Origin: a virus
Taxonomy: Duplodnaviria > Caudoviricetes
Virus record (IMG/VR): IMGVR_UViG_3300025924_000017
Location: 1-64,000 of that record
DNA: 64,000 nt
Reading direction: 5' to 3' (one strand)
How positions within the stretch are numbered: position 1 is the first letter of the stretch; each line of letters opens with the position of its first letter. The notes under the pieces were generated by a model. The model had not been told where the DNA came from. It worked only from the letters and a program-made list of their open reading frames with translations, and made no database searches. Below are positions 1 to 64,000 of this stretch, piece by piece. Both the position numbers and the translations under genes were made by a program.

Positions 1-58
1 GCAACGATTTGGACCAAGAGAAGATCGCCGCTGGTTTGATCTGAACCGAAGGAACCTG

Positions 59-232
59 ATGATCAAAGACACTATCCAAATCGTTGCCGCCGTCTATCTC
101 CTCTTCTGGGGGTTAAAGATGGAGACCGCGAATCTGCGCAGCTTCGTGACTTTCAAGTTCGCTCCGATTTTGCTCGCGGGGGCTCTGGGCCTGCTTGGCT
201 TCGGCGGGATCATGGGGTGGCCCCTTGGTTGA
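59..232 (+). CDS. small membrane protein (57 aa)
   Basis: Hand translation MIKDTIQIVAAVYLLFWG...GWPLG; two hydrophobic stretches. Confidence 0.55.
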   Translation: MIKDTIQIVAAVYLLFWGLKMETANLRSFVTFKFAPILLAGALGLLGFGGIMGWPLG

Positions 233-242
233 TCGTCCACCA

Positions 243-776
243 ATGAACGCACAGGAACTCATCGCAAAAGGCTACCGGCGCGTCTCCAGCCGCCATCGCA
301 TCGTGACACGTATCGACCGGGAGGACTGGAAGGAGCGGCTGGCTGCTGATCTGGGGCGCTCTGTCGCCGATCTTTACATCATGGGCTCGAACGGTGGCGT
401 ACCGGTCGTTGGGCGCGCCGTCGCCGGGCAATGGTGTGACTATTACCGTCGCGTCATGAGCCGGGACAAGATCGAGGGTGTTCCGGAGGACGTGTTCAAA
501 TTGATCCCGTCTTCCTGCCACGATCCCTGCGGGTACGTCCCGATCAATGAGGCAGGTGGAACTCCCATGGCGCGATGGAGTGTCACCTACTACTACCTCG
601 CCACGGGGATGGAGGGGCATCCGGACACAGCCGACTACGGCGTTGTGCTCGCGGCGACGGCCGCCGACGCCCGGAATAAGGTCGCACAGGATCGCTTTCC
701 GCATGACGAAAAAGCGAAGCAGTTCTTCTTCGGGTGTCTGACGGCTCGGAAGCTCGCGGAGATTGAAGGCATCTGA
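243..776 (+). CDS. hypothetical protein
   Basis: ORF 195..776, ATG 243 chosen; internal ATG at 568 may be a second start. Confidence 0.6.
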   Translation: MNAQELIAKGYRRVSSRHRIVTRIDREDWKERLAADLGRSVADLYIMGSNGGVPVVGRAVAGQWCDYYRRVMSRDKIEGVPEDVFKLIPSSCHDPCGYVPINEAGGTPMARWSVTYYYLATGMEGHPDTADYGVVLAATAADARNKVAQDRFPHDEKAKQFFFGCLTARKLAEIEGI

Positions 777-950
777 GGGAACGCGCCGGTCGTCACCGGC
801 TAGTCAGGGGACCTACCCCGATGAAGAAGCGGCGTGACGCCCGCTAACAAAGGCCACGCGCTGGACGGCGCCGCGAATGGGACGCGTTACTTCCGGTGCG
901 TGGAGGACGCCTTCGGGGTCCAGTGAAGCGCCCGGAAGCCCTTCGGCTGA

Positions 951-999
951 ATTATTTTGTCCCGCTAGTGTTGACAAAATCAAACCGCCGTAGTACACC
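951..999 (+). promoter_or_regulatory. sigma70-type phage promoter (ATTATTTTGTC-N9-TTGACA family)
   Basis: TTGACA 971-976, 17 nt spacer, TACACC 994-999. Confidence 0.75.
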
Positions 1000-1026
1000 G
1001 TCCTCGAAATTGACGGGATTGTTGCT

Positions 1027-2412
1027 ATGCTTGCTGAGATGACCGACGAGAAGCCCTCCGCCCGCGATCTGGTTGAGGCTGCTACCTTCTGGGGCGGACG
1101 TGAGGGCGAGTTCGTCCTGATCGTCAACATCAACGGGCGCTATGAGGGGTTGGTTAACTCCAAGATCGCCGAGTTCGCCAAGATCGCCAAACGGCACAAT
1201 CAGTCGTTCGGCGTCGTCAACCGCGTCGTAACGTTGCGCGAAGTTCCGCATCCGCAGTTCCCAAACCGCAAGATCACGATTGAGAACGTGCGCCTCGGCA
1301 TCCAGATGCCGCCGGTGGTCGGCGAGAAGGGCCGCATCCTTGCGCACTTCGAGCGCGCCGAGGACGGCAAGACGTTCTACACCAACGTGTTCGACGACAG
1401 CCGTCGCGCCGAGGCGGAGTCGTACATTCCGAAGCTCGGCATCTGCGAGCACTGCAACACCAAGCGTTACCGCAAAGACGTGTTCGTGTGTGATACGACC
1501 GAGGGCGTCAAGGTCGTCGGTTCCGACTGCCTCAAGGACTTCATCGGGATCGACCCGATCCTGTCGGTCAAGGGCTTGGAGTTTCTGCGCTTCGCCTCGT
1601 CCAGCGAGTCCGATCTGGAGGAGCGCTTCTTCGGCGGCGGCGACAACAGCATCGATACGACCTATCTGGTGCGGGAGTGCTATAAGGTCGCCAAACATTT
1701 CGGCGGCTACTCGCGTGAGGTCTCGGACGAGATGCGCACCCATCTCGACATCATCTTGAATGGCCCGAAGGGTAACAAGGATCGCGCTGCCATCTACGCG
1801 ATCTACTACAATTGGAAGAAAGAGCCGGTGTTCAATCCGGAACTCGATCTCTACAAGCTCGCCGATTACGTCGAGACCATGCAGGGCGATTTCGGCTCGA
1901 ACCTCCGCATCGCATTCGGGATGCCGCGTGTCGAACTCAAGCGCATGAATATCATCCTCGCAGGCGTCGGTCTGTTCGTAGGTAAGATCGCGCGCATCGA
2001 CAAGGAAGCCGAGGCTAAGGCTGCTCTGCCCCCGGCCAAGCTGGTTGACGCCGAGCCGGGCACACGCGTCGATCTCCTCGGCACAGTCCTGCGTACGACA
2101 CCGTACACCTCCGACTTCGGCGGTGGCGTGGTGGTCGTAGTGCGCTGCGTCGGTGGTGAGAACCTGCTGCACTTCTACTCAGGCAATGACGAAGTGGAAG
2201 CGGGTAAGACCTACACGATCCGTGCGACCGTGAAAAAGCACGGCACAGACAAGCGCTCGGGCGAGCCCCAGACCGTCGTTAGCCGGGCTGTGTATCTACC
2301 CGAAGCGACCTACGCCATCGAGATGGCGGCGAAAGCTGCCAAGGCGGCAAAGAAAGCGGCGAGGGACGCGAAGGCGAGCGGCGATCTGCTCAACCTTGTG
2401 GAGGCGAAATGA
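1027..2412 (+). CDS. conserved phage protein with CxxC motif and C-terminal OB-fold-like domain
   Basis: CEHC..R.RK..F..VGSDCLKDF motif; C-terminal beta-rich ..KTYTIRATVKKH..QTVVSR. Confidence 0.7.
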   Translation: MLAEMTDEKPSARDLVEAATFWGGREGEFVLIVNINGRYEGLVNSKIAEFAKIAKRHNQSFGVVNRVVTLREVPHPQFPNRKITIENVRLGIQMPPVVGEKGRILAHFERAEDGKTFYTNVFDDSRRAEAESYIPKLGICEHCNTKRYRKDVFVCDTTEGVKVVGSDCLKDFIGIDPILSVKGLEFLRFASSSESDLEERFFGGGDNSIDTTYLVRECYKVAKHFGGYSREVSDEMRTHLDIILNGPKGNKDRAAIYAIYYNWKKEPVFNPELDLYKLADYVETMQGDFGSNLRIAFGMPRVELKRMNIILAGVGLFVGKIARIDKEAEAKAALPPAKLVDAEPGTRVDLLGTVLRTTPYTSDFGGGVVVVVRCVGGENLLHFYSGNDEVEAGKTYTIRATVKKHGTDKRSGEPQTVVSRAVYLPEATYAIEMAAKAAKAAKKAARDAKASGDLLNLVEAK

Positions 2413-2732
2413 GTCACGCACACTACGACGAGCGCGAGCACGCAATCTTTCGAGCGGGGCAGGAAGCTGCCTTACGCTTCAATGCCGGTTCGCACCTCAT
2501 TCATCAAGACGTGTTCAAAGCCGAGAGCGCCAACTGGAAGCTTTATGTCAGCTACGACGACGTCGAGTTCGGCAACACCCTCACCATAACGTTCAAGGAT
2601 CGCTGGGACAATGATGGCGCTCTCAAACAAGTCACGATCCAGTGCGGCACGGCGAAGAAGGGCATCGAGCGCGCTCTGAAATTCATCGCCCGGCATCCGG
2701 TCGAGGAGCCACGCTGCGACGTGGATTACTGA
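2409..2732 (+). CDS. hypothetical protein
   Basis: ATGA overlap with upstream gene. Confidence 0.7.
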   Translation: MSHAHYDEREHAIFRAGQEAALRFNAGSHLIHQDVFKAESANWKLYVSYDDVEFGNTLTITFKDRWDNDGALKQVTIQCGTAKKGIERALKFIARHPVEEPRCDVDY

Positions 2733-2959
2733 TGTCTGATCGTGTCTCGAAGGAAGACCTCGACGTCGCGATCCTCTGGCTGGAGAGCTACGAGGCGCCG
2801 GACGGCGATGACACCGGCGAGCGCTGCCAGCGCGTCGCGGACTTTCTACGCACCGAGCAGAAGAACCGGGAACGCGAGGCTGCCGTACGGTCACTGATGA
2901 AGCAAACCGGGAAGTCGGCGAAGGAAATCCGTGCCGCGATGAAGGCGAAGGGTCTCTGA
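2732..2959 (+). CDS. hypothetical protein
   Basis: TGATG coupling; MSDRVSKEDL.. Confidence 0.7.
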   Translation: MSDRVSKEDLDVAILWLESYEAPDGDDTGERCQRVADFLRTEQKNREREAAVRSLMKQTGKSAKEIRAAMKAKGL

Positions 2960-3285
2960 TGTCCGGTTTCAAATACGAGCCCTATAAGCCGGAAGACGGG
3001 AAGCGCAGCGCTCATTACGAGCCGCTGCCGGATATCGGTGACTGGAAGTTCGAAAGCGACTTCATGGGGAACCAGTTTCGGTACACCAACCAGAAATATC
3101 CGGCCTGCATTGCATGGATACGCCGCTACGAGCGGGGCGAAGGTTATAGGCAAGAATGGCGCATTTTGCATCCGGAAAGCGGGTCGTATAGCTACGGTGC
3201 AAACGGTAAGACCCGCGAATTCAAGTCACCCGAGCGCGCGATCAAGGCGTTGGAAGCCGACTTCGATCCTATCGATCATGCGTAA
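2959..3285 (+). CDS. hypothetical protein
   Basis: TGATG coupling. Confidence 0.7.
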   Translation: MSGFKYEPYKPEDGKRSAHYEPLPDIGDWKFESDFMGNQFRYTNQKYPACIAWIRRYERGEGYRQEWRILHPESGSYSYGANGKTREFKSPERAIKALEADFDPIDHA

Positions 3286-3499
3286 AACCTTGGAGAAGGC
3301 CCCACTCCAGTACGCTGGCTGTTACACGCTTGATCTCTATTGCGACCACGTAAGCTCGCTCCACGCCTTCAACGAATTTCCACACCAGATCACCGGCGAG
3401 ACCTTTTCGGAATGCACGCGGCAGGCGCGGGCTCGCGGCTGGGTATTCCATAAGAAAACGCGGACCGCGACCTGTCCGAAATGCACTGGACATCGCTGA
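3278..3499 (+). CDS. small zinc-finger-like protein
   Basis: MRKTLEK..YCDH..CPKC. Confidence 0.65.
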   Translation: MRKTLEKAPLQYAGCYTLDLYCDHVSSLHAFNEFPHQITGETFSECTRQARARGWVFHKKTRTATCPKCTGHR

Positions 3500-3547
3500 T
3501 TATTTTGTCCCGCGACTGTTGACAATACCCAGAGCGCGTGCTATCTC
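3499..3547 (+). promoter_or_regulatory. sigma70-type phage promoter
   Basis: ATTATTTTGTCC 3499; TTGACA 3519-3524; GC-TATCTC 3540-3547. Confidence 0.75.
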
Positions 3548-3553
3548 ACCTCC

Positions 3554-3845
3554 ATCAATACGGAGGAACCCACGCCATGCCCTGAAGACACGTCGCCAAC
3601 AATCGCGCCTGAGTCACCCCAGAGCGCCCCGAGGAAAGGGGAATGTCCGCCGCCCTAGTCAGAGATAGCCGGTGGATCAGCGATAGACGGTAATGACGAG
3701 GTGACCCCTGCACCCGCTGGCGGCGGGAGACGGTGCAGGGCGTGAGAATAGTCTCCCGCCGCATCCGCAGGGAACTTTGAGTTCCCGGCGGGAACTTGCA
3801 AAATCCGCAACACAACCTTAACGAATCCAACGAGACAGTGGTGTC
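3554..3845 (+). ncRNA. candidate structured RNA or leader with H-type pseudoknot
   Basis: No credible ORF after promoter; 3706-3714 pairs with 3732-3740 (9 bp); 3720-3731 pairs with 3751-3762 (12 bp); interleaved and perfect. Confidence 0.55.
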
Positions 3846-4757
3846 ATGAATAAATACACAACCTACGCGACTCTCCTGCCTATTCTCGCGGTCGAATGGG
3901 TCGCTTTAGGGGTTTTGGGGTTGTGCAGTATCCTCTTGGTCTATGGGTTTGGTTTCTCCGTTGTGGGCGTCGGCGCCTACGCGCAAGGATTACCTCTTAT
4001 GATCGCGGCTGCGCTTGTGCTGCGTTTCAAAGGTTGGGGCCGGATCGCGCTCGTCTCCGAATACCTCGGCGCCGCCGCACTCACGGCCGGTATCCTGATG
4101 ATCTTCAATTATGCATCCTGCGCCCTTGCGTTCCCCTTGCAGGACGCATTTCTGGGCGCCACTGATCAAGCTCTCGGGTTCAACTGGCTCGCCGGATTCA
4201 ACTTCGTTGACACGCATGTGCTGGTCAAGGCAGTTCTCGCGACAGCTTATCGAAGCTATAAATTTCAGATGATCTTCATTGCGCTCTATTTCGCCGCACG
4301 ATCTGACCTTCACCGTCTGCGCGAAGTATTCTGGCTGACGCTGGTCGGAGCCGTCCTTACCTGCGCCATTGGTGCTCTCGTGCCTGCCATGGGTGCTTTC
4401 CGGGCCAATCATCTTGAGATCGCCGATTACTTGCCTGTGATGGCGGGTCTGCGCAGCGGCGTCCTGCACAGCGTCACCATCGTCGATGGCGTAGGTGTGA
4501 TCAGCTTTCCGTCGTTCCACACGGTGATGGCACTCGTGAACACGTACGCTGTGCGACGCACTTCGGCTTTCTGGGTGATGCTCGTGCTGAACGTCCTGAT
4601 GCTGCTCTCCACCCCTTTCTTTGGCGGTCACTACCTGAGCGACATGATTGCGGGCGCTGCGGTGGCGATCTGCGTCGCCTTCCTCGTCCGGGTTCCGCTC
4701 AAGTGGCGGATTTTCGTGCCCGGCTCAATGCCGCAAATGGTGCCTAATATGCCTTGA
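3846..4757 (+). CDS. PAP2-family multi-pass membrane phosphoesterase (IPC-synthase-like)
   Basis: SFPSFHT and GGHYLSD motifs; many TM helices. Confidence 0.85.
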   Translation: MNKYTTYATLLPILAVEWVALGVLGLCSILLVYGFGFSVVGVGAYAQGLPLMIAAALVLRFKGWGRIALVSEYLGAAALTAGILMIFNYASCALAFPLQDAFLGATDQALGFNWLAGFNFVDTHVLVKAVLATAYRSYKFQMIFIALYFAARSDLHRLREVFWLTLVGAVLTCAIGALVPAMGAFRANHLEIADYLPVMAGLRSGVLHSVTIVDGVGVISFPSFHTVMALVNTYAVRRTSAFWVMLVLNVLMLLSTPFFGGHYLSDMIAGAAVAICVAFLVRVPLKWRIFVPGSMPQMVPNMP

Positions 4758-4816
4758 CTCGCGACAGTGGTCTGACGTATGTCGTGATCCGCGACACCCG
4801 GATCACCACTGCCAGC

Positions 4817-5194
4817 ATGACTGTCGGCGTCCTCATTCTGCTTCTCTTCCTGTTCCAGTTGAAGCATTTCCTCTGCGATTGGCTCTTCCAGACGCCGTGG
4901 ATGTACCGGAACAAGGGGACCTTCGGGCACCCCGGCGGCATTGTCCACGCAGGCTGGCAGGCGCTCGCAACGGTCCTACTGCTTGCGCTCTTAACCGCCC
5001 AGCCGTGGGGTATGGTCGCGAGGTTGGCGCTCGCAGAGTTCGTCATCCACTACATGACGGACTGGTCGAAGATGAACATCACCCGCAAGACCGGCTGGAC
5101 ACCAAATGACTCCGAATACTGGTGGCTCACCGGCCTCGACCAATTCATCCATCAAATGACGTATATCGGGGTCATCTGGGTGGTGGTCACGTGA
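4817..5194 (+). CDS. DUF3307-type membrane protein
   Basis: HFLCDWLFQT..K..H; GLDQFIH motif. Confidence 0.8.
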   Translation: MTVGVLILLLFLFQLKHFLCDWLFQTPWMYRNKGTFGHPGGIVHAGWQALATVLLLALLTAQPWGMVARLALAEFVIHYMTDWSKMNITRKTGWTPNDSEYWWLTGLDQFIHQMTYIGVIWVVVT

Positions 5195-5523
5195 TCATCG
5201 ATCTCCGCTTCATCCGCATCTGGTTTGCCGATTGTGCGTTCCATGCGCGTCAGCGGGCCTTGCAGTACAGCATCGACCACTGGTGGTACGCTTGGCATCC
5301 GGTTTTCGAAGACGGGCACCTGATCTGGCTGCGATGGGTCAAGCGCTACTGGCGTTTCCCGCGTTTTCGCTACTGCCTCAATCCATCACCGCACGAGTGG
5401 GCTGATTACGCTCCGGCACTGCGCCTGATCTTCGGTGAAAATCCCGGTCGGCGCATCTGGCGTAACGGTCAGCGCGGCGACTTCACCGAGACCAAATTCA
5501 GCTTCAAGAAGAAAGCATCCTAA
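5191..5523 (+). CDS. hypothetical protein (Trp/Arg rich)
   Basis: GTGA overlap. Confidence 0.6.
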   Translation: MIIDLRFIRIWFADCAFHARQRALQYSIDHWWYAWHPVFEDGHLIWLRWVKRYWRFPRFRYCLNPSPHEWADYAPALRLIFGENPGRRIWRNGQRGDFTETKFSFKKKAS

Positions 5524-5699
5524 TGACGCGTGTCAGTTGGATCAGCGCATCCCTGCTCATTATCGGCGCGGTGATTCTGATCCCATGCCTCCTCATCGAT
5601 CAGATGGCCCTCGGGCACGCTTGGGACATGCAAGCGACGGTCGGCGCTGCGTTGGTGGTGTTGGGCGTTGCTGGGGTCGTCGGCGAACGGGTGGGCTGA
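5523..5699 (+). CDS. small two-TM protein
   Basis: TAATG coupling; hand translation MTRVSWISASLLIIG.. Confidence 0.6.
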   Translation: MTRVSWISASLLIIGAVILIPCLLIDQMALGHAWDMQATVGAALVVLGVAGVVGERVG

Positions 5700-5701
5700 G
5701 C

Positions 5702-5899
5702 GTGGTCCGCGTCCTCGACACAACGCCTGATCCTGCCGTCGTCAAACGCTGCTCGTGCAAAGAATGCGCGGCGCGGCTTGAATATGTCCGCAATGATGTG
5801 CGGTCGCACTACGCCACGGACTACGGCGGTGGTGGGGACACCTATTACTGGATCGTCTGCCCGAACTGCGGGAAAGACGTTTACGTGGAGAGACCATAA
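5702..5899 (+). CDS. zinc-ribbon protein
   Basis: GTG start; CKEC..CPNC. Confidence 0.7.
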   Translation: MVRVLDTTPDPAVVKRCSCKECAARLEYVRNDVRSHYATDYGGGGDTYYWIVCPNCGKDVYVERP

Positions 5900-6267
5900 T
5901 GCCCGCACCCGGTTCCGATGTTGGTGGCACGAAGCGTTCAGTCGCGCGTAACCGCGACTATTGGCGTGATCAATCTGGGCGGAACGCTCGGGAGGTCGTG
6001 GTTCTCCAGCAACAGCTTCAAGGCCTCCGTAACGAGATCAAGCCGACGCGCGAGAAGTTGAACGAATACCGCGATCTCTCGATCACGCAGGCGCGAAAGA
6101 TCGAGGCTCTGGAAGCTCAGCTTGAGCAGGCGCAGCGTGCTTCGGCGCAGAGTCGTCGGGTCAAAGTTACCGTCAACGACGCGGTTCATTTCGATAACGA
6201 AGTGTGTGACGGCGTGTTCTATTTCCACGATGCGGAGACGCGAACCTCGATTGTAATCGAGACGTGA
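5899..6267 (+). CDS. hypothetical coiled-coil protein
   Basis: TAATG coupling; heptad-like middle. Confidence 0.7.
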   Translation: MPAPGSDVGGTKRSVARNRDYWRDQSGRNAREVVVLQQQLQGLRNEIKPTREKLNEYRDLSITQARKIEALEAQLEQAQRASAQSRRVKVTVNDAVHFDNEVCDGVFYFHDAETRTSIVIET

Positions 6268-6689
6268 CGTTGTTGGTAATGACAGACACTCGTCTCTACA
6301 TCGTTTTCCGTGCCGATCTGCCTGAGATGACCCGGGCAAAAGGCGAGGTGCAGGCCGCGCACGCGGCTGGTTCGCTCATCTTCAAGCACGCGTTGCGCGG
6401 CGCGCGCGGAATGAACGAACTCGCCGAATGGATGGGCGGCATGTTCGCCGTCATCAAACCCAACGCCGAGATCGACAGCGCGCAGCCCAAAGTCGTTATG
6501 GAGGTCGATGATCTCCCGGCGCTGCTCAAGGTCCGCGACCGGGCGTTCAAACGCAGCGTCGTTGCCGTCGTCGTCAAAGACGCGGCGCATACAGTTTTCT
6601 CGGAGCCGACAATCACGTGTGTGGCGTTCGGTCCGTGCTCGAAGACGGACGGCAATGCGATCACGCGTGGTGCGAGGATGCGCGTATGA
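6264..6689 (+). CDS. peptidyl-tRNA hydrolase, PTH2 family
   Basis: YIVFRADL..GEVQAAHAA..KVVM..KDAAHT..PTITCVAFGP; start may be ATG 6279. Confidence 0.85.
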   Translation: MTLLVMTDTRLYIVFRADLPEMTRAKGEVQAAHAAGSLIFKHALRGARGMNELAEWMGGMFAVIKPNAEIDSAQPKVVMEVDDLPALLKVRDRAFKRSVVAVVVKDAAHTVFSEPTITCVAFGPCSKTDGNAITRGARMRV

Positions 6690-7015
6690 AACCCGACGAA
6701 ATCAGGAAGCTGAGCGAGATGCTCGATCTGCGGGATCGCCACGTTCGCGCCATCGCGGAAATGGATACGACACTCGATTGGGATACCGATTCTCGGATCA
6801 AGATCGATACGGTACGGCCGACCAAGCAAAGAAATCCGAATGATTCAGGACATCAAGGCTACACCGTAACATACACCCTTACCAAGGAAGAACGCGCCCA
6901 AGTTCTCGGACTTCTCAAGGCGCTTTATCAAGCTCGGCTCACGATAATTCTTCAAGAACTGACGCAACGAGGTTGCAATCTCGATGAGGGCGAGCGCCCG
7001 GTGACAACGTCGTGA
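6686..7015 (+). CDS. hypothetical protein
   Basis: ATGA overlap. Confidence 0.65.
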   Translation: MKPDEIRKLSEMLDLRDRHVRAIAEMDTTLDWDTDSRIKIDTVRPTKQRNPNDSGHQGYTVTYTLTKEERAQVLGLLKALYQARLTIILQELTQRGCNLDEGERPVTTS

Positions 7016-7548
7016 TCTTCACATCCTCGTACACCGACGCCCAAGGCGTTCATTATCTCACATCCTTCTACGCCAAAAATCAGGCGGATGCCGAAGGTAT
7101 TCTCAAGCTGCGTTTCATGGGCGAAGTGCTTTTCCCTCAGCCGCAGCAGACGCCGCCGGTGATGACCTCGGCGCTCATTGCGCAGTGGCGGTTCGCTGAG
7201 GCGATCCATGCAGCCTGCTGGCTCGGTATGGTGGGGTGCGCTTCGGGCCTATTCAATGGCTTCAATCTTCTCCGCGACCGTGGGCTCATTCATTCGATAT
7301 CACATCTGGTGACGAAGCCCCCGAGCGCTTTTCTCAAAGAGAACCTGACCGACAAAATACGTCTCCTCGTCGCGCTCGCTTACTGGAATGCACTCCGAGT
7401 CGAGTCGGCCGTCCCCGGTTTTCAACTATGCGACGGCGATGTGCCCCCGGTGGATTGGGGAAATGCGCCGGAACCAATGATCGAAACGCTCGAAGCCGTG
7501 CGGCTCGCGTTTCCTCGCGAATACGAAGATTGGCGAACTCCCGAATGA
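7012..7548 (+). CDS. hypothetical protein
   Basis: GTGA overlap. Confidence 0.65.
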   Translation: MIFTSSYTDAQGVHYLTSFYAKNQADAEGILKLRFMGEVLFPQPQQTPPVMTSALIAQWRFAEAIHAACWLGMVGCASGLFNGFNLLRDRGLIHSISHLVTKPPSAFLKENLTDKIRLLVALAYWNALRVESAVPGFQLCDGDVPPVDWGNAPEPMIETLEAVRLAFPREYEDWRTPE

Positions 7549-7748
7549 CGAAGTATCAGCAATATCTCCTTCAAGACCTCAAAGAGCGCCGGGAGCAACT
7601 CGCCCGTCTTTGGCGAATTCCAGACGGGATGACGAGAGATCAGGCGTGCGCGCTCTGGGGTACGGGCGGCACCAATTCGTCCGGCCTTCACATGCTCCAC
7701 TACGGGCAATGGGAATTGCTCGGCAAACTGATCGAGGACAATTCGTGA
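7545..7748 (+). CDS. hypothetical protein
   Basis: ATGA overlap; MTKYQQYLL.. Confidence 0.6.
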   Translation: MTKYQQYLLQDLKERREQLARLWRIPDGMTRDQACALWGTGGTNSSGLHMLHYGQWELLGKLIEDNS

Positions 7749-8605
7749 GTTTCATTGCACCTGATCTCCCCCGCGACGTCTTGAGCGAGGGAAACATCCG
7801 TCTCGGGAAGATCGAGGCCAAGCATGACGTCCTGATCGTCTGCGCGGTCGAGAGCGGTTCGCGGGCGTGGGGTTTCCCGTCTCCGGACAGCGACAACGAC
7901 GTGCGGTTCTTCTATGTGCGCCCGCTCTCGAAGTATGTCGGTCTCGACGATCCCCGCGATGTGATCGAGGAGCCCATCGACGGACTCTGGGACGTAAACG
8001 GATGGGACCTGCGCAAGGCATTACGTCTACTCGTCGGTGACAACAATGCGACCGTCGCTGAATGGCTATCGTCGCCGCTCATTTATCGCGAGCACGGTCC
8101 AGTGCCGTACAAGCTGCGCGATCTGATCAAGCGTCACGCATCATCGGCGGGATCGGCAAAGCATTACTATGGGCTGACGAGTACCTGCTACAAGAAAGAC
8201 ATCGACCGGCGCCCGAAACAGGTTGAGATTGACGAGGCGCTGGACACTGGTCGTAAGATCAAGGGTTTCACCGAGGTCAATCAGAAGAAGTACCTCTACG
8301 CATTGCGTGGTTCACTCGCGATCCAGTGGATCAAGCGCTATGAGGAAGTTCCGCCAATGGCACTTCCGGCACTGATGTCGCACGACATCATACCTCCCAA
8401 GGTCCGTGAGGAGATTGGTGATCTTCTCAGGCGCAAAGCGACGATGGGCGAATACATGAACGGCCCACGCATCGCCGTGCTCGATGAGTTCATCGAAGGC
8501 TCCATCGCGTGGGTCAAAGATAACGGGATGGACAAGACGCCGGTCAACAAAGCGTTCAAGGCAGAAGCGAACCAGCTTCTTCTCGATGCGCTGGGGCTTG
8601 GCTGA
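7745..8605 (+). CDS. pol-beta-type nucleotidyltransferase (RlaP/YcgL-like, RNA-repair associated)
   Basis: ESGSRAWGFPSPDSDNDVRF, WDLRKAL, EWLSSPLIY, KKYLYALR motifs. Confidence 0.88.
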   Translation: MSFIAPDLPRDVLSEGNIRLGKIEAKHDVLIVCAVESGSRAWGFPSPDSDNDVRFFYVRPLSKYVGLDDPRDVIEEPIDGLWDVNGWDLRKALRLLVGDNNATVAEWLSSPLIYREHGPVPYKLRDLIKRHASSAGSAKHYYGLTSTCYKKDIDRRPKQVEIDEALDTGRKIKGFTEVNQKKYLYALRGSLAIQWIKRYEEVPPMALPALMSHDIIPPKVREEIGDLLRRKATMGEYMNGPRIAVLDEFIEGSIAWVKDNGMDKTPVNKAFKAEANQLLLDALGLG

Positions 8606-8772
8606 TGAAGATCGGAGTGGAGGAGGGCGATATGTGCGGTCGAGATGGTTGCGACGGCATCATCGAATTTCCGCCAGTCGAGAACTGCACCTGTTTTCAA
8701 GTCGCTCCTTGCTGGCGTTGCGTGAGTAACAGGCCGGAATGTAACAAGTGTTTGGAGTACGTCGATGAGTAA
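8605..8772 (+). CDS. small Cys-rich protein (55 aa)
   Basis: Hand translation MKIGVEEGDMCGRDGC..CTC..CWRC..CNKC. Confidence 0.6.
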   Translation: MKIGVEEGDMCGRDGCDGIIEFPPVENCTCFQVAPCWRCVSNRPECNKCLEYVDE

Positions 8773-9268
8773 ACTGGATTTGAGACGTGGTGGGGTCGTC
8801 AAACCACCGACATCGCTTCATGACATCCAATACGATTCTAAAACGCCGAGCGTTTTTCTGGGTGGCTCCATCGAAATGGGGAAGGCCACCGACTGGCAGA
8901 CGATAGCCCAAGTTCGTTTCGTCAACGCTGGCTTCGTGGTTTTCAATCCGCGCCGGGATGCTTGGGACTCGTCGTGGGAGCAGTCTATCGATAACCCCCA
9001 CTTCCGTGAGCAGGTCGAGTGGGAATGGTTTGCTCTTCAAATTTCCGCAGCCAAACTCTTCTATTTCGAGCCGAAGACACTCTCACCAATCTCGCTGATG
9101 GAGTTCGGGAGACACTGCACGAACGGCGGCACGCACGTCGTCTGTCCTGATGGCTACTGGCGGAAAGGTAACATCGACGTCGTGTGTGCCTACGAATGTG
9201 TCGAGCAAAATGCGACCCTCGACGAAGCCATCGAACGCATCATCTTCCGGTTCGGCCGTCGTGGATAA
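8765..9268 (+). CDS. nucleoside 2-deoxyribosyltransferase-like protein
   Basis: VFLGGSIEMG..DWQ..FNPRR..W..QVEWE..SPISLMEFG..YWRKGNIDVVC. Confidence 0.85.
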   Translation: MSKLDLRRGGVVKPPTSLHDIQYDSKTPSVFLGGSIEMGKATDWQTIAQVRFVNAGFVVFNPRRDAWDSSWEQSIDNPHFREQVEWEWFALQISAAKLFYFEPKTLSPISLMEFGRHCTNGGTHVVCPDGYWRKGNIDVVCAYECVEQNATLDEAIERIIFRFGRRG

Positions 9269-9617
9269 GCCTAACATCCCCGGCTCATATCTTCCCGCCG
9301 ACTGGCCTCTGAGAGTGGCGCACAAACAAGTCATCGAAGGCCTGTTCTCCAAAACTGCTGCGCGTCGAGATTCACTGCCCCCATCGAACGTCTCTTCTCT
9401 CCCGTATCTGCGTGCAATGCTCCAGCACGCTCTCGACAACTATACCATCTGGCCCGCCGACAAGACTTCCCGCTGGATCGGCTATGTGCAAGGCGTACTC
9501 ACCGCTCGCGGCTTGTTGGACGTGACATCCGAGCGCGAGCGCACGCGGAAGTTTTTCCACGAAGCCTATCAGGAGATGGGTCTGGATATCCCTCCGTCCG
9601 TGAACCTGAACTCCTGA
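9261..9617 (+). CDS. hypothetical protein
   Basis: GTG start; KTSRWIGYVQGVL motif. Confidence 0.65.
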   Translation: MDKPNIPGSYLPADWPLRVAHKQVIEGLFSKTAARRDSLPPSNVSSLPYLRAMLQHALDNYTIWPADKTSRWIGYVQGVLTARGLLDVTSERERTRKFFHEAYQEMGLDIPPSVNLNS

Positions 9618-9737
9618 CCAAACATTTGATAGTTCCTGCGGGTGAGTCTTCCACCAGAATTAACGCTGATCGCGCAAAATACCTTGCAACCCTAGGTCAG
9701 CTATGCGCGTAATGGTGGCCTTCTAGGGAGAACCACC

Positions 9738-10142
9738 ATGACACGAAGAGTTGCCGTTGAAGAAGGGCCACATCCATTGGACATCGCGCTGGGGCAGCGC
9801 ATCCGATTGGCGCGGAAGCAAATGAAATTGTCGCAAGACAATCTGGGGAGAGCCATCGGCGTCACGTTCCAGCAGATGCAGAAATACGAGCATGGAACCA
9901 ACCGCGTCAGCTTCTCGCGCCTTGTCGCGATCTCGCATGCCCTCAAGACGAGTGTCCCTGATCTGATTGGCACTCTCGGCAACGCACAGGGCTCAGGACA
10001 CGTCACGAAACAATTCGCGAAACAGACAGACCTCCTGAAGCAGCCGGGCGCCGTGGACCTTCTGGAGGCCTACAACAACCTTCCGAGCCAGAAGCAACGC
10101 CGGTCGGTCCTGACTCTCGCCCGGAACCTGAAAGAGCACTAA
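9738..10142 (+). CDS. XRE-family HTH transcription regulator
   Basis: HPLDIALGQRIR..SQDNLG..GVTFQQMQKYEHGTNRVS. Confidence 0.92.
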   Translation: MTRRVAVEEGPHPLDIALGQRIRLARKQMKLSQDNLGRAIGVTFQQMQKYEHGTNRVSFSRLVAISHALKTSVPDLIGTLGNAQGSGHVTKQFAKQTDLLKQPGAVDLLEAYNNLPSQKQRRSVLTLARNLKEH

Positions 10143-10375
10143 CCGGTCGGACGCGGTATCCACGTAGGCTTCGGTCTGGGTTGCACCAGTACCGCGTCCC
10201 GTTCCTCGCACACCAGACAGAGCGCCAGCACCTCGAAGCGCTCGTAGCTGCCTGCATCGCGGAGCACCTCGTCGGAATGGAACCGATGAGAGTGTCCGCA
10301 CGACCAGCACAGGCACCACACGATCCGCCGGTCTTGCGAGGCTCGGCGTTCCCCGATATTGATCACATCACCCAT
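10139..10375 (-). CDS. small Cys-rich protein
   Basis: CWSC..CLVC; convergent with XRE gene. Confidence 0.5.
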   Translation of the reverse strand: MGDVINIGERRASQDRRIVWCLCWSCGHSHRFHSDEVLRDAGSYERFEVLALCLVCEERDAVLVQPRPKPTWIPRPTG

Positions 10376-10423
10376 GAGAACATAATAGGAACACTATCTC
10401 CAGAGTCAAGCATAAAATCCTGA

Positions 10424-10472
10424 CATTTACTGTCCGAAAAGCGTTGACAAAACAGATCGACCATGCTACTTG
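10424..10472 (+). promoter_or_regulatory. sigma70-type phage promoter
   Basis: TTGACA 10444-10449; GC-TACTTG 10465-10472. Confidence 0.65.
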
Positions 10473-10494
10473 ACGGTCGAACTTGAGGAAATAG

Positions 10495-10683
10495 ATGATC
10501 AACGAAACCAATCCGAACTGGCCCAGACGCGATGACGGCAGTCTCAAATCGCGGGATGAGTTGACCGTGGCGGAGATCATCGGGATGAAGAAACCATATC
10601 TAATCAAGAAACCACAAACAGAAGTCTCTAGCCGATTCGCGCCACTCGGCGTCGAACTCGCGTTACTTCGGGAGGGTTGCTAA
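10495..10683 (+). CDS. hypothetical protein
   Basis: GAGGA RBS after promoter. Confidence 0.6.
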   Translation: MINETNPNWPRRDDGSLKSRDELTVAEIIGMKKPYLIKKPQTEVSSRFAPLGVELALLREGC

Positions 10684-10823
10684 TGGCCGCTGCACGTAAG
10701 ACGAAGGCGCAGAAGCGTCGGAGTGAGATCATCGCAGAACTGACGCGTTTGTCGCACAACGGCTGGAAGGGCGACTATGCGTCGCTCGAAGCGGAGCTTC
10801 GTGAATTGGAGAGAGCGCGGTGA
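10683..10823 (+). CDS. small basic protein
   Basis: TAATG coupling; MAAARKTKAQ.. Confidence 0.55.
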   Translation: MAAARKTKAQKRRSEIIAELTRLSHNGWKGDYASLEAELRELERAR

Positions 10824-11050
10824 CATCTTACGTCTACCAGCAAAAATCGGCCGCCGATGCGCGTGAAACGATTTCGGCCCAGCCGGGCGTGCTGGAAGCG
10901 CTCGGGTTGCGCTTGGGGCAGCGGGTCAACGACCGGCAGGTGTCGGCGATCATCCTCGGCAATTCGATGGTGATCGCGGAAGAAGCAAGAGCCGCCGGGT
11001 GCGATACGTCGAGGCTTGATGCCGAAATCAAGCGGATACTCGGTCAGTGA
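10820..11050 (+). CDS. hypothetical protein
   Basis: GTGA overlap. Confidence 0.6.
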   Translation: MTSYVYQQKSAADARETISAQPGVLEALGLRLGQRVNDRQVSAIILGNSMVIAEEARAAGCDTSRLDAEIKRILGQ

Positions 11051-11523
11051 CGACGCAGCGCCCCGAACCCATAACCATCTTCCCATTCAAGCCCCGCGAC
11101 TGGATTTCAGATCGCAGTGGGCGCATCGCGCGCGTCAAGACGATCTATGAAGGGCGCCCGGGAGAAATTCTGTTCGACATCATTATGTACGACCGCGATG
11201 GTTCCTGCCTCGGCCGCACGTCGCCGGTAATGGGCGGTCCACGCACGTACGAACCCTCTTGCAGTATTGAAGGCTGGCATCGCATCCCAGAGCCCGATTT
11301 TCCAATCTCGCTGGTATGGGTCGAGAAGGGTGGACGGCGGACAGCCCGGTACTACACAGGCGATCCTCTTCCTCCCGCGAATTGGAAGAAGCCTGCGCGC
11401 CGGGCGCGGCGCCTTGCAGCACTGATCGATTACCCCGATCCATACAAGAAAGCGCTCGAACAGATTGCTGACGGGCACAACGACGCCCGCGATCTGGCGG
11501 AGAAAGTGTTGGGGCGGAAGTAA
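11047..11523 (+). CDS. hypothetical protein with C-terminal DGHND module
   Basis: GTGA overlap; ends ALEQIADGHNDARDLAEKVL. Confidence 0.7.
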   Translation: MTTQRPEPITIFPFKPRDWISDRSGRIARVKTIYEGRPGEILFDIIMYDRDGSCLGRTSPVMGGPRTYEPSCSIEGWHRIPEPDFPISLVWVEKGGRRTARYYTGDPLPPANWKKPARRARRLAALIDYPDPYKKALEQIADGHNDARDLAEKVLGRK

Positions 11524-11987
11524 TGACGTTCAAATCCGCGACCCAGCCTCTCTGCCGGTTCTGTGGTAGGCCACTCAAGAAATGGACAGACACGTTCTAC
11601 GTGCATGCCACGCCACCGGCTACAGAGGCACCCGAGACAACTTTTGGAGCGCCGGGTACGCCGGAGCAATTCAAGCGAATTCCCACCGGGAGGATGACGA
11701 AGATTCACGTCGATCCCTACATCGTGGGGGCGCCGAAGACGAGGGCCGAAGCACAGACCTTGATCAACATGAAGATCGCGAGCGTGCGCAAGAATAGCGA
11801 CGGCATCATAACCCGCGTGACAGTTTGGGATGGCGAGAGTTACGAGGACGGGTTCTTCTGCTCCAACGACCACGCGATCAAATACGCTTATCACGCCGTG
11901 CAGTCGAAACACAATGCGATGATCATGGTGGCTTACCGGGATGCACGTGATAAGGCATCTGCGGCGGTTACGCTGGAGGATAAATGA
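11523..11987 (+). CDS. hypothetical protein (CRFC..FFC)
   Basis: TAATG coupling. Confidence 0.7.
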   Translation: MTFKSATQPLCRFCGRPLKKWTDTFYVHATPPATEAPETTFGAPGTPEQFKRIPTGRMTKIHVDPYIVGAPKTRAEAQTLINMKIASVRKNSDGIITRVTVWDGESYEDGFFCSNDHAIKYAYHAVQSKHNAMIMVAYRDARDKASAAVTLEDK

Positions 11988-12271
11988 CACACGCGGTAGT
12001 CAAGGTCCACGGAAACAGACATCCGCATCCTCGTGCGCGTATCGAGCGACGAGGCGGCGAAGTCGGCGTCCTCTGTCGGTGCGACGAATTCAAAGCGTTT
12101 GATTTGTACGCCACCGCCCAGACGGCTATGGGTCATAATCTGGCTCGGAATTGCGCATGTGGCCTGCACGTCGAGATCGGGCGTTCCCGTGTGGGGACGT
12201 GGAAGATCGTTCGGCAGGTCGAGGGTCGTGTTTTCGAGAGCGGCGATATGCCGATCACGCGATTGGCGTGA
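11984..12271 (+). CDS. hypothetical protein
   Basis: ATGA overlap. Confidence 0.6.
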   Translation: MTHAVVKVHGNRHPHPRARIERRGGEVGVLCRCDEFKAFDLYATAQTAMGHNLARNCACGLHVEIGRSRVGTWKIVRQVEGRVFESGDMPITRLA

Positions 12272-12319
12272 TTATTTTGTCCCGCACCAGTTGACAAATA
12301 GCCCGAGGCCTGATACACC
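12271..12319 (+). promoter_or_regulatory. sigma70-type phage promoter
   Basis: ATTATTTTGTCC 12271; TTGACA 12291-12296; TACACC 12314-12319. Confidence 0.75.
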
Positions 12320-12341
12320 CATCCTCGCTAAGGGAGATGAC

Positions 12342-12899
12342 ATGATCGACACGAACACGAACAACTATTGGAACAACAAGGGTCGGTATCAGGCCCTCGC
12401 CGATCAGTTGCAGCCGAAAATCCCAGCCGAAGGTTCGGTCGTCGGCGCGGGCAATAAGGCGCTCGAAAAGTTCCGGCTCGCCTCCAATGCCTACTACGAT
12501 CTGTTCAACAACGGCGGCGGTAACCTGCCGCGCGATATCGCCCGCTATTTCAACATTTCAGGTTGGTTGGCTAGTCAGGTGTCCGAGGCCGATGCTCTGA
12601 AGGACATCTACAGCCTGACCGAACCGGCGATGGACGAGATCGTACTGGCGGCTGCGCTGGAGCAGCGCGTCGGCATGACCCTCAAGGAATTCAAAGGGCG
12701 CCCCGGCACCAAGCTCCGCACCGAGTATGGTACGCCGATCATGGTGATCGCGCTGTGTCCCGGAATGATCAGGGGCGATGGCGGCCCGGACGCTGCAAAC
12801 GGTGGTGACGAAACGGTTCCCATCGTCAATCTCGAAACGGGACAAACGAACTTCGAGCACGTGAGCCTGAACGTTGTTCCGGCGAAGGGGGATGCGTGA
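12342..12899 (+). CDS. conserved phage hypothetical protein
   Basis: AGGGAG RBS; YWNNKGRYQ..YYDLFNNGGGN. Confidence 0.7.
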   Translation: MIDTNTNNYWNNKGRYQALADQLQPKIPAEGSVVGAGNKALEKFRLASNAYYDLFNNGGGNLPRDIARYFNISGWLASQVSEADALKDIYSLTEPAMDEIVLAAALEQRVGMTLKEFKGRPGTKLRTEYGTPIMVIALCPGMIRGDGGPDAANGGDETVPIVNLETGQTNFEHVSLNVVPAKGDA

Positions 12900-13072
12900 T
12901 GGCGGATGCCAAGCGCAAGGGCGGACGCGGTGCGAAGCTCGCATGGGCTGTCGTCTCACCGACCGGCAAGATCGACGTGGACTCGATTCGCTCGCTGAAA
13001 CGTGACTGCGATGCGGACACCGAGTTCGCGGGTGAGAAGATCAAACGGGTCGAAGTCAGGGTGATCAAATGA
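12899..13072 (+). CDS. hypothetical protein
   Basis: TGATG coupling; hand translation MADAKRKGG.. Confidence 0.55.
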   Translation: MADAKRKGGRGAKLAWAVVSPTGKIDVDSIRSLKRDCDADTEFAGEKIKRVEVRVIK

Positions 13073-13413
13073 GCGACGAAGTCATCGAATCCAAGTCCGC
13101 GAAGATCGCCGCCCTGAACGACAACCTGCGCCTCACCTTGCAAGGCGGCAAGATCATGTTCACCGCCGGTGTGGATGCCCTGTCGCCCGACGTGAAGGCG
13201 GTGGCGTTGACTGTAGTCCGCGCGTTCGATCAGTTCACCAAGGACAACGATCCGCATGGCGAGCATGACTTCGGCGCCTTCGAGGTGCTGGACGACAAGT
13301 TCTTCTGGAAGATCGACTACTACGACAAGGAACTGAAGTTCGGCAGCGAGGACCCGGCGGACCCGGAAAAGACGACGCGTGTCCTGCTAATCATGCTGAG
13401 GAGCGAATACTGA
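13069..13413 (+). CDS. DUF3768 family protein
   Basis: IAALND..NDPHGEHDFG..FWKIDYYD..DPADP..TRVLLIML..EY. Confidence 0.9.
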   Translation: MSDEVIESKSAKIAALNDNLRLTLQGGKIMFTAGVDALSPDVKAVALTVVRAFDQFTKDNDPHGEHDFGAFEVLDDKFFWKIDYYDKELKFGSEDPADPEKTTRVLLIMLRSEY

Positions 13414-13556
13414 TGATCGCGACTGTTAAGTTCAAAGTCTTCCTTCCCTTCTCAAAGGTCTGGAAGGAATTCGACGTGGACGCCGGTGTCGGCGCCGACG
13501 CGTACGAACTCAAACTGAAGGACAAGGGCATCAAGTACGCGCGGAGCCCGGCCTGA
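13413..13556 (+). CDS. hypothetical protein
   Basis: TGATG coupling at both ends. Confidence 0.55.
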   Translation: MIATVKFKVFLPFSKVWKEFDVDAGVGADAYELKLKDKGIKYARSPA

Positions 13557-14047
13557 TGCAGAAAGCAACTTCGGCGAAACAGAAATTCGCGGTCTTGATG
13601 CTCGCGGCGCTTGAGACCTATCACGCATCGACAGCGTCCCCATCCAGTCCGGAAGTTGACGCGAACATCACAAGCTCGCTCAAAATCTTCATGGACTCCC
13701 TCGACGGCTACGTCGGTGCCAAAGAGGCCTATGAGAAAGAAGAGCGGGAGCGCAGCGACCGCGAGGCGTGGCAGCGCGGAGACACGATCCAGATCGGCTC
13801 CCTCAGCATCGTTCCGAAGCGCGATTTCGGTCCGCACCCGTGGATCATTGACGGCAAGCAGGTCACGCATGGGTGGGTCGTCATCGAAAACCATTGCAAC
13901 GCTCTCCCCGGCGCGACGTGGGGACGGTCACGCGACGAGGCGACGATGCTACTCCATCTCTGGGTGGGCGCTGATCGCGACGCCGACCGGTTCTGGGGCC
14001 TGCTGCGCGCGATGCAGTATATGACGGGGAAGTTGAGGACCATCTGA
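13556..14047 (+). CDS. hypothetical protein
   Basis: Coupled ORF. Confidence 0.7.
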   Translation: MQKATSAKQKFAVLMLAALETYHASTASPSSPEVDANITSSLKIFMDSLDGYVGAKEAYEKEERERSDREAWQRGDTIQIGSLSIVPKRDFGPHPWIIDGKQVTHGWVVIENHCNALPGATWGRSRDEATMLLHLWVGADRDADRFWGLLRAMQYMTGKLRTI

Positions 14048-14274
14048 TGGGCAGTGAACAGCGCGCTATCCGCGTCATCTTCACCGAGGTCGGTTCGGCA
14101 CTCTCAGGCCGCGATACGCGTTGTGAGGATGGCGTCTATCGTAAAGGCGCGACGTTCTTTCAGATCGATAAGACTGAAGAAGAGTGCATCGCGGAAGCGC
14201 GGCGCCGGTTCGCCGACAAGGACATTTATGCTATTCGCGTGGACGGACCTTACAGTCTGACGACGGGCGACTGA
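14047..14274 (+). CDS. hypothetical protein
   Basis: Coupled ORF. Confidence 0.6.
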   Translation: MGSEQRAIRVIFTEVGSALSGRDTRCEDGVYRKGATFFQIDKTEEECIAEARRRFADKDIYAIRVDGPYSLTTGD

Positions 14275-14606
14275 TGCGTGATGACAAACCCATCGAACAA
14301 AAATTTGGCTACGAACACATGCTGGAGATGCAGCAGATCGAAGCTAATCTCCGCAACGAAGGTTTCGACGGCGTAGCGCTCCACTTCGAATCGATTCGGT
14401 GCTACGACCGGCGCCATAAGAACGACATTCCGTTCCGCGTTCTCCAACAGATCGCGAAAGAGGATGGAAAGGCATGGGCTGGAGGCGGCAGTCCTAAGCC
14501 GAGCGACACAGATATACTGCGGGATGCGCTCATCGCGATCCGCGACGGACACAACGATCCGCGAGCACTGGCGGCGGAAGTATTGGAGAAGTTGAATGGC
14601 GCATGA
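14274..14606 (+). CDS. hypothetical protein with C-terminal DGHND module
   Basis: Ends ALIAIRDGHNDPRALAAEVL. Confidence 0.7.
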   Translation: MRDDKPIEQKFGYEHMLEMQQIEANLRNEGFDGVALHFESIRCYDRRHKNDIPFRVLQQIAKEDGKAWAGGGSPKPSDTDILRDALIAIRDGHNDPRALAAEVLEKLNGA

Positions 14607-15126
14607 CTGGAAATGTGTGAACAAGATGCAAGGCTCTTACGCAGCCGAGATCAACGTTCGTCTTTACAGAGCACAGATCACGGCTGAAAATAGGGTCGCC
14701 ATTATCCGCTACGGTGATCAGATCGGCATCCGTGACGATCTCGACGCTGCGTGGGACTTCGCGACCCGGCACGCCGCAGGCGGCCCGGTCTCAGCGAAAA
14801 TCAGACATCGCGGCGTGTTCATCGAGCGGCAGGGGCTCGACGCGACCGGCTACAAATACATCTGCCACACCGGGATCGATAAATTTTTACCCGATCTCTA
14901 TGACTCGCAGGAACAAGCGGTCGAAGCGGTGGACGCCAAACTCAACGACGCTCCGAAGGCAGCGCGCGCCCGCAAGCTCCTAGAACGAATCGCCGGTGAG
15001 GTGGTAAAGCCGGACTCTCCCGAGACGCTGTCCTTCCAGAAGCTCACCATGGAATCCCTCAAAATGCCGGACGAAGTGTTGGCGCGGATCGCGGACATTC
15101 TCGATACGCCGGAAACTGAGCATTGA
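14596..15126 (+). CDS. hypothetical protein
   Basis: GGAG RBS; overlapping ORF. Confidence 0.7.
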   Translation: MAHDWKCVNKMQGSYAAEINVRLYRAQITAENRVAIIRYGDQIGIRDDLDAAWDFATRHAAGGPVSAKIRHRGVFIERQGLDATGYKYICHTGIDKFLPDLYDSQEQAVEAVDAKLNDAPKAARARKLLERIAGEVVKPDSPETLSFQKLTMESLKMPDEVLARIADILDTPETEH

Positions 15127-15140
15127 AAAGGAAACGCAGT

Positions 15141-15323
15141 ATGAAGATCATCGTTCGCAATGCGCCCATGCAGAACGGCTATCAGGCGTTAGTCGATGGC
15201 AAGCCCGCACTCTGGGCAGCCGGTAAAACCGCCAACGATGCCATCGGCGATCTGATCCGTACACACCCGGAGGCGTTCGGCATCCAGATCGAATATCCGG
15301 CGGAGGTGCGTTGTGTGGCCTAA
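15141..15323 (+). CDS. hypothetical protein
   Basis: AAGGA RBS. Confidence 0.6.
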   Translation: MKIIVRNAPMQNGYQALVDGKPALWAAGKTANDAIGDLIRTHPEAFGIQIEYPAEVRCVA

Positions 15324-15498
15324 GGAACTCGACGCTGAACGCTCCGGGGACACCAACGCATATCGGCCCGGCCCTCGCGCTTACTGCCCGATCTGTCACA
15401 TCTTCGAGCCCGGCACGCACGGGCCGCGCTGCGCCGGGCTCGGTGAGGGCGAGATCGTCGGCTACGGACCGTTGGATCGTGACTTGGTGCGGTCGTGA
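15313..15498 (+). CDS. small CxxC protein
   Basis: GGAGG RBS, GTG start; CPIC. Confidence 0.55.
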   Translation: MWPKELDAERSGDTNAYRPGPRAYCPICHIFEPGTHGPRCAGLGEGEIVGYGPLDRDLVRS

Positions 15499-15546
15499 TC
15501 TATTTGTCAGAAAAGAGTTGACAAAACACCCCAACTGAGATAAACG
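15498..15546 (+). promoter_or_regulatory. sigma70-type promoter, probably leaderless
   Basis: TTGACA 15518-15523; ATG 15554 lies 7 nt after the -10. Confidence 0.6.
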
Positions 15547-15553
15547 GCGGCAC

Positions 15554-15736
15554 ATGAGAGCTTACGTCAAGCGTCAGTTCGAGGACCCGCTGGATGGGAA
15601 ATTCCCGACCAAGCAATCCAAGGCGCGTGGGCGGAAGCGCCGGGCAAAGCACAAGCGGATCGCCCGGAAGTTCAAGAAGGGTGTCCGGCAGGATGCGATG
15701 CTGTCGGAAAAATTGGCACAGGCGGTGGATCAATGA
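15554..15736 (+). CDS. small basic protein
   Basis: Promoter-proximal ORF, K/R rich. Confidence 0.6.
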   Translation: MRAYVKRQFEDPLDGKFPTKQSKARGRKRRAKHKRIARKFKKGVRQDAMLSEKLAQAVDQ

Positions 15737-15990
15737 TCGCAGAGAAACGAGTTGAAACGCTCCTCAACAAGGCCGCCGCGCGCTGGAAGGTCTCGCGAGT
15801 CGGGATCACCCTCGATACCGGTAAATCACAGACCGAGGAGAACCGTTGCGTGATCACAGGTCAATGTGTAGCGCATGATCACCCTGTGAAAGGCTGGCGC
15901 GCGATGCAGGCCTACCCAATAGGCACCGGCAGTACATTAGAACAAGCTATCAATGACGCGCTCAATCGGCCGATCAATACGGAGCACTGA
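15733..15990 (+). CDS. hypothetical protein
   Basis: ATGA overlap. Confidence 0.6.
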   Translation: MIAEKRVETLLNKAAARWKVSRVGITLDTGKSQTEENRCVITGQCVAHDHPVKGWRAMQAYPIGTGSTLEQAINDALNRPINTEH

Positions 15991-16172
15991 TGTCCATCAA
16001 GGAACAACGACTCAAGCGCCGTAACGCCAAACTCCTCAAACTCCTGATCGAGACGACGACGGAGCTTGAGGGCTACATCGTCGATGGCGAGCACACCGGC
16101 GAGAATACGAACGCGCCCACGAAGCGGCTGGTGAAGCGCTGCCGGAAAGCGATCAACGAGGAACAAGCCTGA
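15990..16172 (+). CDS. hypothetical protein
   Basis: TGATG coupling. Confidence 0.6.
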   Translation: MSIKEQRLKRRNAKLLKLLIETTTELEGYIVDGEHTGENTNAPTKRLVKRCRKAINEEQA

Positions 16173-16405
16173 TGCCAGAATTCAACCGCACGCCCATCTG
16201 GATGGCGGCGCAGCGCGCGACCGGCTACACGGCCGACGCGATCAGCGCACTCGTGGACATGCAAGGGTTCGGACGGACCCCCGGCATGATCGAAGTGTCC
16301 GGCGAAAGGGCGATCATCGCGCTCGACAACGCATTGAAGGCCGTCAGGGAAGCGCGGGGTATCGCAAAGCGTGCTCGCAAAGCGGCGGAGGCGTCCGAGA
16401 AATGA
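16172..16405 (+). CDS. hypothetical protein
   Basis: TGATG coupling. Confidence 0.6.
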   Translation: MPEFNRTPIWMAAQRATGYTADAISALVDMQGFGRTPGMIEVSGERAIIALDNALKAVREARGIAKRARKAAEASEK

Positions 16406-16626
16406 AGTTCTATCGCATCTCACTCACCAGCGTCGCCGATGGTCATCAAGGTTACGAATATACGACCACGAAGCCCGCTGCGAATGCTATTCAGAAAGGC
16501 TGGCTCGAAAGTGCGACCGAAGAAGACGGTCACGCTTCGTCAGTCGAGGAGATCGACATCAAACCGACCAAGGCCGGTATCCTCGCGGCGCTCAAGATGT
16601 ACGCCGATCACGCGGAAAACGGCTGA
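16402..16626 (+). CDS. hypothetical protein
   Basis: ATGA overlap. Confidence 0.6.
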   Translation: MKFYRISLTSVADGHQGYEYTTTKPAANAIQKGWLESATEEDGHASSVEEIDIKPTKAGILAALKMYADHAENG

Positions 16627-16904
16627 TGTTCGACCATCCAGACGGCCCTCGCGCCGCCCCAGCGTGCCCAGAAGACGGCACGCCGCATGACGTGACGATC
16701 CTCTATGACGAGGATGCAGAGGAATACAGGCTGATCCCGAACAACGAGAAGGCGCTCAGCACCCTCCTCACGATCTCGCCGGAAGGCTGCGAAGGCCTCA
16801 CGGTCGGCGCCGAGACGGTTCCCATCCCGTGGATCGGTGCGTGGTTCATCGCCGAATCGCTGCGAGACGATCACGGCCTGACGATCCGGGAGCGCCGGGT
16901 TTAA
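16626..16904 (+). CDS. hypothetical acidic protein
   Basis: TGATG coupling; MFDHPDG.. Confidence 0.6.
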   Translation: MFDHPDGPRAAPACPEDGTPHDVTILYDEDAEEYRLIPNNEKALSTLLTISPEGCEGLTVGAETVPIPWIGAWFIAESLRDDHGLTIRERRV

Positions 16905-16947
16905 TTGTCATTCGACAGTTGACAATTGAAATCGGCCGTGCTATCCA
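16899..16947 (+). promoter_or_regulatory. sigma70-type phage promoter
   Basis: TTGACA 16919-16924; GC-TATCCA 16940-16947. Confidence 0.7.
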
Positions 16948-16970
16948 CTCTCTCGAAACGAGGGAACCTG

Positions 16971-17189
16971 ATGGACTTCGACCGAGACTTCCTAGCTGGC
17001 CTAGACCGCCCCGATCTGCGGCGTGCTCTGTGGTTCACCCGCCGACAGGACGCTCGTCCAGACGAGCGCAATCCGGCGGCAGCCCAGTACGACGGGCTGG
17101 CGACGGCAGGATCAGTTCGCGCCGAGTACAGGCGTCGGGGTTGGAAGGTACCGAAGGCGACGCAGGCTGAGAGGGTGGAGCATATCTGA
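16971..17189 (+). CDS. hypothetical protein
   Basis: GAGGGA RBS. Confidence 0.6.
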   Translation: MDFDRDFLAGLDRPDLRRALWFTRRQDARPDERNPAAAQYDGLATAGSVRAEYRRRGWKVPKATQAERVEHI

Positions 17190-17497
17190 TGAATTTCCCA
17201 GTAGGAATCCATAAGACCCAACGCCCGAAATTCGACGAGAGCCGCTTCGGCCGTGCTTGGTGGGAGTGCGATGTCGTGCTCCCGGACGGCACGAAGGTCA
17301 ACGGACACTACGAAGCAACTCGCGGTTCGCAGTTCTACTTTATGGTCGGCGAGCAGTGGTACAAGGGCGCCATCGACCGGTACGACACCGAAGAGAGCAG
17401 GCACGTCATCACGCCTGATCTTCAGAACACTCCGGCGATGCGCAGCGTGAAGCGCGGTCTGACCGCATTCGGCGGCGCTTGGAAAGGGAAATCATAG
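17189..17497 (+). CDS. hypothetical protein
   Basis: TGATG coupling. Confidence 0.65.
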   Translation: MNFPVGIHKTQRPKFDESRFGRAWWECDVVLPDGTKVNGHYEATRGSQFYFMVGEQWYKGAIDRYDTEESRHVITPDLQNTPAMRSVKRGLTAFGGAWKGKS

Positions 17498-17499
17498 GC

Positions 17500-17814
17500 A
17501 TGGCTTACGGCTTCACAACACCCGGCGGCATCCGCTTCGAGCCCTCTCTCACCGATCCCGGAGACTACGACGCCAAGGCTGGCGGCATCATCTTCAGCAT
17601 CGTGAAATCTACGGACGCTGGTTTTGGAATTTCTGCCTACAAGGTTGGCAAGAACCTCAATACGCAGATCGCCCAAAGCGGAATCCTATGGTGCGGAGCG
17701 CGCAAGCGCTGTGTTGCCCACGCAGATCATCTCCTGCGCAAGCACGGCGAGGACCTGACGAAAGAACAGCAGGCAGCGAAGGACAAGTTCCTTCAGGATA
17801 ATCCCCATGGCTAA
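17500..17814 (+). CDS. hypothetical protein
   Basis: MAYGFTTPGG.. Confidence 0.65.
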   Translation: MAYGFTTPGGIRFEPSLTDPGDYDAKAGGIIFSIVKSTDAGFGISAYKVGKNLNTQIAQSGILWCGARKRCVAHADHLLRKHGEDLTKEQQAAKDKFLQDNPHG

Positions 17815-18280
17815 AGCCGCGACCAAAAAGAAATCAGCCAAAAAACGTCAGCTAGTCGATGCCGATATGATCGGCGAGACGCTGCACACCGCACTCCGTA
17901 AGGGCCTCGACAACACATTCAGCGTGGTGGCTTGGAATGCAATCAAGCTCTGCCCGCCGGTCATCTGGCGCGAGTATCTGCACCACCTGATCCCGCAGAC
18001 CGAGAACGTCGAGAAGTGGGGCGGTCACGCGATGAAGCGTGCCCTCGGGTCGTGGAAAGACCACTACCGTGAGGACATCTTCAAGCTTTTTGGCGAGACA
18101 AAAGCACGCCCAGCAAAGCAGGAGATCGAGACAGATGATGGCACCCTCGATCTCAACAACGCCATCGGCTGGGGTGCAATGCTCTCGTACTTGTTCGCAG
18201 GAATAGATGGCGCGTCCGCCGATGCTCTGGCCGCATGGTTCAACCACTGCATTGCCGTCTGGAATGGAGAGGAAGACTGA
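17807..18280 (+). CDS. hypothetical protein
   Basis: Overlapping ORF. Confidence 0.7.
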   Translation: MAKAATKKKSAKKRQLVDADMIGETLHTALRKGLDNTFSVVAWNAIKLCPPVIWREYLHHLIPQTENVEKWGGHAMKRALGSWKDHYREDIFKLFGETKARPAKQEIETDDGTLDLNNAIGWGAMLSYLFAGIDGASADALAAWFNHCIAVWNGEED

Positions 18281-18480
18281 TGCGATGCTCCCTCTGCCCC
18301 GGCAACTGTCGCGGTCCGCTCGGCCGCGATGGGGTCTATCTCGAATGCGGCGTCGATCAGCGTGATGAGATCGCATCGCTCGAAAGCGATCTGACGCGTG
18401 ATCTGGCGCCCGAGGTCAGGGTGCGCATTGAAACGCGTCTAGCGAAGCTTCGCCGGGACAACACAAGGCTGGCGGCATGA
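18280..18480 (+). CDS. small CxxC protein
   Basis: TGATG coupling; MRCSLC. Confidence 0.55.
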   Translation: MRCSLCPGNCRGPLGRDGVYLECGVDQRDEIASLESDLTRDLAPEVRVRIETRLAKLRRDNTRLAA

Positions 18481-18674
18481 CGGAGATCAGGGTCATCCGT
18501 AATAGCGGACGGATCGGAATGCCTTGGCAGGTCGTCTCGGGGACCTACGTCCCTTGGGCACGTGGGACCAAAATTGCCGGGCGCAAATGGCGCACGCAGG
18601 TGGTCCTCGCGCAGTTTGCCACCAAAGCACAGGCTGATGACGACTTACGAGATCGTCTGGAGAAAGTGAAATGA
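18477..18674 (+). CDS. hypothetical protein
   Basis: ATGA overlap. Confidence 0.6.
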   Translation: MTEIRVIRNSGRIGMPWQVVSGTYVPWARGTKIAGRKWRTQVVLAQFATKAQADDDLRDRLEKVK

Positions 18675-18683
18675 CGGGCTTCA

Positions 18684-18938
18684 ATGGCTGAAGCGAGCCT
18701 CTTGCCGATCCCCGATAACGTTCGCGATCTCGCGAGGCGTCTGATCGGCACCATCGGAATGGGTGAGTTGCTCGACGAGATCAACGAGCTTTCTCACCGG
18801 GAGGCCAAGCAACTCGATCTCCTAGCCTTACTTTGTGAGAGTTGCGGATGGTGGTTTGCGAAGATCGACATCGTCGATACTGGTACGAAGTATTTCTGCA
18901 AAGAATGCCACAAGGAACACAAGGACGGAGACGAATGA
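18684..18938 (+). CDS. zinc-finger-like protein
   Basis: CESC..CKEC. Confidence 0.65.
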   Translation: MAEASLLPIPDNVRDLARRLIGTIGMGELLDEINELSHREAKQLDLLALLCESCGWWFAKIDIVDTGTKYFCKECHKEHKDGDE

Positions 18939-19165
18939 CCGAGGCAGAGAAAAAGACAATTCGCGCCGTCATCAAGGCGCTTAAGGTCCCGCGTAACCGC
19001 TTCGGTAAGCTCGACGGCGACTCCGCGTCAAAGAACGATCTGCATGTGGAGAAGACGCGACTCAAACTCCCGCACGGCGGCGAAGACACGGCCGACGCCT
19101 GCATGATGGTTCTGCAAGCTCTGATCGGCGAGAAGCCGGTCTCAATTTTGGATGAGAGGAACTGA
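18935..19165 (+). CDS. hypothetical protein
   Basis: ATGA overlap. Confidence 0.6.
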   Translation: MTEAEKKTIRAVIKALKVPRNRFGKLDGDSASKNDLHVEKTRLKLPHGGEDTADACMMVLQALIGEKPVSILDERN

Positions 19166-19731
19166 TGGTACCCAAGGCATTCAAAAAGCTCTCCGACACA
19201 AGCTGGGAATATCGGGGTGTCACGATCAAGTTCAATTCGGGCGGCGGCAATTTCACCGCCAAACTCGGTGAGCGTTCGATCAGCGCACCGTCACTCGAAT
19301 CCATGAAAACGAAGCTCGACACGAATGCCGAGTTCGCGGCCTTCGATGCCTACGTCGAGACCGTGAATTTTTACAGCGGGCAAGGCAAAGCCGATCAGGA
19401 GCGCGCGGTCGCGATCTTCGTGCCGGAAGGGTGGAATGCGGAGAACGGCCGCCGTTCGGGCAGTCGTATCGACCGGCGTATGCTGGTGCCTGTCAAGATC
19501 GTTGGCTTCGACCGCAAAGAGACGCGGTACATCGACGAAAACGGGAAGCTCCATTCGTTGGTGATCCCCGCCGGAGAAGGCGTGATCGAGGCATGGAAAA
19601 GCCTGTGGGACGCGAAAGACCGAAAGGAAGCAGCCCTTCAGCGTGTCGCGGATCAATTCGATGCCGAGATCGAAGAACTCGGAGCGAAGATCGTCGAGCG
19701 CGTAGCATCCGATTATCAACTCACCGGCTGA
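19165..19731 (+). CDS. hypothetical protein
   Basis: GAGGA RBS, TGATG coupling. Confidence 0.7.
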   Translation: MVPKAFKKLSDTSWEYRGVTIKFNSGGGNFTAKLGERSISAPSLESMKTKLDTNAEFAAFDAYVETVNFYSGQGKADQERAVAIFVPEGWNAENGRRSGSRIDRRMLVPVKIVGFDRKETRYIDENGKLHSLVIPAGEGVIEAWKSLWDAKDRKEAALQRVADQFDAEIEELGAKIVERVASDYQLTG

Positions 19732-19738
19732 GGATTTC

Positions 19739-20149
19739 ATGAGCACAGAAACACTTCCGCGTTACGCCTATCTCGCTGCGCAGGCTCGCACTTCCCTTGA
19801 GCCTGACTACAAGCGCAAACACGCTATCAAGATACTTCAGACCGCGATCCTGCGGGCGCCGGTCTCGGTTACATTCACAGCGCTCAAGCACGAACTGACC
19901 ATCCTGATGCGCGAGGCTTACGAGTGCGCGGCGCACGATCTGGAGCATCGTCAGAACGCCATCGGCTGTCTCTACGGCGCCGAGCGCGTGCTATACGGCC
20001 TAGAAGCCATGAGAGTATCCGACACGCATAAGGTCTTGCGTGAAGCGGTCGAGCACGCCCATTCAATCCTGTCGGCGGAGAACAGCGCAGAAATCGACAC
20101 GCTCATCGACCTAGCGGTCAAGACTGCGGAGTTTCTGGAAACGTTGTGA
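19739..20149 (+). CDS. hypothetical protein
   Basis: GAGGA RBS. Confidence 0.65.
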   Translation: MSTETLPRYAYLAAQARTSLEPDYKRKHAIKILQTAILRAPVSVTFTALKHELTILMREAYECAAHDLEHRQNAIGCLYGAERVLYGLEAMRVSDTHKVLREAVEHAHSILSAENSAEIDTLIDLAVKTAEFLETL

Positions 20150-20382
20150 TGGATCGCAAGCCGGGAATGAAGTATTACGACGGCGAGGAGACCGCATTTG
20201 CCAAGAAACTCATGTTCGAGGGTTCCACGGCGGCCGTCACCCACGCAGGCACGCAGGCGAATCCCTACCCGGAGGGAAGTGTGGAGCACAAGTGGTGGAA
20301 AGTCGGTTACATTCGAACTTTCGTGACTACTTGGGTTGATGGGAACATCGGGCCGGAAGGGCAGCCGCCGCGTGTCCAGTGA
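20149..20382 (+). CDS. RMF-like motif protein
   Basis: EG..A...NPYPEGSVEHKWWKVGY. Confidence 0.55.
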   Translation: MDRKPGMKYYDGEETAFAKKLMFEGSTAAVTHAGTQANPYPEGSVEHKWWKVGYIRTFVTTWVDGNIGPEGQPPRVQ

Positions 20383-20426
20383 TTTGTCCTGAGGGGGTTG
20401 ACAATTAAAATCGGGATTGCTATACT
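20378..20426 (+). promoter_or_regulatory. sigma70-type promoter, probably leaderless
   Basis: TTGACA 20398-20403, TATACT 20421-20426; ATG 6 nt later. Confidence 0.8.
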
Positions 20427-20432
20427 CTGCAC

Positions 20433-21404
20433 ATGATCACGAAGACGCCCCGGATCGACACCTACAACCGCCGTATGACCACCGCTCGCGGCTTGCTGGC
20501 GAAGGGCTTCACCGCCAAGTCACATCGCAAGGACGCGATGGATTATTGCAATCGCGCCTTCGAAGACGCAATGGATTTGATTGGCGACAAGCTGATCGCG
20601 GCGCGGGATGCCAAGACCATGGACGATCAGTCCAAGGAATGGCGCGATCTCTACTGGGGCCGCCCGCAGGCGCACGTCTGGAACGAACAGAAAGCCGCGC
20701 CGTTTCGCAAGCACTTTCCCGATCTGGTCAAGCTCGCCGACGACGCCGCCGCGCTTCGCCAGCAGTGCAAGGACGCAGATATCGTCGCCAAGGCGCCCTC
20801 CAAGCGCCAACAGCAGCTTGCCGTCGAAGATGCCAAGCGCATGACCTGTCAGATTTGCGGTCGCCCAATCCTCGCCGAGACTGGCAGGATCGCCCACCAC
20901 GGCTATCAGCGTCCCGGCACTGGCTGGCAGACCGAAAGCTGTGCCGGGGCTCTGGAGCTTCCCTATGAAGTCTCGCGGGACGTGATCCTCAAGTTGATCC
21001 CCACCGCCATTGAGCGCGAGAAGAATCAGGCTGCGTTCATCAAACGCCTCCGGAACGAAGAGACGCCGATCATTGCGACCTTCGAGATCGGCGAGCGTTG
21101 GAACAGCACGCGGCAGACGAAGCTCGTCACGTTCAACCGCGAGACTTTCCCCTATGCCTACTATTTCGCGCCGAATGCGTTCCAGAGCGGACGCGTAAAC
21201 GATGATGGCACGGTCTACGACTATGACAAGCGCAAAGCGGTCCCGGCGTTCGACTACTTCCTCGACAAGGCGGTCGGCTGGGCGGAAACGGAACTCCGGC
21301 AGATGAAGGACTGGCGCAAGTATCTGGAGAAACGCCGGGATGCGTGGAAGATCACGCACAAATGGACCGAGGGCGGCTGGGTGAAGATCGAAGAGGCGCC
21401 GTGA
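20433..21404 (+). CDS. conserved phage protein with CQIC..HHGY..C putative metal site
   Basis: TCQICGR..IAHHGYQRPG.GWQTESC motif. Confidence 0.75.
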   Translation: MITKTPRIDTYNRRMTTARGLLAKGFTAKSHRKDAMDYCNRAFEDAMDLIGDKLIAARDAKTMDDQSKEWRDLYWGRPQAHVWNEQKAAPFRKHFPDLVKLADDAAALRQQCKDADIVAKAPSKRQQQLAVEDAKRMTCQICGRPILAETGRIAHHGYQRPGTGWQTESCAGALELPYEVSRDVILKLIPTAIEREKNQAAFIKRLRNEETPIIATFEIGERWNSTRQTKLVTFNRETFPYAYYFAPNAFQSGRVNDDGTVYDYDKRKAVPAFDYFLDKAVGWAETELRQMKDWRKYLEKRRDAWKITHKWTEGGWVKIEEAP

Positions 21405-21670
21405 ACGATATCGAAATCGTCATGGGTCCTCTAGGTGCAGCGTTCGTCAAGGCTGGAAAGGCCGTGGCGACCGCGCGTATTGTACGGAACACATGGGTAC
21501 TAAGCATCCCGGGACACGTCTGGCCTGTCACACCCGATATGCCGACCGCGCGCTTCAACAAGATTCCCGGCGACAAGATCACCTCCATATCCAGCAAGGC
21601 ATTTCCGTCGCGAGATGCGGCGTTGGCAGAAGTGGTCCACGTTGTTGGGTCGGCCGAGAATGGCTTGTGA
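21401..21670 (+). CDS. hypothetical protein
   Basis: GTGA overlap. Confidence 0.6.
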   Translation: MNDIEIVMGPLGAAFVKAGKAVATARIVRNTWVLSIPGHVWPVTPDMPTARFNKIPGDKITSISSKAFPSRDAALAEVVHVVGSAENGL

Positions 21671-21680
21671 TCCGGTCCGG

Positions 21681-21729
21681 ATTATTTTGTCCGATAAGCG
21701 TTGACAAACCACCATCTACCGTGTAGGTG
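21681..21729 (+). promoter_or_regulatory. sigma70-type promoter, probably leaderless
   Basis: ATTATTTTGTCC 21681; TTGACA 21701-21706; TAGGTG; ATG 21736. Confidence 0.7.
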
Positions 21730-21735
21730 ATCCTC

Positions 21736-21981
21736 ATGAATGAAGACCCAAAGATCACGACCAAGCACGTGGCTCCGCAGGAAGCCCTCAAGCTCTTGGG
21801 CTGGGACCTTAACCACCCAACGAAGGGAAAGGTCATGGTCAGTACGGGCGCCATCCGTGTGAAGTACTATTCCGCACGTTATCGCGTCGGCGATGGTCAT
21901 CTACTTTATCGGTGGGGTCGGCTGACCGAGGCCGTATTGACCTACATTGATGGGAAATTCTCACACGCGTGTTTTTCGTGA
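21736..21981 (+). CDS. hypothetical protein
   Basis: Promoter-proximal ORF. Confidence 0.6.
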   Translation: MNEDPKITTKHVAPQEALKLLGWDLNHPTKGKVMVSTGAIRVKYYSARYRVGDGHLLYRWGRLTEAVLTYIDGKFSHACFS

Positions 21982-22409
21982 TGGCGAAGAAACTGATCTA
22001 CCGCAAAGCCGAGCGTAAAAAGATTTGCGACGCCGCGATGGCTGCCTATGAAGCCTTCACGCCGGTCAAGGTGCGGGGTGAACGAGTTGAGAGTACCATC
22101 TACCCCCGCATCGGGACGCCTACCTACACCTTCCAAACGCGCCTCGGGTTGATCGACACGAGCGTCGATACATCGGAAGGTATGTGCCACGTCTACTTCC
22201 AATTCGACGACACGCCTGCGAGGGAGAGTCTCTACGATCTCAAATGGGACGCATCTCTCAATCCTCATTGCGGGAAATGGAACGCGTGGACGACGCCTGA
22301 TGGTTCCCCTGACCCGTTAGATCGCGAGGCCGGTGCATTACTTCTGGTCTCCAAGCTCAAACAGTTACTCACCGATCTCGAAGTCGATCCGATCAAGGCG
22401 GCGGCATGA
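21981..22409 (+). CDS. hypothetical protein
   Basis: TGATG coupling; NPHCGKWN motif. Confidence 0.65.
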   Translation: MAKKLIYRKAERKKICDAAMAAYEAFTPVKVRGERVESTIYPRIGTPTYTFQTRLGLIDTSVDTSEGMCHVYFQFDDTPARESLYDLKWDASLNPHCGKWNAWTTPDGSPDPLDREAGALLLVSKLKQLLTDLEVDPIKAAA

Positions 22410-22678
22410 GCAAACGCCATCCCTACACCAACCAACTCCGTCGCGACATCCGCACCAACATCGATCCGGCGTTCGCGGACGGCGTCTGGGTGCGCGGGTT
22501 CAGCGAGCCTGCTTCGAGCGGTGCCGTCGCATGGGCCGGTCACGGACGCCAGACGCCGCAGGCGTTCGAGGCCGTACAGGCGGCGCTCACGAAGGCAGGC
22601 TGGCCCTTCGTTTGCATTGGGAAGAAGGGCACGTCGGGCGAGTACATCGTGGATGTGCTACCGAGGAAAGAAAGCTGA
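22406..22678 (+). CDS. hypothetical protein
   Basis: ATGA overlap. Confidence 0.6.
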   Translation: MSKRHPYTNQLRRDIRTNIDPAFADGVWVRGFSEPASSGAVAWAGHGRQTPQAFEAVQAALTKAGWPFVCIGKKGTSGEYIVDVLPRKES

Positions 22679-22902
22679 TGGCCGATCAGAAAACAAAGCG
22701 CCGTTGCCGTAAAGCGCTCCGCGTCGCACGCCAACTTGCGATCAGGCGAGGCGGAGAATACTGCGTCTTCGCACGCCGGGCGCGTCGAGGACTCAAGTTC
22801 GACGTCACACGCGATATAGACAGTGCGTGGAAAGCCGGTGGGTATCTCGCGGTGGTTTCACCACATTCAACGAAATACGATCTCAAGAGGTTTTGCATCT
22901 GA
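22678..22902 (+). CDS. small basic protein
   Basis: TGATG coupling. Confidence 0.6.
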   Translation: MADQKTKRRCRKALRVARQLAIRRGGEYCVFARRARRGLKFDVTRDIDSAWKAGGYLAVVSPHSTKYDLKRFCI

Positions 22903-23696
22903 TGTGGGCAATCCAGTCGAACTTCATCTACCACCAGAACGTCGTCGAGATCGTCGCCGCACTCAACAAGCTGAAGATTCCCTACGTGACGCTCGGCATC
23001 ATGCCGTTCTCACGGGAGCTTAAGCTGGATCGCGACAACGATGAAGATGTCGCCGGGCTCGGTCTCGATATCCTGCCGTATGGCTCGACCACGCTGCTCA
23101 AGATCGCGATGGAGCGTGGCTGGAAACGCCTGTCGTTCAACGACAACTTTGACTTTCGTTGCTGGCAGGGCGCTCGACGCCGCGATATGCTCAACCGCGA
23201 CGGTTTTGTTTGCACGGTTGCGGAAGCAGCCGCACACGCCGCGAAGCGTGATCCGAATGAGATGTTTTTCATTCGCCCAGTTGGTGATCTGAAATTGTTC
23301 TCCGGAACGGTAGCTCCGGCATCGGAGATCGCGCGTTGGATGCAGTCGGCGGAAAGCGGTCATTTCACGTTCACGAATGACGATCTGGTCGTTCTCGCGC
23401 CGCCGAAAAAGATTCTAGCGGAATGGCGTTATTTCATCTGCAACGAACAAATCGTATCTGGTAGCCAGTACCGGTCGCGGGGGCAGTTGTGCGTGAAGCG
23501 AGAGACCGATCCCAACGTCCTAAAAGAGGCTCAAATGTTCGCGGACGTGTGGTTGCCCCACCGCAATTGCGTGATGGACCTCGCACTCGATGGTGACGGT
23601 GTAGTGCAGGTGATCGAGTTCAATTGCATCAATGGCAGCGGGTTCTACGATCACGATATTGAACGGATCGTGGTGGCACTAGAGAAGGCCAGCTAG
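22902..23696 (+). CDS. ATP-grasp domain protein (DUF4343/R2K-like)
   Basis: PYGSTTL, FIRP..LKLFSG, EWRYFI..IVSGSQY, VMDLA..IEFNCINGSGFY. Confidence 0.82.
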   Translation: MWAIQSNFIYHQNVVEIVAALNKLKIPYVTLGIMPFSRELKLDRDNDEDVAGLGLDILPYGSTTLLKIAMERGWKRLSFNDNFDFRCWQGARRRDMLNRDGFVCTVAEAAAHAAKRDPNEMFFIRPVGDLKLFSGTVAPASEIARWMQSAESGHFTFTNDDLVVLAPPKKILAEWRYFICNEQIVSGSQYRSRGQLCVKRETDPNVLKEAQMFADVWLPHRNCVMDLALDGDGVVQVIEFNCINGSGFYDHDIERIVVALEKAS

Positions 23697-23956
23697 TGGC
23701 GATCCACCCCAAGGACATCGGCTCCGACAACCCGCGCATCCAATGCGCATGCTGCGCGAAGTGGAAACGTCTGCACGGCCGCGATCCTGTCACCGGCGAG
23801 GCGATCCAGAGATTCTTTGGAGGATGCTCTCACAACAAGGGCGGCGATCATCTCGCGGCGAAGACTGTGGATACAAACGACGTGTGCGCGAATTGTTGCG
23901 ATACGAAATGCAAGGAGATTGCCGATGGAAATGCGGCCCCTCGTTCCAGCGCCTAA
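23696..23956 (+). CDS. small Cys-rich protein
   Basis: CACC..CANC..C. Confidence 0.55.
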   Translation: MAIHPKDIGSDNPRIQCACCAKWKRLHGRDPVTGEAIQRFFGGCSHNKGGDHLAAKTVDTNDVCANCCDTKCKEIADGNAAPRSSA

Positions 23957-24098
23957 GCGCGTCCCGTCGCCTGACGAGCTTGCGACCGAGATCGAGGAAC
24001 TGCGTGCCGTTGTCCTTTCGCTGGCGAAGCAAACCGGCGCGGCGATGCGGTGGGAAACGTTTGGCGATCTTGCACGGAGATTAGGAGCTAGTTCATGA
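23925..24098 (+). CDS. hypothetical protein
   Basis: GGAG RBS. Confidence 0.55.
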   Translation: MEMRPLVPAPKRVPSPDELATEIEELRAVVLSLAKQTGAAMRWETFGDLARRLGASS

Positions 24099-24271
24099 GT
24101 CCAACCATCGAAATCGCGAACCCCAAGGAAGTGCAACGCCTCTTGAATGAGCGGCACGGCCAGATCGGCTTCTTCGAGGCCATGACGTTGACCGCCGATC
24201 AGTGGGCGCTACGCAATGGACAAAAGGCCGCCATCGAGGCTGAACTGCTCGGGCGCGTATCGCGGGCGTAG
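24095..24271 (+). CDS. hypothetical protein
   Basis: AGGAG RBS; hand translation MSPTIEIANP.. Confidence 0.55.
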   Translation: MSPTIEIANPKEVQRLLNERHGQIGFFEAMTLTADQWALRNGQKAAIEAELLGRVSRA

Positions 24272-24424
24272 GACTAACGAATGCCTCAGAACAATACACC
24301 ACTGTCTACGCATCTGATCCGTATCCTCGTCGGTGGGACAATCCTCGGCGGATTGTTGCAGATGTGGATTCTACATTGAGCCGGGCAGGATAGTATGAAG
24401 CGGAAAATCTGGCTCACGCTGGTA

Positions 24425-24473
24425 TTTATTGTGGCCGTCATCTGTTGACAAAACAATCCGGCCCTGATACAAG
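24425..24473 (+). promoter_or_regulatory. sigma70-type promoter, probably leaderless
   Basis: TTGACA 24445-24450; TACAAG; ATG 24480. Confidence 0.65.
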
Positions 24474-24479
24474 ACCGCC

Positions 24480-24677
24480 ATGGCTAAACCAAACCGCACC
24501 GTTGCCGAGTTCCGACGCAAGCATCCTCGCGTCAAGACGGTCGAGGAGAAGGCTGCCGAACAGGCCCGGCTCGACGCCAGCCCGCTGAAAGCCATCATGG
24601 ACAAGGTCGGCTCCGGTGAGTGGACGGTGGAGCAGGGTGTTGAGGCGGTTGAGAAGCTGAACAAGGGTGAGGGATAG
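24480..24677 (+). CDS. hypothetical protein
   Basis: Promoter-proximal ORF. Confidence 0.6.
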   Translation: MAKPNRTVAEFRRKHPRVKTVEEKAAEQARLDASPLKAIMDKVGSGEWTVEQGVEAVEKLNKGEG

Positions 24678-24683
24678 CCCATA

Positions 24684-24962
24684 ATGAAACAGAATCTAAC
24701 CGAACACGGTCTTGCCTTCCCGCAGGTTCACCTCAACGGCACCTCGAAGGAAGCTCTTGAGGAAGGGCTGCGCGACGCCGCAGCCGCCGTTGAGAAAGCT
24801 CGGGAGATGTTGCAGGGAGCCGCGCCTCACGGTCGTGATTACTACGTGCAGACCAGTGCGGCGTTCACACTCGCTCAAGCGCAGCATTTGAAGCGGTTGG
24901 AGTCGTTGAACACGATCTACACCGAACTCACCGAAGTCTGGGAAGCTGTGGCAAATCAGTAG
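24684..24962 (+). CDS. conserved phage hypothetical protein
   Basis: VHLNGTS..PHGRDYY motif. Confidence 0.7.
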   Translation: MKQNLTEHGLAFPQVHLNGTSKEALEEGLRDAAAAVEKAREMLQGAAPHGRDYYVQTSAAFTLAQAQHLKRLESLNTIYTELTEVWEAVANQ

Positions 24963-24991
24963 CACGGCAGTTGACATTTGAAGGGTGGCGC

Positions 24992-25147
24992 ATGACATCA
25001 GATCACTATCGCGAACGTTTGCATCCCATCAGCCGTCCGATCTACGACGTGCTGTGGCGCGCTTTCTTCGTGGTTGCACTTTTGCTGCGCCCAGTCGCCC
25101 GGCTGATCGTGTGGGGATACTGCAAGTGGGAGGATCGCAAGCCGTGA
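24992..25147 (+). CDS. small membrane protein
   Basis: Hand translation MTSDHYRERL..LWRAFFVVALLL. Confidence 0.45.
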   Translation: MTSDHYRERLHPISRPIYDVLWRAFFVVALLLRPVARLIVWGYCKWEDRKP

Positions 25148-25347
25148 AGGAAGTCCACTTCGAGCACTTCCAGTTCATGGGCGCCGCCTACAGCATTCGT
25201 GCCGATCTCTACACGGCATTGCTCAAGACCATCGAGCGCGACGACTGCGTTCCCGATCTGGATACGTGGCCCGTGCGGCAGTTGAAGCGGAAGCCGAGGG
25301 CGAGTGATCGTAAGATCGAGCCGGACCGGCGGCGCATGGCTGAGTGA
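25144..25347 (+). CDS. hypothetical protein
   Basis: GGAGGA RBS, GTG start. Confidence 0.5.
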   Translation: MKEVHFEHFQFMGAAYSIRADLYTALLKTIERDDCVPDLDTWPVRQLKRKPRASDRKIEPDRRRMAE

Positions 25348-25658
25348 GGCGACCAGTAGCCGTTATGTTCGAGAACCTTCCCAAAGACGCGGTCGGTCTT
25401 CAGCTTCATCGTTTTCGTGGTGAGGAACTGATCGCCTGTGAGCCGGTTTGCTTTGTCAAAGGCTACCAAGCGGTTCATACCACGCTGCGCCGGGCACAGA
25501 TTTCCGGACGCGTCGAAATCGGCGGCGATATCGAGAACCATTTTGCCGACGTGCTCAACGCAAATGGCGACCTGATCGAGACGGTCGCGTTGGATAGTGG
25601 GAGCTACGGCATCCTCAAGAACAGGTGGATGAAATGCAAGGTTCAAAAGGACACGTGA
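25344..25658 (+). CDS. hypothetical protein
   Basis: GTGA overlap. Confidence 0.65.
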   Translation: MRRPVAVMFENLPKDAVGLQLHRFRGEELIACEPVCFVKGYQAVHTTLRRAQISGRVEIGGDIENHFADVLNANGDLIETVALDSGSYGILKNRWMKCKVQKDT

Positions 25659-25768
25659 GTCCGATGGAAGACGTCGCACGGAGCCGTATGCTGTGGCTCG
25701 GGCTTTCGCTTATCGAGTGGTGCAAAGCGGCGACCGGCGCCGACAAATGGCGGAGGAAGTACTGATCC

Positions 25769-26002
25769 ATGGGTGAATTGATCATCCTTGGTGATTCCTC
25801 GCCGCTCTCTGAGACGCCGCTTGAATTCGTCCGGCGTAACGGACCGACGCTGACGCATGAAATTCAATATCGTTTCGGACTGCGACACGCCAAAGATGCC
25901 TACGAACTGATGGTCAAATTGCGTCGAAAGAAACTCGTGACATCAAAACGGGTGACACACGAGTTCGGTGCGTCTTTGGAATGGAAGGTTATAGATGCGT
26001 AA
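25769..26002 (+). CDS. possible winged-helix protein
   Basis: GGAGG RBS; GPTLTHEI..YELMVKL..LVTSK pattern. Confidence 0.55.
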   Translation: MGELIILGDSSPLSETPLEFVRRNGPTLTHEIQYRFGLRHAKDAYELMVKLRRKKLVTSKRVTHEFGASLEWKVIDA

Positions 26003-26017
26003 GGCGGTGGCTCAGCA

Positions 26018-26287
26018 GTGCTTGCAGGCTCGCACGTGAGGAAATCCATCCGCGCCCGTCTCGCTACCAAGCTCACCGAAGCTCTCGGCTTCGAGGTCAA
26101 GGCCGACGATCTCACGGCCGCGCAGGGCGCTTACCGCACCGGCAATGGAGACTACTTCCGATGGGAAGCCGCCCGGCACAGCATCGCCTCATGGTCTACG
26201 ATGACAAACTGCCTGCGGAAAGGGTTCAACGTGACGACCGGGAAGACGTGCGCGGGAACGCGGAATCAGATCGATGCGAAGGATTGA
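26018..26287 (+). CDS. hypothetical protein
   Basis: ORF track; start uncertain. Confidence 0.55.
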   Translation: MLAGSHVRKSIRARLATKLTEALGFEVKADDLTAAQGAYRTGNGDYFRWEAARHSIASWSTMTNCLRKGFNVTTGKTCAGTRNQIDAKD

Positions 26288-26290
26288 CTC

Positions 26291-26470
26291 ATGAAGCGTT
26301 ACACAGTGTTGATGTTGGTTGAAGATGGTGATCGGACCATAAAGACCGCGCATCGAATCAAGGCTAAGGACGCGAAGGCGGCGTGGGACAGTTATGAGCT
26401 TCGGCAGCATAACGTCGTAGCCGTCGTGGATGGATGGCCCGTCGTCAGTGGGGTCGATGAATTGCAGTGA
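26291..26470 (+). CDS. hypothetical protein
   Basis: Hand translation MKRYTVLMLV.. Confidence 0.5.
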   Translation: MKRYTVLMLVEDGDRTIKTAHRIKAKDAKAAWDSYELRQHNVVAVVDGWPVVSGVDELQ

Positions 26471-26509
26471 GACCCCTTGATGTATCTGATCCGGAGCGGA
26501 GCGGCGTAG

Positions 26510-26558
26510 ATAATCTTGTCTGTCAACAGTTGACAAAATAAACCCTGTGCGCTAGGGG
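26510..26558 (+). promoter_or_regulatory. sigma70-type promoter with TGTCAA-N3-TTGACA core, probably leaderless
   Basis: TTGACA 26530-26535; GC-TAGGGG; ATG 26565. Confidence 0.7.
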
Positions 26559-26564
26559 TGATCC

Positions 26565-26852
26565 ATGTCACAGGATTCAGCACATAAATTTGCTCCCGAC
26601 CGGTTCGTGAAGGTCCGGCTGCGCCCCGGCGTCACCCGCTTGGTGATGAATCCGAAGGCACAGGGTGCGAGCATGGCGGGCTTTCGCGCCACCAAGGCGG
26701 GCGTGAAGTGGGAGCATTACGACGAAGCGCAGGACAAGTTGACTACCGAACTGGTCATCTTCGACCCGGCGGCGATCATCGGCGAGTTCCGTCTGAGCCT
26801 GTTCTACGGCGAGTTGGAGGAAGTGCCCAGCGTATCCGCGAGGAAACCCTGA
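26565..26852 (+). CDS. hypothetical protein
   Basis: Promoter-proximal ORF. Confidence 0.65.
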   Translation: MSQDSAHKFAPDRFVKVRLRPGVTRLVMNPKAQGASMAGFRATKAGVKWEHYDEAQDKLTTELVIFDPAAIIGEFRLSLFYGELEEVPSVSARKP

Positions 26853-26861
26853 TCGGCTCTC

Positions 26862-26910
26862 GTTATTTTGTCCCGCTGCTGTTGACAATACCCCGGTGAC
26901 CTGCTATTGC
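26862..26910 (+). promoter_or_regulatory. sigma70-type promoter, probably leaderless
   Basis: TTATTTTGTCC; TTGACA 26882-26887; GC-TATTGC; ATG 26918. Confidence 0.72.
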
Positions 26911-26917
26911 ATCGGTC

Positions 26918-27139
26918 ATGGGCATAGCAAATCCAAGACCGGCAATGCGGACAAGGGAACGGCGAGTTGCTTTCCTGCGACTCCAGTGGCACGCACTCGC
27001 GACCGGGGAGCAGATGGCTAAGGGGCTGGCAAAGGCAGATGCCAGCCGGGTCGCGATGGCGCTGATCCCGAGCTTGAAGATGTTCGAGAAGCTGGATCGG
27101 ATGCGACAGGCTGCGAAGAAGCTTCGCGCTTCAGCGTAA
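26918..27139 (+). CDS. hypothetical protein
   Basis: Promoter-proximal ORF. Confidence 0.6.
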   Translation: MGIANPRPAMRTRERRVAFLRLQWHALATGEQMAKGLAKADASRVAMALIPSLKMFEKLDRMRQAAKKLRASA

Positions 27140-27154
27140 TGAAAGGCAGTAGGG

Positions 27155-27514
27155 ATGCTAGACACCGATTACGTTCGCGTCATCCCTCGCGATCTATTCA
27201 ACGAAGCCAATCTTCTGAAATGCCTCGGCAGGGTCTATATCAACCTCGAAAGTGCTGATTGTCCTGACGTGTCGCTGGAGCACGACTCCGCTCCATTCGC
27301 CGTCGCGCAGGATAGCGATAGCGGGGCGCTGTGCGTCGAGAACGTCACTCTCAAGGTACGCGGTAAGCCCTATCGGCTATTCCGTCCGCTGAACAGCCGC
27401 CGGTCATGGCCGCTATGGCTTTATCCGAATGACGATACCGAGATCGAAGTCTTCACCGACGATGGCGCGTTCTCTGAGGAGATGAAGGCATTCTTGGCTG
27501 GCGATCAGTCGTAG
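27155..27514 (+). CDS. conserved phage hypothetical protein
   Basis: YVRVIPRDLFNEANLLKCLG motif. Confidence 0.7.
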   Translation: MLDTDYVRVIPRDLFNEANLLKCLGRVYINLESADCPDVSLEHDSAPFAVAQDSDSGALCVENVTLKVRGKPYRLFRPLNSRRSWPLWLYPNDDTEIEVFTDDGAFSEEMKAFLAGDQS

Positions 27515-27524
27515 CGAAAGTGTT

Positions 27525-27573
27525 GGAGGCCTGTCCGCCGACTGTTGACAAATCCCGACCGCTCTGCTAGGAG
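27525..27573 (+). promoter_or_regulatory. sigma70-type promoter, probably leaderless
   Basis: TTGACA 27545-27550; GC-TAGGAG; ATG 27580. Confidence 0.6.
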
Positions 27574-27579
27574 TGTCTG

Positions 27580-27804
27580 ATGATCAGAGCCACCGACTTC
27601 ACCTCCGAAGAAGATTACCTTACGGCACTCGACGAGGAAGCCGCCGGACCGGCGTCTCCGCAGCAGGCCGCCCGCGAATATGCGTACAACGTCGGGCAGG
27701 AGCGTCCGGATCAGGCTTGGATTTTGACCGGCTTCGATTCGTGGGAGCCGAACCCGTTCTACAAGGGACCGCCCGTGCCTCATCCAGAGGCCGACGAGGA
27801 CTGA
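27580..27804 (+). CDS. conserved phage hypothetical protein
   Basis: AWILT.FDSW..NPFYKGPP.PHPE motif. Confidence 0.7.
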   Translation: MIRATDFTSEEDYLTALDEEAAGPASPQQAAREYAYNVGQERPDQAWILTGFDSWEPNPFYKGPPVPHPEADED

Positions 27805-27805
27805 G

Positions 27806-28228
27806 ATGGCATTCGAAACCGACGTGCGCGCCGCCGAGCGTCTCATCGCAGAACTGGCGAAGCCGCTACCGCCGGACAAAGAGTCGCTCGGCGTCGAGGG
27901 TATGTTCGACCCTTGGGCGTTGTTCGATGGGATGCAGCGTGTGGGCGCCTATTCCTCTGACATCGACATGGTCGCGATCTGGAGCTTGGAAGCCCTGTCC
28001 CAGCGCTATGGTATCGGCTGGTTTCCCCGGGAGTACCAGTTAGCCGCAGAGATGTTCTTTCACATGCTTTGCGGGAATCACTACTGCGACTATGGGGTGA
28101 GCCCGCGCGGCGCCTTCATGACGGCCGAATCCGCACCGCATCTGACCGCGTGGATCGCAAAGTATCGGGAATGGTACGTGGTCAACTGGGGTAAAGAGTG
28201 TCCGCCATGGGTTGCGAGCCCCGCATAA
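27806..28228 (+). CDS. hypothetical protein
   Basis: GAGGA RBS; CDYGVSPRGAF. Confidence 0.65.
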   Translation: MAFETDVRAAERLIAELAKPLPPDKESLGVEGMFDPWALFDGMQRVGAYSSDIDMVAIWSLEALSQRYGIGWFPREYQLAAEMFFHMLCGNHYCDYGVSPRGAFMTAESAPHLTAWIAKYREWYVVNWGKECPPWVASPA

Positions 28229-28464
28229 CTGACCGTCTACAGGGGCGCGTCCGCCCGGGGCGACCAGCGGCGCCGGATCGGCGAGACGGCCGTGGGCGGC
28301 CCGGATTTTGAGGCTGGTGGCGATCTGACGGGTTGACTCTGGGTTCTGGGCGACCGCAGGTCACGACGAGGCCCGGAGGGCGCTCGGAGTTCCACTGTCA
28401 AGACCGTTGACACCATTGTCGTAATTTGCGACACAGCCGGGGTCACCACTTTGCCCCCGGCCCT

Positions 28465-29691
28465 ATGCTCGAATTCATCACGGAATTCTTCAAAGCCCAG
28501 CCCGTGCTCGCGGGTATGGGCTCGGCGACCGCCGCCGGTGTCGTCCTCGGCAACGCAAAAGCGCTCCCCGGCAAGATTTGGAACGGCCTGACCGATCAAT
28601 TCTCCGTGTCGGTCCAGATGTTTTCCGAGGATCAGGTCTTCGAGTCGCTCGAACGCTGGCTCTCGAAACAACCCAGCACCCGGAAGATGCGGCGCCTGCA
28701 CACCGCCGAATGGTACGACCGTGCCCAGCGCAAGAGCGTGTTCGGTCTGGCGCCGGGCGCCGGGCTCCATGCGATCTGGTTAGACGGGCGCCCGTTCTTC
28801 ATCCACCGCATGATCGAGGATTCCAAGGGCGAGGGTGGCGGCTATGCACGCAAACGGAAGCAAACCATCACGATCACAACTCCCGGACGCAGTCAGACCC
28901 CGATTCTCGATCTCGTCGAACGCATCCGCAATGTCGAAGCGTCGGAAGACGTGGTGCCGGTCTATTACTGGAACGGGGTTGAGGCGTGGCGTGTGGATGA
29001 CCGTCCGAAACGTTCGATGGAGACGGTCTACCTCGACCCAGAATTGAAGGTCGAGATCATCGACGATCTTCGGAAGTTCCTGAATTCCCGGGAGCAATAT
29101 CACCAGCGCGGTACGCCTTGGCGGCGGGGGTATTGCTTCACCGGCATCCCCGGCGTCGGCAAGACAACAATGATCTTCGCGCTCGCCAGCCTCTTCAGCA
29201 AAGCGATCTACATCATCCCGTTGTCCGCCGTGACGAACGACAAGGAATTGCTGAATGCTATCAATGCAGCCGGTGACGCATTTGTTGTGATCGAGGATGT
29301 AGACAGCGTAAAGGCCTCCGAGAGCCGTGAGACGGCGCTCAATAACAGCGCAGTTTACGATACCACCAAAGCCGGGATCACGCGCAGCGGGCTCCTGAAT
29401 GCCCTAGACGGCATCGGCGCGCGCGAAGGCCGCGTGCTGTTCATGACGACGAACTCGCCTGAGGTGCTGGATGAAGCGCTCTTGCGTGACGGTCGCATCG
29501 ACGTGAACCGCGAGTTTTCTCCCGCAACTGCTGGTGAAGCCAAAGCGATGTTCATGCGTTTCTTCCCCGAGGGAGACGCCGAAGCGTTCGTTGCGGAAAT
29601 TAACCACCTGCTGCCACTATCGCAGGCCGCTCTACAGAATTTGCTACTTTCTCGCGAAAGTATCAACCAAACCTCTGGTGATTGTCCGTAA
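28465..29691 (+). CDS. BCS1-like AAA+ ATPase with N-terminal membrane segment
   Basis: PWRRGYCFTGIPGVGKTT (Walker A), IEDVD (Walker B), SGLLNALDG, LLRDGRID. Confidence 0.9.
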   Translation: MLEFITEFFKAQPVLAGMGSATAAGVVLGNAKALPGKIWNGLTDQFSVSVQMFSEDQVFESLERWLSKQPSTRKMRRLHTAEWYDRAQRKSVFGLAPGAGLHAIWLDGRPFFIHRMIEDSKGEGGGYARKRKQTITITTPGRSQTPILDLVERIRNVEASEDVVPVYYWNGVEAWRVDDRPKRSMETVYLDPELKVEIIDDLRKFLNSREQYHQRGTPWRRGYCFTGIPGVGKTTMIFALASLFSKAIYIIPLSAVTNDKELLNAINAAGDAFVVIEDVDSVKASESRETALNNSAVYDTTKAGITRSGLLNALDGIGAREGRVLFMTTNSPEVLDEALLRDGRIDVNREFSPATAGEAKAMFMRFFPEGDAEAFVAEINHLLPLSQAALQNLLLSRESINQTSGDCP

Positions 29692-29724
29692 TCTTGTCAT
29701 TTAACCACGGCTACGTCATAAGCG

Positions 29725-29753
29725 TTGACAAATTGTATTCAAACATTCATATT
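29725..29753 (+). promoter_or_regulatory. sigma70-type promoter
   Basis: TTGACA-N17-CATATT. Confidence 0.55.
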
Positions 29754-29782
29754 CCCGCGCATTGGTGAACACTGGATAGGCA

Positions 29783-30898
29783 ATGCCACGCTCAAAAGGC
29801 AGTACGATCATTCCAAAAACGATTGGCGGGAAAGCGGTAACGCAGACCGAGTTCAAAGAAGCGATCATCGTTGCGCTACATGAACTCGGGCACGCAAAAC
29901 CGCGTGAGGTTGCTCTGCAACTAGGTCCAGAATGGTCGCAGAATGCCGCAGCCGGGCATCGCCTTGCACAGACAATGTCAAACATGCTGCGCGGCGGCCG
30001 TCTCACCGTCAAAGACGGGTACTACAGTGTCTCGGTCAAACACACCTCGCGATTCACACGCGGCTCGCTCGAAGAGTCGGTGATCGAGACGATCCGCTAT
30101 TTCGGAGGACTGGCGCGCGCACGCGACATCCTCGAAGATTTTGGCGCGCGCCCGGCGGCGCACAAAGACGCGTTCACCGCTGGCGGGCGCGGCGGCGGTC
30201 ATGCCCGCAATATCTATCGAGTGTTACGCGAAAGCCCACGGATCGTGAGATACGAAGGCGCACGCACCAACAACGCCTTGAGCGCAATGTGGGGCTTGCC
30301 GTGGGGCAAGATGCTCCAAGAGCCATTGACAGGCGCCAGCTTCGACTTTCTCGCGAAGGGTGGTTTTCTCCTTAACAGCAGCCTCGAAGGGCAGGGCGGT
30401 CGCGACCGCGAAGCCGCACTCTACGAACGCATCAAGCATCACTACGAAAAGGTCGGTGCTGCGTTCCGCGAAGCACGCGAAGCCGTCGATTTCGATATCG
30501 ACAATGTTGTGGCGAACAAAGAAGTCCGCGATCAACTCGAAGACATCAAAAATCGCGGGACCACACTCACCACGCGTATCTACGACGAGATCAGGTCCGA
30601 GGCCGAGCGCATGGCGCGCAGTGCCAACCGGGGAGACGACGCCGCTTACGTGCGCCAATTGCGCGAAATCGAGAACGGCAACGTACACGCATACTTCCTT
30701 GCGTATTTCGAACGCGGTGATCCGATGACCCACACCTGTGCGCATGCGAACTTTTATCGGGTGTTCGCAAAGATGTTCGGCATCTGCCCGGCATCGCTCT
30801 CGCGGGGTACGGTCGTGCCAATGCTCGCGCCGGTCGAGTCGCCGGAGGAGGATTCCGCGCAGTCGCTAATCGAACTGACCGATCTGGCGGCCGTATAA
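29783..30898 (+). CDS. putative DNA-binding protein (tandem winged-helix-like N-terminus)
   Basis: Two helix-helix-wing-like segments ending GYYSV and MWGL; fold call is inference. Confidence 0.6.
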   Translation: MPRSKGSTIIPKTIGGKAVTQTEFKEAIIVALHELGHAKPREVALQLGPEWSQNAAAGHRLAQTMSNMLRGGRLTVKDGYYSVSVKHTSRFTRGSLEESVIETIRYFGGLARARDILEDFGARPAAHKDAFTAGGRGGGHARNIYRVLRESPRIVRYEGARTNNALSAMWGLPWGKMLQEPLTGASFDFLAKGGFLLNSSLEGQGGRDREAALYERIKHHYEKVGAAFREAREAVDFDIDNVVANKEVRDQLEDIKNRGTTLTTRIYDEIRSEAERMARSANRGDDAAYVRQLREIENGNVHAYFLAYFERGDPMTHTCAHANFYRVFAKMFGICPASLSRGTVVPMLAPVESPEEDSAQSLIELTDLAAV

Positions 30899-31566
30899 TG
30901 TTACAAGCCTACGCCGTCACCGAGCACTGCGAAAACACGGGCGGCATCGTCTTCGCCAACTCCGATATCGAAGCGCGGAAGCGCGGCGCAAGTGAATACG
31001 CGGACGGTGAGATCACCGAAGTGAGTTGCAAACGTGCGCCGTGGGCGGATCAGTACGCGGCTGCCGGTCGTGTTCCGGTCCTCGTGATGATCGAATACGG
31101 CTGGTGGTGGACTTGCAACGGGTGTGAGAGAACCGTCACATCCGATTTTGAAGATTACGATGACGACGACGTCGTCATCGATCTTCACCCGGTAGAAGAC
31201 GCACGCGGGTTCTGGTGCACGCCGGAATGTCGTGATCGCGATCTGCGTGAACGTGCCGAGCGCAAGATATTCAACGCGATGATCCTCGATCACTTAAGGA
31301 TGCTGCTCGCGAAACGGCTGCCCGGCGCCATCGCGGTCGAAAACGAAGGGCACGTCTACGCCGTTCTGAACGACGGGTTGTGGACCGCGCAGCAGGCGAG
31401 GATCGATTTCCGTTTTCCCGGCTGTGTCATTGCCCCGGCGAGTTTTCGACTAGGCTGTAACCCGAACACAAACGAAATCGAGGCGCTCGTGTGCGCGGGC
31501 GATCTTGAGGCTTACAAGGCGTGGCGTGCGACGGCCACACAAGAGAAAGAAATCCCCAATGGCTGA
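30898..31566 (+). CDS. conserved phage hypothetical protein
   Basis: TAATG coupling; RAPWADQY..GWWWTCNGC. Confidence 0.75.
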   Translation: MLQAYAVTEHCENTGGIVFANSDIEARKRGASEYADGEITEVSCKRAPWADQYAAAGRVPVLVMIEYGWWWTCNGCERTVTSDFEDYDDDDVVIDLHPVEDARGFWCTPECRDRDLRERAERKIFNAMILDHLRMLLAKRLPGAIAVENEGHVYAVLNDGLWTAQQARIDFRFPGCVIAPASFRLGCNPNTNEIEALVCAGDLEAYKAWRATATQEKEIPNG

Positions 31567-31861
31567 AACCCCTGTCCGCGCCTTGTTTGTAAACGTCGCC
31601 GATCTCGTCGATCCAAACGATCCATCAGGACGGACATTCCGCCAGATCAACGCCGAGATAGATCACGGTATCCCGCTGGGAGCGCTCTGCGAACTCGAAA
31701 GCGGCGCGCGCTTGTTCGTGATCAAGCACGACCGCGACTGCGATCAGACGCCACTCTACGCGCTGGCGCCCGACAAGGATGCCGATCCGAAGGACATCTT
31801 TGGCGCCGGTGTCGTGCGCGGTTACAGCGAGGACGCGCTTAAGCCGGTGATCCATGGGTAA
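31559..31861 (+). CDS. hypothetical protein
   Basis: HRDCDQTPLY-like motif. Confidence 0.65.
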   Translation: MAETPVRALFVNVADLVDPNDPSGRTFRQINAEIDHGIPLGALCELESGARLFVIKHDRDCDQTPLYALAPDKDADPKDIFGAGVVRGYSEDALKPVIHG

Positions 31862-32087
31862 GCCGACCGACGACACGATCCCACCGCCGCTCTGTGTCTT
31901 CTGTAGTACGCCGTGGACCGACGACATGCTCGAAGTGTTCGCGAAGACCGAACTGGATCACGGGTTCTACCCGGATGATCATGCGAGGGTGGTCGATGCG
32001 GACGTCTCGATCAAGGTGACGTGCTCGACGTGCAAGCGCGTGGTCTATGTGAAGGAAATCAGGAACGTATCGAATGTCGAAAAGTAG
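31854..32087 (+). CDS. small CxxC protein
   Basis: CVFC..CSTC. Confidence 0.65.
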   Translation: MGKPTDDTIPPPLCVFCSTPWTDDMLEVFAKTELDHGFYPDDHARVVDADVSIKVTCSTCKRVVYVKEIRNVSNVEK

Positions 32088-32106
32088 GCTTTGAAGGGTT
32101 GTTAAA

Positions 32107-32517
32107 ATGAGCGAGCACATCCGCAATCTCAAAAACTACCAGACCGGCATCGACTATCTACGCAAGCTCGACCCGGAGAAATTCAACATCTGCACGTATG
32201 GCTACGAGCGTGAAGGCTGTGGCTTCGTCGGGTGCGCAGCGGGCTGGTGGGCCTACGACGATGTGTTTCCGAGATACACACTCGGCTCGACCATACACGG
32301 CTATCACCCGGTTTACACCGACGAACGTGGTGAGAAGTACTCCGGCGCAACTGCGATTGCCGTATTGCTGGGCATCACCGGCGATATTGCGCACGAGCTT
32401 TTCAATGGCCTCTGGCGGAACATCCCACCCAGTTTGGTGACACCCGATGCCGTCGCCGACGCCATGGTCACCTATCGGGACAGCGGTGTTTGCGTGACGG
32501 CGCTCGCGGAATGCTGA
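32107..32517 (+). CDS. hypothetical protein
   Basis: CGFVGCAAGW motif. Confidence 0.65.
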   Translation: MSEHIRNLKNYQTGIDYLRKLDPEKFNICTYGYEREGCGFVGCAAGWWAYDDVFPRYTLGSTIHGYHPVYTDERGEKYSGATAIAVLLGITGDIAHELFNGLWRNIPPSLVTPDAVADAMVTYRDSGVCVTALAEC

Positions 32518-32825
32518 CCAAGCGCCAACTCGAAATCCTCGACATGCTTTGCAAGTCCGAAGATCGCGAGATCGTCTGCGACGGCCGTCACTGCATGATC
32601 GATCTGGAAAACATCTCGCGAAAATCGGTCTACGCGCTGCTCGGGCACATGGCGATCAAGGATGCTGGTTACGCCAGTGCTGGGTGTGACATCTACAAGC
32701 CGTCACTAGAAGCGGAGAAAATCGTCAGGCGCCCGGCGCTCGCCGATGAGATGGTTGCCCGCGTGATCATGCGCAAGCCGTTCTATGTCGATGACGACGG
32801 AAACATTCAGGATTCTAAGGCATGA
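32511..32825 (+). CDS. possible winged-helix protein
   Basis: MLTKRQLEIL start. Confidence 0.6.
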   Translation: MLTKRQLEILDMLCKSEDREIVCDGRHCMIDLENISRKSVYALLGHMAIKDAGYASAGCDIYKPSLEAEKIVRRPALADEMVARVIMRKPFYVDDDGNIQDSKA

Positions 32826-33157
32826 CGTTTCGCTGTCAAAAAGAGCACGGCCATGAAGGCGAGTGCGTGAAGTCGGCCGAAGCTTTCATCGCGGGCGGCG
32901 TCATCCAAATCCGCATTCCGGTGGACTACTTGCCGGTGATCGTGGACGGCGCGTGGGCGGCTGGCGGCATGAATACGCGTTGGCTCGTGACCGATGCGAA
33001 GACATTCGCGCAAGGCGTCTGCACCGCGCTCAATCAGGAAGACGAGGTCGGCACGACCGCGATCCATCGCATGTTCGATAAGGCGTTCCTCGAAGCCATC
33101 GAACAGGGCACCGAGGGGATCGAGGAGCATCCGGATCAAAAGGAAATGATGGGATGA
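32822..33157 (+). CDS. hypothetical protein
   Basis: ATGA overlap. Confidence 0.65.
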   Translation: MTFRCQKEHGHEGECVKSAEAFIAGGVIQIRIPVDYLPVIVDGAWAAGGMNTRWLVTDAKTFAQGVCTALNQEDEVGTTAIHRMFDKAFLEAIEQGTEGIEEHPDQKEMMG

Positions 33158-33357
33158 ACAGAGCACAATGTCAGGCAATGGCGGCAAAGATGCGCGAGCA
33201 CATCAGATGTATTGACGACCGCGCACGAAACACGCTTCCGATGCCTGTAGAGGACAAAACCGCGCATCGCGTCCTCGCCGCGCTCGCTGCCGGTTATGAC
33301 GCTGCGGCGGAAGTTGCGTCACCGGGATGTCACTGCGCGCTCGATCCGGAACAGTGA
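33154..33357 (+). CDS. hypothetical protein
   Basis: ATGA overlap. Confidence 0.55.
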   Translation: MNRAQCQAMAAKMREHIRCIDDRARNTLPMPVEDKTAHRVLAALAAGYDAAAEVASPGCHCALDPEQ

Positions 33358-33470
33358 TGCATCCTGATCTCATCACGATCATCGTTGGCTTTTGTGAACT
33401 CGTGATCGCCGCAGGCGTCGTCACGGTCGCGTGCTGGATCGATGATATTCTGGACTGGCTGCTCGGATGA
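33357..33470 (+). CDS. small membrane peptide
   Basis: Coupled at both ends; hydrophobic. Confidence 0.45.
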   Translation: MHPDLITIIVGFCELVIAAGVVTVACWIDDILDWLLG

Positions 33471-33664
33471 AACCCTGCATCGTCTGCGACGGCTCGCGTA
33501 CGCTCAAGCCCGACTTCCGCGCATGCCCGGCCTGCCTGTGGGCGTGGCTGACGCCGCACATCGATGCAACCCGCGTGCAATATCCGAAAACGGCGATCCC
33601 CACGATGACGCAGACCGCCGAAGTGATTCAGTTCGACGTATACAAACAGGCAAGAGCGCGATGA
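33467..33664 (+). CDS. small CxxC protein
   Basis: CIVC..CPAC. Confidence 0.55.
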   Translation: MKPCIVCDGSRTLKPDFRACPACLWAWLTPHIDATRVQYPKTAIPTMTQTAEVIQFDVYKQARAR

Positions 33665-33909
33665 AGCTCAAAGTCCAAACCCGCCGCATGACCACATCGC
33701 GGACTGACGAGACGAAACATGAGCATTTCACCATGCTCGTTCGCGAAGACGGGAAGACGCACGATCTCTGGATGCGGTACGATCCGCAAGAGGCGCATTT
33801 TCAATCACTGGAGCTTGCGAAATTCTTGGACGTGCCGTGCGATCCGCTCGTGATCGATGGTAAGCCGGTCGAGATGGACGGCGTGTTCAAGACGATGCTG
33901 GAGGATTAG
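33661..33909 (+). CDS. hypothetical protein
   Basis: ATGA overlap. Confidence 0.6.
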   Translation: MKLKVQTRRMTTSRTDETKHEHFTMLVREDGKTHDLWMRYDPQEAHFQSLELAKFLDVPCDPLVIDGKPVEMDGVFKTMLED

Positions 33910-34194
33910 ATGCGCGCGAAGGAAACCACGAGAGAGCTTGCTGCGCGTTGGGAGTCACTGACCTTCGAGGAGAAGAAGTCGATCCTCGCAATGCGGAGTA
34001 AACTAGCCAAAGCCAAGTTGCGTTCCAGACTGCGCATTGGCGACAAGATTCGCGCCACGAGAGCAGAATGCGGCGCTCGCGAGGCGTCGTTTTTCTTCGC
34101 TGGGTGGAGCGGCGGATGGATCATGTCCAGTGGAGGGTCGAGCATATCCCCCGGGATGGTCTACAGCGTCAACGGGGACGTGCTCGTCATATGA
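33910..34194 (+). CDS. hypothetical protein
   Basis: GGAGG RBS. Confidence 0.6.
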   Translation: MRAKETTRELAARWESLTFEEKKSILAMRSKLAKAKLRSRLRIGDKIRATRAECGAREASFFFAGWSGGWIMSSGGSSISPGMVYSVNGDVLVI

Positions 34195-34415
34195 GATCAT
34201 CGCCCGATGACATCGTCTACACTTCCTACACCGGCACTGCAAAGCGTCAGCTTTCTATTCCAAGGATCACGCCCATCCACGGTCTGCGCTTTCGCACGCC
34301 GCTCACGGACATCCCCATGCCGTACACCGGGCTCCTAGAGGTCGGCCCGTTATCGCGTTGGGAGAAATTTGTGCGGACGGTTCGGCGCCTGTTCGGTCTT
34401 AAAGGATACACATGA
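34191..34415 (+). CDS. hypothetical protein
   Basis: ATGA overlap. Confidence 0.55.
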   Translation: MRSSPDDIVYTSYTGTAKRQLSIPRITPIHGLRFRTPLTDIPMPYTGLLEVGPLSRWEKFVRTVRRLFGLKGYT

Positions 34416-34629
34416 TCGGTTCTATCGTTTTTGTGACAACAAAGCCTGCTGGAATAGCATCTTCGTGAAGGCTCCGACGCCTGAGGCTGTGGCGCACCAC
34501 ATCGCGCAGAAGCGTCCCGCTTCTTGGGCTGCGACCAAAGAGCCGGATGGGACGTTCGGTCATTGGTGTCCACATCACACGATCTCAAACTCGGGCGAGA
34601 TGTTCGACGTAACACCGGTGCGCGGCTGA
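34412..34629 (+). pseudogene. small CxxxC..CPxH gene with an apparent 1-nt frameshift in a T run
   Basis: Coupled ATG 34412 is out of frame with CDNKACW..WCPHH; adding one T at 34428-34432 joins them. Confidence 0.45.
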
Positions 34630-34979
34630 TGTGTCAGCATTGCTATGAAAGCGAAGGCTCTCCCGTCCCCGGCGCCGATGCCCGCGCCATCGCGTCGCGT
34701 TTGAACGAAGTCGATCCATTCGGCGGATGTCACATCGTGGTCGAAGACTGGAACATGGAGGACGAGCATATCCAGTACTGCATCGACAACTCCAGCACGA
34801 CCGACACGGAACGCGAGATCATGCGCGATCTCCTGAAACTACCACTGGATCAGCGCTACGCGGCGATTGCATATGCGCAGGAGTTCGTGATCGCGAATCC
34901 CTGCAAGCATGAGAACGCCGTCGATGGGGTCTCCGGTGGTTGGGAATGTCCCGACTGTGGAGCGTGTGATTTCCTATGA
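34629..34979 (+). CDS. Cys-rich protein
   Basis: MCQHC..GWECPDCG. Confidence 0.65.
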   Translation: MCQHCYESEGSPVPGADARAIASRLNEVDPFGGCHIVVEDWNMEDEHIQYCIDNSSTTDTEREIMRDLLKLPLDQRYAAIAYAQEFVIANPCKHENAVDGVSGGWECPDCGACDFL

Positions 34980-35422
34980 GCGACTATGAAACGACTGTTG
35001 ATCGCAAAGCTATCCTCCGCGCGATGGATAAGAGAGATCGCCTCGGTACGGATGGCGTCTTCGAACTCTTGACGAAGGGCCGCAAAGACAAGAGCGGCAC
35101 CTTTACGCCCGGTTGTGGGCTACCGCCGTCGCAAGCGCTCTACATCTGCCGCTTTCTCGAAATAGGCTCCAGTTCCGATCTCGAAAAACGCCTCAATTTG
35201 ATTTTCGCGTTGGACAGTTACGAGGTCTACTTCGAGTACACCGCGTTCGAGCAATTGTTGGATATGCTCGACAAGTCGCATCCGCGCTACTGGCACAATG
35301 TCGCGTGCGCTCTCGACGACATCGTCGCGGAAATCGAACGGCGCGGCGGCTCTCTGACACGTCCGACCGTTATGGATTATTTCCGGGAATGGAAAAACGC
35401 ACCCAAAGATAACGCCGAATGA
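34976..35422 (+). CDS. hypothetical protein
   Basis: ATGA overlap. Confidence 0.65.
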   Translation: MSDYETTVDRKAILRAMDKRDRLGTDGVFELLTKGRKDKSGTFTPGCGLPPSQALYICRFLEIGSSSDLEKRLNLIFALDSYEVYFEYTAFEQLLDMLDKSHPRYWHNVACALDDIVAEIERRGGSLTRPTVMDYFREWKNAPKDNAE

Positions 35423-35658
35423 CTTACAAACCCGTCCGCGCAGGCTTCAAGCAAATCCGCTGCACGACATGCGGCCCCGGCAGGCCGTCAGTCGGTTGCG
35501 CCGATTGCCGTGGCTCCGGCTATGTCGAGGTGCGGGACAACTGTCCACACACCAACGTCAGCTACGATCCCATGTGTCATGGCTGGGAGTGTCACGACTG
35601 CGGAGGGAGCGGGCCGTGGAAGGGACGTGCGCCGGGACGGTGGGGATTCCGCTCATGA
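35419..35658 (+). CDS. zinc-finger-like protein
   Basis: CTTC..CADCRG.G..GWECHDCG. Confidence 0.6.
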   Translation: MTYKPVRAGFKQIRCTTCGPGRPSVGCADCRGSGYVEVRDNCPHTNVSYDPMCHGWECHDCGGSGPWKGRAPGRWGFRS

Positions 35659-35783
35659 GTTGGTATTTCTGGAAGTTCATCCACAACGCGCTGATCCATC
35701 CGCTGCTCGCGTTCCCTTGGGAGCCACGATGGGTGCAGCGCGCACATGACTGGACGGCGAAGCGCTGTCCGGGCGGAGGCTGA
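35655..35783 (+). CDS. small protein
   Basis: MSWYFWKFIHNALIHPL..AHDWTA. Confidence 0.55.
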   Translation: MSWYFWKFIHNALIHPLLAFPWEPRWVQRAHDWTAKRCPGGG

Positions 35784-35784
35784 T

Positions 35785-36027
35785 ATGGCATTTCTCAGAC
35801 ACTACACCGCGACCTGCGAGCACAAGCATTGCCACGAAGAAATCACCGTGCGCGCCATAGGCCCGAATACGGGCGCCGATATGATGGCAAAAGATGGGTG
35901 GCAGGTCTGGCGAAAATACAGCAACGGATGGGAAGAAGCGCCTTCCCACAAGTGGACGACGTACTGCCCAACGCATCACCGCAAGCGGGGCTTCGCATAC
36001 GACCATACACCACCAGAGGAACCGTGA
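35785..36027 (+). CDS. small Cys/His protein
   Basis: GGAGG RBS; CEHKHC..YCPTH. Confidence 0.6.
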   Translation: MAFLRHYTATCEHKHCHEEITVRAIGPNTGADMMAKDGWQVWRKYSNGWEEAPSHKWTTYCPTHHRKRGFAYDHTPPEEP

Positions 36028-36194
36028 TGCTCAAACTGCTCGGAAAATTCGTCACCACTCCCAGCGGCAACATCGACGGTCTGAGATTCCTGACCGTCTG
36101 TGTTGTGGGTTGGTTTATCGGGGCAGGGCTGGCGCTGTTGTCCGTCGCCATCGCCCCGCATCTACAATCCTTCGCGACGTGGTGGAATCTGTGA
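36027..36194 (+). CDS. small membrane protein
   Basis: TGATG coupling; hydrophobic. Confidence 0.55.
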   Translation: MLKLLGKFVTTPSGNIDGLRFLTVCVVGWFIGAGLALLSVAIAPHLQSFATWWNL

Positions 36195-36421
36195 ATCGGA
36201 TCAACTATCTCACGCCCTATGAGTGTGCGCGTCTGCGCGACAAGCTTCTAGAGCGTGCCCGGCACACGAAACGTCCCGGACGATCCGCCAAGCACGTATG
36301 CCGAGTGCACGCCACACTGATGATGCGCGCTTACGGGCGCTACGACGCACAGCGCGGCACTTACAGACAGGCGCTTCTCTGGGCGCTCTCGATGTTGAAG
36401 CCGCAAGAAACAAGAATATGA
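36191..36421 (+). CDS. small basic protein
   Basis: GTGA overlap. Confidence 0.55.
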   Translation: MNRINYLTPYECARLRDKLLERARHTKRPGRSAKHVCRVHATLMMRAYGRYDAQRGTYRQALLWALSMLKPQETRI

Positions 36422-36630
36422 CCGGTAAAACATCCGACGCCGAATCATCCTCGTTAAAAGCGCTACGGGAGCGCTGCGCACAAGTCGCAGACGCCGAATA
36501 CAACAAATGGGCCGCTCTGGCTGACATGTACCGGCTCGAAGGTCGTGAGGATTCCATGGATCGATGCTTCGCCCGTGCACGCGCTTCGGAAGCCATCGCC
36601 GCCAACATCCGCGCGGTGACACTCGAATGA
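36418..36630 (+). CDS. hypothetical protein
   Basis: ATGA overlap. Confidence 0.55.
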   Translation: MTGKTSDAESSSLKALRERCAQVADAEYNKWAALADMYRLEGREDSMDRCFARARASEAIAANIRAVTLE

Positions 36631-36806
36631 AGATCGCCCATTACAGCAAGAAGCTCATCTGCGCGCTCTGGGGCCACTACTGGGGCGATCCCGTCACGAT
36701 CCGATCTCTCCGTTCATGGCGCGATCTGAAGAAATGGCTCGACGACGACATGCCGCCCACGAGCTATCAGGTCTGCACCGCCTGCGGGACGAAGCAATTC
36801 CTGTAG
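36627..36806 (+). CDS. small protein (CALWGH..CTACG)
   Basis: ATGA overlap. Confidence 0.55.
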   Translation: MKIAHYSKKLICALWGHYWGDPVTIRSLRSWRDLKKWLDDDMPPTSYQVCTACGTKQFL

Positions 36807-36807
36807 G

Positions 36808-37569
36808 CTATTTCCGCTTCCGCCGCTTCGCCACTCCACGCTGGACGTTGTAGTCCTTCGCCACCCGGCAAACCAACGCCATGCTGACACGCCTGCGCGT
36901 CGCGATCTGCTCGTAGGTCTGATCGGAGTTCGCAATGGCGTTTGCGATCCCGGCACGCCGTTTCTCCGAGACCTCATAGCCGTGCGCAATTCTGCTCTCA
37001 CGGCGTTTGACGTTGAGCTTCTCATCCTTATTGAGTGCCGTCATCCGCTTCGCGGCGTCGGCTTTGCGCTTCGGGTTCTTGTATGACGCTGTGATGGCCG
37101 CGCGGTTCTTGGCAATGAAGGCTTTGTCCTTGTTCTGGGTCTTCATCCGTGCACGCGCACGCTCGCGCACCGGCTCTCGTGCATTGTAGATGTAGCGGGC
37201 GACCCAGAGTGCATCCAGTACTTTCTTGCGATACTCGGGGTCCTTCCACAATTCCTTCGACCACGCCGAAGCGCGCGCAGCGCGTTCCGCATAGGTGCTC
37301 GGCCGACCGGCGCGTTTGCGGTTTGCGCACGGGATGCACAACGATCCCTTCTTGGACTTCTTCAGGCATCCGGACCGGAACGCGCAACGCGGATTGCGGT
37401 TGACGTGAGTTCGGTAGTGCGGCGTCGCGAGCGACACCAGCCGCCATCGATTCCAGATCGCATGCTCCACCGTCCCCGAGAGGTACGGTGTGTCATCTTC
37501 GTCAAGACCGCGCTTACCGGCGCGCCATCCACTACGAAAGGCGTCGTCGTGTTGCTTCTGGGAGATCAT
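36808..37569 (-). CDS. basic protein: RMF-like N-terminus, CxxC, NUMOD3-like repeats, C-terminal HTH
   Basis: AFRSGWRAGKRG..TPY..W; repeated K/R-rich helices; QTYEQIA..VSMALVCRV. Confidence 0.6.
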   Translation of the reverse strand: MISQKQHDDAFRSGWRAGKRGLDEDDTPYLSGTVEHAIWNRWRLVSLATPHYRTHVNRNPRCAFRSGCLKKSKKGSLCIPCANRKRAGRPSTYAERAARASAWSKELWKDPEYRKKVLDALWVARYIYNAREPVRERARARMKTQNKDKAFIAKNRAAITASYKNPKRKADAAKRMTALNKDEKLNVKRRESRIAHGYEVSEKRRAGIANAIANSDQTYEQIATRRRVSMALVCRVAKDYNVQRGVAKRRKRK

Positions 37570-37889
37570 AGCTCGGTGAGGCGTCCGGCTTCGGCGTCCG
37601 CGAGCGTCTCCGCGACCCATTTGTCGAACTTTCCCTCGCGGCCGTCCGCTTCCATCTGGCGATCCCACGCGTCGTCATCCAAGCCCTCAAGGAAGGCACG
37701 CAGCCGGTCGCGCTCGCTCACACTGAGACGCCGGATTGCGTCCTCGACCTCATCGACGGTCGCGCCCCAGACCTGCGTGGGCACCGGCTTGTATCGCAGC
37801 ATGCCGAGCGCGTCCCAGAGCGTGACCTCCGGGATTGTGCGCCAGCACCGCCATGCCATACCGATCCGGTAGCGAAGGGTCCCGTTCAT
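37566..37889 (-). CDS. antitoxin-like protein (no toxin gene alongside)
   Basis: TVDEVEDAIRRL..L..F..DDDAWDRQMEAD..GKFD..LA..AGR resembles small addiction-module partners. Confidence 0.55.
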   Translation of the reverse strand: MNGTLRYRIGMAWRCWRTIPEVTLWDALGMLRYKPVPTQVWGATVDEVEDAIRRLSVSERDRLRAFLEGLDDDAWDRQMEADGREGKFDKWVAETLADAEAGRLTEL

Positions 37890-37964
37890 CGCGACACTCT
37901 ACGGCGCCGAGACTTCCGTTTCAATTCTCTGATACAGTCAGTCCGCGCTCTTTCGGCTGGTGAA

Positions 37965-38534
37965 ATGACCCAAACACTTCGAGAAGACATGCCACCGGCA
38001 ACCAATCAGGTTCGCTACTCCTTTCACAATGGTGTGTGGATCGGCCGACGTCTGTACCGGCGCAAGGGTAAGGCCTCCGTCAAATGCGTCTATTTCCGCG
38101 TCGAGTTGTTCGGCAACCTCTTCGATCTCGACGACATTCCGGTTTCGCATTTGTGCATTGCCGTCGCGGTCGCCGGGCTCCCGACGATCAATTTGGAGCA
38201 GGTCAAGCGTGCCATCAAATTCGACGTGCACAACAATCCCAACTCCATCATCGGCCCAGTCCTCCAGTCGTTGGCGGCGCTCGACCTGAAGTCGCCGACC
38301 GCAACAGCACGTCTGTTCCTCGGCAACCGCGTCCGAATGACGGATCGCGGGATGCTGCTCGATAGCATGCCGTGCTCGGAGGAGCGCTTGCTGCTGGAGG
38401 CAGAGACGTTCACACGCGAGTGCCGGATCGACGCTCGGCGCGCAGCGCAACTAGTCGGTTCTGTGCGCCCACCAGATATTCCCGCATGGACGGAAACATC
38501 GCCGCGAGCTTTCGGTTCGTCCGGCACGATCTGA
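37965..38534 (+). CDS. hypothetical protein
   Basis: 189-aa ORF, GGTG RBS. Confidence 0.55.
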   Translation: MTQTLREDMPPATNQVRYSFHNGVWIGRRLYRRKGKASVKCVYFRVELFGNLFDLDDIPVSHLCIAVAVAGLPTINLEQVKRAIKFDVHNNPNSIIGPVLQSLAALDLKSPTATARLFLGNRVRMTDRGMLLDSMPCSEERLLLEAETFTRECRIDARRAAQLVGSVRPPDIPAWTETSPRAFGSSGTI

Positions 38535-38691
38535 GCGCCAGCCGCCGCCGGTGACGGTATTGCTCGACCGGCGACAGGCTGTCGAACCACCTTGCGTATT
38601 CCACCTCCACGGCCGCGATCTCGGCCTCTTGTTCGTCTTCCGTGAGCGCGCACCAGCGCTCCCATTCCTCGGCGTCCCAGTCGTCGTCCAT
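38410..38691 (-). CDS. hypothetical protein
   Basis: GGAG RBS; MDDDWDAEEW..; overlaps the convergent ORF. Confidence 0.55.
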   Translation of the reverse strand: MDDDWDAEEWERWCALTEDEQEAEIAAVEVEYARWFDSLSPVEQYRHRRRLALRSCRTNRKLAAMFPSMREYLVGAQNRLVALRAERRSGTRV

Positions 38692-38958
38692 ATGCTTCTC
38701 CGATTCACCGGGCGCGCCATTGCGCCCATCTCCTAATCGGTAAGCGATGCGAGAACCGGAATAGCGGGCGCCCTTAAATCCCGAAAATTCCGCACGGCGC
38801 GGTCTTAAGTCCCGTTTGTTCCGCCCCGGCCCTTGTTGGACCCTATTTAGGGCCACGAAATTCCGAAGCTGAGACTCAGGTGACGCCAGTGCCGCGCAGC
38901 GGGAATCGTGGGCTGGGCACGAGTTCCGCCGGGTCCCGCGTATTTGCCGACTCGATAC

Positions 38959-39007
38959 CCGGTATTGTCCGAATTGTGTTGACATAACAGGCCGCACCTG
39001 CTACCCA
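38959..39007 (+). promoter_or_regulatory. sigma70-type promoter, probably leaderless
   Basis: TATTGTCC; TTGACA 38979-38984; GC-TACCCA; ATG 39014. Confidence 0.65.
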
Positions 39008-39013
39008 GCGCCC

Positions 39014-39292
39014 ATGAGAGCCAAAACGAGCAAGCGCAGAACAGGCCTGAATGACGCCATGCCGGACTCGCCCGTCGAGCGCGTCCGCAAGTCCCTGCCA
39101 CGCGGGGACGGGCGCTGGCCCGGCTTCGACCATGTCTATCTGAAGATCGCCGCAGCGTGCGAGCACATGGCGCAGACGGTGCTCCGGCTCAGCGACGAGC
39201 ACGTGACCGCCATGGCGATCCTCGGCTCCGGGCATGAGGAGACGATGAAGGCCGAGATGTGGCGCCTGCGTACGCGGGGGTTCGTCACGTAG
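39014..39292 (+). CDS. hypothetical protein
   Basis: Promoter-proximal ORF. Confidence 0.6.
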   Translation: MRAKTSKRRTGLNDAMPDSPVERVRKSLPRGDGRWPGFDHVYLKIAAACEHMAQTVLRLSDEHVTAMAILGSGHEETMKAEMWRLRTRGFVT

Positions 39293-39562
39293 CGCTTGAC
39301 GGCCGCCGCCGGGCATGCTCCATGATCCCGACGACGAGTTCAAAGCTTCTGCCGTCTGTCACGACACCGACCACTCGGCCGCGTCGCCTCCCTCCACGCA
39401 ACGGACGGCGCGGCCGATGTCTTTTCAGCCCCGGCGTCGCGATCTCGACGACCCCAAATCGATCCCTCACTCATTAGGCCAGCCGCGCAGCGGGCCGGTT
39501 ATGCTCCCGACCGCGAAAGTTCCATCACCCAGCCGACCCCTCGGCCGCACAGCCTATGCGCC

Positions 39563-39913
39563 CGGGATGGTTACTTTAATGAGAAAATGAGAACAGCAGG
39601 GCTGGGCTCTGCCCCATCTCTAATAGAGAAAAGGATGGTATCTTTAATGAGAAAATGAGTACTCTGAGTCAGGAGTCCGAAAGTACTCATTTCTTCATTA
39701 TTATATACATCCTTTTTCCTTACTATGGGGTATATAGAAAGGGAGTCAAATTAACCTCTCTGAGAGCCTCCGACACTGGTCGGACCGTCGCCGGACCCGA
39801 ATACTCAAATTTTCATTAAAGTAACCATCCCGAAATCGGTTAACTTCCGGTAATGTTACGTACTCAATTTCTCATTAAAACAACCATCCCGAGATCGGTT
39901 AACTTCCGGTAAT
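39563..39913. repeat. AT-rich locus with four iteron-like repeats (two direct, two inverted): candidate replication origin
   Basis: GGATGGTxxCTTTAATGAGAAAATGAG at 39563 and 39633; reverse copies inside 53-bp tandem units at 39802 and 39861 (48/53 identical). Confidence 0.7.
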
Positions 39914-40035
39914 CACTCCGAGCGCTCTGCGAGCGTCGTCGTTGGACCTTCGGTAGGCCGTTCGACCTGATATGGCAGACCCTATCCGGCTTAAGGGGCG
40001 GTATATCGGGTCAGCCGATCCGACGATCAATCTCC

Positions 40036-40246
40036 CCGGCTACCGCAGGCCCGGAGCCGAAGGCGATGGGCGAGCGAAGCGAGTTGGGGTGGTGATCTGA
40101 TTCCCCGACGATGTGGCGCACCGGCGAAGGAACGATCTGGTTCCCGGCTGCTCGACCCGGCGATCTGACCGGCTGGCGCACCAACTACTCGACCCTCTGA
40201 CCAACCGGCTACCGCAGGCCCGGAGCCGAAGGCGATGGGCGAGCGA
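40036..40246. repeat. perfect 42-bp direct repeat pair
   Basis: CCGGCTACCGCAGGCCCGGAGCCGAAGGCGATGGGCGAGCGA at 40036 and 40205. Confidence 0.9.
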
Positions 40247-40565
40247 GGCGGAGCCCGCGAGTGATCCCTACCCGAATTGGGGTGGATCGTTCCCAATCTG
40301 GGTATGACCCGGTTTCGGTTCACTTTCCAGAGTGACCCAAAAACGGTTCACCCGATATTTGCTCTGGAGCCCATATTTGCTGTGCAGCAAATATCGCCGG
40401 ATTTCACCGAATGCTGAAACGCCCGCGCCGGGTGAAATCCTGAGGTTGACTTTCCCGTACCTGAGATACGCGAAAGTCAACCGCCGGGGCGCTTCGCGAC
40501 GGTCCGTCACGATTCTTGACTTTTTACCCCTGATGTGTGATAAAGCTTGACATCACATCGCGCTT

Positions 40566-41201
40566 GTGCATAGCGCTTCGCACCCGAAAGCTCTCGTGTC
40601 CGTTCCATCACTCGCACCGCCGTATGCGGTCGCGCGCCGACCCAAGATGTTCGACCAACTGACCGTCGTGGCGGCGGTCGCCGCCAATCGCGAGGCGATC
40701 CTTGCGTGGGCTGCCAATCGTGGCTTCTCCGCCGGGGAAGAGCCCGAAGTCATTCTTGGCAACGTGGTGTCGGCGATCAGCAAGTCCGATGGCGACGAAG
40801 CGCGCGCGGCGCGGCTGATGGAGTTGGCCTTCCAGTGGAAGGTCGATGACAAGCTGCTCAGGCACTTCGAAGTCGTCAAGAAGAACATCCCCATTGCGCA
40901 TGCGATGCGCGTCCATCGCTGGGTGATCGAGACCGGTATCCGCTTCCCCGGAAGGATCGGCGATCTCATCACGTTCATGGCGAGCGACAACCACAATCGC
41001 AAGGCTCAGGTCGTCGGTCTCCTCGACCGTGACGCCAGTGCGGTCGTCAAAGGCGAAAGCGGCGCCAGCGGAATCGTTACCGCCGAAGACGTCATCGCCA
41101 ATCACACCCATCCGCTGTTGATGGTCAAAGGCCAGCCGCTTCTCGATCAGCGTCGCCCCACGTTCGGCCGCCGAGAGAGTTTGCCTGAGGAAACGTCGTG
41201 A
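40566..41201 (+). CDS. hypothetical protein
   Basis: ORF track; likely start is ATG 40647. Confidence 0.65.
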   Translation: MHSASHPKALVSVPSLAPPYAVARRPKMFDQLTVVAAVAANREAILAWAANRGFSAGEEPEVILGNVVSAISKSDGDEARAARLMELAFQWKVDDKLLRHFEVVKKNIPIAHAMRVHRWVIETGIRFPGRIGDLITFMASDNHNRKAQVVGLLDRDASAVVKGESGASGIVTAEDVIANHTHPLLMVKGQPLLDQRRPTFGRRESLPEETS

Positions 41202-41700
41202 CACGGATCGTGGGAATCGACGGGCCTCAACGGCGCGCTCGCAATGGATCGACACTGAAGACTGGTCGCTGTCGATCTTCGATATGCCGCGCGAGCCGGG
41301 ACGCGGTGACAAGAACGCGGTTTCACCGACCGGCGTGGCACAACTGCTGAACCGGCTGTGTCCGGATTACGTCTTCGTCGAAGACGTCTGGTCGAGCCCG
41401 CAGATGGGCGTGACCTCGGCATTCAACTTCGGACGCTCGCTCGGCATCGTTCTCGGCGCCGCCGCAACGTCTGCAATTCTCACGCTGGTGAAGCCGACCG
41501 AATGGAAAGCGCGCACCGGCACGCCGAAGGACAAGAACCAAGCACGCCGTCGCGCACAGCAACTTTTCCCATGCGCATTCGAAGTCTTCAAGCGTGTGAA
41601 AGACGACGGCCGCGCCGAGGGTGCGATCCTCTGTTTCTACGGTCTGTTCCTCAATCGTATGACGCCGCCAAAACCGCTGACGCTGAAAGAACACCCGTAG
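41198..41700 (+). pseudogene. RuvC-like Holliday junction resolvase, N-terminus frameshifted as sequenced
   Basis: VFVEDVW..GVTSAFNFG..PTEWK..KDDGRAEG; upstream GTG..IVGID is out of frame. Confidence 0.75.
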
Positions 41701-42059
41701 TGCGCCCGCGTATCTTCAAGACGCCCGTTCCGCCCAAGACCACTTACCTCAAAACCAAACCAAAAGCCGACGACGATGACGACGAATTTCTTTTCATGCC
41801 CAATGCTGGACCGGCTTCGTGCATGGTCGTTTGCGAGGATCGTGAGACTTCACTCACACCCATTGGTCTTCTCGATCCATCTGGCGCTCCTCTCTACCGG
41901 GTGGTTGTGCCGCTGAGTTATTCCGCAGGTTTCGGCCGCTACAACGACGTCTATGACGGCGCGACCGAGATCGCTTTCATTACCACCGAAGGCGAGTGGC
42001 GTATGGGGCAGACCTTTGCGGGTCAAATCGACGATTACGACGAAGAGTACACCGAATGA
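41700..42059 (+). CDS. hypothetical protein
   Basis: TAGTG coupling. Confidence 0.6.
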   Translation: MRPRIFKTPVPPKTTYLKTKPKADDDDDEFLFMPNAGPASCMVVCEDRETSLTPIGLLDPSGAPLYRVVVPLSYSAGFGRYNDVYDGATEIAFITTEGEWRMGQTFAGQIDDYDEEYTE

Positions 42060-42547
42060 CGACGATTGCGGTCAAAGATGGAATCATGGCGGCCGATAGC
42101 CGCTGCACCGACGATCTCGGCGCGTTTGCGACGCGCATGATCAAGGTCTTCCGGCTGGATTCCAAAGCGCTGCTGGGCTGCGCCGGTGACGCCGACTTCC
42201 GCGATGTCGTGACGCTCTTCAACAAGGCGTCCGCGAAAAAACTACCGACGCGCGCCGAACTCGCCGCGATCAAGACTGAATTCCAAGGGCTGCTGCTCTT
42301 TCCCAACGGCACGCTGTTCTTCATCGACATCACGCCCGGCGAAGGCTCCAGCAGTGAGTACAAAGGCTCGGTCGTCGAGTGCCGCGAGCGTTTCGCCGCT
42401 GTCGGCTCCGGGCAGCAGTTTGCGATGGGCGCAATGGCGGCAGGACGCGGCGCCAAACAGGCCATCGAGATCGCCTGCCGCTACGACATCCATTCCGGTC
42501 CGCCGGTCGTCGAATATCCCGTCAAACCCGTTTCCAAATCCAAGTAA
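42056..42547 (+). CDS. HslV-like Ntn peptidase
   Basis: MTTIAV..AADS..K..GCAG..AVGSG..AMGAM..AIEIA..D..SG. Confidence 0.85.
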   Translation: MTTIAVKDGIMAADSRCTDDLGAFATRMIKVFRLDSKALLGCAGDADFRDVVTLFNKASAKKLPTRAELAAIKTEFQGLLLFPNGTLFFIDITPGEGSSSEYKGSVVECRERFAAVGSGQQFAMGAMAAGRGAKQAIEIACRYDIHSGPPVVEYPVKPVSKSK

Positions 42548-42553
42548 GACATC

Positions 42554-42739
42554 ATGAACATCAAAACACTCGGCAGCTTTGCCTCTTACGGTCTTTCCCT
42601 GATCGTTTTCGCACTCGTCACGCTCACCATCACCTGCGCGCTCGGCCCCAACTTCGGCGCGGCCTTCGCCGTGCTGGCTCTCTGCCACGTGATCGGCCTC
42701 TGGGCGGTGCGCATCAAGAAAAGCAGCGCGCCTTCATGA
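42554..42739 (+). CDS. small two-TM protein
   Basis: Hydrophobic ORF. Confidence 0.6.
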   Translation: MNIKTLGSFASYGLSLIVFALVTLTITCALGPNFGAAFAVLALCHVIGLWAVRIKKSSAPS

Positions 42740-42909
42740 GGGGAATCGCACCCGCACTAATCGAAGCCGTTGCCATCTTCATTTTGTTCCTATGGCTGTT
42801 CACCGCCTGCGCGCTCGTTTTCAGCGCGTGGTGTGCACTACTGTTTGCGACGGTCGTCGGTGGTGCGTTCGGGTGGTGGCTTATCCGCATCTGGGCGACC
42901 TCGAAATAA
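42736..42909 (+). CDS. small two-TM protein
   Basis: ATGA overlap; hydrophobic. Confidence 0.6.
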   Translation: MRGIAPALIEAVAIFILFLWLFTACALVFSAWCALLFATVVGGAFGWWLIRIWATSK

Positions 42910-42912
42910 ATC

Positions 42913-43557
42913 ATGCCTGCACTCCAAAACGAACGTCACGAACTTTACTGCAAGCATCGCGCAAGAGGCTCGACGGCCAAGAAAGCCATCGTGCAGGCTG
43001 GCTGGCCTGTCGGCTCCAACGCGCATCTGGAGCTTGAGAAAGACCATGCGATTCAGGAACGCATTCGCGTCCTGACCGACGAATTCACGATTGCGCGCGA
43101 GCAGGCGCGTGTCGCTGCGATGAAAGCCGCCGAAACGGTCGGCATCATCACCGGCGTTTCCAAGGCATGGGTGATCCAGCAGCTTGCCCAGAACGCGATC
43201 AAGGCAGCGCAGGAAGGCGACTTCAAGGCGTCGAATGAAGCGACCAAATTGATCGGCGACGAATACGGCATGTTCAAGGGCGGATCGGCCGTCGAAGGCG
43301 ACGACAAGGAAGAGCCGCAGGTCGTCGATATGGCGCAGGTCGAAGGCTTGCTCAATGCCAGCGACGCGGTGGCCTCGAACGAACCGGCGCAAATCGAACA
43401 GCGTCCGGAGGTCAATCTCGAACTCTTGGAGCGCATGATCGGCAACCGCGCCAAGAACGCGGTCACCGCCAAGGATCGCGAACTCCCGCCAAACCCCGAA
43501 ACCGATGTCGCGATGAGCGATGCCGCCGAGATCGACGACGAGGACGAAGAACCATGA
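42913..43557 (+). CDS. probable terminase small subunit
   Basis: N-terminal HTH-like ERHELYC..AIVQAG; lies upstream of TerL. Confidence 0.65.
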   Translation: MPALQNERHELYCKHRARGSTAKKAIVQAGWPVGSNAHLELEKDHAIQERIRVLTDEFTIAREQARVAAMKAAETVGIITGVSKAWVIQQLAQNAIKAAQEGDFKASNEATKLIGDEYGMFKGGSAVEGDDKEEPQVVDMAQVEGLLNASDAVASNEPAQIEQRPEVNLELLERMIGNRAKNAVTAKDRELPPNPETDVAMSDAAEIDDEDEEP

Positions 43558-43679
43558 TGGCCGTAGCCCGCGCGCTTGCGTTCCTTTTCATCTTCAAGGT
43601 CGTCTGCCTTGGAGCGCTCGCCATCATCACCGGCTTCACCCTCGGTGTCTGGATTCGCCGCCGCTTCTTCCGCAGATGA
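43554..43679 (+). CDS. small membrane peptide
   Basis: ATGA overlap; hydrophobic with basic tail. Confidence 0.5.
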   Translation: MMAVARALAFLFIFKVVCLGALAIITGFTLGVWIRRRFFRR

Positions 43680-43792
43680 ACGCCGACCAGATCGTCAACG
43701 CTCTGGTCTTCGGCGCCGTCTTTCTCGTCATCCGGGTCGGCTACGTGCTCGCCGTTCTCCTCGCCTCGGTTCTGGCACGCTTCTACGACTGA
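43676..43792 (+). CDS. small membrane peptide
   Basis: ATGA overlap; MNADQIVNALVFG.. Confidence 0.5.
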   Translation: MNADQIVNALVFGAVFLVIRVGYVLAVLLASVLARFYD

Positions 43793-43804
43793 TCAACAGC
43801 TTTC

Positions 43805-46540
43805 ATGGTATATCTCCTCGAAGACCGTGCGCGTGCGCGCACCACGGTCAGACGCCTCAACGCTCTCGCTCTTGAGACCAAGACCGCCGCCGCGCGCGGC
43901 ATCGTGCTGCCGACCGAGCGCGAGCAGGCGCTCATCGCGCTGACGAACACTTCCGACCGCTCCAACCAGATCGAAGCGCTGATCGCGATGAGCGAGCGCA
44001 TGCGCAAGGAGCATCTCGCCAAGCTGAAGCCGCTGGCGCGCGACGAGTTCAACGCCTTCTGCGAATACGTCAACCCGGAAGAGCCGCCGGAATCCAAATG
44101 GCACATCTTCCTGACCGGCGAACTGCAAGCCATCGAGACCTTGGGCGGCAACGGCCGCTTCGTCCTGAACTGCCCGCCCGGTCACGCCAAGCCGCTCGAT
44201 ATCGAGACCCCGATCCTGATGGGCGACGGGCGCTGGAAGCGTCTCGGCGACGTCGAAGTCGGCGACAGCGTCATGACCCACCAAAGCCGCCCGCGTAAAG
44301 TCACGGCCGTCCACGAGCAGGGCACGCTCGATACCCTGAAGATCACGACCCGGCAGGGCCGCGAGATCGTGACCGCGCCCGACCATTCGTTCCTGATGCG
44401 CGCCCAGCGCGGCGGCGTCTTGGGCGCCGAAGTCTTCCGCGACGCCAAGGGTCTCTACCCGGGCGACGTGTTGTCGTTTCCGAAGGTCAAGAACTGGGTG
44501 GACCGCTCCGGCAAGAGCCTCGCCGAGTTCGAGCTTGCCGCGCTGTTCGCCGCCCACGGCAGCCGGACCTACGCCAAGGATCGCACCAAGACGCGGACCT
44601 ACCTGAACGCGTTCCTCATCTGCAAGGATGAGACGCGCTCGGCGTCGATGCGCGCCACCTTGACCGCGCTCGGCATCCCACACAAGCACTGGCTGACGCA
44701 GACCGACAGCCTGCACTTCATCCGGATCGAGACCAAGTCGGCCGACGCGCTCGCCGCCGATTATGGACTGAACGATAACGTTCGGGTCCGGCGGGTTCCG
44801 GCGTTCGTGCACCGGGGCGGCGCCGCCGAAGTCCGCAAATACATCGAGACCTATGTCGATCACAAAGCCGAAGTGCTGGCGCGCTACAAGCTCCCGCGCA
44901 TCAAAATTTCGTTCCAGAGCGACAAGCTGGCGCGCGACTTCCAAGGCTTGCTCGCCCGGTTCGCGGTCCCGTCCACGCTCTCCTACAAGACCGGGCGCAC
45001 CGCGCTGGTGCTCACCCATGAGGAGCTTGCGCTCTACCTGCGCAGCTTCAACTATCGTGGCCCGCACCTCGACCGGCTGAACCGCAAGCTCGACAGCGCA
45101 CCGACGCCGCGCACCGTCCCGGGCGATCACGTACTCGCCATCGTCAAGCACAAACCGCGTCCCTGCCGCTGCCTCACCGTCGAGCAGGATCACACCTTCA
45201 TCGCCAACGGCGTGGTCGTCCACAATTCCACATACGCCAGCCGTCAATATATCGCATGGCGCCTCGGCCGCCGTCCGCGTGACAAGATCATCGGCGGCGG
45301 TCACAGCCAGCGCTTCGTCGAGAACGAGTTCTCCAAGAAGATTCGCGATCTGGTGCAGGGGCCGGAATATCAGGCGGTCTTCCCCGAGATCATCATCGAC
45401 AAGGACACCTCGGCGAAAGACCAGTGGGCCGTCATCACCGGCGGACAGTATGTCGCCAAAGGCGCCGGTCAGGCGGTCCACGGTTTCCGCGCCAACTTCA
45501 TCTGCGTGGACGATCCCTATCCCAAGATCGAACTCGCCGAGAGCCCGGTTGTGCGCGAGAAGGTGAAGACGTGGTTCTTCGGCGACCTTGGCACGCGTCT
45601 GCTACCGGGCGCGACCATCTTCGTGATCATGACGCGATTCCACGAAGACGACCTCACCGCGTCGATCATGGAAGCCAATAAGATTCTTGCTCCGGCGAGC
45701 CGCTATCGGATCGTTGAGGCGCCTGCGATCTGCTACGACCCTGAAAACGACGTGATTGGCCGCGACTTGGGTGAAGTTCTTTGGGACTTTTACTCGCTCG
45801 AATATCTCGCCGAAAAAAGAGACACACAAAGTTACCAAAGATTTAGTCTGATCTACCAGCAGGACGCCAACGCGACCGACGACTCCTCGATTGCGTCCAA
45901 ATTCAAGATTTACGATCAGGCGCCGCACGCCACACCGGAAGCGCTCAAGGATGCCGAGCGCAAGAACCAGCGCGACGCTGGCGGACGCGTCACGGTCAAC
46001 AAGCGCGACTATTACCGGCGCATCACCTTGAGCGTCGATACCGCGACCAAGGCGAACGAGCGCGCCAACTACTCGGTGTTGCAGGTCTGGGGCGAGACGG
46101 CCGACAAGAAGCATTACCTGTTGGATCAAGTGCGCGGAAAATGGGAACTGCCCGATCTGACGCGCCAGATCAACAAATTGGCCGCCAAACACGGTGTAGA
46201 TTCGATCATCGTCGAAGATAAGGGCAACGGCACCAGCTACATTCAGGAGCAGGGTAAGACCGACTTCCAAGCGCGCAAGGCTCCGGCGCCGGTGATCGCG
46301 ATCAAGGTCAATGCCAACCAGTCGAAGGAGTTCCGCTTCGAGGAGGTCAAGCCGATGATCGAGACCGGCGAGGTCTTCCTGCCGAAGCAGGCCGACTGGC
46401 TGCCACTCTTCATCCGGGAGGTGTCCCAGTTCCCGGATGGCGCCAACGACGACCAAGTGGACGCCATGACCCAGTACCTTCGCTGGGTGAAGACCAAGCG
46501 CCGCCGGGGTGGTACCAAAAAGGCGGTCGCGGGTGGCTGA
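43805..46540 (+). CDS. terL: terminase large subunit (intein-containing)
   Basis: Walker A PPGHAK|ST, Walker B ICVDDP, MTRFH, nuclease SVDTA..IIVEDKG..DDQVDA. Confidence 0.95.
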   Translation: MVYLLEDRARARTTVRRLNALALETKTAAARGIVLPTEREQALIALTNTSDRSNQIEALIAMSERMRKEHLAKLKPLARDEFNAFCEYVNPEEPPESKWHIFLTGELQAIETLGGNGRFVLNCPPGHAKPLDIETPILMGDGRWKRLGDVEVGDSVMTHQSRPRKVTAVHEQGTLDTLKITTRQGREIVTAPDHSFLMRAQRGGVLGAEVFRDAKGLYPGDVLSFPKVKNWVDRSGKSLAEFELAALFAAHGSRTYAKDRTKTRTYLNAFLICKDETRSASMRATLTALGIPHKHWLTQTDSLHFIRIETKSADALAADYGLNDNVRVRRVPAFVHRGGAAEVRKYIETYVDHKAEVLARYKLPRIKISFQSDKLARDFQGLLARFAVPSTLSYKTGRTALVLTHEELALYLRSFNYRGPHLDRLNRKLDSAPTPRTVPGDHVLAIVKHKPRPCRCLTVEQDHTFIANGVVVHNSTYASRQYIAWRLGRRPRDKIIGGGHSQRFVENEFSKKIRDLVQGPEYQAVFPEIIIDKDTSAKDQWAVITGGQYVAKGAGQAVHGFRANFICVDDPYPKIELAESPVVREKVKTWFFGDLGTRLLPGATIFVIMTRFHEDDLTASIMEANKILAPASRYRIVEAPAICYDPENDVIGRDLGEVLWDFYSLEYLAEKRDTQSYQRFSLIYQQDANATDDSSIASKFKIYDQAPHATPEALKDAERKNQRDAGGRVTVNKRDYYRRITLSVDTATKANERANYSVLQVWGETADKKHYLLDQVRGKWELPDLTRQINKLAAKHGVDSIIVEDKGNGTSYIQEQGKTDFQARKAPAPVIAIKVNANQSKEFRFEEVKPMIETGEVFLPKQADWLPLFIREVSQFPDGANDDQVDAMTQYLRWVKTKRRRGGTKKAVAGG
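44192..45226 (+). mobile_element. intein (345 aa), Pro1 / block-F Cys, degenerate LAGLIDADG domain
   Basis: Starts PLDIETPILMGDG, block B TAPDH, block F PCRCLTV, ends VVHN|S. Confidence 0.9.
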
Positions 46541-46555
46541 CCCAAGCACGCGGGC

Positions 46556-46685
46556 GTTTACCAACGCCGCGAATAGGTTAACGGGTGGGACTTTTGAGAT
46601 TGCGTCTCACTACGCGTTAACCAATGACGCGACTAGGTTAACGAGGCCCATCCGGGCCGTTTACCAAGGCGCGATCTGGGTTAAT
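46556..46685. repeat. three 27-bp palindromes (GTTAACCAAT-N7-ATTGGTTAAC family)
   Basis: Copies at 46556, 46616, 46659, right after the TerL stop. Confidence 0.8.
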
Positions 46686-46765
46686 GCCGCCGCCCAGCCG
46701 AAGGCGGCGAGCGCGATGGTGGCGACGGCGAGGAGCGGGGCGAGTTCGAGCAGCCGGATGGTCAT
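46661..46765 (-). CDS. possible small membrane peptide
   Basis: MTIRLLELAPLLAVATIALAAFGW.. Confidence 0.35.
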   Translation of the reverse strand: MTIRLLELAPLLAVATIALAAFGWAAALTQIAPW

Positions 46766-47176
46766 GACGCGATCTCTACCGCGCCTGTCCGCGTTCGTCA
46801 ACAGACTGCCGCGATCTGCGGCACCCGGGCACCACCGCGTCGCGATCCCGGACACCCATGTCATAGATCAGCGATTTCGTGACACATCGCCGAAATGCGC
46901 AACAAAAACAAGGCACTCTGCCATTCCTATGGCTGTGGCCCAAAAGTCATCCCGCAGTGCAGCATCAAGATGTTGTAGTTCCTGACAGTCTGTCAGCACA
47001 GGCCGACCGTCACGACACTCCTTGACAAAATCCTAGACCTGTGACCCGGCGATGTCACCTTTCCGGGCTTTCGTGACCTCGAAATGTCCGGATTTGGCCG
47101 GGAAATGTCCGGATTCGGCCCAAAATCCCCGTTTTCCGCCTCAAAATCCGGGCAAATCGTGTCCGGATACGTCCGG

Positions 47177-47392
47177 ATACCGTGCGCGAGCGCATTGTCC
47201 GGCTGGTCCTACCGCGCGCGAGATCGATCTCTACCGCGCGCAGGCGCATTTGGGCGCCCGGGCCTACCGTGCGCGCCTTCGTTGTCCGGCTGGCCCTACC
47301 GCGCGCAGAATCGTTCTCTACCGTGCGCGCTCGCGTTCTGTGGCGCGTCCTATCGTGCGCGATCTCATTGTCCGGCGCGCCCTACCGCGCGC
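47177..47392 (+). repeat. helically phased array of 8 CTACCGYGCGC motifs
   Basis: Starts 47177, 47209, 47231, 47264, 47296, 47318, 47350, 47382. Confidence 0.85.
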
Positions 47393-47429
47393 TGGCGCAT
47401 TAACCGGCGCGGGCACAACCTTAACGGCC

Positions 47430-47550
47430 GTTAACCTTTCGAGGTCATTGGTTAACGCCCGCCCGCCAGCCCGCTTGCGTTAACCAATTGCCGTCATTGG
47501 TTAACGGCCCTTCAGCGCCCGGCGTTAACCAATTGCCAGCATTGGTTACC
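47430..47550. repeat. three 27-bp palindromes
   Basis: Copies at 47430, 47479, 47524. Confidence 0.9.
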
Positions 47551-47564
47551 GGCCCCGGCGGCGG

Positions 47565-47870
47565 TCACAGACGGCGCACCGCGCCGTCCGCCCCGATCTC
47601 GAACCGGGTCGAAACCTTGGTGCGCTCGAAGAAAGTCCGCTGCCCAGCCAGAATCTCGGCATCCGTGCCGTGATCGACGTCGCCGGGGGCCGGGTCTATG
47701 ACGATATCGCGCCACGGGACCGGCTTGTCATTGTTCACCTTGCGGACTTCGCGCTTCACCGCCGCGCAGATGGCGCGCCAGCGCAGCCCGGGCGCGCAGC
47801 GGAACAGGGCCACGATAGGCCAGTCCGGAACGTTACCCGACAAGACCAGCAGATAGCGTTCCTTGGTCAT
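47565..47870 (-). CDS. hypothetical protein
   Basis: GGAGG RBS; MTKERYLL.. Confidence 0.65.
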   Translation of the reverse strand: MTKERYLLVLSGNVPDWPIVALFRCAPGLRWRAICAAVKREVRKVNNDKPVPWRDIVIDPAPGDVDHGTDAEILAGQRTFFERTKVSTRFEIGADGAVRRL

Positions 47871-48055
47871 TTGGCCTCCCATGTCGTGCAGGTTTCACCC
47901 TCCAGCGGTCCCACCGCCATGCGTTCGCGGTTGCCATAGCGCAGCGAGTAGGGCAGGCGTTCCGCAGGCCACGTACAGAGACCCAGCGCCTCCGCCGGGT
48001 CATCGTCCGGCGCGAAGTCCGGGTCGAACCATTTGCAGGTCCCGCAGGTCTTCAT
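47867..48055 (-). CDS. small Cys-rich protein
   Basis: MKTCGTCKWF..C..C. Confidence 0.65.
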   Translation of the reverse strand: MKTCGTCKWFDPDFAPDDDPAEALGLCTWPAERLPYSLRYGNRERMAVGPLEGETCTTWEAK

Positions 48056-48354
48056 GCCGTCACCGCCGCGCGTACGATCTCCAGATTACGCCCGGCGCGC
48101 TCGCAGGCGTCGGCGAGTTCCAGCGCCTTGACGCGGTCGCCCGCATCCCGGGCCGCCAGCGCGCGGCCTCCGAAGTCGCGCACCTGCCGGGTGAACGTGT
48201 CCAAGAGGAACGTTGCCAGCGGGTCGCGACTCCTGATCTCGACCGCCCGCTTATGCAGCGCGCGGCCGTGTTCCTCGGCTTGCGCCGCGAAGGCGTTTTC
48301 GACCGATGCCCGCAGGCGTGTGCCGAGGGTGCCTGTCATGCGCACGCGGGCCAC
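48052..48354 (-). CDS. hypothetical protein
   Basis: Overlap chain; start uncertain. Confidence 0.55.
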   Translation of the reverse strand: MARVRMTGTLGTRLRASVENAFAAQAEEHGRALHKRAVEIRSRDPLATFLLDTFTRQVRDFGGRALAARDAGDRVKALELADACERAGRNLEIVRAAVTA

Positions 48355-48572
48355 GCAGCGATGCGAGCCTCCTGCCGGGCCATCCGCGCGGCAGCACCCA
48401 CCACAAGCGCGGCGAGCGCGCCGGTCGGCGTGTGTCCGTTGCGGCGCAAACGTGCCACCGTGTTCAATAGCCCGGCGGTAGACCCGCGCGGGGTCTCGAC
48501 CGGCGCGTAATGGATCAGGCAGGCGTCTGCCGCCCCGTAGCGTGTGATGCTATCGCGTTTCCAGCGGGTCAT
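48336..48572 (-). CDS. hypothetical protein
   Basis: MTRWKRD.. Confidence 0.55.
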   Translation of the reverse strand: MTRWKRDSITRYGAADACLIHYAPVETPRGSTAGLLNTVARLRRNGHTPTGALAALVVGAAARMARQEARIAAWPACA

Positions 48573-48576
48573 GCGA

Positions 48577-48969
48577 TCACTGCCCCGGCGCGAGATAGAA
48601 CCGAATCCACTGCGCCACGACCGGGCCATTACCCTTGAAGCCGTCCTCGGACGCTTCCGCCACCCGGGCGATTTCGTCCCATGACTGGTCCGCGCCATCG
48701 GTCGCGAACTGAGCCGCCGCCTCGTGCACGTAATTCGACCCGTAACCGGTCAGCGGGTTTGCCAGAAACGCTCCGCAATTTTCGCAGTGCTGGGGCGTAT
48801 CCGCCTCACCGCCTCCGTAGGAGTAGGGGCCTTTTGGGAACGCATCCGACTCATAGGTGACTTCGTCCGCGATGTTGGCGGGCGCTTTGCCCTCGGCGGT
48901 CAGATCACGCCGGATGGCATTGCCGCAATCTTCACAGTAGAGCGCGGCCCGGTAGACAAAAGCTTTCAT
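48577..48969 (-). CDS. conserved phage early protein (YCEDC..DTPQHC..CG..L.NPLT)
   Basis: GGAGTCGCAAATG start. Confidence 0.75.
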   Translation of the reverse strand: MKAFVYRAALYCEDCGNAIRRDLTAEGKAPANIADEVTYESDAFPKGPYSYGGGEADTPQHCENCGAFLANPLTGYGSNYVHEAAAQFATDGADQSWDEIARVAEASEDGFKGNGPVVAQWIRFYLAPGQ

Positions 48970-49000
48970 TTGCGACTCCGTTGGTTCTTGATTGTGCGCC

Positions 49001-49063
49001 CTTGTAGCATGGAATTATTTTGTCTGTCAAGGGTTGACAGTTCAGATTTCGCCGTGCTAGAAC
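49001..49063. promoter_or_regulatory. back-to-back sigma70 promoter pair
   Basis: TGTCAA-GGG-TTGACA 49025-49039 with a -10 on each side. Confidence 0.8.
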
Positions 49064-49091
49064 AGCGTCACAACGAAAAACGGAGTCGCGA

Positions 49092-49301
49092 ATGAAACGG
49101 AAAGGTGTAACGGGTTTGAAACTGTGGCGCGCCCGCGTCCAGAAAGTCTACGCCTCGCTGGCCGAACTGCGGGCCTATGACGAGACGTTCGAGATCGTGA
49201 AGCGCTGCGGCTATCGCAACGCGGAATCGCTGTGGAACGCCAACCCCCTATTGCAGGGTTCGACCCACCCGGCGGATTTTGGAGTCGCAAATGCACACTG
49301 A
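49092..49301 (+). CDS. hypothetical protein
   Basis: GGAGTCGCGAATG start. Confidence 0.7.
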   Translation: MKRKGVTGLKLWRARVQKVYASLAELRAYDETFEIVKRCGYRNAESLWNANPLLQGSTHPADFGVANAH

Positions 49302-49491
49302 CGAATTCTGCAAGACCTTGGACGCCTTGGATCGCGCGGACGCGATCAAGGCCATTCACGCCGCTTTCCTCCAACTGAGCGCGATGGGCGTGCAGGTCGA
49401 AGTCAACGGCACGACCTATGACAATGAGCCCGCCATCTCGCGGCTGAAAGCCTGCATGGTCTCCGCCGGTCACATCGGGTTCACGTCATGA
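49291..49491 (+). CDS. hypothetical protein
   Basis: GGAGTCGCAAATG start. Confidence 0.7.
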   Translation: MHTDEFCKTLDALDRADAIKAIHAAFLQLSAMGVQVEVNGTTYDNEPAISRLKACMVSAGHIGFTS

Positions 49492-49790
49492 CGGCGCGCC
49501 GGGGCACACGCTCGATCCTGCCGAACAGCAACAGCGCCATCCTCGCGCCGATGGCTTACGGGCTACAAGTCCGCTGGCACGAAGAACTGGACTCGCATGT
49601 GCTCTACCACGGCGAGCAGCGCGTGGCGGGCCATCACAACGGCTTTTCCTGCCACGAACTCGCCAAGCGCATCCTGTCCGGCAATGCCGAACGCGCGACG
49701 GCGCAATTCGACTACATCACCGCGTGTGGCGGTCAGCATTACATCACACACGAAGCCTTCGCAACCATCCTCACAGGAGTCACACACTGA
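49488..49790 (+). CDS. hypothetical protein
   Basis: ATGA overlap. Confidence 0.65.
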   Translation: MTARRGTRSILPNSNSAILAPMAYGLQVRWHEELDSHVLYHGEQRVAGHHNGFSCHELAKRILSGNAERATAQFDYITACGGQHYITHEAFATILTGVTH

Positions 49791-49791
49791 C

Positions 49792-49917
49792 ATGCATACC
49801 CGGCACCACGGCCACGGCCATCACGGTGGCGCGGGCTTCGCGCTCCTCGCCTTCATCCCCGGCTATCGGTTTTTCCTGATGCTGATGGCCTTGATCGTGA
49901 TGTGCGGCGGGACGTGA
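49792..49917 (+). CDS. His-rich small membrane protein, paralog 1
   Basis: MHTRHHGHGHHGG..PGYRFFLM..CGGT. Confidence 0.65.
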   Translation: MHTRHHGHGHHGGAGFALLAFIPGYRFFLMLMALIVMCGGT

Positions 49918-49940
49918 TCCCACCGCCGTCCGGCACTTGC

Positions 49941-49967
49941 GTTAACTGTTCGCGGCGATTGGTAAAC
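49941..49967. repeat. 27-bp palindrome
   Basis: GTTAACTGTT-N7-ATTGGTAAAC. Confidence 0.8.
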
Positions 49968-50128
49968 GCGGGCGAACCGCCGGGCTCAGTCCTCCGGGTA
50001 TGTGGTGGCGCGCGCCGCCTTGTCCCACGAGTAGACATGGAACGCGCGATCAGTTGGGAGAATGAGCCTCATCAACTGGTAAGAGGCCTCAAGATCAATC
50101 GCGCGGGCCAATGCTTCGTATAGGGCTT

Positions 50129-50479
50129 TCATGCGGCGGCGCGCGCCTCGCGTACGACCTCAGCCCATAACGCCTTGCACTCGGCGCGATGCTTCGCCGC
50201 CGCCCCGGGCGTGAACTGGGATTCGAAACTGTCACAGCCCTTCATGAGTTTCCCCAACTGATTGTTGAGCGCGATGGACTCAAAAAGCCCGGTGGTTTTG
50301 TCGCCCGCATTGCGCATGCGGCCCGTGTAGACGATCCAGAGGAAGTCCACGCCCTCAGTTTTGTCATAGGCCGCTTGCCACGCTTCGGGCGTGCCAGCCT
50401 TCACGGCTTCCATGTGGAAGTGTGCGATGGTTTCCGCCAGCACACCCTCACCCAGCAAAAAATCGGCGTGGGACTTCAT
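50129..50479 (-). CDS. hypothetical protein
   Basis: ATGA overlap. Confidence 0.65.
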   Translation of the reverse strand: MKSHADFLLGEGVLAETIAHFHMEAVKAGTPEAWQAAYDKTEGVDFLWIVYTGRMRNAGDKTTGLFESIALNNQLGKLMKGCDSFESQFTPGAAAKHRAECKALWAEVVREARAAA

Positions 50480-50649
50480 GCGGCGGCCTTGTCATACTGG
50501 ATTTTGACGCCGAGACCCTTCGCCTCCCGGTACCACACCGGGTAGATCGAGACCGCTCCCCACGGTTTTGTCTCCGTGACCCAGTAGGTCCACTTCAAGC
50601 GCTCGCTCGGCAACCGCCGATAAGCACGCACCAGAAATTCCGATTTCAT
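50476..50649 (-). CDS. hypothetical protein
   Basis: GGAGTCGCAAATG start. Confidence 0.7.
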   Translation of the reverse strand: MKSEFLVRAYRRLPSERLKWTYWVTETKPWGAVSIYPVWYREAKGLGVKIQYDKAAA

Positions 50650-50679
50650 TTGCGACTCCGTGTGTGTTGTTGTGCCGGT

Positions 50680-50740
50680 CTTATCGCATAAAAGATTTTG
50701 TCCGTCAAGTGTTGACATTCACAAAGCGCCCGGCTATAAC
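50680..50740. promoter_or_regulatory. back-to-back sigma70 promoter pair
   Basis: CGTCAA-GTG-TTGACA; -10 GATAAG (-) and TATAAC (+). Confidence 0.8.
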
Positions 50741-50774
50741 CACGCCACAACAACGAACCAACACGGAGTCGCAA

Positions 50775-51281
50775 GTGAATCACGAACTCAGGATCAAATA
50801 CGGCACTAGCCGCGCCGCCAATACCTACGGTTACGGGCTTGTGAGCCTGTACGACGGCGGTAAGAAAGTCGCGGCCTGCAACGGCGGCGGTTACGACATG
50901 CGCGGGACGGTGTTCGGCGAATGGCTCGAAAAGACCTATCAGGAACGCCTCGTCGCGCTGGCGAAGGCAACCAAGGGCGCATTTGCGCGCGCCAACTGGA
51001 ACGGCGAACTGGGTGACGAGTCGAATTACGTCCGCCTCCCCGCTGATCGCAAGGTCGAGCTTTACGGCGGCACCTATTACGAGAACGGCAGCCGCGAGAG
51101 CGTTCACGGCCGCAAGGGTGCCCAGAAATACATCGCCAAGCCGCCGCATGTGACGTTGGATGGCGGTTGCGGGTTCGAGTCGATTTACCGGATCGCCAAG
51201 GCCATCGGCCTCAACGTCCGCACGGTTGACGCTGGGAAGAAACTCGACATCCTCCTGATCGAGGACACGAAACCCGGGTAA
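50775..51281 (+). CDS. conserved phage early protein
   Basis: GGAGTCGCAAGTG start; CNGGGYDMRGTVFG..LDGGCG. Confidence 0.75.
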   Translation: MNHELRIKYGTSRAANTYGYGLVSLYDGGKKVAACNGGGYDMRGTVFGEWLEKTYQERLVALAKATKGAFARANWNGELGDESNYVRLPADRKVELYGGTYYENGSRESVHGRKGAQKYIAKPPHVTLDGGCGFESIYRIAKAIGLNVRTVDAGKKLDILLIEDTKPG

Positions 51282-51368
51282 CAGTTGCGTCACGCCTGCG
51301 CCCTGCGTTCCCAAGACGCGCAGGCTTGACACTCCGGCGGATGCGCCCGCGAAGCCATCCGCAAGCCT

Positions 51369-51408
51369 GCCCCGGCGCTGGATCACTCCGGCGTCGGGGC
51401 TCTTTTTT
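51369..51408 (+). terminator. intrinsic terminator
   Basis: 14-bp stem with G-U pairs, then TCTTTTTT. Confidence 0.75.
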
Positions 51409-51416
51409 CTTGGGAT

Positions 51417-51443
51417 GTTAACCAGTCGCGTCGATTGGTAAAC
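51417..51443. repeat. 27-bp palindrome
   Basis: GTTAACCAGT-N7-ATTGGTAAAC. Confidence 0.85.
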
Positions 51444-51462
51444 GCGGGTGGCGCGGGCGCGC

Positions 51463-51846
51463 TCAGGTGATCTCGCGCCCGGTGTCGGCACACACGACCG
51501 GCTCATCTTCCTCCGCCATGCAACCGAGCGCCACGACGCGCCAGCCATCGCGCAGATTGAGCCGGACGGCTTCGAGCACGTCGCGCAGGTGTGCGCGGAC
51601 CGCCTCATAGCTCAATATCTCGCCGTCCGAGGTCATGAAGAAACACTCATAGCCGCCGGGCCAAGCGAACTTGCCCGCGCGCAGGGCCGACTTGACCTGC
51701 TGCATCCCTTTCAGGCCCAGAACGAAGTCGCGGCCGTGCACCGCGTAAGCCGCACGCAGCGGCGGCAGCTTGTTCCAGTCCGTGACCCGGGTGTCGTAGA
51801 GATCGCCGCCGGTCGCGACGAACAGGTGATCTGGCAGCTTGCTCAT
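51463..51846 (-). CDS. conserved phage early protein
   Basis: LRAGKFAWPGGY..FMTSDGE.LS motif. Confidence 0.7.
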   Translation of the reverse strand: MSKLPDHLFVATGGDLYDTRVTDWNKLPPLRAAYAVHGRDFVLGLKGMQQVKSALRAGKFAWPGGYECFFMTSDGEILSYEAVRAHLRDVLEAVRLNLRDGWRVVALGCMAEEDEPVVCADTGREIT

Positions 51847-52187
51847 AGCAGCACCGTGACCAGTGTCGGCGTGCGCGCTGAGTCCTCTTCCTTGCGGCTG
51901 TCGTAGGGCGTGCGGCCGAGCGCGAACGCCATGACGTCGAACTGTGGGCAATCGCGACCGCCGTTCTTGATGGTCCTGCCACTGTCATGGAAGCACACGT
52001 CCACGCAATCCGCCGGGCCGCCCTTGACATAGGGCTGGAACGCAAACGTCACGCGTTTGCCGTTGCTGAGCTTGGCGGTGATCGTATAGTTGCCATCCGG
52101 AACTTCCACGCACAGATGCGGGTTGGCGTTGAACCCGGCGAAACCCGCCGCGACCGCCTCGTCTTGGGATGCTTCCTTGAAATTCAT
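51843..52187 (-). CDS. hypothetical protein
   Basis: GGAGTCGCAAATG start. Confidence 0.72.
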   Translation of the reverse strand: MNFKEASQDEAVAAGFAGFNANPHLCVEVPDGNYTITAKLSNGKRVTFAFQPYVKGGPADCVDVCFHDSGRTIKNGGRDCPQFDVMAFALGRTPYDSRKEEDSARTPTLVTVLL

Positions 52188-52212
52188 TTGCGACTCCGTT
52201 TGTTGTGCGCCT

Positions 52213-52273
52213 CTTATAGCAGCAATTATTTTGTCCGTCAAGTGTTGACATTCAAAAATGTCCGGGCTATAAC
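52213..52273. promoter_or_regulatory. back-to-back sigma70 promoter pair
   Basis: ATTATTTTGTCCGTCAAGTGTTGACA; TATAAG (-), TATAAC (+). Confidence 0.85.
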
Positions 52274-52302
52274 GGCCGCAACAAACACAAACGGAGTCGC
52301 AA

Positions 52303-52731
52303 ATGGCAAAGCTTTCTGCAAACGGCCGCACGATTGTTGGCAGCATCGATTACATCGCCAGCACAAAGCGCGTCATGTCCGATGGCGTCATTCTGGAGAA
52401 CAAGGGCCACGGCTGGAAGGTCGCGGGCAAGGTGAAGCCGGGCTTCACACCCGAGCAGGCTTTCACGCAGGGCAAGGCCAAGCATGAAGCCACACTCGCC
52501 GCGCGTCCTGCGTTGGCGGCCTATCGCGCCGCCCTGCATGACGCCTGCGGGCTCGCCAAGCGCTGGGCGCTCCACACCGCGATCACCTTGATGCCGGACG
52601 ACCCGGATGGCGTGTGGTCGAACTGCGTGGACAGCTATCCCAAAGTCGATGCGGACCTCGATGACATCGTGAGGCTTTGCGGGCTCTACACCCGCGCCAA
52701 GGCAGAGAAGGAGGAGGCGGCGGTCGCGTAA
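52303..52731 (+). CDS. hypothetical protein
   Basis: GGAGTCGCAAATG start. Confidence 0.75.
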   Translation: MAKLSANGRTIVGSIDYIASTKRVMSDGVILENKGHGWKVAGKVKPGFTPEQAFTQGKAKHEATLAARPALAAYRAALHDACGLAKRWALHTAITLMPDDPDGVWSNCVDSYPKVDADLDDIVRLCGLYTRAKAEKEEAAVA

Positions 52732-52748
52732 GCGCCGCCAGCGCGCAC

Positions 52749-52775
52749 GTTTACCAATTGCGGAGATTGGTTACC
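52749..52775. repeat. 27-bp palindrome
   Basis: GTTTACCAAT-N7-ATTGGTTACC. Confidence 0.85.
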
Positions 52776-52817
52776 GCGCGGTATGCGGGCGCGGGGCTCC
52801 AAGCCGCGCCGGTTTGG

Positions 52818-53234
52818 TCAACAATCCGGATCGAAGTCGTGCCACTCCTGCACCTCGTCGGGCTGGCCGTCGTGCTCGTATTCGCCTTCGCCCTCCGGGG
52901 CCAGTAGGGTGGCATCCTGTTCCGGGTCCACGCCAATCTCATGATCGACCGGAAAGCCGCATGAGAAGCCGGACTCGAAGTCCACGCGGATGCAGTGTGC
53001 GCCCTCGTACTCGACTTTCTCGACGGTCTCGAACTCGAACTGGAATTCGGGATGCTCGCTCTTCAGTTGCGGGCTCTCCTCCTTGTTCTCGCACGCGTCG
53101 AAATAAGCTTCGTCGGCGAACCGATCCGCTTCAAGGTCGCAACGCTGGCCGACGCGCAACTGATTCACCCGGCACTTGACGACGCCTTGCCGCTCGACCG
53201 TGTTGACCGTGTTCGATCCGTCGCCCCGGCTCAT
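52818..53234 (-). CDS. acidic hypothetical protein
   Basis: ATGA overlap; ends DGQPDEVQEWHDFDPDC. Confidence 0.7.
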   Translation of the reverse strand: MSRGDGSNTVNTVERQGVVKCRVNQLRVGQRCDLEADRFADEAYFDACENKEESPQLKSEHPEFQFEFETVEKVEYEGAHCIRVDFESGFSCGFPVDHEIGVDPEQDATLLAPEGEGEYEHDGQPDEVQEWHDFDPDC

Positions 53235-53491
53235 TGCACGACCTCCGACGCATCGACAAACACCCAATGGTGCGTTGCCTCAAAGCGAAACAGCGAACGC
53301 GGCTTTTCCGCCAGCGTGCGCAGGTCGCCCTCGGCGAGCATGTCCGGCGTGGCGGTGACCACAAGACACGGCCCCTGACCGCCCGGCACGGACTTGACCG
53401 GCGTTCCCGCCGGGATCGTGAGATCGTAGCCGAATTGCGGCGCGGAACTACCCGGCACCCAGCGCTTCGTGATCGTTTCCTTGATCTGCAT
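53231..53491 (-). CDS. hypothetical protein
   Basis: GGAGTCGCAAATG start. Confidence 0.72.
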   Translation of the reverse strand: MQIKETITKRWVPGSSAPQFGYDLTIPAGTPVKSVPGGQGPCLVVTATPDMLAEGDLRTLAEKPRSLFRFEATHHWVFVDASEVVQ

Positions 53492-53523
53492 TTGCGACTC
53501 CGTTTTTCGTTTTCAGTGACGCC

Positions 53524-53584
53524 CTTATAGCCGAAAGAAATTTGTCCGTCAAGTGTTGACAATTCAAAATCGTTCGGCTATATC
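53524..53584. promoter_or_regulatory. back-to-back sigma70 promoter pair
   Basis: CGTCAA-GTG-TTGACA; TATAAG (-), TATATC (+). Confidence 0.8.
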
Positions 53585-53590
53585 TATGCA

Positions 53591-53714
53591 CGACACGGGG
53601 ATGGGGCCGTACGGTAAGCCCCTGCGGCGCGGAAGACGCCAAGGCCCCCGGTGCTGGTCCCACGGAAAGACCAACGGCAAGGGGTTCACCGGCCCCGCGC
53701 CCAAAAGATTGAAC
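53591..53714 (+). ncRNA. structured 5' leader, riboswitch-like candidate
   Basis: About 130-nt leader versus about 25 nt in sibling units; nested stems GGGGCCG/CGGCCCC and TGGTC/GACCA. Confidence 0.45.
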
Positions 53715-53724
53715 GGAGTCGCAA

Positions 53725-53967
53725 ATGAGCATTTCCCTGAATACCAACCTCACCGACGCGGGCGTCGTTTGCACTTTCGCCGACACCGGCGAATATGCAG
53801 GCATCGTGCGCTCCTCGATCACCAAAGGCGGCGGGATTGAGTGGCTGGCTTGCCCGGCCTTCGGCTTCGGCGTGAACCAGTTGTTCAGCGATCTGATAGC
53901 CGCCGAGTACCTGATCCTCGCATGGGCCATCGAAGCCCGCGCGAAGTCGCTGAGCGTGGCGGGCTGA
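53725..53967 (+). CDS. hypothetical protein
   Basis: GGAGTCGCAAATG start. Confidence 0.7.
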   Translation: MSISLNTNLTDAGVVCTFADTGEYAGIVRSSITKGGGIEWLACPAFGFGVNQLFSDLIAAEYLILAWAIEARAKSLSVAG

Positions 53968-53968
53968 T

Positions 53969-54160
53969 ATGGGCACGTGGCTGGACGACCTCAAGAAGAC
54001 CGATCCGGCACTCGCCGCCGACTGGGCGATTGTCGGCAACCAGAGCAGGGCTTCGCTGCGCAACATGGTCCGCGCGCTCGAAATCATGCCGCGCCTGAAT
54101 ACCGACGAGGACAACAAGCGGCTCGCCGCCGCTAAGCGCATCCTCAAGGCTAAGAGCTAA
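53969..54160 (+). CDS. conserved small phage protein
   Basis: IVGNQ..LRNMVRAL..LNTDEDNKRL.AA. Confidence 0.7.
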   Translation: MGTWLDDLKKTDPALAADWAIVGNQSRASLRNMVRALEIMPRLNTDEDNKRLAAAKRILKAKS

Positions 54161-54243
54161 CCGCCCGCGACGGCCAAGCGGGCAACCGGGACTTGTGGCG
54201 CGGTGCAGCACCGATCCGCGCCTGCCCGGCAGCTTACCCACAC

Positions 54244-54270
54244 GTTTACCAATTGCCGCTATTGGTTACC
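54244..54270. repeat. 27-bp palindrome
   Basis: GTTTACCAAT-N7-ATTGGTTACC. Confidence 0.85.
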
Positions 54271-54284
54271 GGCCCGTGAACGCC

Positions 54285-54509
54285 TCACACGTTCGCGGAG
54301 TCGTCGAACGCGTGAGGGTTGACGTGCGACGGATCGACCGACGCATGAAAGACGACCGTGTCGCCCGGCATGATCTCAGCGACCGCGCGCGCATCGTAGC
54401 GGCGGTGGATGAAGTCCGGCGCACCGAACACACGGCGCGCCGCCTCAAAGTGGGCGTCCTTGCCCTGATCGGGATGCACGACGCCGATGAAATGAACCGC
54501 GCTCTTCAT
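54285..54509 (-). CDS. conserved small phage protein
   Basis: Likely start MKSAVHFIG..ARRVFGAPDFIHR.YD.RA..DTVVF. Confidence 0.65.
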   Translation of the reverse strand: MKSAVHFIGVVHPDQGKDAHFEAARRVFGAPDFIHRRYDARAVAEIMPGDTVVFHASVDPSHVNPHAFDDSANV

Positions 54510-54733
54510 GCTGCTTTCTCCCGTAATTGCATCAACAGGCGTTGCGCCACACGCATCTCGCGGCCGTGACGATACGCGCCCGGAACGGTGGTGCATTCGT
54601 CGTCTAGGGCGGCGCTTGCCGCTTTCAGGGCTTCAGCGCCGAACTCTTTGAGAATGGAGTCCAGCGCGGCATCTCTGGCTTGGATGCACTCACCTGCTTC
54701 GCGTATCGCCTTGTCGCTCCAATCGTGACTCAT
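54506..54733 (-). CDS. hypothetical protein
   Basis: AGG RBS, overlap chain. Confidence 0.6.
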   Translation of the reverse strand: MSHDWSDKAIREAGECIQARDAALDSILKEFGAEALKAASAALDDECTTVPGAYRHGREMRVAQRLLMQLREKAA

Positions 54734-54734
54734 C

Positions 54735-54947
54735 CTAGTTCACCCGGATGGTTTCGACGTACGCGGCGATCTTGTCGCCAAGCACCGCATCCGTGATCGC
54801 CGGGTCAGCCGCGATGGCAGCCTCGCCGACGCGAAAGATTTTGGGAATGTCCATGATGCCGATCTGGACACCGCCGCACCGCGCGTTATAGGCGCGGTCG
54901 ATGCGGGCCTCGTTGATCTTTTCCTGCTTCGACTGTCTCTTGGGCAT
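54735..54947 (-). CDS. hypothetical protein
   Basis: GGAGTCGCAAATG start. Confidence 0.72.
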
Positions 54948-54983
54948 TTGCGACTCCGTTGTGGTTTGTTTGATTGTGACGCT

Positions 54984-55044
54984 GTTCTAGCATGGATTAT
55001 TTTGTCCGTCAAGTGTTGACATTCACAAAACGACCGGCTATAAC
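54984..55044. promoter_or_regulatory. back-to-back sigma70 promoter pair
   Basis: 26-mer identical to 52225-52250; TAGAAC (-), TATAAC (+). Confidence 0.85.
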
Positions 55045-55068
55045 AGCAGCACAACAACGGAGTCGCAA

Positions 55069-55308
55069 ATGAACCCTGAAGTGGATTTTGATTTTCACCA
55101 GAGCTTTTCGCTCACGATGGTCTACTGCATGAACCCGAACGCCTTGGCGCATATGCAGGAGCACACCGGCGACGAAGCCCAGTGGATGGGCGACGGCATC
55201 GCCGTCGAGAACCGCTATGCACCGGACCTGAGCGCCGAACTTTGCCGCGCAGGCTTCACGGTCGGACTGCCGGACGGTCGCGTCGTGACGGCGGAGGACC
55301 TGCGCTAA
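55069..55308 (+). CDS. hypothetical protein
   Basis: GGAGTCGCAAATG start. Confidence 0.72.
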   Translation: MNPEVDFDFHQSFSLTMVYCMNPNALAHMQEHTGDEAQWMGDGIAVENRYAPDLSAELCRAGFTVGLPDGRVVTAEDLR

Positions 55309-55784
55309 TGAACGAGCGCATCGAATTCGTGCGGGCCTACATCGCCGTGCAATGCACCGCGCCGGACGGCACGACCGGGGACTTTCTGTTCCGGAAGAAT
55401 GACAAGGGCGAGCGTGAACTGATCTCGCCCGTGTTCGCGGACCTGTCACCGCTGCATGACTGGCTGGAAATGAACGGTTGGGAACAGGAATCGTTTGACT
55501 CGCTGCATCCTGTTGGCGTGTTCCGCCGCGATCCGGATTACTGGTATCACAACAGCAACGAACTCCAGTGCGAGCGCATTTTCCGGACGGACGGCGGCAT
55601 CGTGAAATTGGACCACGGCGTCCCCGGCGATGGCACGCGGTGGCGTGTCGCGGACTGGACCGGCAAGAAGTTCGAGCACGATACGGGCTGGGCCTATTAC
55701 GAGAACACGATAGAGCCTTGCGATCTGATCGACCGTTTGCCAGACGATTGGGACAAGAAACAGCCTCGCAAAACGGCAGGCTGA
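55308..55784 (+). CDS. hypothetical protein (possibly two domains)
   Basis: GGAGG RBS, TAATG coupling. Confidence 0.7.
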   Translation: MNERIEFVRAYIAVQCTAPDGTTGDFLFRKNDKGERELISPVFADLSPLHDWLEMNGWEQESFDSLHPVGVFRRDPDYWYHNSNELQCERIFRTDGGIVKLDHGVPGDGTRWRVADWTGKKFEHDTGWAYYENTIEPCDLIDRLPDDWDKKQPRKTAG

Positions 55785-55823
55785 GGCGACCGGCGCGGGA
55801 GATTGCGACTCTCCCCGCGCCGT
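55785..55823 (+). terminator. GC-rich hairpin with TTGCGAC loop
   Basis: 39 bp identical to 56976-57014; follows the stop codon. Confidence 0.65.
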
Positions 55824-55835
55824 GTTCGCGACCGC

Positions 55836-55862
55836 CTTAACCAATTGCGGCGACTGGTTAAT
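55836..55862. repeat. 27-bp palindrome
   Basis: CTTAACCAAT-N7-ACTGGTTAAT. Confidence 0.8.
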
Positions 55863-55972
55863 ACGAGGCTGGAAACAGACGGCGGATCGCAAGTCCGGAT
55901 GCGCCCCGGAAGTTCCGGGCTGGTGGGCTGTCTCCCACGAGGTGCACCTTACAACCGCCGTCTCAACTGATG
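55863..55972 (-). ncRNA. candidate multi-branched small RNA
   Basis: Own leftward promoter, no RBS or ORF; 9-bp closing stem 55877-55885/55955-55963 enclosing three hairpins. Confidence 0.5.
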
Positions 55973-55977
55973 CACAC

Positions 55978-56038
55978 ACCCTAGCGCAGGAAAGCTTTAT
56001 TGTCAACCCTTGACAGACGAAATAATCCCCGCTATAAG
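55978..56038. promoter_or_regulatory. back-to-back sigma70 promoter pair, inverted orientation
   Basis: 56001-56026 is the reverse complement of 49014-49039 (25/26). Confidence 0.8.
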
Positions 56039-56063
56039 AGCGCCACAACCAACGGAGTCGCAA

Positions 56064-56756
56064 ATGTCCGAACACATCGCACACACCGAGCACGACGAGG
56101 AAACCGGCGTCACGCTCAAAATCATCAACGATCCGCATGGCAGCGAGTCGCCCCTCGAACACGATAGCGCGGTGATCTTCGCGGTCCTGCACCGGCGGTA
56201 CATCAACCCGGCGAAAGACGCGGCTGCGTACAAGCGCAACGGCGACTCTTACGACTTCACCACGGTCGAAGGCATTGCGGAATTCGAGAAGGCGAACGGC
56301 GCGATCAACGCGCAGTGGGCCGTGTTCCCGTTGTTCATGTACGATCATTCGGGCACGATCTACAGCGCCAGTTCCGGAGCCAATCCGTTCCACTGTCCAT
56401 GGGACTCGGGCCGCGTCGGTATTATCGCGCTTAAGAAGAGCGAAGTCGGTAAGCCCGGCAAGAAAGTCCGCAACGCCAAGCGCGAAGTGGTCTACACCGT
56501 AGGCAGCTATCTGGAACAGGCGCAAGCCGTCGCCAAGAACTACACCGACTGGGCCAACGGCAACATTTGGGGCTATGTGGTCGAAGACGCGGACGGCGAG
56601 CACATCGACTCGTGTTGGGGCTTCATCGGCGATCACGACGACGAACACCTGATGGCAGAAGCCCACAGCGCCTATCACGACGCGATCAAGGACGCGAACG
56701 CGGCGAACGCCCGCGACCTCGAAGCCGACCGCGCCGATATGTATGCGGGGGCGTGA
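56064..56756 (+). CDS. conserved phage early protein
   Basis: PLFMYDHSG..CPWDSGRVG..W.NG.IWGY..DSCWGFIG; GGAGTCGCAAATG start. Confidence 0.78.
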   Translation: MSEHIAHTEHDEETGVTLKIINDPHGSESPLEHDSAVIFAVLHRRYINPAKDAAAYKRNGDSYDFTTVEGIAEFEKANGAINAQWAVFPLFMYDHSGTIYSASSGANPFHCPWDSGRVGIIALKKSEVGKPGKKVRNAKREVVYTVGSYLEQAQAVAKNYTDWANGNIWGYVVEDADGEHIDSCWGFIGDHDDEHLMAEAHSAYHDAIKDANAANARDLEADRADMYAGA

Positions 56757-56965
56757 TGGCGAAGCCACGGCGGCAGACGCTATGGAGCTACACGGTCGCG
56801 GCGACGGGCCAGACTATCGAGCCCGTCAACCTCTACCTGCTTCCCGGCGTGCGCTACGCCCTGCGCGCGCTTCACGGCGCGGACGGCTTCAGCGAGCGCC
56901 TCTTAGGTCAAGGCCGCCTCATGAGTGACGGCACTGTGACCGACCTGATACCGCCGCCGGGTTGA
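56756..56965 (+). CDS. hypothetical protein
   Basis: TGATG coupling. Confidence 0.6.
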   Translation: MAKPRRQTLWSYTVAATGQTIEPVNLYLLPGVRYALRALHGADGFSERLLGQGRLMSDGTVTDLIPPPG

Positions 56966-56975
56966 CCGGCGACGT

Positions 56976-57014
56976 GGCGACCGGCGCGGGAGATTGCGAC
57001 TCTCCCCGCGCCGT
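56976..57014 (+). terminator. GC-rich hairpin with TTGCGAC loop
   Basis: Identical to 55785-55823. Confidence 0.65.
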
Positions 57015-57028
57015 TTCGCTTAAGAGGC

Positions 57029-57055
57029 CTTAACCAATTGGCGTGATCGGTTAAC
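57029..57055. repeat. 27-bp palindrome
   Basis: CTTAACCAAT-N7-ATCGGTTAAC. Confidence 0.8.
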
Positions 57056-57056
57056 G

Positions 57057-57117
57057 TTGATAGCGCGGATTATTTTGTCCGTCAAGTGTTGACAATCAAA
57101 AATCTCTGTGCGATAAG
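57057..57117. promoter_or_regulatory. back-to-back promoter pair; left arm has no gene
   Basis: 26-mer identical to 52225-52250. Confidence 0.8.
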
Positions 57118-57141
57118 ACGCCCACAAACACGGAGTCGCAA

Positions 57142-57375
57142 ATGAAGCCGATCACGAGAATAGCAACGTTCGACGGAAAAGAGCACCGCGATGCACTCGC
57201 AGCAGAGCGCCACCTAGACGAGGAATTCGGTCGGCGCGTGTCGGCGCTCGGTCACAAGTTCGCGCCTGCGGGTGTGAAGTACAGCGAGTTCCACAAGCTG
57301 GTCGAGGAGAACCTGCACGTGTTCGCAGAGCTTCTCCGGATCAAGGCCGACTTGAAAATCGAGGAGGAGGATTGA
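57142..57375 (+). CDS. hypothetical protein
   Basis: GGAGTCGCAAATG start. Confidence 0.72.
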   Translation: MKPITRIATFDGKEHRDALAAERHLDEEFGRRVSALGHKFAPAGVKYSEFHKLVEENLHVFAELLRIKADLKIEEED

Positions 57376-57588
57376 ATGGCGCACGAATGGAAGCGCTGCG
57401 GACTCCTGCGGTTTGACTCCGGGGTCCGCACGGTGTGGAAAAGACCGCGCGATGATCGAGAATCGGGGTTTGTGTTCCAGTCCACACGCAACCCCGATAT
57501 TGAACCCGCCCCCGGCTGCGGCGGGTATTACGACGCGCACGGCATGGCGAGGTCCGCCGGTGGGCGGTTGGAATTGACAGAGGATTGA
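57376..57588 (+). CDS. hypothetical protein
   Basis: GGAGG RBS. Confidence 0.6.
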   Translation: MAHEWKRCGLLRFDSGVRTVWKRPRDDRESGFVFQSTRNPDIEPAPGCGGYYDAHGMARSAGGRLELTED

Positions 57589-57603
57589 GGGCCGATCAGG
57601 TCC

Positions 57604-57640
57604 CGCGCCCGCCGCCGATTGCGACCCGGCGGCGGGCGCG
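57604..57640 (+). terminator. perfect 14-bp hairpin with ATTGCGACC loop
   Basis: CGCGCCCGCCGCCG / CGGCGGCGGGCGCG. Confidence 0.65.
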
Positions 57641-57654
57641 TTTGCGTTGGTCGC

Positions 57655-57681
57655 GTTAACCAGTCACCGCAATTGGTAAAC
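57655..57681. repeat. 27-bp palindrome
   Basis: GTTAACCAGT-N7-ATTGGTAAAC. Confidence 0.85.
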
Positions 57682-57693
57682 GCGCGCGCCGCC

Positions 57694-57840
57694 CTACCTC
57701 GGCGCGATCTCACCCAGCCGCTTGAGCCAGCCCTGCGTGTTGAACCACGCGCACACGGTTGGCATGAACCAAAGGCGCGAGCTTTGGCCGCTGTTCTGAA
57801 ATGCGGCTTCCCACATGATCGCCTGACCGAGGTGCTTCAT
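57694..57840 (-). CDS. hypothetical protein (48 aa)
   Basis: ATGA overlap; hand translation MKHLGQAIMW.. Confidence 0.5.
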   Translation of the reverse strand: MKHLGQAIMWEAAFQNSGQSSRLWFMPTVCAWFNTQGWLKRLGEIAPR

Positions 57841-58175
57841 GCAACCACCCCGGCCAGAATTCCATCCGCCAGCGCCGCACGCTTTGCGCGCATCGTGTGC
57901 GCCGGATCGTGGTCCGAAATGTAGGCCGCGAAGTAGCGCTCGTCGAACTTGAAAAAGCCAAGCCGCACGTCGGCCGTGGTCGCCTCGCAGATGGCGAAGC
58001 CCACGCTCGTGTAGTGCATCGGCGGCAGCATTTCGAGAAAGTACCAGTAGGTTTCCTCGTCTACTTCCACAAACCCGGCGAGCAGCCGGGCGCGGTCGAA
58101 GCGCTGGGCATGCGGAAGCTCCGGATTGAGCCAGCCGTAAAACCCGTCCTTATCGAATTTGCCTTCGAACTTCAT
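57837..58175 (-). CDS. DUF1419-like protein
   Basis: EVDEETYWYFLEMLPP..FAICE; GGAGTCGCAAATG start. Confidence 0.65.
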   Translation of the reverse strand: MKFEGKFDKDGFYGWLNPELPHAQRFDRARLLAGFVEVDEETYWYFLEMLPPMHYTSVGFAICEATTADVRLGFFKFDERYFAAYISDHDPAHTMRAKRAALADGILAGVVA

Positions 58176-58201
58176 TTGCGACTCCGTTTGTTTGCAGGCA
58201 C

Positions 58202-58263
58202 CTTATCGCATAAAACATTTTGTCTGTCAACAGTTGACAATTCAAATTCTGCCGTGCTATAGA
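58202..58263. promoter_or_regulatory. back-to-back sigma70 promoter pair
   Basis: TGTCAA-CAG-TTGACA 58225-58239. Confidence 0.78.
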
Positions 58264-58291
58264 GGCGGCACAAACAGAAACGGAGTCGCAA

Positions 58292-58684
58292 ATGAAGTAT
58301 GCAGTCAATGAACAAGGGCAGGTCACCTGCGACGGCGAGCCTATGCTCGTACTCGCGCAGGCCGTTTGGGGCGATGGTGCGCCGAGCGCCGCCGCCCGGG
58401 ATGTTGCCCAGCAGCGCGCCAAAGACGCTTTCAAGGCGCTGGAGTTGATCGAACGCCTCGCCCGCATGGGTTTTTACGCCTACCCGGACGGCGAAAGCTT
58501 TTCCGACGCGCAGGCCGAAGACGCGCTGGTCGTGCTCAACCAGATGATCGAGAACGCGCGCAAGCTTGCCCCGGATGCAGTCCCCGGCCCATATATCACG
58601 ACCGGGCACGACCTCGACGGCGACGGGCCTTGGTATGCGCCGGGCATCGGCGAAGTCGAAGCCCCGCAGGAGGATCAGCCATGA
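58292..58684 (+). CDS. hypothetical protein
   Basis: GGAGTCGCAAATG start. Confidence 0.72.
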   Translation: MKYAVNEQGQVTCDGEPMLVLAQAVWGDGAPSAAARDVAQQRAKDAFKALELIERLARMGFYAYPDGESFSDAQAEDALVVLNQMIENARKLAPDAVPGPYITTGHDLDGDGPWYAPGIGEVEAPQEDQP

Positions 58685-58749
58685 TCTAGCACGACGGCGA
58701 AGTCCTCGACCTCGGTTTGCGTTCCACAGCGGAACGCCGACCGGGCTGA
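58681..58749 (+). pseudogene. relic paralog of 59271..59429
   Basis: ATG ATC TAG CAC GAC GGC GAA GTC CTC versus ATG CCC TAC CAT GAC GGC GAA GTC CTC. Confidence 0.55.
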
Positions 58750-58753
58750 GGCC

Positions 58754-58780
58754 CTTAACCAATTACCGCAACCGGTTAAC
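58754..58780. repeat. 27-bp palindrome
   Basis: CTTAACCAAT-N7-ACCGGTTAAC. Confidence 0.8.
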
Positions 58781-58829
58781 GCCCGCGACGAGAGAGGGCA
58801 GCGCGGCCTTACGACCGCGCTGGACCTCC

Positions 58830-58994
58830 TCACTCCATTTCCTCTGCCCCATCCTGCACCGTGTGCGCGGTAATGTCGTAACGCTCTAGTTGCGCGTTCA
58901 CGGCATCCATTGCAGCACCGACGCCGGTCTCTGCTTCGCTCCTTGAGTCCGCCGCGATCACGAACGCGACCGTAACAATGAACTGTTTTCCCAT
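58830..58994 (-). CDS. hypothetical protein (54 aa)
   Basis: GGAGTCGCAAATG start; hand translation MGKQFIVTV.. Confidence 0.68.
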   Translation of the reverse strand: MGKQFIVTVAFVIAADSRSEAETGVGAAMDAVNAQLERYDITAHTVQDGAEEME

Positions 58995-59026
58995 TTGCGA
59001 CTCCGTTGTTTGTTTTCAGTACGGTT

Positions 59027-59088
59027 GGTATAGCACGACGGATTCTAAAATGTCAACACTTGACGGACAGAATAATTTGTGCGATAAG
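59027..59088. promoter_or_regulatory. back-to-back promoter pair, inverted orientation
   Basis: 59051-59076 is the reverse complement of 52225-52250 (25/26). Confidence 0.8.
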
Positions 59089-59116
59089 GTTCGCACAACA
59101 ACCAACGGAGTCGCAA

Positions 59117-59284
59117 ATGAAGTATGATTTTCGGACAGCCGACAACGCCGCTAAGCCCCACGTCGCTGTTGTGGAAGTGGAGAGCGGCGAGACGGCTGCA
59201 ATTGTCTACATCAAAGACGGGAAAGTTGATGACGCTGAACGTCTGGCCGAGCTTTGCGTGGGGGTGTTCAATGCCCTACCATGA
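59117..59284 (+). CDS. hypothetical protein
   Basis: GGAGTCGCAAATG start. Confidence 0.7.
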   Translation: MKYDFRTADNAAKPHVAVVEVESGETAAIVYIKDGKVDDAERLAELCVGVFNALP

Positions 59285-59429
59285 CGGCGAAGTCCTCGGC
59301 CTCGACGCTGACGGTTGTGTGATCCAGTGGGACGCCGACCGGGGCGCGGCCTACAATTCCGGCGAGACGCTGGAAGAGTTCGGCGCGGACAATCTGCGCG
59401 CCCACGAACGCGGGAGGCTGGGCCTATGA
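59271..59429 (+). CDS. small acidic protein
   Basis: MPYHDGEVLG.. Confidence 0.6.
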   Translation: MPYHDGEVLGLDADGCVIQWDADRGAAYNSGETLEEFGADNLRAHERGRLGL

Positions 59430-59632
59430 GCAGTTGGATTTATCGCGTCGAGCTAAACGCACGCAAGGCCGGGGACATCGGCACGTTCACGCGCTGCACG
59501 TTCGATGTTATCGCCGAGCAGGCGCGCGGCGCGGATGGAGCGTACACCCGGGCCATCGCAAAGGCCACCGCGCACGGCTACGAAACACGCGGCGCAAATA
59601 GCGCTGTGCGTATGAGCGAGGTACACGCATGA
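59426..59632 (+). CDS. hypothetical protein
   Basis: GGAGG RBS, ATGA overlap. Confidence 0.62.
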   Translation: MSSWIYRVELNARKAGDIGTFTRCTFDVIAEQARGADGAYTRAIAKATAHGYETRGANSAVRMSEVHA

Positions 59633-59805
59633 GCGAAGACGCGATCAGCGGCAAAGACATCCGCGAGTTCCGGCTCTACTTGAAGCAATGCACCGACCGG
59701 CAGGTTGAGGGCGTGTTCGAGCGTGAGAAGGCCGCAGGCCGGGAGACGTATATGGAACTTGCCCGCGCCGAGGCCGAGCACCGGGGCATTACCATCTGGG
59801 GCTGA
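59629..59805 (+). CDS. hypothetical protein
   Basis: GAGG RBS, ATGA overlap. Confidence 0.58.
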   Translation: MSEDAISGKDIREFRLYLKQCTDRQVEGVFEREKAAGRETYMELARAEAEHRGITIWG

Positions 59806-59907
59806 CCACCATGTCATAAAATCCCCCAACTGTGACATGCCGAGTCAACGATTCCAACAGCTTAGGCCCTGCCTGTCACGTTTCACGAAACCTAGGAAAG
59901 GAAACCC

Positions 59908-60048
59908 ATGCATTCAGGCCATCACCGCCACCACGGCGGACATCATGGCGGGCACCACCTCGGCGCGCTCGCCTTCCTCGCCCTGCTTCCCGGCTATCGC
60001 TTCTTTTTGATGCTCGCCTTAGTCGTGGTCCTGTGCGGCGGCACCTGA
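59908..60048 (+). CDS. His-rich small membrane protein, paralog 2
   Basis: AAGGA RBS; MHSGHHRHHGGHHGGHH..PGYRFFLM..CGGT. Confidence 0.68.
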   Translation: MHSGHHRHHGGHHGGHHLGALAFLALLPGYRFFLMLALVVVLCGGT

Positions 60049-60093
60049 TACTGTCATTCAAGGGTTGACAATTGACCCCGGCCGTGCGATAAG
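60045..60093 (+). promoter_or_regulatory. sigma70-type promoter
   Basis: TTGACA 60065-60070; GC-GATAAG. Confidence 0.7.
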
Positions 60094-60141
60094 CCTTGCA
60101 ACGTCGGGATGACCCGGCGACAATCCAAACCGGAGTCGCAA

Positions 60142-60738
60142 ATGGCAAAAGAACAGTTCGCATTGCTCGCCGTGAATGAAACGGACAATTGGGACCAGTC
60201 CATTCTGGACAAGCACGGCTTTGAAGCCGCGTTCGGCGTCTACTTGATCCGCCTCGGCGAGGCCACGCATTGTTGCAGCCTCACCGCGTCAACGTGGGCC
60301 GAGTTTTACGAGAACGCCTTCATTTACGATCACGAAGACGCGGCGGCCGACAAAGCGGCGGAAGACCTCGCCCACGAGAACGGCGGCGAGTTCGGGCGCT
60401 ATCTCACCTACGTCGATCCTGACCAGAAGAGCCGCTACCTCGGCGCGGCGATCACGGTCGAAGTGGACGCGGATGAATTCGAAGGCGGCAAGAAATCCGA
60501 CGCCTATCACGAGGCAATCTGGACGGAAGCCCGCGAGGCCGCAGCCACCGGCGCGATCAGCGAACCGGCGATCCTGTGGAGCGAGGAATACTACGCCCAG
60601 CAGGAAGAGTACGCCGCCAAGCGACGCGCAGAGAACCGCAGGCCCTTGGCGCGCCCGATCCTGCCGTTGTTCTTCGCCGCCGCCCAGCGCGACGGATTCG
60701 CCACGTACGAAGGCGCAATCGAGCACGGCTGGCTTTGA
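60142..60738 (+). CDS. acidic hypothetical protein
   Basis: GGAGTCGCAAATG start. Confidence 0.75.
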   Translation: MAKEQFALLAVNETDNWDQSILDKHGFEAAFGVYLIRLGEATHCCSLTASTWAEFYENAFIYDHEDAAADKAAEDLAHENGGEFGRYLTYVDPDQKSRYLGAAITVEVDADEFEGGKKSDAYHEAIWTEAREAAATGAISEPAILWSEEYYAQQEEYAAKRRAENRRPLARPILPLFFAAAQRDGFATYEGAIEHGWL

Positions 60739-60824
60739 TCCTGCGCGTGCCCTGCCACGGGCCACGCAGTACACCGGCCCGGCGCTGCCTGTCACGGCAC
60801 GCCGGGCCGGAGCATTTTGGGCGC

Positions 60825-60873
60825 ATTATTTTGTCCTAAAGGTGTTGACAATTGGATTCCGCCCGGCTATAAC
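60825..60873 (+). promoter_or_regulatory. sigma70-type promoter with no conventional gene downstream
   Basis: ATTATTTTGTCC; TTGACA 60845-60850; GC-TATAAC. Confidence 0.75.
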
Positions 60874-61001
60874 ACCGCCATGCCTCGCGGCGACAGAGCA
60901 GGACCTCTGGAAGGCGCGGCGCGAAGTCCTCCCGGGAAAGCCCGCCAGACGCGGGATCGCAGGGAGGCCGGGACACGCGGACCCGCCGATCTGCGCCGAG
61001 C

Positions 61002-61076
61002 CTACCTTGCGCGATATCGTGCGCTACCGTGCGCACTACCTTGCGCGCTACCGTTCGCTGGCACGATCTGGGGCGC
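61002..61076 (+). repeat. CTACC tandem cluster
   Basis: 5 units; 61024-61076 matches 62233-62285 at 50/53. Confidence 0.8.
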
Positions 61077-61103
61077 GCGCCGTCCGGCGCGGCCTGTGCC
61101 CGC

Positions 61104-61174
61104 GTTTACCAGTTGGAAGGATTGGTTAACGCCGCCTCGGAGTCCGCGTTAACCAATTGCGGCTATTGGTTAAG
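61104..61174. repeat. two 27-bp palindromes
   Basis: Copies at 61104 and 61148. Confidence 0.85.
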
Positions 61175-61238
61175 ACCATCGCAAATTTTGTTAACCATAG
61201 GGCGTGCCGATCTGGCACGCCCACGATCTGCCGCGTGG

Positions 61239-61691
61239 CTAGGCGCTCTCCTCCTTTCGAGCCTTGACGCGCACGTAGGGCTTCTCCTCGTAGTGATCGA
61301 TCTTCTCGCCGGAGGGAAGGTCCCACGGCATGAGCATGAAGGTCACGCCAAAGGGATGGAATTCCGCGTTCTGGGGCGACAGGTTTTCAGCCTTCATGTA
61401 ACTGGCGATGTACCAGTCGCGCGCGTCACCCTCGAACGTGAAGCAGGTCTTGTTGGAGCGCAGACGATACGCAGGCAACGCGCCCACCAGATAGATGGCA
61501 TGATCCGTATAGGTGTCACCAGCCTTGAACTGCCCACGGCGCACGCCGTCCATCTCTGCCGTGTAGGTGTTCGTGCGATCATACTCCGCACCTTCGTAAG
61601 TCACACCACTGATCGTGACGGACACGGGCTTGATGTTGGAGAGATGGCCGAGGGATGCGAGGTAGGCCACGACGTTTGCGGAAACAGACAT
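61239..61691 (-). CDS. hypothetical protein
   Basis: GGAGTCGCAAATG start. Confidence 0.75.
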   Translation of the reverse strand: MSVSANVVAYLASLGHLSNIKPVSVTISGVTYEGAEYDRTNTYTAEMDGVRRGQFKAGDTYTDHAIYLVGALPAYRLRSNKTCFTFEGDARDWYIASYMKAENLSPQNAEFHPFGVTFMLMPWDLPSGEKIDHYEEKPYVRVKARKEESA

Positions 61692-61715
61692 TTGCGACTC
61701 CGTTGTTGTGCGCAC

Positions 61716-61776
61716 TTTATGGCATGCCTTGTTTTGTCTGTCAAGGGTTGACATATAGAATTCTTCGCGCTATAAC
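61716..61776. promoter_or_regulatory. back-to-back sigma70 promoter pair
   Basis: TGTCAA-GGG-TTGACA 61739-61753; CATAAA (-), TATAAC (+). Confidence 0.8.
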
Positions 61777-61802
61777 GGCAGCACAAACAAACGGAGTCGC
61801 AA

Positions 61803-62198
61803 ATGATCTCACACGCAGACGTTCTCAAAATCGACCGCGCCATCTCCGGCAAGCTGGTCGAGCTTGCCATCGCCAAAGGCTACAGCCTGACCGTCCGCAC
61901 GAACGACGACGACGCGCACAACGTCATCAAGTCGCGCGATCCGAAGGTGATCCTCGACGAACTTCATTCCGTGGACGACGAGCGCCTCTATGTGCACGAT
62001 GCAAACGGAAAGCGCCTCGGCTGGATTTACTTCGTGTTCGGCGAATCCGGCTGGGACGTGATCTGCGATCACACCACAGGCCGGGCGATCACGGAACTGG
62101 TGGACACAGGCCCGATCAAGGCGATCTCGGATGGTATCTGCGAGAACCCGGAGAACTGGAGCGCGATACTCGCGCAGAACGGCGCGGCAGTCGGCTGA
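61803..62198 (+). CDS. conserved phage early protein
   Basis: GGAGTCGCAAATG start; GYSLTV..DDERLY..GWIYFVFG..DVICDH. Confidence 0.75.
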   Translation: MISHADVLKIDRAISGKLVELAIAKGYSLTVRTNDDDAHNVIKSRDPKVILDELHSVDDERLYVHDANGKRLGWIYFVFGESGWDVICDHTTGRAITELVDTGPIKAISDGICENPENWSAILAQNGAAVG

Positions 62199-62200
62199 GC

Positions 62201-62285
62201 CTACGGCGCGCTACCGTTCGCTGGCGCGCTTCCTACCGTGCGCGCTACCTTGCGCTCTACCGTTCGCTGGCGCGATCTGGGGCGC
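62201..62285 (+). repeat. CTACC tandem cluster
   Basis: Units at 62201, 62211, 62233, 62245, 62257. Confidence 0.8.
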
Positions 62286-62337
62286 TGGCGCGCGCCAGCC
62301 CGGCGGCGGCGGTATGGTTAACGAAAATCGCCCCGGC

Positions 62338-62364
62338 GTTAACCAATTCAGTGTATTGGTTAAC
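62338..62364. repeat. 27-bp palindrome
   Basis: GTTAACCAAT-N7-ATTGGTTAAC, perfect arms. Confidence 0.9.
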
Positions 62365-62412
62365 GCGCCGTTAACCACGTCGGCGCCCTGTCCCGATCTG
62401 GCACAAACGCGT

Positions 62413-62445
62413 CGAGGCGCAAGCGGCTGAGCCGCTTGCGCCTCG
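62413..62445. terminator. perfect 15-bp hairpin
   Basis: CGAGGCGCAAGCGGC-TGA-GCCGCTTGCGCCTCG. Confidence 0.6.
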
Positions 62446-62480
62446 CGTAGGGTTTGGAGTGCGGCGCCGCGCCGCGCGGA

Positions 62481-62693
62481 CTAGTGGGCCGTCATACTCG
62501 GATCGAGTCGGACGCGTTCCAGTGTAACGAGTGCGCCTGACTCGGACTCGGCGATGAGTGCCAAGCATTGCCCGGCCATGAGTGCGGCGCGCGCATGCTT
62601 GAAATTGTCGCGCGCGTCGCCCGCCGCGCTATCGCCCGTGAAAGGGGTTGTAACCCGCTCGCGTCCCTCAGAAAGTTCAACGTGATATTTCAT
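62481..62693 (-). CDS. hypothetical protein
   Basis: GGAGTCGCAAATG start. Confidence 0.7.
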   Translation of the reverse strand: MKYHVELSEGRERVTTPFTGDSAAGDARDNFKHARAALMAGQCLALIAESESGALVTLERVRLDPSMTAH

Positions 62694-62739
62694 TTGCGAC
62701 TCCGTTTGCCTGTCGCGCGACTATCGCCGCGACACGTGA

Positions 62740-62768
62740 AAGCTAAGCCCGGCATTGTCGCAAGTCAA
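62740..62768 (-). promoter_or_regulatory. sigma70-type promoter
   Basis: TTGACT-N17-TAGCTT on the - strand. Confidence 0.65.
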
Positions 62769-62856
62769 GGCATTAGAGTCGTAATTCGCGACATTCTTTC
62801 CAAGCGGTAAAAGCCCGCTCCCTTAACCCGGCATTATCCGACAATTGCGCACCACA

Positions 62857-62904
62857 ATTATTTTGTCTTTAGACCGTTGACAATTCAAACAAGGGGATTA
62901 GATT
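62857..62904 (+). promoter_or_regulatory. sigma70-type promoter
   Basis: ATTATTTTGTC; TTGACA 62877-62882; TAGATT. Confidence 0.7.
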
Positions 62905-62946
62905 GATGGTCACGGCGTTAGGCCGGAATGACAAACGGAGTCGCAA

Positions 62947-63078
62947 ATGAAAATCGCATTTTTCTCCATCGCCCTGTTTATCAGCTTTCAAGCTGGGGTT
63001 TCCTCGTATGTCGCGGACAAGGTTGGCGCGGAAATTACGCGCGACTTCGCGCCGCTCAATGCTATCTTCCAGCACTAA
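62947..63078 (+). CDS. small protein with hydrophobic or signal-like N-terminus
   Basis: GGAGTCGCAAATG start; MKIAFFSIALFISFQAG.. Confidence 0.62.
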   Translation: MKIAFFSIALFISFQAGVSSYVADKVGAEITRDFAPLNAIFQH

Positions 63079-63088
63079 GGGGGACACA

Positions 63089-63478
63089 ATGCGTAACGCT
63101 TATCTGACATTCCCGAATCAGTCGAATGACGGAATCTCCTTTACGAAACCTGAGGGACGATTCGGCAATCTCAAGGCGCGCCTTGAGAAAAGCCTTGTCC
63201 GCGCATTTGGCGGATTCACCGCAACCCGCGCGGATGGGGCTTGGCACGATGTCGAGACTGACATCGTGCATGCCGAGTCCGTGACGGTCTATAAAATCGC
63301 GGGCGATTGGAGCACGGAAAACGAGTCCAAGCTTCGCGGTATCGCGGCGCGCTATTGCGCACTCGGCGAGCAAATTTGCGTGCTGGTCGAATTCGCCAAC
63401 GGCGAGTCGGAATTCATTTCGCCGGAGGCTGATCTAGCTGCAACGCTTGGCAGCGCGCGCGCCTTGTTGGCGGCTTAG
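63089..63478 (+). CDS. hypothetical protein (DUF3574-like)
   Basis: AFGGFT..DGAW..ESVTV..YC..EQ.CV pattern. Confidence 0.6.
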   Translation: MRNAYLTFPNQSNDGISFTKPEGRFGNLKARLEKSLVRAFGGFTATRADGAWHDVETDIVHAESVTVYKIAGDWSTENESKLRGIAARYCALGEQICVLVEFANGESEFISPEADLAATLGSARALLAA

Positions 63479-63488
63479 TCGAAACCAA

Positions 63489-63513
63489 GGCGCGCCGCAT
63501 AGTGCGGCGCGCC
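63489..63513. terminator. perfect 11-bp hairpin
   Basis: GGCGCGCCGCA-TAG-TGCGGCGCGCC. Confidence 0.5.
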
Positions 63514-63533
63514 GCAACCCTACGGAGTCGCAA

Positions 63534-63677
63534 ATGTCCAGTTATCTGACCCTTGAGCCGCGCCCAATCCTGAAAGCCTTGGCGCACTATGCGGCGAATA
63601 CGCGTGCAAGCGAAGTTGCGCGATTGGAGCGAGTCGCAAAGCTTGCGGCGCGCTATTGCGCCAAAGGCGCGGACTAA
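63534..63677 (+). CDS. hypothetical protein
   Basis: GGAGTCGCAAATG start. Confidence 0.62.
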   Translation: MSSYLTLEPRPILKALAHYAANTRASEVARLERVAKLAARYCAKGAD

Positions 63678-63719
63678 GCCCGCGTTAGTGTCCTGTTTAC
63701 CGAGTCGCGCATGCGGTAA

Positions 63720-63768
63720 ATTATTTTGTCTTGCATGCGTTGACATTTGGAAAGCCCGGGCTTAGCTT
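63720..63768 (+). promoter_or_regulatory. sigma70-type promoter
   Basis: ATTATTTTGTC; TTGACA 63740-63745; TAGCTT. Confidence 0.72.
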
Positions 63769-63812
63769 TCGTGTGTCGCGGCGATTGTGTCGCGCAAATT
63801 TTGGAGTCGCAA

Positions 63813-64000
63813 ATGTCCAAGCCTTCTGATGCCAAAGATAACAGAGTCCGCGAATTGGCACGCGTGCGGGATATGCTGGCTGATGCCGCAAGCTTCGCTT
63901 CAACGGCTGACGCCGTGCTAGTCGAAGTTGCGGCCAAAGGGGTCAAGCATGCGTTGCAATGGACCAAGGGGACACGCGTTACGGACCAAAGGCTAGTCCG
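63813..64000 (+). CDS. hypothetical protein, truncated by the window end
   Basis: GGAGTCGCAAATG start, open to 64000. Confidence 0.6.
   Translation, partial: MSKPSDAKDNRVRELARVRDMLADAASFASTADAVLVEVAAKGVKHALQWTKGTRVTDQRLV

Follow-up and report, generated by a model that had tools for sequence, protein, structure and literature searches.

A 13-base ribosome-binding, spacer and start-codon motif opening about 25 short, presumably early operons in a phiCbK-related phage

The start motif and the genes behind it

The phage, a relative of the Caulobacter phage phiCbK with a genome of 225,611 bp, carries between its TerL and portal genes a block that matches the terminal-repeat region of phiCbK and holds a cluster of copies of one 13-base motif, GGAGTCGCAAATG. 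In the window, i.e. the whole stretch of 64,000 nucleotides analysed, a search allowing at most one mismatch recovered 24 copies, 15 on the + strand and nine on the - strand, of which 22 are exact and two carry a single mismatch (GGAGTCGCGAATG at 49082 and GGAGTCGCAAGTG at 50765); dinucleotide-preserving shuffles of the window yield a mean of 0.12 and a maximum of 1. A preliminary description of this DNA had listed 24 copies, none of them before 48.9 kb and usually preceded by an A/C-rich leader. All 24 were found exactly where it placed them, the window contains no copy ahead of 48967, and the 12 bases upstream of GGAG comprise 156 A and 108 C against 31 G and 17 T over the motif copies. The whole genome contains 24 exact and two one-mismatch copies, those beyond the window lying at 64438 (+) and 138882 (-), and no second string of Shine-Dalgarno (SD) sequence, spacer and start codon recurs anywhere in it.

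All 26 copies are followed by an in-frame open reading frame (ORF) of 43-230 codons with a GC3 of 0.60-0.83, and the product lengths agree with those that a public pipeline called on a different assembly of this phage. On the - strand the motif starts ORFs of 130 aa (48967..48979; ORF 48577-48969, a first cistron), 57 aa (50647..50659), 114 aa (52185..52197), 86 aa (53489..53501), 70 aa (54945..54957), 112 aa (58173..58185), 54 aa (58992..59004), 150 aa (61689..61701) and 70 aa (62691..62703, with a hairpin leader and a class-B promoter, whose -10 box is of the TTAGCT type). On the + strand the ORFs are of 69 aa (49082..49094, the variant GCGAATG), 66 aa (49281..49293, within the 3' end of the upstream gene and with no promoter nearby), 168 aa (50765..50777, with a GTG start), 142 aa (52293..52305), 80 aa (53715..53727, with a long leader), 79 aa (55059..55071), 230 aa (56054..56066), 77 aa (57132..57144), 130 aa (58282..58294), 55 aa (59107..59119), 198 aa (60132..60144, with a hairpin leader, 38 nt past the -10 box), 131 aa (61793..61805), 43 aa (62937..62949, class-B promoter), 47 aa (63524..63536, directly after a strong hairpin) and 115 aa (63803..63815, class-B promoter). 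Conservation by position delineates a sharp box of 13 bases at about 100%, whereas the last bases of the leader reach about 50-80% and those past the ATG about 35-55%. The 13 bases are a ribosome-binding site, a fixed spacer and a start codon, and they open about 25 short operons that are probably expressed early.

Promoters, operon layout and the embedded GANTC site

Most promoters of the cluster fit the published RpoD consensus of Caulobacter (TTGACnn, 14-15 nt, GCTAnAwC; PMC8144410). At 49026..49038 two promoters stand back-to-back, their -35 boxes overlapping in a palindromic core, GTCAAnnnTTGAC, and such cores recur at 50704..50716, 52237..52249, 53548..53560, 55008..55020, 58226..58238, 59052..59064 and 61740..61752; those at 56002..56014 and 57081..57093 have a motif gene behind the rightward half only. 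In 19 copies the motif follows the -10 box by 14-26 nt; behind a second promoter class the interval is 32-46 nt, one copy (53715..53727) lies 130 nt away, and one sits inside the upstream gene without a promoter. The distance from the motif to the ATG is invariant across both promoter classes, and the seven copies that lie 32-130 nt from a -10 box or are promoterless are still perfect. Motif genes come first in their unit in 24 of 25 cases in the cluster, and 17 of the 18 genes lacking the motif start between -14 and +10 nt relative to the upstream stop codon. The first cistron downstream of promoters of the host RpoD type, which are often arranged back-to-back, begins with the motif; the ATGA-type junctions indicate that the later cistrons, which are devoid of it, are translationally coupled. 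This arrangement is reminiscent of the terminal repeats of phiCbK-like phages with their CtrA-box promoters, where many small genes of unknown function likewise follow TerL, each behind a repeated promoter (PMC9437464). However, those promoters have TTAA-N7-TTAA boxes (PMC9437464), which we found in the relative L111, whereas the whole genome of the present phage has one such box and uses near-consensus RpoD promoters and the start motif instead.

The preliminary description had pointed to a GANTC methylation site embedded in the motif, which is indeed there as GAGTC, and had observed that GAGTCG matches the GcrA preference YGAKTCG except at the first base. As a caveat on the embedded site, the 545 GANTC sites of the genome amount to about 0.66 of the number expected from mononucleotide frequencies, and TC is expected to follow GGAG about 6% of the time. 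If the GAGTC were methylated by the host CcrM, it could act as a downstream GcrA box that times or boosts the early promoters, with the SD overlaid on it; its reader would be GcrA, either that of the host or the homologue encoded by the phage. As in the downstream GcrA boxes of Caulobacter, GANTC is followed by G and lies at about +10..+24 of putative sigma-70-type transcription starts placed 6-7 nt past the -10 box (PMC4647560, PMC9976885); this applies to 19 of the 26 copies and falls inside the range of +5..+30 reported for such boxes (PMC9976885). The phage also encodes a GcrA homologue (G000 214461-214868) and an orphan NPPY methyltransferase with no assigned target (171039-171842), and GGAGTC(G) is conserved in all three lineages, including the relative L113 with its otherwise variable spacer. 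We nevertheless regard this explanation as unlikely. The motif has G where the consensus has Y, and GGAGTCT is reported to rank 30 of 32 for GcrA occupancy (PMC4647560). The motif keeps register with the ATG rather than with the promoter or transcription start: the seven copies distant from a -10 box or devoid of a promoter are perfect, several copies fall beyond the reported range, and the class-B leaders contain no other GANTC closer to the start. In L113 GGAGTC also precedes internal cistrons remote from promoters. A GcrA box would account for no more than 7 of the 13 invariant bases, near-consensus promoters should need no activator, the genome has 545 other GANTC sites, and phiCbK possesses a GcrA homologue yet no such motif (PMC3556154). 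Methylation of the virion DNA is itself uncertain because the phage encodes no CcrM-family methylase.

A different DNA-level function would be that of an operator, at which a phage or host protein bound to the 13-bp site past the promoter blocks elongation or initiation in a stoperator-like manner, with inverted partial copies at operon ends as additional sites. The motif is of suitable form, being 13 bp long and asymmetric, pointing in the direction of transcription in every case and lying near promoters, and partial inverted copies do occur at operon ends; the 13-bp asymmetric stoperators of cluster A mycobacteriophages have been named as a contrasting case to the start-associated sequences discussed below (PMC3203893). 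However, a DNA site requires neither an exact register with the ATG nor inverted copies in the loops of GC-rich palindromes, the paired inverted copies lie 104-118 bp apart without helical phasing, and the 39 proteins scanned (47565-63677) include no recognised DNA-binding protein. We consider such an operator very improbable.

Conservation of the motif in related phages

The relative L012, whose TerL is 67% identical to that of the phage and whose orthologous early proteins are 38-59% identical, contains 12 exact copies of the motif, among them one at the orthologue of the gene behind 60132..60144. Where orthologues of the two phages differ in having the motif, the gain or loss falls precisely at the ATG, and some pairs with common N-termini combine a motif-bearing gene in one phage with a translationally coupled one in the other. 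The spacer shows one change in 228 positions over 38 copies from both phages, whereas the neighbouring leaders and promoter spacers vary freely. Because the 12 copies of L012 are exact in spite of such protein divergence, comparison of the two genomes shows strong purifying selection on the spacer, the motif having been kept while the proteins diverged. This bears out the earlier remark that the spacer TCGCAA is nearly invariant beyond the needs of ribosome binding; the case in which the motif decays freely in relatives as a mere product of duplication was rejected on the exact copies of L012 and the movement of the motif between orthologues. In L113 an A/C-rich leader and GGAGTC(G) precede 15 starts, including those of operon-internal cistrons far from any promoter, with an otherwise variable spacer; here TC follows GGAG in 8 of the 10 starts of the GGAG type, where 6% would be expected (P ~7e-9). 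The relative L111 has related cassettes, again with variable spacers. GGAGTC(G) is the most deeply conserved part of the motif, and more distant relatives, phiCbK included, have neither the motif nor the leader with GGAGTC(G).

These comparisons bear on a purely cis-acting explanation, under which the 13-mer would be the best ribosome-binding site for short A/C leaders, forming the 3' end of a cassette that is homogenised by recombination and has no reader in trans. GGAG, a 6-nt spacing and an unstructured A/C leader make a good initiation site. The start regions of motif genes are indeed predicted to fold more weakly than those of other genes (minimum free energy -8.2 vs -12.5 kcal/mol), although the motif itself is predicted to be no less base-paired than other starts. 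The motif also travels with promoter cassettes at the junctions of differing gene content between the phage and L012. This behaviour resembles the PeSL cassettes of T4-type phages, repeated modules of early promoter and stem-loop found on either side of small variable genes, at the points where related phages have gained, lost or replaced genes (PMC2839356, PMC4122927). However, PeSLs are defined by promoter and terminator, whereas here the 13-mer at the ATG is the most conserved element. Recombination would have to leave one change in 228 spacer positions while the leader and promoter spacers of the same cassettes drift, and conversion tracts would not end precisely at the borders of the box. 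Furthermore, neither the spacer sequence nor the spacing is fixed in the analogous, working cassettes of L111 and L113, the spacer of the motif is not unusually complementary to a Caulobacterales 16S rRNA, and the hairpin loops described below are left without explanation. A cis-only origin is thus possible but doubtful.

Complementary hairpins and a possible RNA operator

Several operons of the cluster end in predicted hairpins whose loops are complementary to the motif. The operon 55069-55784, opened by the copy at 55059..55071, ends in a hairpin at 55791..55822 (+), in which the 7-nt loop UUGCGAC (9 nt with the adjacent UC) complements GAGUCGCAA of the motif; a near copy of it with the same loop lies at 56982..57013 (+), at the end of operon 56064-56965 (copy at 56054..56066). 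The hairpin at 57604..57640 (+), behind operon 57142-57588 (copy at 57132..57144), has a different 14-bp stem and a loop, AUUGCGACC, that again holds UUGCGAC. The heptamer is fully unpaired in these three hairpins, which include two unrelated stems; clean exposure of the complement is seen in these three only, two of them being copies of each other. At the end of the leftward operon 54947-54285, the loop region ACGACUCCG of the hairpin at 54284..54316 (-) complements CGGAGUCG, with 4 of 8 bases unpaired in the best fold, and a GTTAAC-type palindrome past the leftward gene 61691-61239 (61122..61156, -) has a partly exposed GACUCCG in its loop region. In the cluster, 8 of 22 hairpin loops hold at least 6 nt of motif complement against 0.74 for shuffled motifs, and 6 of 22 hold at least 7 nt against 0.15 (P<0.0005), all of them in sense orientation to the transcript ending at that point; under a second hairpin definition 5 of 32 loops are complementary (P=0.01). 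No enrichment was found in the genome outside the cluster. L012 has a homologous hairpin with the loop UGCGAC behind a motif gene, its own loop enrichment not being significant (P about 0.35), and no complement-bearing hairpin loops were found in L113, the relative with the variable spacer. A search for a free-standing small RNA with the motif complement found none.

We propose, with moderate confidence, that the 13-mer acts at the RNA level as the shared ribosome-entry site of the early transcripts and doubles as an operator. Host RNA polymerase with the housekeeping sigma factor would read about 25 compact promoters, ten promoter cores probably serving as back-to-back pairs around a common palindromic -35 core, and the transcripts, whose starts, 3' ends and early timing are all predicted from sequence, would begin with a leader of 8-20 nt consisting almost only of A and C, followed by GGAG, UCGCAA and AUG. 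Since later cistrons, overlapping the preceding stop, appear to depend on coupling, the 13-mer on the first cistron would be the sole point of ribosome entry for each early operon, and a factor acting there would control the whole operon. The bases beyond GGAG and AUG are kept invariant by selection; they may represent an operator through which a single partner in trans would switch all the early operons as a group, most likely shutting them off once the early phase ends. Candidate partners are the hairpin loops with UUGCGAC(UC) or CGACUCCG-type strings, exact complements of spacer and SD, which could pair with and mask the ribosome site, either within one mRNA or as accumulating stable 3' fragments. 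A protein or nuclease of the RegA or RegB kind is an equally possible partner, though the phage has no homologue of RegA, RegB or bS21, and no RNA-binding domain was recognisable in the 39 proteins of the cluster and its upstream flank (47565-63677). Pairing with the spacer alone would leave GGAGTC(G), the deepest-conserved part with its GANTC, without explanation.

The preliminary description had envisaged a dual-purpose element, either a methylation-sensitive DNA site or an RNA operator overlaid on the SD. Selection on the spacer agrees with the motif being more than a ribosome-binding site, and of the two options the RNA operator is the better fit because the motif keeps a constant register with the ATG but not with the -10 box, and also because of the internal cistrons with GGAGTC in L113 and the complementary hairpin loops. 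The best mechanistic precedent for an SD-overlaid operator is the RegB/S1 site of T4 early mRNAs, GGAGRAYARAA (PMC1702504, PMC3014915), which is 11 nt long and overlaps early SDs (PMC1702504). There too a phage-specific constraint affects the bases just past the GGAG of early messages, and a trans-acting factor shuts these messages off. Unlike the present motif the T4 site is degenerate and A-rich, and the phage spacer has C where RegB sites almost never do.

The closest known elements are the start-associated sequences (SAS) and ESAS of cluster K mycobacteriophages (Pope et al. 2011, PMC3203893), whose function was given as unknown (PMC3203893). Like the motif, SAS are 13-bp asymmetric sequences with an SD core, placed directly before start codons, mostly ATG, always in the same orientation to the genes and confined to the non-structural part of the genome; they persist across related phages in front of differing genes, are all but missing from host genomes, and have conserved positions not accounted for by 16S pairing. 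They differ in their unrelated sequence (GGGATAGGAGCCC) and host phylum, in lying 3-7 bp from the start codon, which the invariant block of the phage motif includes, and in the upstream partner, which for ESAS consists of 17-bp inverted repeats instead of an A/C-rich leader. The complementary hairpin loops are a further difference, as is the placement of the phage motif at first cistrons behind sigma-70-type promoters in the terminal early block of a phiCbK-like jumbo siphophage. The motif may thus be likened to the start-associated sequences of some mycobacteriophages, themselves still without explanation (PMC3203893), and its retention through the divergence of the proteins behind it points to one common control of early protein synthesis.

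A recurrent 13-nucleotide start element

The motif GGAGTCGCAAATG, which joins a GGAG Shine-Dalgarno sequence (SD) through the fixed spacer TCGCAA to an ATG, occurs 24 times in the window at no more than one mismatch, with 15 copies on the plus strand and 9 on the minus strand. A mismatch-tolerant scan returned exactly the sites listed in the preliminary description, against 0.12 in dinucleotide-preserving shuffles. The window covers the first 64 kb of a 225,611-bp IMG/VR phage genome (G000), from a phage known solely through metagenomes. This complete genome contains 24 exact and 2 one-mismatch copies; 25 of these 26 fall within 48,967-64,450, in the non-structural region between the genes for the large terminase (TerL) and the portal protein, where all are in gene sense, and the remaining one is at 138,882 on the minus strand.

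Each of the 26 copies ends with the start codon of a genuine ORF: behind it is an in-frame reading frame of 43-230 codons with GC3 as high as in real genes, and the protein lengths agree with genes called independently on a separate assembly of this phage. Conservation around these starts takes the form of a sharp box, with the 13 positions at approximately 100%; it falls to 50-80% in the final leader bases and to 35-55% over codons 2-5. Every copy has the same GGAG-to-ATG spacing, and the A/C-rich leader reported earlier is evident, as A or C accounts for 85% of the 12 bases 5' of GGAG. No second recurring SD-spacer-start string was found in this genome.

The conserved positions exceed what pairing with the 3' end of 16S rRNA explains. 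Anti-SD pairing is confined to GGAG, and an extended interaction with 16S rRNA was rejected because the spacer forms a duplex with Caulobacterales 16S rRNA no better than shuffled spacers do. The strict register of the motif with the ATG led us to reject a protective Chi-like site close to the genome end, and DNA looping between paired inverted copies was rejected because their spacings of 104-118 bp lack phasing.

Promoters and operons of a probable early block

The gene preceding the cluster (43805-46540) encodes an intein-containing large terminase with 52% identity to TerL of the Caulobacter phage phiCbK and its relatives; an intein, here with Intein_splicing and Hint domains, also interrupts the TerL gene of phiCbK-like phages. 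A peptidase gene and then the portal gene come after the cluster. The corresponding interval of phiCbK is occupied by the 10.3-kb terminal repeat together with other small genes lacking an assigned function (PMC3556154), and CtrA-dependent promoters are dense in that region of phiCbK-like phages (PMC9437464). Because of this synteny, the cluster would represent an early, first-entering block. Scanning of the 39 proteins encoded by the cluster and its upstream flank (47565-63677) against Pfam and PHROGs recovered no recognizable regulator, but only two Pfam DUF hits and a few PHROGs, with DNA ligase, a label, as the sole stated function. A near-identity search of the cluster DNA against cultured phages gave no match, and the rest of the window gave a single one, of 90 bp, to a Caulobacter phage. 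Elsewhere in the window (28426-29691) the phage encodes a BCS1-like AAA ATPase with BCS1_N, AAA and lid domains.

As a scan for E. coli-type promoters missed the promoters of this block (2 found versus 4 expected), we used the Caulobacter RpoD (sigma-73) consensus, namely TTGaCgS, 10-14(-15) nt, GCtANAWC (PMC8144410). By this measure 20 of the 26 copies have an upstream match that scores 10-12 of 12, and in 19 or 20 the RpoD-type promoter has a gap of 14-15 nt. At ten promoter sites the palindromic core GTCAAnnnTTGAC constitutes two -35 boxes for divergent transcription. The -10 box is followed on its 3' side by a GC-rich hexamer and then by a leader opening with ACAAC; with the transcription start placed at this ACAAC leader, GGAG would begin at about +8 to +20. 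Five or six further copies are 32-46 nt from a second class of promoter (-10 TTAGAT/TTAGCT) that has a small hairpin leader; 130 nt separate one copy from its promoter, and another copy is inside the upstream gene. The second-class promoters, at 62690-63815 of the window and 64340-64450 of G000, consist of TTGACA, about 13 nt and GGGnTTAGATTG or TTAGCTTT, followed by a short conserved hairpin leader (e.g. CGCGGCGATnGnCGCG) before the motif, and are shared with sites 894 and 1584 of the related fragment L012. The 130-nt leader 5' of 53715 folds no better than shuffled sequences (z = 0.36), and an Rfam search of the window returned no match. Outside the cluster, an isolated back-to-back -35 core is present at 26522-26600, where an ATG about 7 nt past a -10-like box is possibly a leaderless start.

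Within the cluster, 24 of the 25 motif genes are first in their unit, and 17 of the 18 genes that lack the motif start a few bases from the preceding stop codon, mostly overlapping it. Thus, each short operon has the motif as its sole independent point of ribosome entry.

A distinct palindrome, CGTTAACCAAT-N9-ATTGGTTAACG, forms arrays directly behind TerL and where early units converge (46577-46642, 47426-47550, 57045-57075, 57653-57683, 61121-61157 and 62317-62380), and 21 of the 26 GTTAAC sites of the genome are found in 46.5-64.7 kb. L012 has the same palindrome upstream of promoters. It does not show the N7 spacing of CtrA boxes, and could be a bidirectional terminator, an insulator or a protein site.

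Nested conservation among related phages and scarcity in hosts

An exact 14-mer scan of viral sequences retrieved L012, an 11.2-kb IMG/VR fragment which is the only close relative in the collections. It contains 12 exact copies and one degenerate copy of the motif in the same design, despite TerL being 67% identical and the orthologous early proteins only 38-59% identical to those of the phage. Hence the free decay in relatives, which the preliminary description had equated with simple descent by duplication, is not seen; the motif is unchanged although the two phages have diverged to the point of saturation at silent sites, which shows strong selection on bases that the ribosome does not need. 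Orthologues from the two phages share their N-termini, and in two pairs a motif-bearing first cistron corresponds to a coupled internal cistron devoid of the motif, so that the motif is tied to position and not to gene.

More distant relatives retain smaller parts of the element. The relative L113 (IMGVR_UViG_3300050821_010968; TerL 52% identical, GC 51%) shares with the phage the back-to-back TTGACAA promoters and the A/C leaders, and its starts show GGAGTC(G/A) followed by 3-6 variable bases and ATG (n=15, including operon-internal starts); TC directly follows GGAG in 8 of 10 GGAG-type ORF starts versus 6% expected. Between its early cassettes (12900-21450) are at least six operator-like palindromes, AAGAGTCACA-N12-TGTGACTCTT, which also hold GAGTC/GACTC. 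The 308-kb relative L111 (IMGVR_UViG_2974566103_000001) combines CtrA-box-like promoters with a hairpin, CTGGAG and a variable spacer. Its 13 copies of this different cassette, after TerL at 14600-22400, read GTTAAC/GTTTAC-N5-TTGTTAAGAAATAG (TTAA-N7-TTAA-like) before the GC hairpin; judging from these boxes the cassette is probably CtrA-dependent, and the array fits the CtrA-site-rich terminal repeats of phiCbK-like phages (PMC9437464). No recurrent start context was detected in the first 40 kb of phiCbK or in the Colossus-sized contig L112. Homologues of a 198-aa early protein led to two further contigs, one of which, L312/L313 (40% identity), is a still more distant locus that has sigma-70-like promoters and lacks the motif; a portal-based search for further relatives found none. 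As these phages retain differing parts, conservation is nested at three levels: the cassette design in several lineages, the leader with GGAGTC(G) in three, and the whole 13-mer in two.

The motif does not belong to the hosts. In 401 genomes from a single alphaproteobacterial order it occurs once in 23 genomes, compared with 22 hits for the reversed control, and never twice; exact 14-mer scans of bacterial genome and metagenome collections gave only singletons among the matches listed.

Among described elements, the start-associated sequences (SAS) of cluster K mycobacteriophages, whose function is unknown (PMC3203893), come closest. All their descriptive features recur here: a short asymmetric SD-bearing sequence before real starts, co-orientation in a non-structural region, conservation beyond 16S rRNA pairing, scarcity in host genomes, and persistence across related phages (here L012) though the associated genes differ. 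However, the host phylum is different and there is no homology to the cluster K SAS (GGGATAGGAGCCC); as the sequences differ, we regard the motif as an analogue and not a homologue of SAS. In its cassette aspect the system may also resemble the mobile PeSLs of T4-type phages (PMC2839356): repeated promoter cassettes and hairpins border units whose gene content differs from L012, and could be sites of recombination.

We considered whether the GAGTC present in every copy, an embedded GANTC as noticed earlier, acts as a methylated site or downstream GcrA box. In favor of this, GGAGTC(G) is the most deeply conserved part, the phage encodes a GcrA homologue (G000 214461-214868, outside the window; 135 aa; Pfam GcrA E = 7.6e-18 with both domains covered) and an orphan NPPY methyltransferase, and the inferred position of the motif suits downstream GcrA boxes (PMC9976885). 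The methyltransferase (G000 171039-171842, outside the window; 267 aa, FCGTGS and NPPY motifs) gives weak hits to UPF0020 and Eco57I-methylase, is without a solved relative by sequence, and could target DNA or rRNA. This reading merits consideration, although it is rather unlikely. The motif is in register with the ATG and not with the promoter; with starts inferred from -10 boxes, 19 of the 26 copies would fit GcrA-box placement (-20, -30 or +5 to +30) and 7 would not, these seven perfect copies being out of range or promoter-less, and the internal-cistron copies of L113 are far from promoters. The recognized mismatch to the GcrA consensus also stands: the context GGAGTCG has G in place of Y in YGAKTCG, neither YGAKTCK nor YGAKTCG is matched, the opposite strand CGACTCC fails at both K positions, and the closely related GGAGTCT ranks 30 of 32 for GcrA occupancy (PMC4647560). 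Furthermore, the phage lacks a CcrM-family enzyme (no PF01555 methylase), its genome has 545 other GANTC sites, and phiCbK has a GcrA homologue but not the motif.

Complementary hairpin loops and a candidate RNA operator

The combination of a standard start site at first cistrons, translational coupling behind it, strict ATG register and strong selection on the additional bases leads us to infer that the element acts in mRNA, as a shared ribosome-entry site and operator for one trans-acting reader. The nearest analogy is the T4 RegB/S1 system, whose 11-nt target likewise begins at the GGAG of early messages (PMC1702504). The motif departs from that target in that its spacer UCGCAAA places C at positions 6 and 8, and searches of the phage for RegB (PF10715), as well as for RegA, bS21 and CcrM-family methylase homologues, yielded no hit. 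We favor occlusion of the site by complementary 3' hairpin loops as the mode of reading, or by a protein or nuclease.

A first search for a small RNA with the motif complement found none, and a free-standing antisense sRNA was rejected as the wobble-tolerant 13-mer complement matched only within a coding region, as expected by chance. The follow-up with shorter exact complements uncovered two intergenic occurrences of the 9-mer TTGCGACTC in the cluster, both in the loop regions of strong GC-rich hairpins closing rightward operons (55069-55784 and 56064-56965). A third operon (57142-57588) closes with a hairpin of unrelated 14-bp stem, whose loop again holds TTGCGAC. The best folds of all three leave the entire heptamer unpaired, and predicted duplexes of these loops with the motif range from -9.8 to -14.1 kcal/mol.

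Overall, of the 22 hairpins of the region, 8 match the complement of the motif over 6 nt or more within or beside the loop, and 6 do so over 7 nt or more, whereas shuffled motifs give 0.74 and 0.15 such loops respectively (P<0.0005), and each complement is in the sense of the transcript ending there; three of the eight are only partly exposed after folding. A stricter hairpin definition gave 5 of 32 (P=0.01), and neither definition showed enrichment elsewhere in the genome. Two of the eight, the terminator at 51369-51400 and the palindrome at 46614-46644, were excluded after folding, since most of the bases complementary to the motif pair in the best fold. L012 has a hairpin of a design homologous to the first pair 3' of a motif gene, with UGCGAC exposed; a second loop candidate is ambiguous, and enrichment in this fragment by itself is not significant. 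No complementary loops were found in L113, which has a variable spacer. These few cases are suggestive of the frozen spacer going together with complementary loops.

Based on these observations we tentatively propose that the early block is a self-contained RNA circuit, a scheme we consider possible if rather doubtful. Each early operon would be entered at a single, identical 13-nt site, with which the loops UUGCGAC(UC) and CGACUCCG of stable 3'-terminal hairpins in these very transcripts would pair, such that accumulating early RNA and its 3' decay fragments could turn off about 25 operons together, with no need for a dedicated repressor gene. The more deeply conserved GGAGTC(G) could additionally couple the site to CcrM/GcrA on DNA.

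Five aspects are new: the start codon is strictly part of the element, motif genes come first in operons whose later cistrons are coupled, conservation is nested across three lineages, a GANTC is embedded in the motif of a phage family that encodes GcrA, and hairpin loops complementary to the motif are present. SAS have been known since 2011 without a function, and the phage motif is an unusually clean case: nearly all of its 26 copies are identical, they obey a strict first-cistron rule with translationally coupled genes behind every site, and the amount of the element that is frozen differs among three related lineages. It offers a testable partner in the complementary loops and a second testable link in GANTC and the phage GcrA homologue, and Caulobacter crescentus, the model host of this phage family, is genetically very tractable. 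Were one operator to switch all early operons, large phages would have a simple, generally applicable means of timing host take-over, and the operator would provide a compact, portable module for expression and shut-off in alphaproteobacteria.

Follow-up and report, generated by a model that had tools for sequence, protein, structure and literature searches.

Why should the hairpins that close gene modules in a phage genome display, in their loops, the complement of the motif with which those modules begin, and is this complementarity put to use or fortuitous? The question was raised by an earlier note on a window of 64 kb, i.e., the whole stretch of DNA that was analysed, which is the start of the 225.6-kb genome of a giant phiCbK-like phage.

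Early-gene modules and the hairpins that close them

About 25 early-gene modules form an 18-kb array directly 3' of the terminase gene. In each module, a short leader and the exact start motif accompany a promoter of the host sigma-70 type, and the promoter sequence TTGACA-N16/17-GCTATAAC is repeated ahead of modules. Module ends carry hairpins, as found in a test of the junctions, and the boundaries are marked by palindromes consisting of TTAAC half-sites 17 nt apart. The start motif, GGAGTCGCAAATG, is a 13-nt asymmetric sequence that contains the Shine–Dalgarno (SD) sequence, lies immediately 5' of ATG, and is confined to non-structural genes, most of them unrelated cargo, while being kept between related phages. 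Exact copies number 22 in the window and 24 across the 225.6-kb genome; the stretch from 48.9 to 64.5 kb accounts for 23 of the latter. The features discussed here are the following:

54279–54320, minus strand: hairpin H4, the 3' stem-loop of the minus-strand module starting at 54947, with about 15 pairs and loop ACGACUCCG
54945–54957, minus strand: start motif GGAGTCGCAAATG of the module closed by H4
55059–55071, plus strand: start motif of the module closed by H1 (genes 55069–55308 and 55308–55784)
55785–55823, plus strand: hairpin H1, a 39-nt unit with stem 55791–55822, loop TTGCGAC at 55803–55809, and tail TGTTCGCG
55837–55861: module-boundary palindrome TTAACCAAT-N7-ACTGGTTAA, 14 nt 3' of H1
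56054–56066, plus strand: start motif of the module closed by H2 (genes 56064–56756 and 56756–56965)
56976–57014, plus strand: hairpin H2, in which the 39-nt unit of H1 is repeated exactly, with loop TTGCGAC at 56994–57000 and tail TTTCGCTT
57030–57054: module-boundary palindrome after H2, with the next promoter -35 element about 36 nt further
57132–57144, plus strand: start motif of the module closed by H3 (genes 57142–57375 and 57376–57588)
57604–57640, plus strand: hairpin H3, with a perfect G+C stem (14 bp, unrelated sequence), loop ATTGCGACC, and tail TTTGCGTT
57656–57680: reversed copy of the module-boundary palindrome, separating H3 from the end of the convergent minus-strand module

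Hairpins were located with a stem-extension finder, since brute-force scanning with RNAfold gave too much noise at this G+C content, and none of them matches a family in Rfam. The positions of H1, H2, and H3, the identity of the first two, the unrelated stem of the third, and the (A)TTGCGAC loops, all reported in the earlier note, are exact to the base. H1 and H2 are identical in 39 of 39 positions, with 0 further bases of identity on either side and unrelated flanks, and share a G+C-rich stem of 12 bp with one bulged C; since they represent a duplication, independent stems number only three. The H1 unit starts 1 nt past the stop codon, and the G+C-rich stems of H1, H2, and H3, directly downstream of their genes, begin 7, 17, and 16 nt past the stops, so that the hairpins are observed 1–17 nt past the stops. 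They fold with energies between -28 and -38 kcal/mol (z-scores between -2.7 and -2.8). A strict U-tract scan (at least 5 T in the 8 nt right after the stem) did not call H1–H3, and their tails are similar to those of annotated terminators in the terminal repeat of phiCbK. We infer that transcripts end at the H1–H4 hairpins. The T-rich tails of H1–H3 are confined to the plus strand, and the proposal that minus-strand read-through would display the motif as a decoy is without support.

H4 is a fourth case, additional to the three hairpins previously noticed, and covers the stop and the last 12 codons of the open reading frame running from 54509 to 54285. In its homologues, the DDS residues are the same, but the Ser codon of the loop is AGT or AGC and no hairpin is formed; both the hairpin and the TCC codon are peculiar to this phage. 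The hairpin is superimposed on a coding 3' end, and the conserved DDS codons dictate its loop in part. A fifth hairpin, at genome positions 64030–64066, lies just past the window end inside an open reading frame (63813–64160) and has the loop GACUCCG; it is a doubtful case, since the loop word would be buried in an alternative 6-bp hairpin.

Loop complementarity, accessibility, and chance

The match between loops and start motif is exact over 7–9 nt. In H1 and H2, TTGCGACTC is the reverse complement of GAGTCGCAA within the motif, whose GTCGCAA is the complement of the (A)TTGCGAC loops of H1, H2, and H3, while the loop of H4 is complementary to CGGAGUCG. H4 displays a different, overlapping part of the anti-leader sequence, which favours an 'anti-leader' element over a fixed protein-binding loop. 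The four modules that end in H4, H1, H2, and H3 are consecutive, and every loop is antisense to the leader within the sense transcript of its own module, which bears out the complementarity first proposed. The recurrence of one loop on different stems is likewise confirmed by H1/H2 and H3, as H3 and H1 have in common the 9-mer GATTGCGAC, which is itself anti-leader, on unrelated stems. Derivation of the loops as eroded relics of reversed leaders is unlikely, there being no similarity outside the 7–9-nt core. Elsewhere in the genome, TTGCGAC also terminates a second promoter-like motif; there it forms part of a TGTCG-N7-CGACA inverted repeat and has no relation to the loops.

Among the 24 palindrome sides tested, two gave a repeat, leaving 22 distinct junction hairpins, and strong loop–leader pairing is found in four of these, namely H1, H2, H3, and H4 only. 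Their loop:leader duplexes reach -14.0 to -15.3 kcal/mol, values equalled by 0 of 300 shuffled leaders, and the leader duplexes of the other 18 attain only -1.5 to -8.1 kcal/mol. Anti-leader loops are thus restricted to H1–H4 and do not characterise module ends in general. In partition-function folding the four loops are fully accessible (opening energy 0.0). The net pairing energy, about -3 to -7 kcal/mol and similar to that of SD:anti-SD pairing (-6.1), is a loop-only estimate that does not include the strain of a 7-nt loop, for which no strain-free pairing over its whole length exists; unrestricted duplexfold picked stem-melting pairings with positive net energy.

With shuffled-motif or random-15-mer nulls, the probability of at least three distinct hairpins with a match of at least 7 nt is about 0.002–0.016, and that of at least four about 0.0005–0.008. 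A conservative comparison of the array with the rest of the genome gives a Fisher p of 0.007, or 0.029 with H1 and H2 counted once; outside the array, 2 of 154 hairpins attain the same leader-pairing energy by chance, and anti-leader 7-mers occur within array coding regions at about the expected rate. All these estimates are post hoc and range overall from about 0.03 to 0.0005; beyond them, all four cases are adjacent and antisense in their own transcript. The pattern of anti-leader loops is genuine and would be mildly unlikely to arise by chance.

Relatives and known systems

The phage itself occurs in two JGI samples at 99.99% identity, and two related phages were available for comparison. 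L012 (TerL 72% identical in amino acids, 12 exact start motifs) is the one true relative from exact-motif scans of viral contigs, and L327 (TerL 66% identical, 8 exact start motifs, a complete 10-kb array) is a contig walked via protein look-up. Among the matches listed, a metagenome scan for the motif gave only chance single matches; megablast of the array against plasmid and phage collections gave no match, and protein-based searches via the genes preceding H1 and H3 found no relatives. A 230-aa protein has distant homologues in unrelated contexts. L012 and L327 contain the exact start motif, promoters, and palindromes as well, the regulatory parts being in common and the cargo genes different. 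The expectation that relatives would keep the loop on variable stems was contradicted, since in neither does any hairpin at a module end expose a loop that is antisense to the leader of its own transcript, and no hairpin follows the L012 orthologue of the gene at 55308–55784, which precedes H1. The best case in L327 (8836–8868) has the loop TGCGACA, a 6-mer that is sense in the transcript of the preceding gene. Near one module end of L012 (5764), the word GTCGCAA was considered as a third stem with the same loop but was rejected, because it is in sense orientation and folding revealed no significant hairpin there.

Pairing between the two ends of an mRNA has bacterial precedents. The icaR 3' UTR of S. 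aureus pairs with its own Shine–Dalgarno region and represses icaR (PMC3868564), and in B. subtilis anti-SD-like 8-mers located hundreds of nt downstream pair with the ribosome-binding site, lower translation, and promote decay (PMC12697547). As in icaR, in this long-range repression, and in the 5'/3'-UTR contact of B. subtilis hbs (PMC5737220), a short 3'-end sequence is here complementary to the SD region of its own mRNA, and the initiation block and altered decay proposed for systems of the icaR/hbs type are also those proposed here. Unlike icaR, where a long 3' UTR is involved, the phage has its anti-leader in the apical loop of a terminal G+C hairpin. This element would target the SD plus spacer GAGUCGCAA instead of involving a UCCCC-type anti-SD, its target is common to about 24 phage genes, and it is not conserved in L012 and L327.

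Regarding the start motif itself, the closest analogue is the SAS of Cluster K mycobacteriophages (PMC3203893), also 13 nt long, asymmetric, inclusive of the SD, and situated right before ATG; both precede unrelated, exclusively non-structural genes and are conserved across related phages. Nevertheless, the SAS consensus, GGGATAGGAGCCC versus GGAGTCGCAAATG here, belongs to another host phylum and another phage lineage, and comparison of the two revealed no sequence homology, so that the SAS is an analogue only. Rare reverse-oriented copies of SAS unlinked to gene starts have been reported, and no hairpin-loop complements were described (PMC3203893). The PeSL cassettes of T4-type phages (PMC2839356) resemble the array in combining strong sigma-70-type early promoters and terminator stem-loops among small non-essential genes, and in being discrete units that recur in unrelated flanks, as does the 39-nt H1/H2 block; the array adds an AT-rich boundary palindrome and an invariant leader, and complementarity of PeSL loops to a common leader was not reported. 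Finally, the terminal-repeat early region of phiCbK-like phages (PMC3556154, PMC9437464) occupies the same place, directly after an intein-containing terL, and likewise holds small genes of unknown function and predicted rho-independent terminators, the phiCbK leaders sharing AAGGATCGCA. CtrA boxes and terminal repeats are the features described in these publications, rather than any invariant start motif or anti-leader loop, and the palindromes of the present array consist of TTAAC half-sites 17 nt apart and not of TTAA-N7-TTAA.

Possible roles of the anti-leader loops

Our preferred reading, put forward tentatively, is that H1–H4 are terminator or 3'-stabiliser hairpins whose loops pair with the leader in an icaR-like manner. 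H4, H1, H2, and H3 would act as leaky intrinsic-type terminators and 3' stabilisers ending four consecutive early-gene modules, and the 7–9-nt 'anti-leader' sequence carried by each exposed loop would pair, in the module's own mRNA, with the invariant SD/spacer motif CGGAGUCGCAA at the 5' end. This 5'–3' contact would compete with 30S binding, and the loop–leader duplex would perhaps make an RNase target, thereby throttling translation or altering the half-life of these particular modules. The anti-leader loops may damp translation; pairing in vivo and its effect are what we infer from the observed complementarity, accessibility, orientation, and clustering.

The main rival, possible if somewhat doubtful, considers the same structures as ordinary terminator or 3'-protective hairpins and their loop match as a functionless coincidence that arose from local duplication of H1 to H2, a chance match in H3, and coding constraint in H4, and was noticed post hoc in a repeat-rich region. 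The two relatives that keep an identical leader without conserved loops agree with this explanation, as do the 18 of 22 junction hairpins devoid of anti-leader loops, the 2 of 154 non-array hairpins equal in energy together with the conservative p of 0.029, the roughly expected rate of anti-leader 7-mers in array coding regions, and the conserved DDS residues encoded by the H4 loop. Yet coincidence would also have to produce the anti-leader 9-mer on the unrelated stems of H3 and H1, four adjacent cases that are all antisense in their own transcript, 7-mer-based null probabilities of 0.0005–0.002, and, in H4, a hairpin and TCC codon specific to this phage among homologues.

Two further explanations extend the role of the loops beyond their own mRNA. 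It is improbable that, in line with the feedback control suggested in the earlier note, stable 3' hairpin fragments accumulate as small RNAs whose loops titrate the common leader, or that about 24 early mRNAs are targeted in this way and early translation is shut off as infection proceeds; we give equally little weight to the broader idea of terminator loops as built-in antisense RNAs against a universal early leader, with whole-array shutdown via such fragments. In S. aureus, RNAIII pairs with target Shine–Dalgarno sequences through C-rich hairpin loops, one of them in the terminator hairpin, which provides a precedent, and because the leader is identical in 24 genes, any fully accessible anti-leader loop could in principle reach all of them. 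However, only four sources would serve 24 targets, the net pairing of -3 to -7 kcal/mol is modest with no chaperone site evident, and relatives with the same leader are without anti-leader loops. Nor is it likely that the loop word is read at the DNA or protein level instead of by RNA pairing, be it as a single-stranded or cruciform display of GTCGCAA/TTGCGAC, as a GANTC (CcrM) site within GACTC that a factor of the phage or its host recognises, or as a recombination signal for cassette shuffling. The phage does encode a GcrA homologue, the start motif, of which more distant relatives retain only GGAGTC, contains GAGTC, and GACTC is present in the loops of H1, H2, and H4 as well as in the doubtful hairpin at 64030–64066. 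The 39-nt H1/H2 unit, moreover, moved as a discrete block, and the sense-oriented, motif-like words near 3' ends in L012 (5764) and L327 (8836) can be unified with the loops only by such a strand-blind reading. Nevertheless, H3 is without GANTC, we know of no factor that reads such loops, and the cases in the relatives are weak, with a 6-mer in one and an unpaired stretch whose fold is not significant in the other. In addition, the single non-Watson–Crick pair of H4 is a G.U that exists on the minus-strand RNA only, which points to RNA.

If the pairing is not real, the locus illustrates that a repeat-rich cassette array can yield convincing-looking complementarities. Whole-array shutdown, if true, would achieve with RNA alone what protein repressors such as T4 RegA achieve. 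A real pairing would provide a functional handle on SAS-like start motifs, the role of which has been open since 2011, and would give the phage a compact means to set the output of single early genes or of the early class as a whole: with an anti-ribosome-site sequence written into the terminator loop, no regulator gene would be needed.

Early-gene array and its start motif

Since the C-terminal part of its large terminase (43805-46540) is 62% identical to that of Caulobacter phage phiCbK and relatives, the virus (225,611 bp in total; window, bases 1-64000; G+C 59%) is a phiCbK-like giant siphophage. As in phiCbK, the terminase contains an intein (Hint/Intein_splicing domains); the terminase of a relative (P0007, contig L327) is longer (1253 aa) and includes a LAGLIDADG domain. 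Upstream of terL, auxiliary genes are located at window 3846-4757, 7610-8605, 22827-23696 and 28426-29691, and these four loci encode a PAP2 phosphatase family protein, an RlaP nucleotidyltransferase (RNA repair pathway), an R2K-clade ATP-grasp protein and a BCS1-like AAA ATPase.

An array of ~25 small transcription modules directly follows terL (~46.5-64.7 kb in genome coordinates), extending ~0.7 kb beyond the window end. Each module comprises the promoter TTGACA-N16/17-GCTATAAC, which is the housekeeping form described for Caulobacter, a short CA-rich leader and an invariant start motif, (A)CGGAGTCGCAAATG. The array occupies the same genomic place as the early terminal-repeat region of phiCbK (PMC3556154, PMC9437464). 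Divergent promoters stand back to back with their -35 hexamers 3-4 nt apart (CGTCAA-GTG-TTGACA; 54957-55059 and other divergent junctions) and, thus, every divergent junction carries an inverted repeat.

The 13-nt start motif, GGAGTCGCAAATG, which includes the Shine-Dalgarno (SD) sequence, is invariant in 22 window copies (48967-63815), and 23 of the 24 exact copies genome-wide are in the array. A stranded leader copy, GAGTCGCAAA, lies at 63631-63640, inside the 3' end of ORF 63534-63677. Two diverged phages share regulatory parts with the window phage: L012 (= L239; TerL 72% aa identity, G+C 60%, 12 exact motifs) and L327 (TerL 66%, G+C 51%, 8 exact motifs, same promoter core). Their downstream cargo consists mostly of unrelated small genes and, since the three phages keep the motif before such different cargo, it is under strong selection. 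The motif resembles the start-associated sequences (SAS) of Cluster K mycobacteriophages (PMC3203893) and is thus SAS-like, in a lineage of alphaproteobacterial phages, whereas phiCbK itself has a looser leader, AAGGATCGCA.

An AT-rich palindrome, GTTAACCAAT-N7-ATTGGTTAAC (18 copies, window 46558-63721), marks module boundaries; it is confined to the array and conserved in L012 and L327. Its stems are conserved while its loops vary, which makes a protein site probable. The TTAAC half-sites are spaced 17 nt apart, whereas the CtrA box reported for phiCbK-like repeats is TTAA-N7-TTAA. A variant palindrome (TTTACCG...CGGTAAA, 63697-63721) has GAGTCGCG in its loop, in sense orientation. Beside palindrome clusters, a ~12-nt repeat, CTACCGTGCGCG, also forms clusters (47178-47423, 61012-61088, 62221-62285), and L012 has the same word, as does the more distant relative L245 in the form CATACCGTGCGC. 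The promoter at 60832-60880 runs into one of these clusters with no start motif downstream, which leaves room for a non-coding RNA or a DNA site there. Outside the array, a second promoter-like class, TTGACAC-N3-TGTCGT-N3-TTGCGACA (~10 copies: window 28407; genome 70795, 101045, 156888, 184462, 207432 on the minus strand, and others), includes a TGTCG-N7-CGACA inverted repeat and may constitute middle or late promoters with an operator.

Hairpins with loops complementary to the start motif

Four hairpins (H1-H4) present loops complementary to the start motif:

55785-55823, plus strand: H1, 12-bp stem with one bulge, loop UUGCGAC, tail TGTTCGCG; 39-nt unit 1 nt after the last-gene stop codon
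56976-57014, plus strand: H2, same fold and loop, tail TTTCGCTT; 39-nt unit 11 nt after the stop codon
57604-57640, plus strand: H3, perfect 14-bp stem, loop AUUGCGACC, tail TTTGCGTT; stem 16 nt after the stop codon
54279-54320, minus strand: H4, newly found in the survey of junction hairpins, loop in the minus-strand RNA ACGACUCCG, complementary to CGGAGUCG

The earlier note had described the first three, and its structural account holds. H1 and H2 are identical at 39/39 positions and, as this identity stops at both edges, the unit is a discrete block in unrelated flanks, while H3 is of unrelated sequence. The three end tandem plus-strand modules and have T-rich tails on that strand only. None was called by a strict E. 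coli-style terminator scan; tails just as weak are found on the annotated terminators of the phiCbK repeat. No Rfam family matches the hairpins, and none of the nine proteins of the hairpin block has a known function.

For every boundary palindrome, the survey took the hairpin of highest stability from either flank, in the sense of the transcript running towards the palindrome, and scored its loop, extended by 2 nt at both ends, by duplex energy with the leader, using 300 shuffled leaders as control. H1-H4 reached -14.0 to -15.3 kcal/mol, equalled by 0 of 300 shuffled leaders, and the remaining 18 junction hairpins only -1.5 to -8.1 kcal/mol. H4 targets a different, overlapping portion of the start motif that includes the whole SD. 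It ends a minus-strand module whose divergent promoter is shared with the H1 module; therefore, H1-H4 close four consecutive modules (54.28-57.64 kb), and each lies antisense to the leader of the transcript that carries it. A doubtful fifth case lies within an ORF just past the window end (genome 64030-64066).

H4 extends over the final 12 codons of an ORF of 74 aa. A conserved Asp-Asp-Ser is encoded in its loop, so that part of the loop word is dictated by the protein. Two homologues on other contigs use AGT/AGC for this Ser and have no hairpin; thus, the hairpin and its TCC codon are specific to the window phage. All pairs of H4 are Watson-Crick except one, a G.U in the minus-strand RNA that becomes C.A on the opposite strand; this points to a role as RNA.

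Comparison with related phages

Neither L012 nor L327, the latter covered over its complete 10-kb array, carries a module-end hairpin whose loop is antisense to the leader of the same transcript. The best candidate loop in L327 is a 6-mer that reads as sense within the mRNA of the preceding gene, and downstream of the L012 orthologue of the pre-H1 gene come a further small gene and a promoter, with no hairpin. A GTCGCAA near a module end in L012 was rejected: it is unpaired, it reads as sense, and its fold does not surpass those of shuffled sequences. In L240 and L245, which retain only GGAGTC with a variable spacer, no loop tracks its own leader. The reading of the loops in the earlier note is thus partly contradicted by these four relatives, and the anti-leader loops are lineage-specific. 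A contig from a second JGI sample (L326, 225,526 bp) represents the window phage again, at 99.99% identity, and is, therefore, uninformative on conservation; it shows 2 differences over 20 kb, of which one changes the ATG of a module start (window 58175) to GTG.

Competing readings of the loops

H1-H4 are most simply terminator or 3'-stabiliser stem-loops of four adjacent early modules. The main rival to pairing of their loops with the leader, a serious but not a likely one, combines ordinary terminators with a duplication, a chance match and a coding constraint. Among array hairpins with at least 9 pairs and exact matches of at least 7 nt, shuffled-motif and random-15-mer nulls gave P = 0.002-0.016 for at least three distinct hairpins and 0.0005-0.008 for at least four. 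A more conservative criterion, based on duplex energy and allowing both orientations, was satisfied by 4 of 30 hairpins in the array and by 2 of 154 in the rest of the genome (Fisher p = 0.007; 0.029 with H1 and H2 counted once). The consistent transcript-sense orientation and the adjacency of H1-H4 add weight to the non-chance case. The pattern, noticed post hoc and with only three independent stems, is real but not overwhelming, and the balance tips slightly against pure coincidence.

A DNA-level or protein-level reading, through the embedded GANTC site, a phage GcrA homologue or cassette recombination, is improbable. A GANTC (CcrM) site is fused to the SD in every start motif, L240 and L245 retain GGAGTC even with a different spacer, the array has 4.4 GANTC sites per kb versus 2.2 per kb elsewhere, and a GcrA homologue is encoded outside the window (genome 214470-214862, 57.9 bits). 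Feedback in trans on all early mRNAs, an idea raised in the earlier note for many cassette mRNAs, is likewise a long shot.

In partition-function folds of whole predicted mRNAs, opening the loop costs 0.0 kcal/mol (3.0 for H4) and opening the leader 1.6-5.5 kcal/mol, while loop-only duplexes reach -8.9 kcal/mol (7 nt) and -13.1 kcal/mol (H4). The net energy of -3 to -7 kcal/mol, with loop strain left out, is similar to an SD:anti-SD reference of -6.1 kcal/mol. Experiments in other systems indicate that contacts of this kind have consequences: in icaR mRNA the 3' UTR base-pairs with the SD of the same message, blocking initiation and creating an RNase III substrate (PMC3868564), and in B. subtilis anti-SD-like 8-mers hundreds of nt downstream pair with the RBS, lowering translation and accelerating decay, and are depleted from genes (PMC12697547). 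The best mechanistic reading, tentative and short of an even chance, is that the exposed loop would pair with the SD and spacer in the leader, in the simplest case that of its own mRNA, and that this pairing would damp translation or alter stability.

Follow-up and report, generated by a model that had tools for sequence, protein, structure and literature searches.

The locus studied here lies between two genes of the plus strand. On the left is a 158-aa gene (55308-55784, as called on the JGI contig), the GC content of which by codon phase (0.60/0.42/0.77) shows coding periodicity; no relatives of its product were found in IMG/VR. On the right is a 230-aa gene, whose product matches phrog_6186 (E = 3.9e-35) and has 203 homologues. 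The gap between them, which holds a 116-nt insert and a two-way promoter (the 56002 cassette), is the longest without genes in 8.7 kb of gene calls, and the remaining gaps in these 8.7 kb are explained by promoter and terminator modules. A 440-aa open reading frame (ORF) on the minus strand runs across the region. The gene calls of the JGI contig do not include it, and it runs antisense to a gene that has hundreds of homologues.

The record is a 225,611-bp virus of IMG/VR, and the 64-kb stretch that was analysed (the window) covers its bases 1-64000. The gene for the large terminase (TerL, 43805-46540) contains an intein. In its C-terminal part TerL shares 62% identity with the large terminases of Caulobacter phage phiCbK and Brevundimonas phage Bajun, and the protein is 911 residues long, compared to 910 in phiCbK. 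Thirty tRNA genes in arrays and a permuted tmRNA gene are located at genome positions 93149-102408 and 163220-166246; all of them sit elsewhere in the genome and none is inside the window. The tmRNA is of the two-piece type with tag VANDNEPEALRFAA, consistent with an alphaproteobacterial host. Given the TerL identity, the tRNA genes and the permuted tmRNA, the phage is a phiCbK-like giant siphophage, uncultivated and with an alphaproteobacterial host. The stretch that follows TerL in phiCbK is a direct terminal repeat of ~10 kb with many small unknown genes (PMC3556154; PMC9437464).

Promoter cassettes and module boundaries

Ten two-way promoter cassettes were found in the post-terminase region between 49 and 62 kb, and the cassette region extends to about 64.4 kb. 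The core of a cassette is a palindrome with two -35 hexamers 3 bp apart; the window has 14 matches to this pattern, where 0.31 would be expected. Seventeen of the 20 arms share one design: the -35 hexamer is followed after 17-18 nt by a GC(T/G)ATAA(G/C) block and then by a near-invariant leader, which ends in GGAGTCGCAA and an ATG about 45-55 nt downstream. One more arm, 53548 R, brings the number with a leader to eighteen; here roughly 125 additional nt displace the leader to 167 nt downstream. This extra stretch (53585-53727, plus strand) is GC-rich, lies between the -10 and the leader, has a fold z-score of +0.26 and shows no similarity to the insert at 55862-55977. The palindromic core of the 56002 cassette occupies 56000-56015, with the leftward TTGACA as the reverse complement of 56001-56006 and the rightward TTGACA at 56010-56015. 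The rightward arm (56010-56066, plus strand) is canonical, as it has the -35, a TATAAG -10, the conserved leader and the ATG of the 230-aa gene.

The borders between modules are made up of a family of 27-bp palindromes and of GC-rich terminator hairpins. The palindromes have the form TTAACCAAT-N7-ATTGGTTAA, and at least 14 copies are present between 46.6 and 62.4 kb (46617-62363), in which the arms are conserved and the 7-nt centre varies. The copy at the present locus has its TTAACC...GGTTAA core at 55837-55861 (27-bp extent about 55836-55862); the initial annotation had correctly placed such a palindrome beyond the presumed RNA. Constant arms around a variable centre are more easily reconciled with a protein that binds DNA as a dimer than with termination of an RNA. 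The arm is similar to a CtrA half-site, although the spacing is not that of TTAA-N7-TTAA (cf. PMC9437464). To the left of the palindrome lies the GC-rich terminator hairpin of the convergent rightward operon (55785-55823, plus strand), which folds on both strands and is identical in 39 of 39 nt to 56976-57014.

The leftward promoter and the 116-nt insert

The promoter elements that the initial annotation assigned to the leftward arm (56002 L) were recovered at the same positions: TGTCAA at 56001-56006 reads TTGACA on the minus strand, and ACCCTA at 55978-55983 reads TAGGGT. The -35 is perfect and the spacer to the -10 is 17 nt, in keeping with the cassette rule of TTGACR plus 17-18 nt. The -10 block, GCTAGGGT (55978-55985, minus strand, with the hexamer at 55978-55983), does not fit GC(T/G)ATAA(G/C). 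On a -10 profile built on the leader-bearing arms it scores -2.4 bits, compared to 6.4-13.6 for the other 19 arms; this is the worst rank of the 20, and 5.5% of random 8-mers score equally well. It was also stated that the arm lacks a start motif, and indeed the conserved leader, a start codon and a called gene are all absent from the minus strand; within about 55 nt there is no GGAGTCGCAA leader, Shine-Dalgarno site or start codon.

The deviating -10 recurs. TTGAC followed at 15-18 nt by GCTAGGG has four copies in the genome against 0.13 expected, which makes this subclass as frequent as some canonical -10 variants, and the other three copies all precede ORF starts. Downstream of the copy at genome position 218623 (plus strand) are a Shine-Dalgarno site and the TTG (218678) of a 256-aa ORF, and the copy at 106553 (minus strand) is followed by an ATG near 106490. 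The copy at 26530 (GCTAGGGG) has the ATG of a 95-aa ORF (26565-26852) at +1, 7 nt past the hexamer, which suggests a leaderless mRNA. Because four copies are present where 0.13 are expected and the other three stand before ORFs, we take GCTAGGG as a real -10 subclass, and the leftward promoter appears credible. Transcription from the leftward arm is thereby probable. By the usual sigma-70 spacing of about 7 nt past the -10, the same rule that puts the ATG of ORF 26565-26852 at +1, the predicted start would be at 55971-55973 on the minus strand.

Between this promoter and the boundary palindrome lies the insert (55862-55977, 116 nt), the candidate RNA body on the minus strand. Alignment with a paralogous junction at 56976-57145 shows the same terminator hairpin and boundary palindrome entirely without the insert; there the leftward -10 abuts the palindrome, whereas here 116 nt intervene. 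The 116 nt are therefore additional sequence that fits exactly into the space between the promoter and the boundary. The insert is single-copy: no second copy was found in the 225.6-kb genome by short-word blastn, six-frame tblastn or a covariance model. Its GC content at the three codon phases is 0.59/0.64/0.66. The spread of 0.07 compares with 0.41 +/- 0.09 for coding sequence (neighbouring genes and TerL), where not one of 129 windows of equal length was as flat. Its only ORFs are a 29-aa GTG ORF on the minus strand and ORFs of 55 and 63 aa on the plus strand, none with a ribosome site, and tblastn with the insert found no paralogue within the genome. In the absence of codon periodicity, and with ORFs of 29-63 aa without ribosome sites, the insert is not a gene, nor is it the remains of a sequence that coded until recently. 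On the plus strand about 55868-55892 matches the rightward leader at 19 of 25 positions with one gap, which is not significant against shuffles (p about 0.06). An anti-leader role of the RNA was also considered and rejected: its duplex energies with 26 conserved leaders were no better than those of shuffles (p = 0.36).

The paralogous junction contains a second arm without cargo, 57081 L (57030-57100). Its -10, GCTATCAA, scores 6.9 bits, inside the range of the working arms, and is followed immediately by the boundary palindrome and then the terminator hairpin. Both cargo-less arms, this one and 56002 L, face a sequence-identical 39-nt hairpin together with a boundary palindrome. Further to the left, within the 3' end of the upstream gene, the minus strand has a 6-bp hairpin (CAGCCU/AGGCUG) followed by a U-rich run (55745-55782), a possible stop for leftward transcripts that pass both earlier hairpins.

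This arrangement invites comparison with the oop RNA of phage lambda, a 77-nt antisense RNA made from promoter pO, which has an intrinsic terminator, overlaps cII and acts in an RNase III-dependent manner. As in lambda, a short ORF-less RNA would start at its own sigma-70-type promoter, located immediately downstream of an early gene, and converge on the 3' end of that gene. The oop terminator and the overlap with cII are proven, whereas the transcript described here is predicted from sequence; a folded 5' domain of 90 nt exists only here, and the two RNAs have no sequence relation. It could nevertheless be that leftward transcription itself is what matters: a transcript that converges on the rightward operon and is complementary to its 3' end and terminator would act through RNase III-type mRNA processing or transcriptional interference, and the folded insert would be only a protective 5' cap. 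We consider this unlikely. The leftward arm has the correct orientation toward the 3' end of the upstream gene, the identical hairpin and palindrome stand before both cargo-less arms, 57081 L has kept a family-grade -10 though cargo-less, and the hairpin with U-rich run at about 55745-55782 could provide an end. To get there the polymerase would have to read through the palindrome and the 13-bp GC hairpin (55785-55861), the terminator scan detected no U-tract terminator, and the insert would be unnecessary, as 57081 L has none.

Predicted fold of the minus-strand RNA and comparison with known RNA families

In the initial annotation the insert was drawn as a cloverleaf-like junction, in which a long-range stem encloses three hairpins and a palindrome. 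The individual pairings are all present: the 9-nt arms 55877-55885 and 55955-55963 are 100% complementary, CGCA/TGCG is found at 55888-55891/55900-55903, CCCGGA/TCCGGG at 55905-55910/55914-55919, GTGGG/CCCAC at 55923-55927/55934-55938 and the palindrome AGGTGCACCT at 55940-55949. As an RNA structure, the cloverleaf is not supported. It has an energy of -42.2 kcal/mol, 3.7 worse than the best fold (-45.9), and the ensemble favours a three-way junction. The pairing probability of the CGCA/UGCG hairpin is about 0 in the minus-strand ensemble, because it is outcompeted by a 7-bp extension of the closing stem with two G-U pairs. The favoured fold of the domain (55877-55963, minus strand) has a 16-bp stem, a three-way junction and two hairpins. 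The stem consists of P1 (55955-55963/55877-55885; pairing probability 0.99) and P1b (55948-55954/55887-55893, with the two G-U pairs; 0.95). Hairpin P3 (55923-55938) has a 5-bp GC stem and a 6-nt loop (1.00), and hairpin P4 (55905-55919) a 6-bp stem and a 3-nt loop (0.89).

The 110 nt of the minus strand fold with -46.9 kcal/mol and a z-score of -2.3, and a segment of 104 nt that begins at the predicted start has -2.6; the domain stays intact in a 188-nt context with the downstream hairpins (z -3.4). The plus strand has a z-score of only -0.96, and the better fold of the minus strand is strand-specific because P1b contains G-U pairs. In this genome 4.7% of the 110-nt windows fold at least as well, and perfect 9-bp inverted repeats with a loop of 40-100 nt occur at 0.048 per 110 nt. 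The predicted fold thus gives a moderate signal above chance. Fold energy alone is insufficient to mark the site; what is unusual is its combination with the position and the non-coding nature of the insert. No U-tract was found on the minus strand after the palindrome or after the GC hairpin, and the terminator scan found none, which leaves no clear intrinsic terminator to set the 3' end.

The insert was compared with known RNA families. Rfam gave no matches at the gathering thresholds for the whole window and none at E <= 10 for 55700-56100. ARAGORN at default settings reported no tRNAs in the window or in 55700-56100. At an 80% threshold it also labels the plain terminator hairpin as a tRNA, and the relaxed hits are for that reason meaningless. 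The fold is not that of a four-armed tRNA, as it has a three-way junction with loops of 6 and 3 nt and no 7-nt T-loop. A TROVE/Ro gene (PF05731) is absent from the 225.6-kb genome, in a search in which the positive controls gave hits; with no Rfam model match and no Ro60 partner gene, the RNA does not qualify as a Y RNA or YrlA. Like tRNA and YrlA, it would join a long stem of both ends to a branched domain, but it differs from them: the branches number three rather than four, a T-loop and an anticodon-like arm are missing, and there is no Ro/TROVE partner. That the insert encodes a tRNA-like or Y-RNA-like decoy is consequently extremely improbable, in spite of the multi-branch topology, the long closing stem and the richness of the phage in tRNAs (30 genes plus the permuted tmRNA). 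The tRNA-like decoy suggested in the initial annotation is contradicted by the default ARAGORN result, the empty Rfam search at E <= 10 and the absence of a cloverleaf. Its broader proposal of an early sRNA fared better: the non-coding insert, the credible promoter and the better fold of the minus strand were retained, and the cloverleaf and the tRNA likeness were not.

Relatives, origin and possible role of the insert

Homologues of the insert were searched for in the phage itself, in sister contigs, in phiCbK, by pattern in IMG/VR and in 401 alphaproteobacterial genomes, and none were found. A covariance model of the insert matched only itself in the phage, generic hairpins in related loci and, in phiCbK, a 17-bit match antisense within a CDS, which is noise. 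Pattern scans of IMG/VR with the twin-hairpin pattern and with two exact 18-20-mers gave no match, the leader 16-mer gave single matches only (chance level), and blastn of 2 kb around the site against INPHARED gave no match. A host-derived origin was rejected: the one 27-nt match in the 401 alphaproteobacterial genomes has a per-genome E of 7e-4, as expected by chance over that many genomes. This sample was centred on an unpublished metagenome-assembled genome (G001), which itself counts as one negative. At the loci of the nearest relatives of the 230-aa protein (55-57% identity) the upstream gaps share nothing with the insert. In two distant relatives (L025, 2680-3000; L028, 2600-3000) a motif of about 17 nt with GGGACCC in it is directly repeated 4-6 times in the gap before the homologue of the 230-aa gene; these repeats resemble an array of iterons or operators and are unrelated to the insert.

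A scan of metagenome contigs for the cassette signature yielded three contigs that share the promoter grammar (WNGK01006831.1, Ga0193752_1001867 and JGI11643J12802_10043294). They have the same promoter core and the GGAGTCGCAAATG leader with largely different cargo genes, and the insert is present in none of the three. One of them has a 60%-identical homologue of the 79-aa gene that lies two genes upstream of the site, and the cargo that follows it differs. The comparison indicates that the grammar of the cassettes is conserved while their contents turn over, as in rapid mosaic exchange.

The main rival to an RNA gene starts from this turnover: the insert would be functionless debris of module shuffling, a 116-nt remnant left behind a decaying promoter after the cargo was lost, with recombination at the shared promoter cores and boundary palindromes, and with a fold typical of GC-rich sequence. 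We hold it to be somewhat unlikely, though several observations fit it. The insert is an orphan and the sister contigs keep the grammar with other cargo. The -10 scores -2.4 bits when all other arms reach at least 6.4, the fold lies only in the top 5% of the genome windows, and a fold signal is absent from the second long non-coding insert (53585-53727). With 57081 L there is another arm that lacks cargo, and the weak leader likeness on the plus strand could be what is left of a rightward leader. That likeness is not significant, however, and the lack of codon periodicity argues against a recent coding relic. Random decay would not be expected to yield a -10 that belongs to a recurrent subclass found before genes, and the fold is strand-asymmetric, with four helices that are near-certain in the ensemble.

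The explanation that we tentatively favour, and which falls a little short of probable, is that the site is an orphan early phage sRNA. The promoter TTGACA-17 nt-TAGGGT would start a short cargo-less transcript of the minus strand near 55971. Its first 90 nt or so would form the 16-bp stem topped by the three-way junction and the two GC hairpins. The polymerase would then meet the boundary palindrome (55837-55861) as a first obstacle and the terminator hairpin (55785-55823) as a second, to give an RNA of roughly 95-190 nt, of which both ends are estimates. The compact 5' domain may serve as a module for stability or protein binding rather than as an antisense seed. In favour of an sRNA are the exact placement of the insert, its non-coding composition, the recurrent -10 subclass, the strand-specific fold and compact surroundings in which the other gaps are explained. 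Against it are the lack of relatives in the collections searched, a fold energy in only about the top 5% of genome windows, the outlying -10, the missing U-tracts, the empty Rfam search and 57081 L, which is cargo-less without any insert and so shows that an arm needs no product.

Orphan sRNAs are known from other phages. RNAC and RNAD of T4, a large lytic phage, are examples to which the insert RNA may be likened. Others are early non-coding transcripts of Pseudomonas phages (PMC8244752, PMC10914365), found by transcript mapping. Such RNAs are small, structured, restricted to a lineage and mostly of unknown function, and come from early or RNA-rich parts of large lytic phage genomes; the insert RNA would be similar in these respects. 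The known ones were detected experimentally, whereas the present one is a prediction from the promoter, the fold and the non-coding signal only.

A more far-reaching version would make both cargo-less arms, 56002 L and 57081 L, dedicated pre-early RNA genes with the same end hairpin, one of them with a Y-shaped 5' domain that binds or titrates a host factor. This is improbable; if true, the cargo-less arms would produce pre-early decoy RNAs of a class new among phages, and the factor bound or titrated at the start of infection could be, for example, a nuclease or a defence sensor. Returning to the orphan sRNA, its meaning would be more modest. In phiCbK-like phages the terminal-repeat and early region is the first DNA to be expressed and holds many unknown small genes. 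If real, the insert would be a non-coding product of this first-expressed region, and the standard promoter cassettes would carry RNA cargo as well as protein cargo. It is one candidate in an uncultivated phage and opens no long-standing question.

The position of the gap relative to TerL also allows for an element that acts as DNA and does not involve an RNA gene, namely the right boundary of a long direct terminal repeat or a site for packaging or replication. The TerL proteins of this phage and phiCbK are 62% identical and of near-equal length, and the repeat of phiCbK begins in TerL codon 652 and extends over 10,287 bp into a long non-coding gap, where it ends (PMC3556154). Transferred to this genome, the two points correspond to 45759 and about 56046, the latter inside the gap, and the right end of the phiCbK repeat sits in a GC-rich palindrome. 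This correspondence is one of arithmetic, however, and the repeat length varies among phiCbK-like phages (about 16.7 kb in Colossus; PMC3556154). Sequence similarity to the phiCbK repeat boundaries was not found, and the cassette region continues to about 64.4 kb, beyond the supposed repeat end. We regard a DNA-level element as very unlikely.

The phiCbK gap that holds the right end of the repeat, between gp020 and gp021, has no sequence or covariance-model similarity to the insert. It is like the present gap in its equivalent distance from TerL and in being a long gene-free gap of the early/repeat region. Within it lies a strong intrinsic terminator for which the annotation shows no gene upstream, and the 116 nt before this terminator (JX100813.1, about 10339-10454; L036, 1040-1155) fold with a z-score of -4.7. 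The gp020-gp021 gap may thus contain an unannotated short transcription unit.
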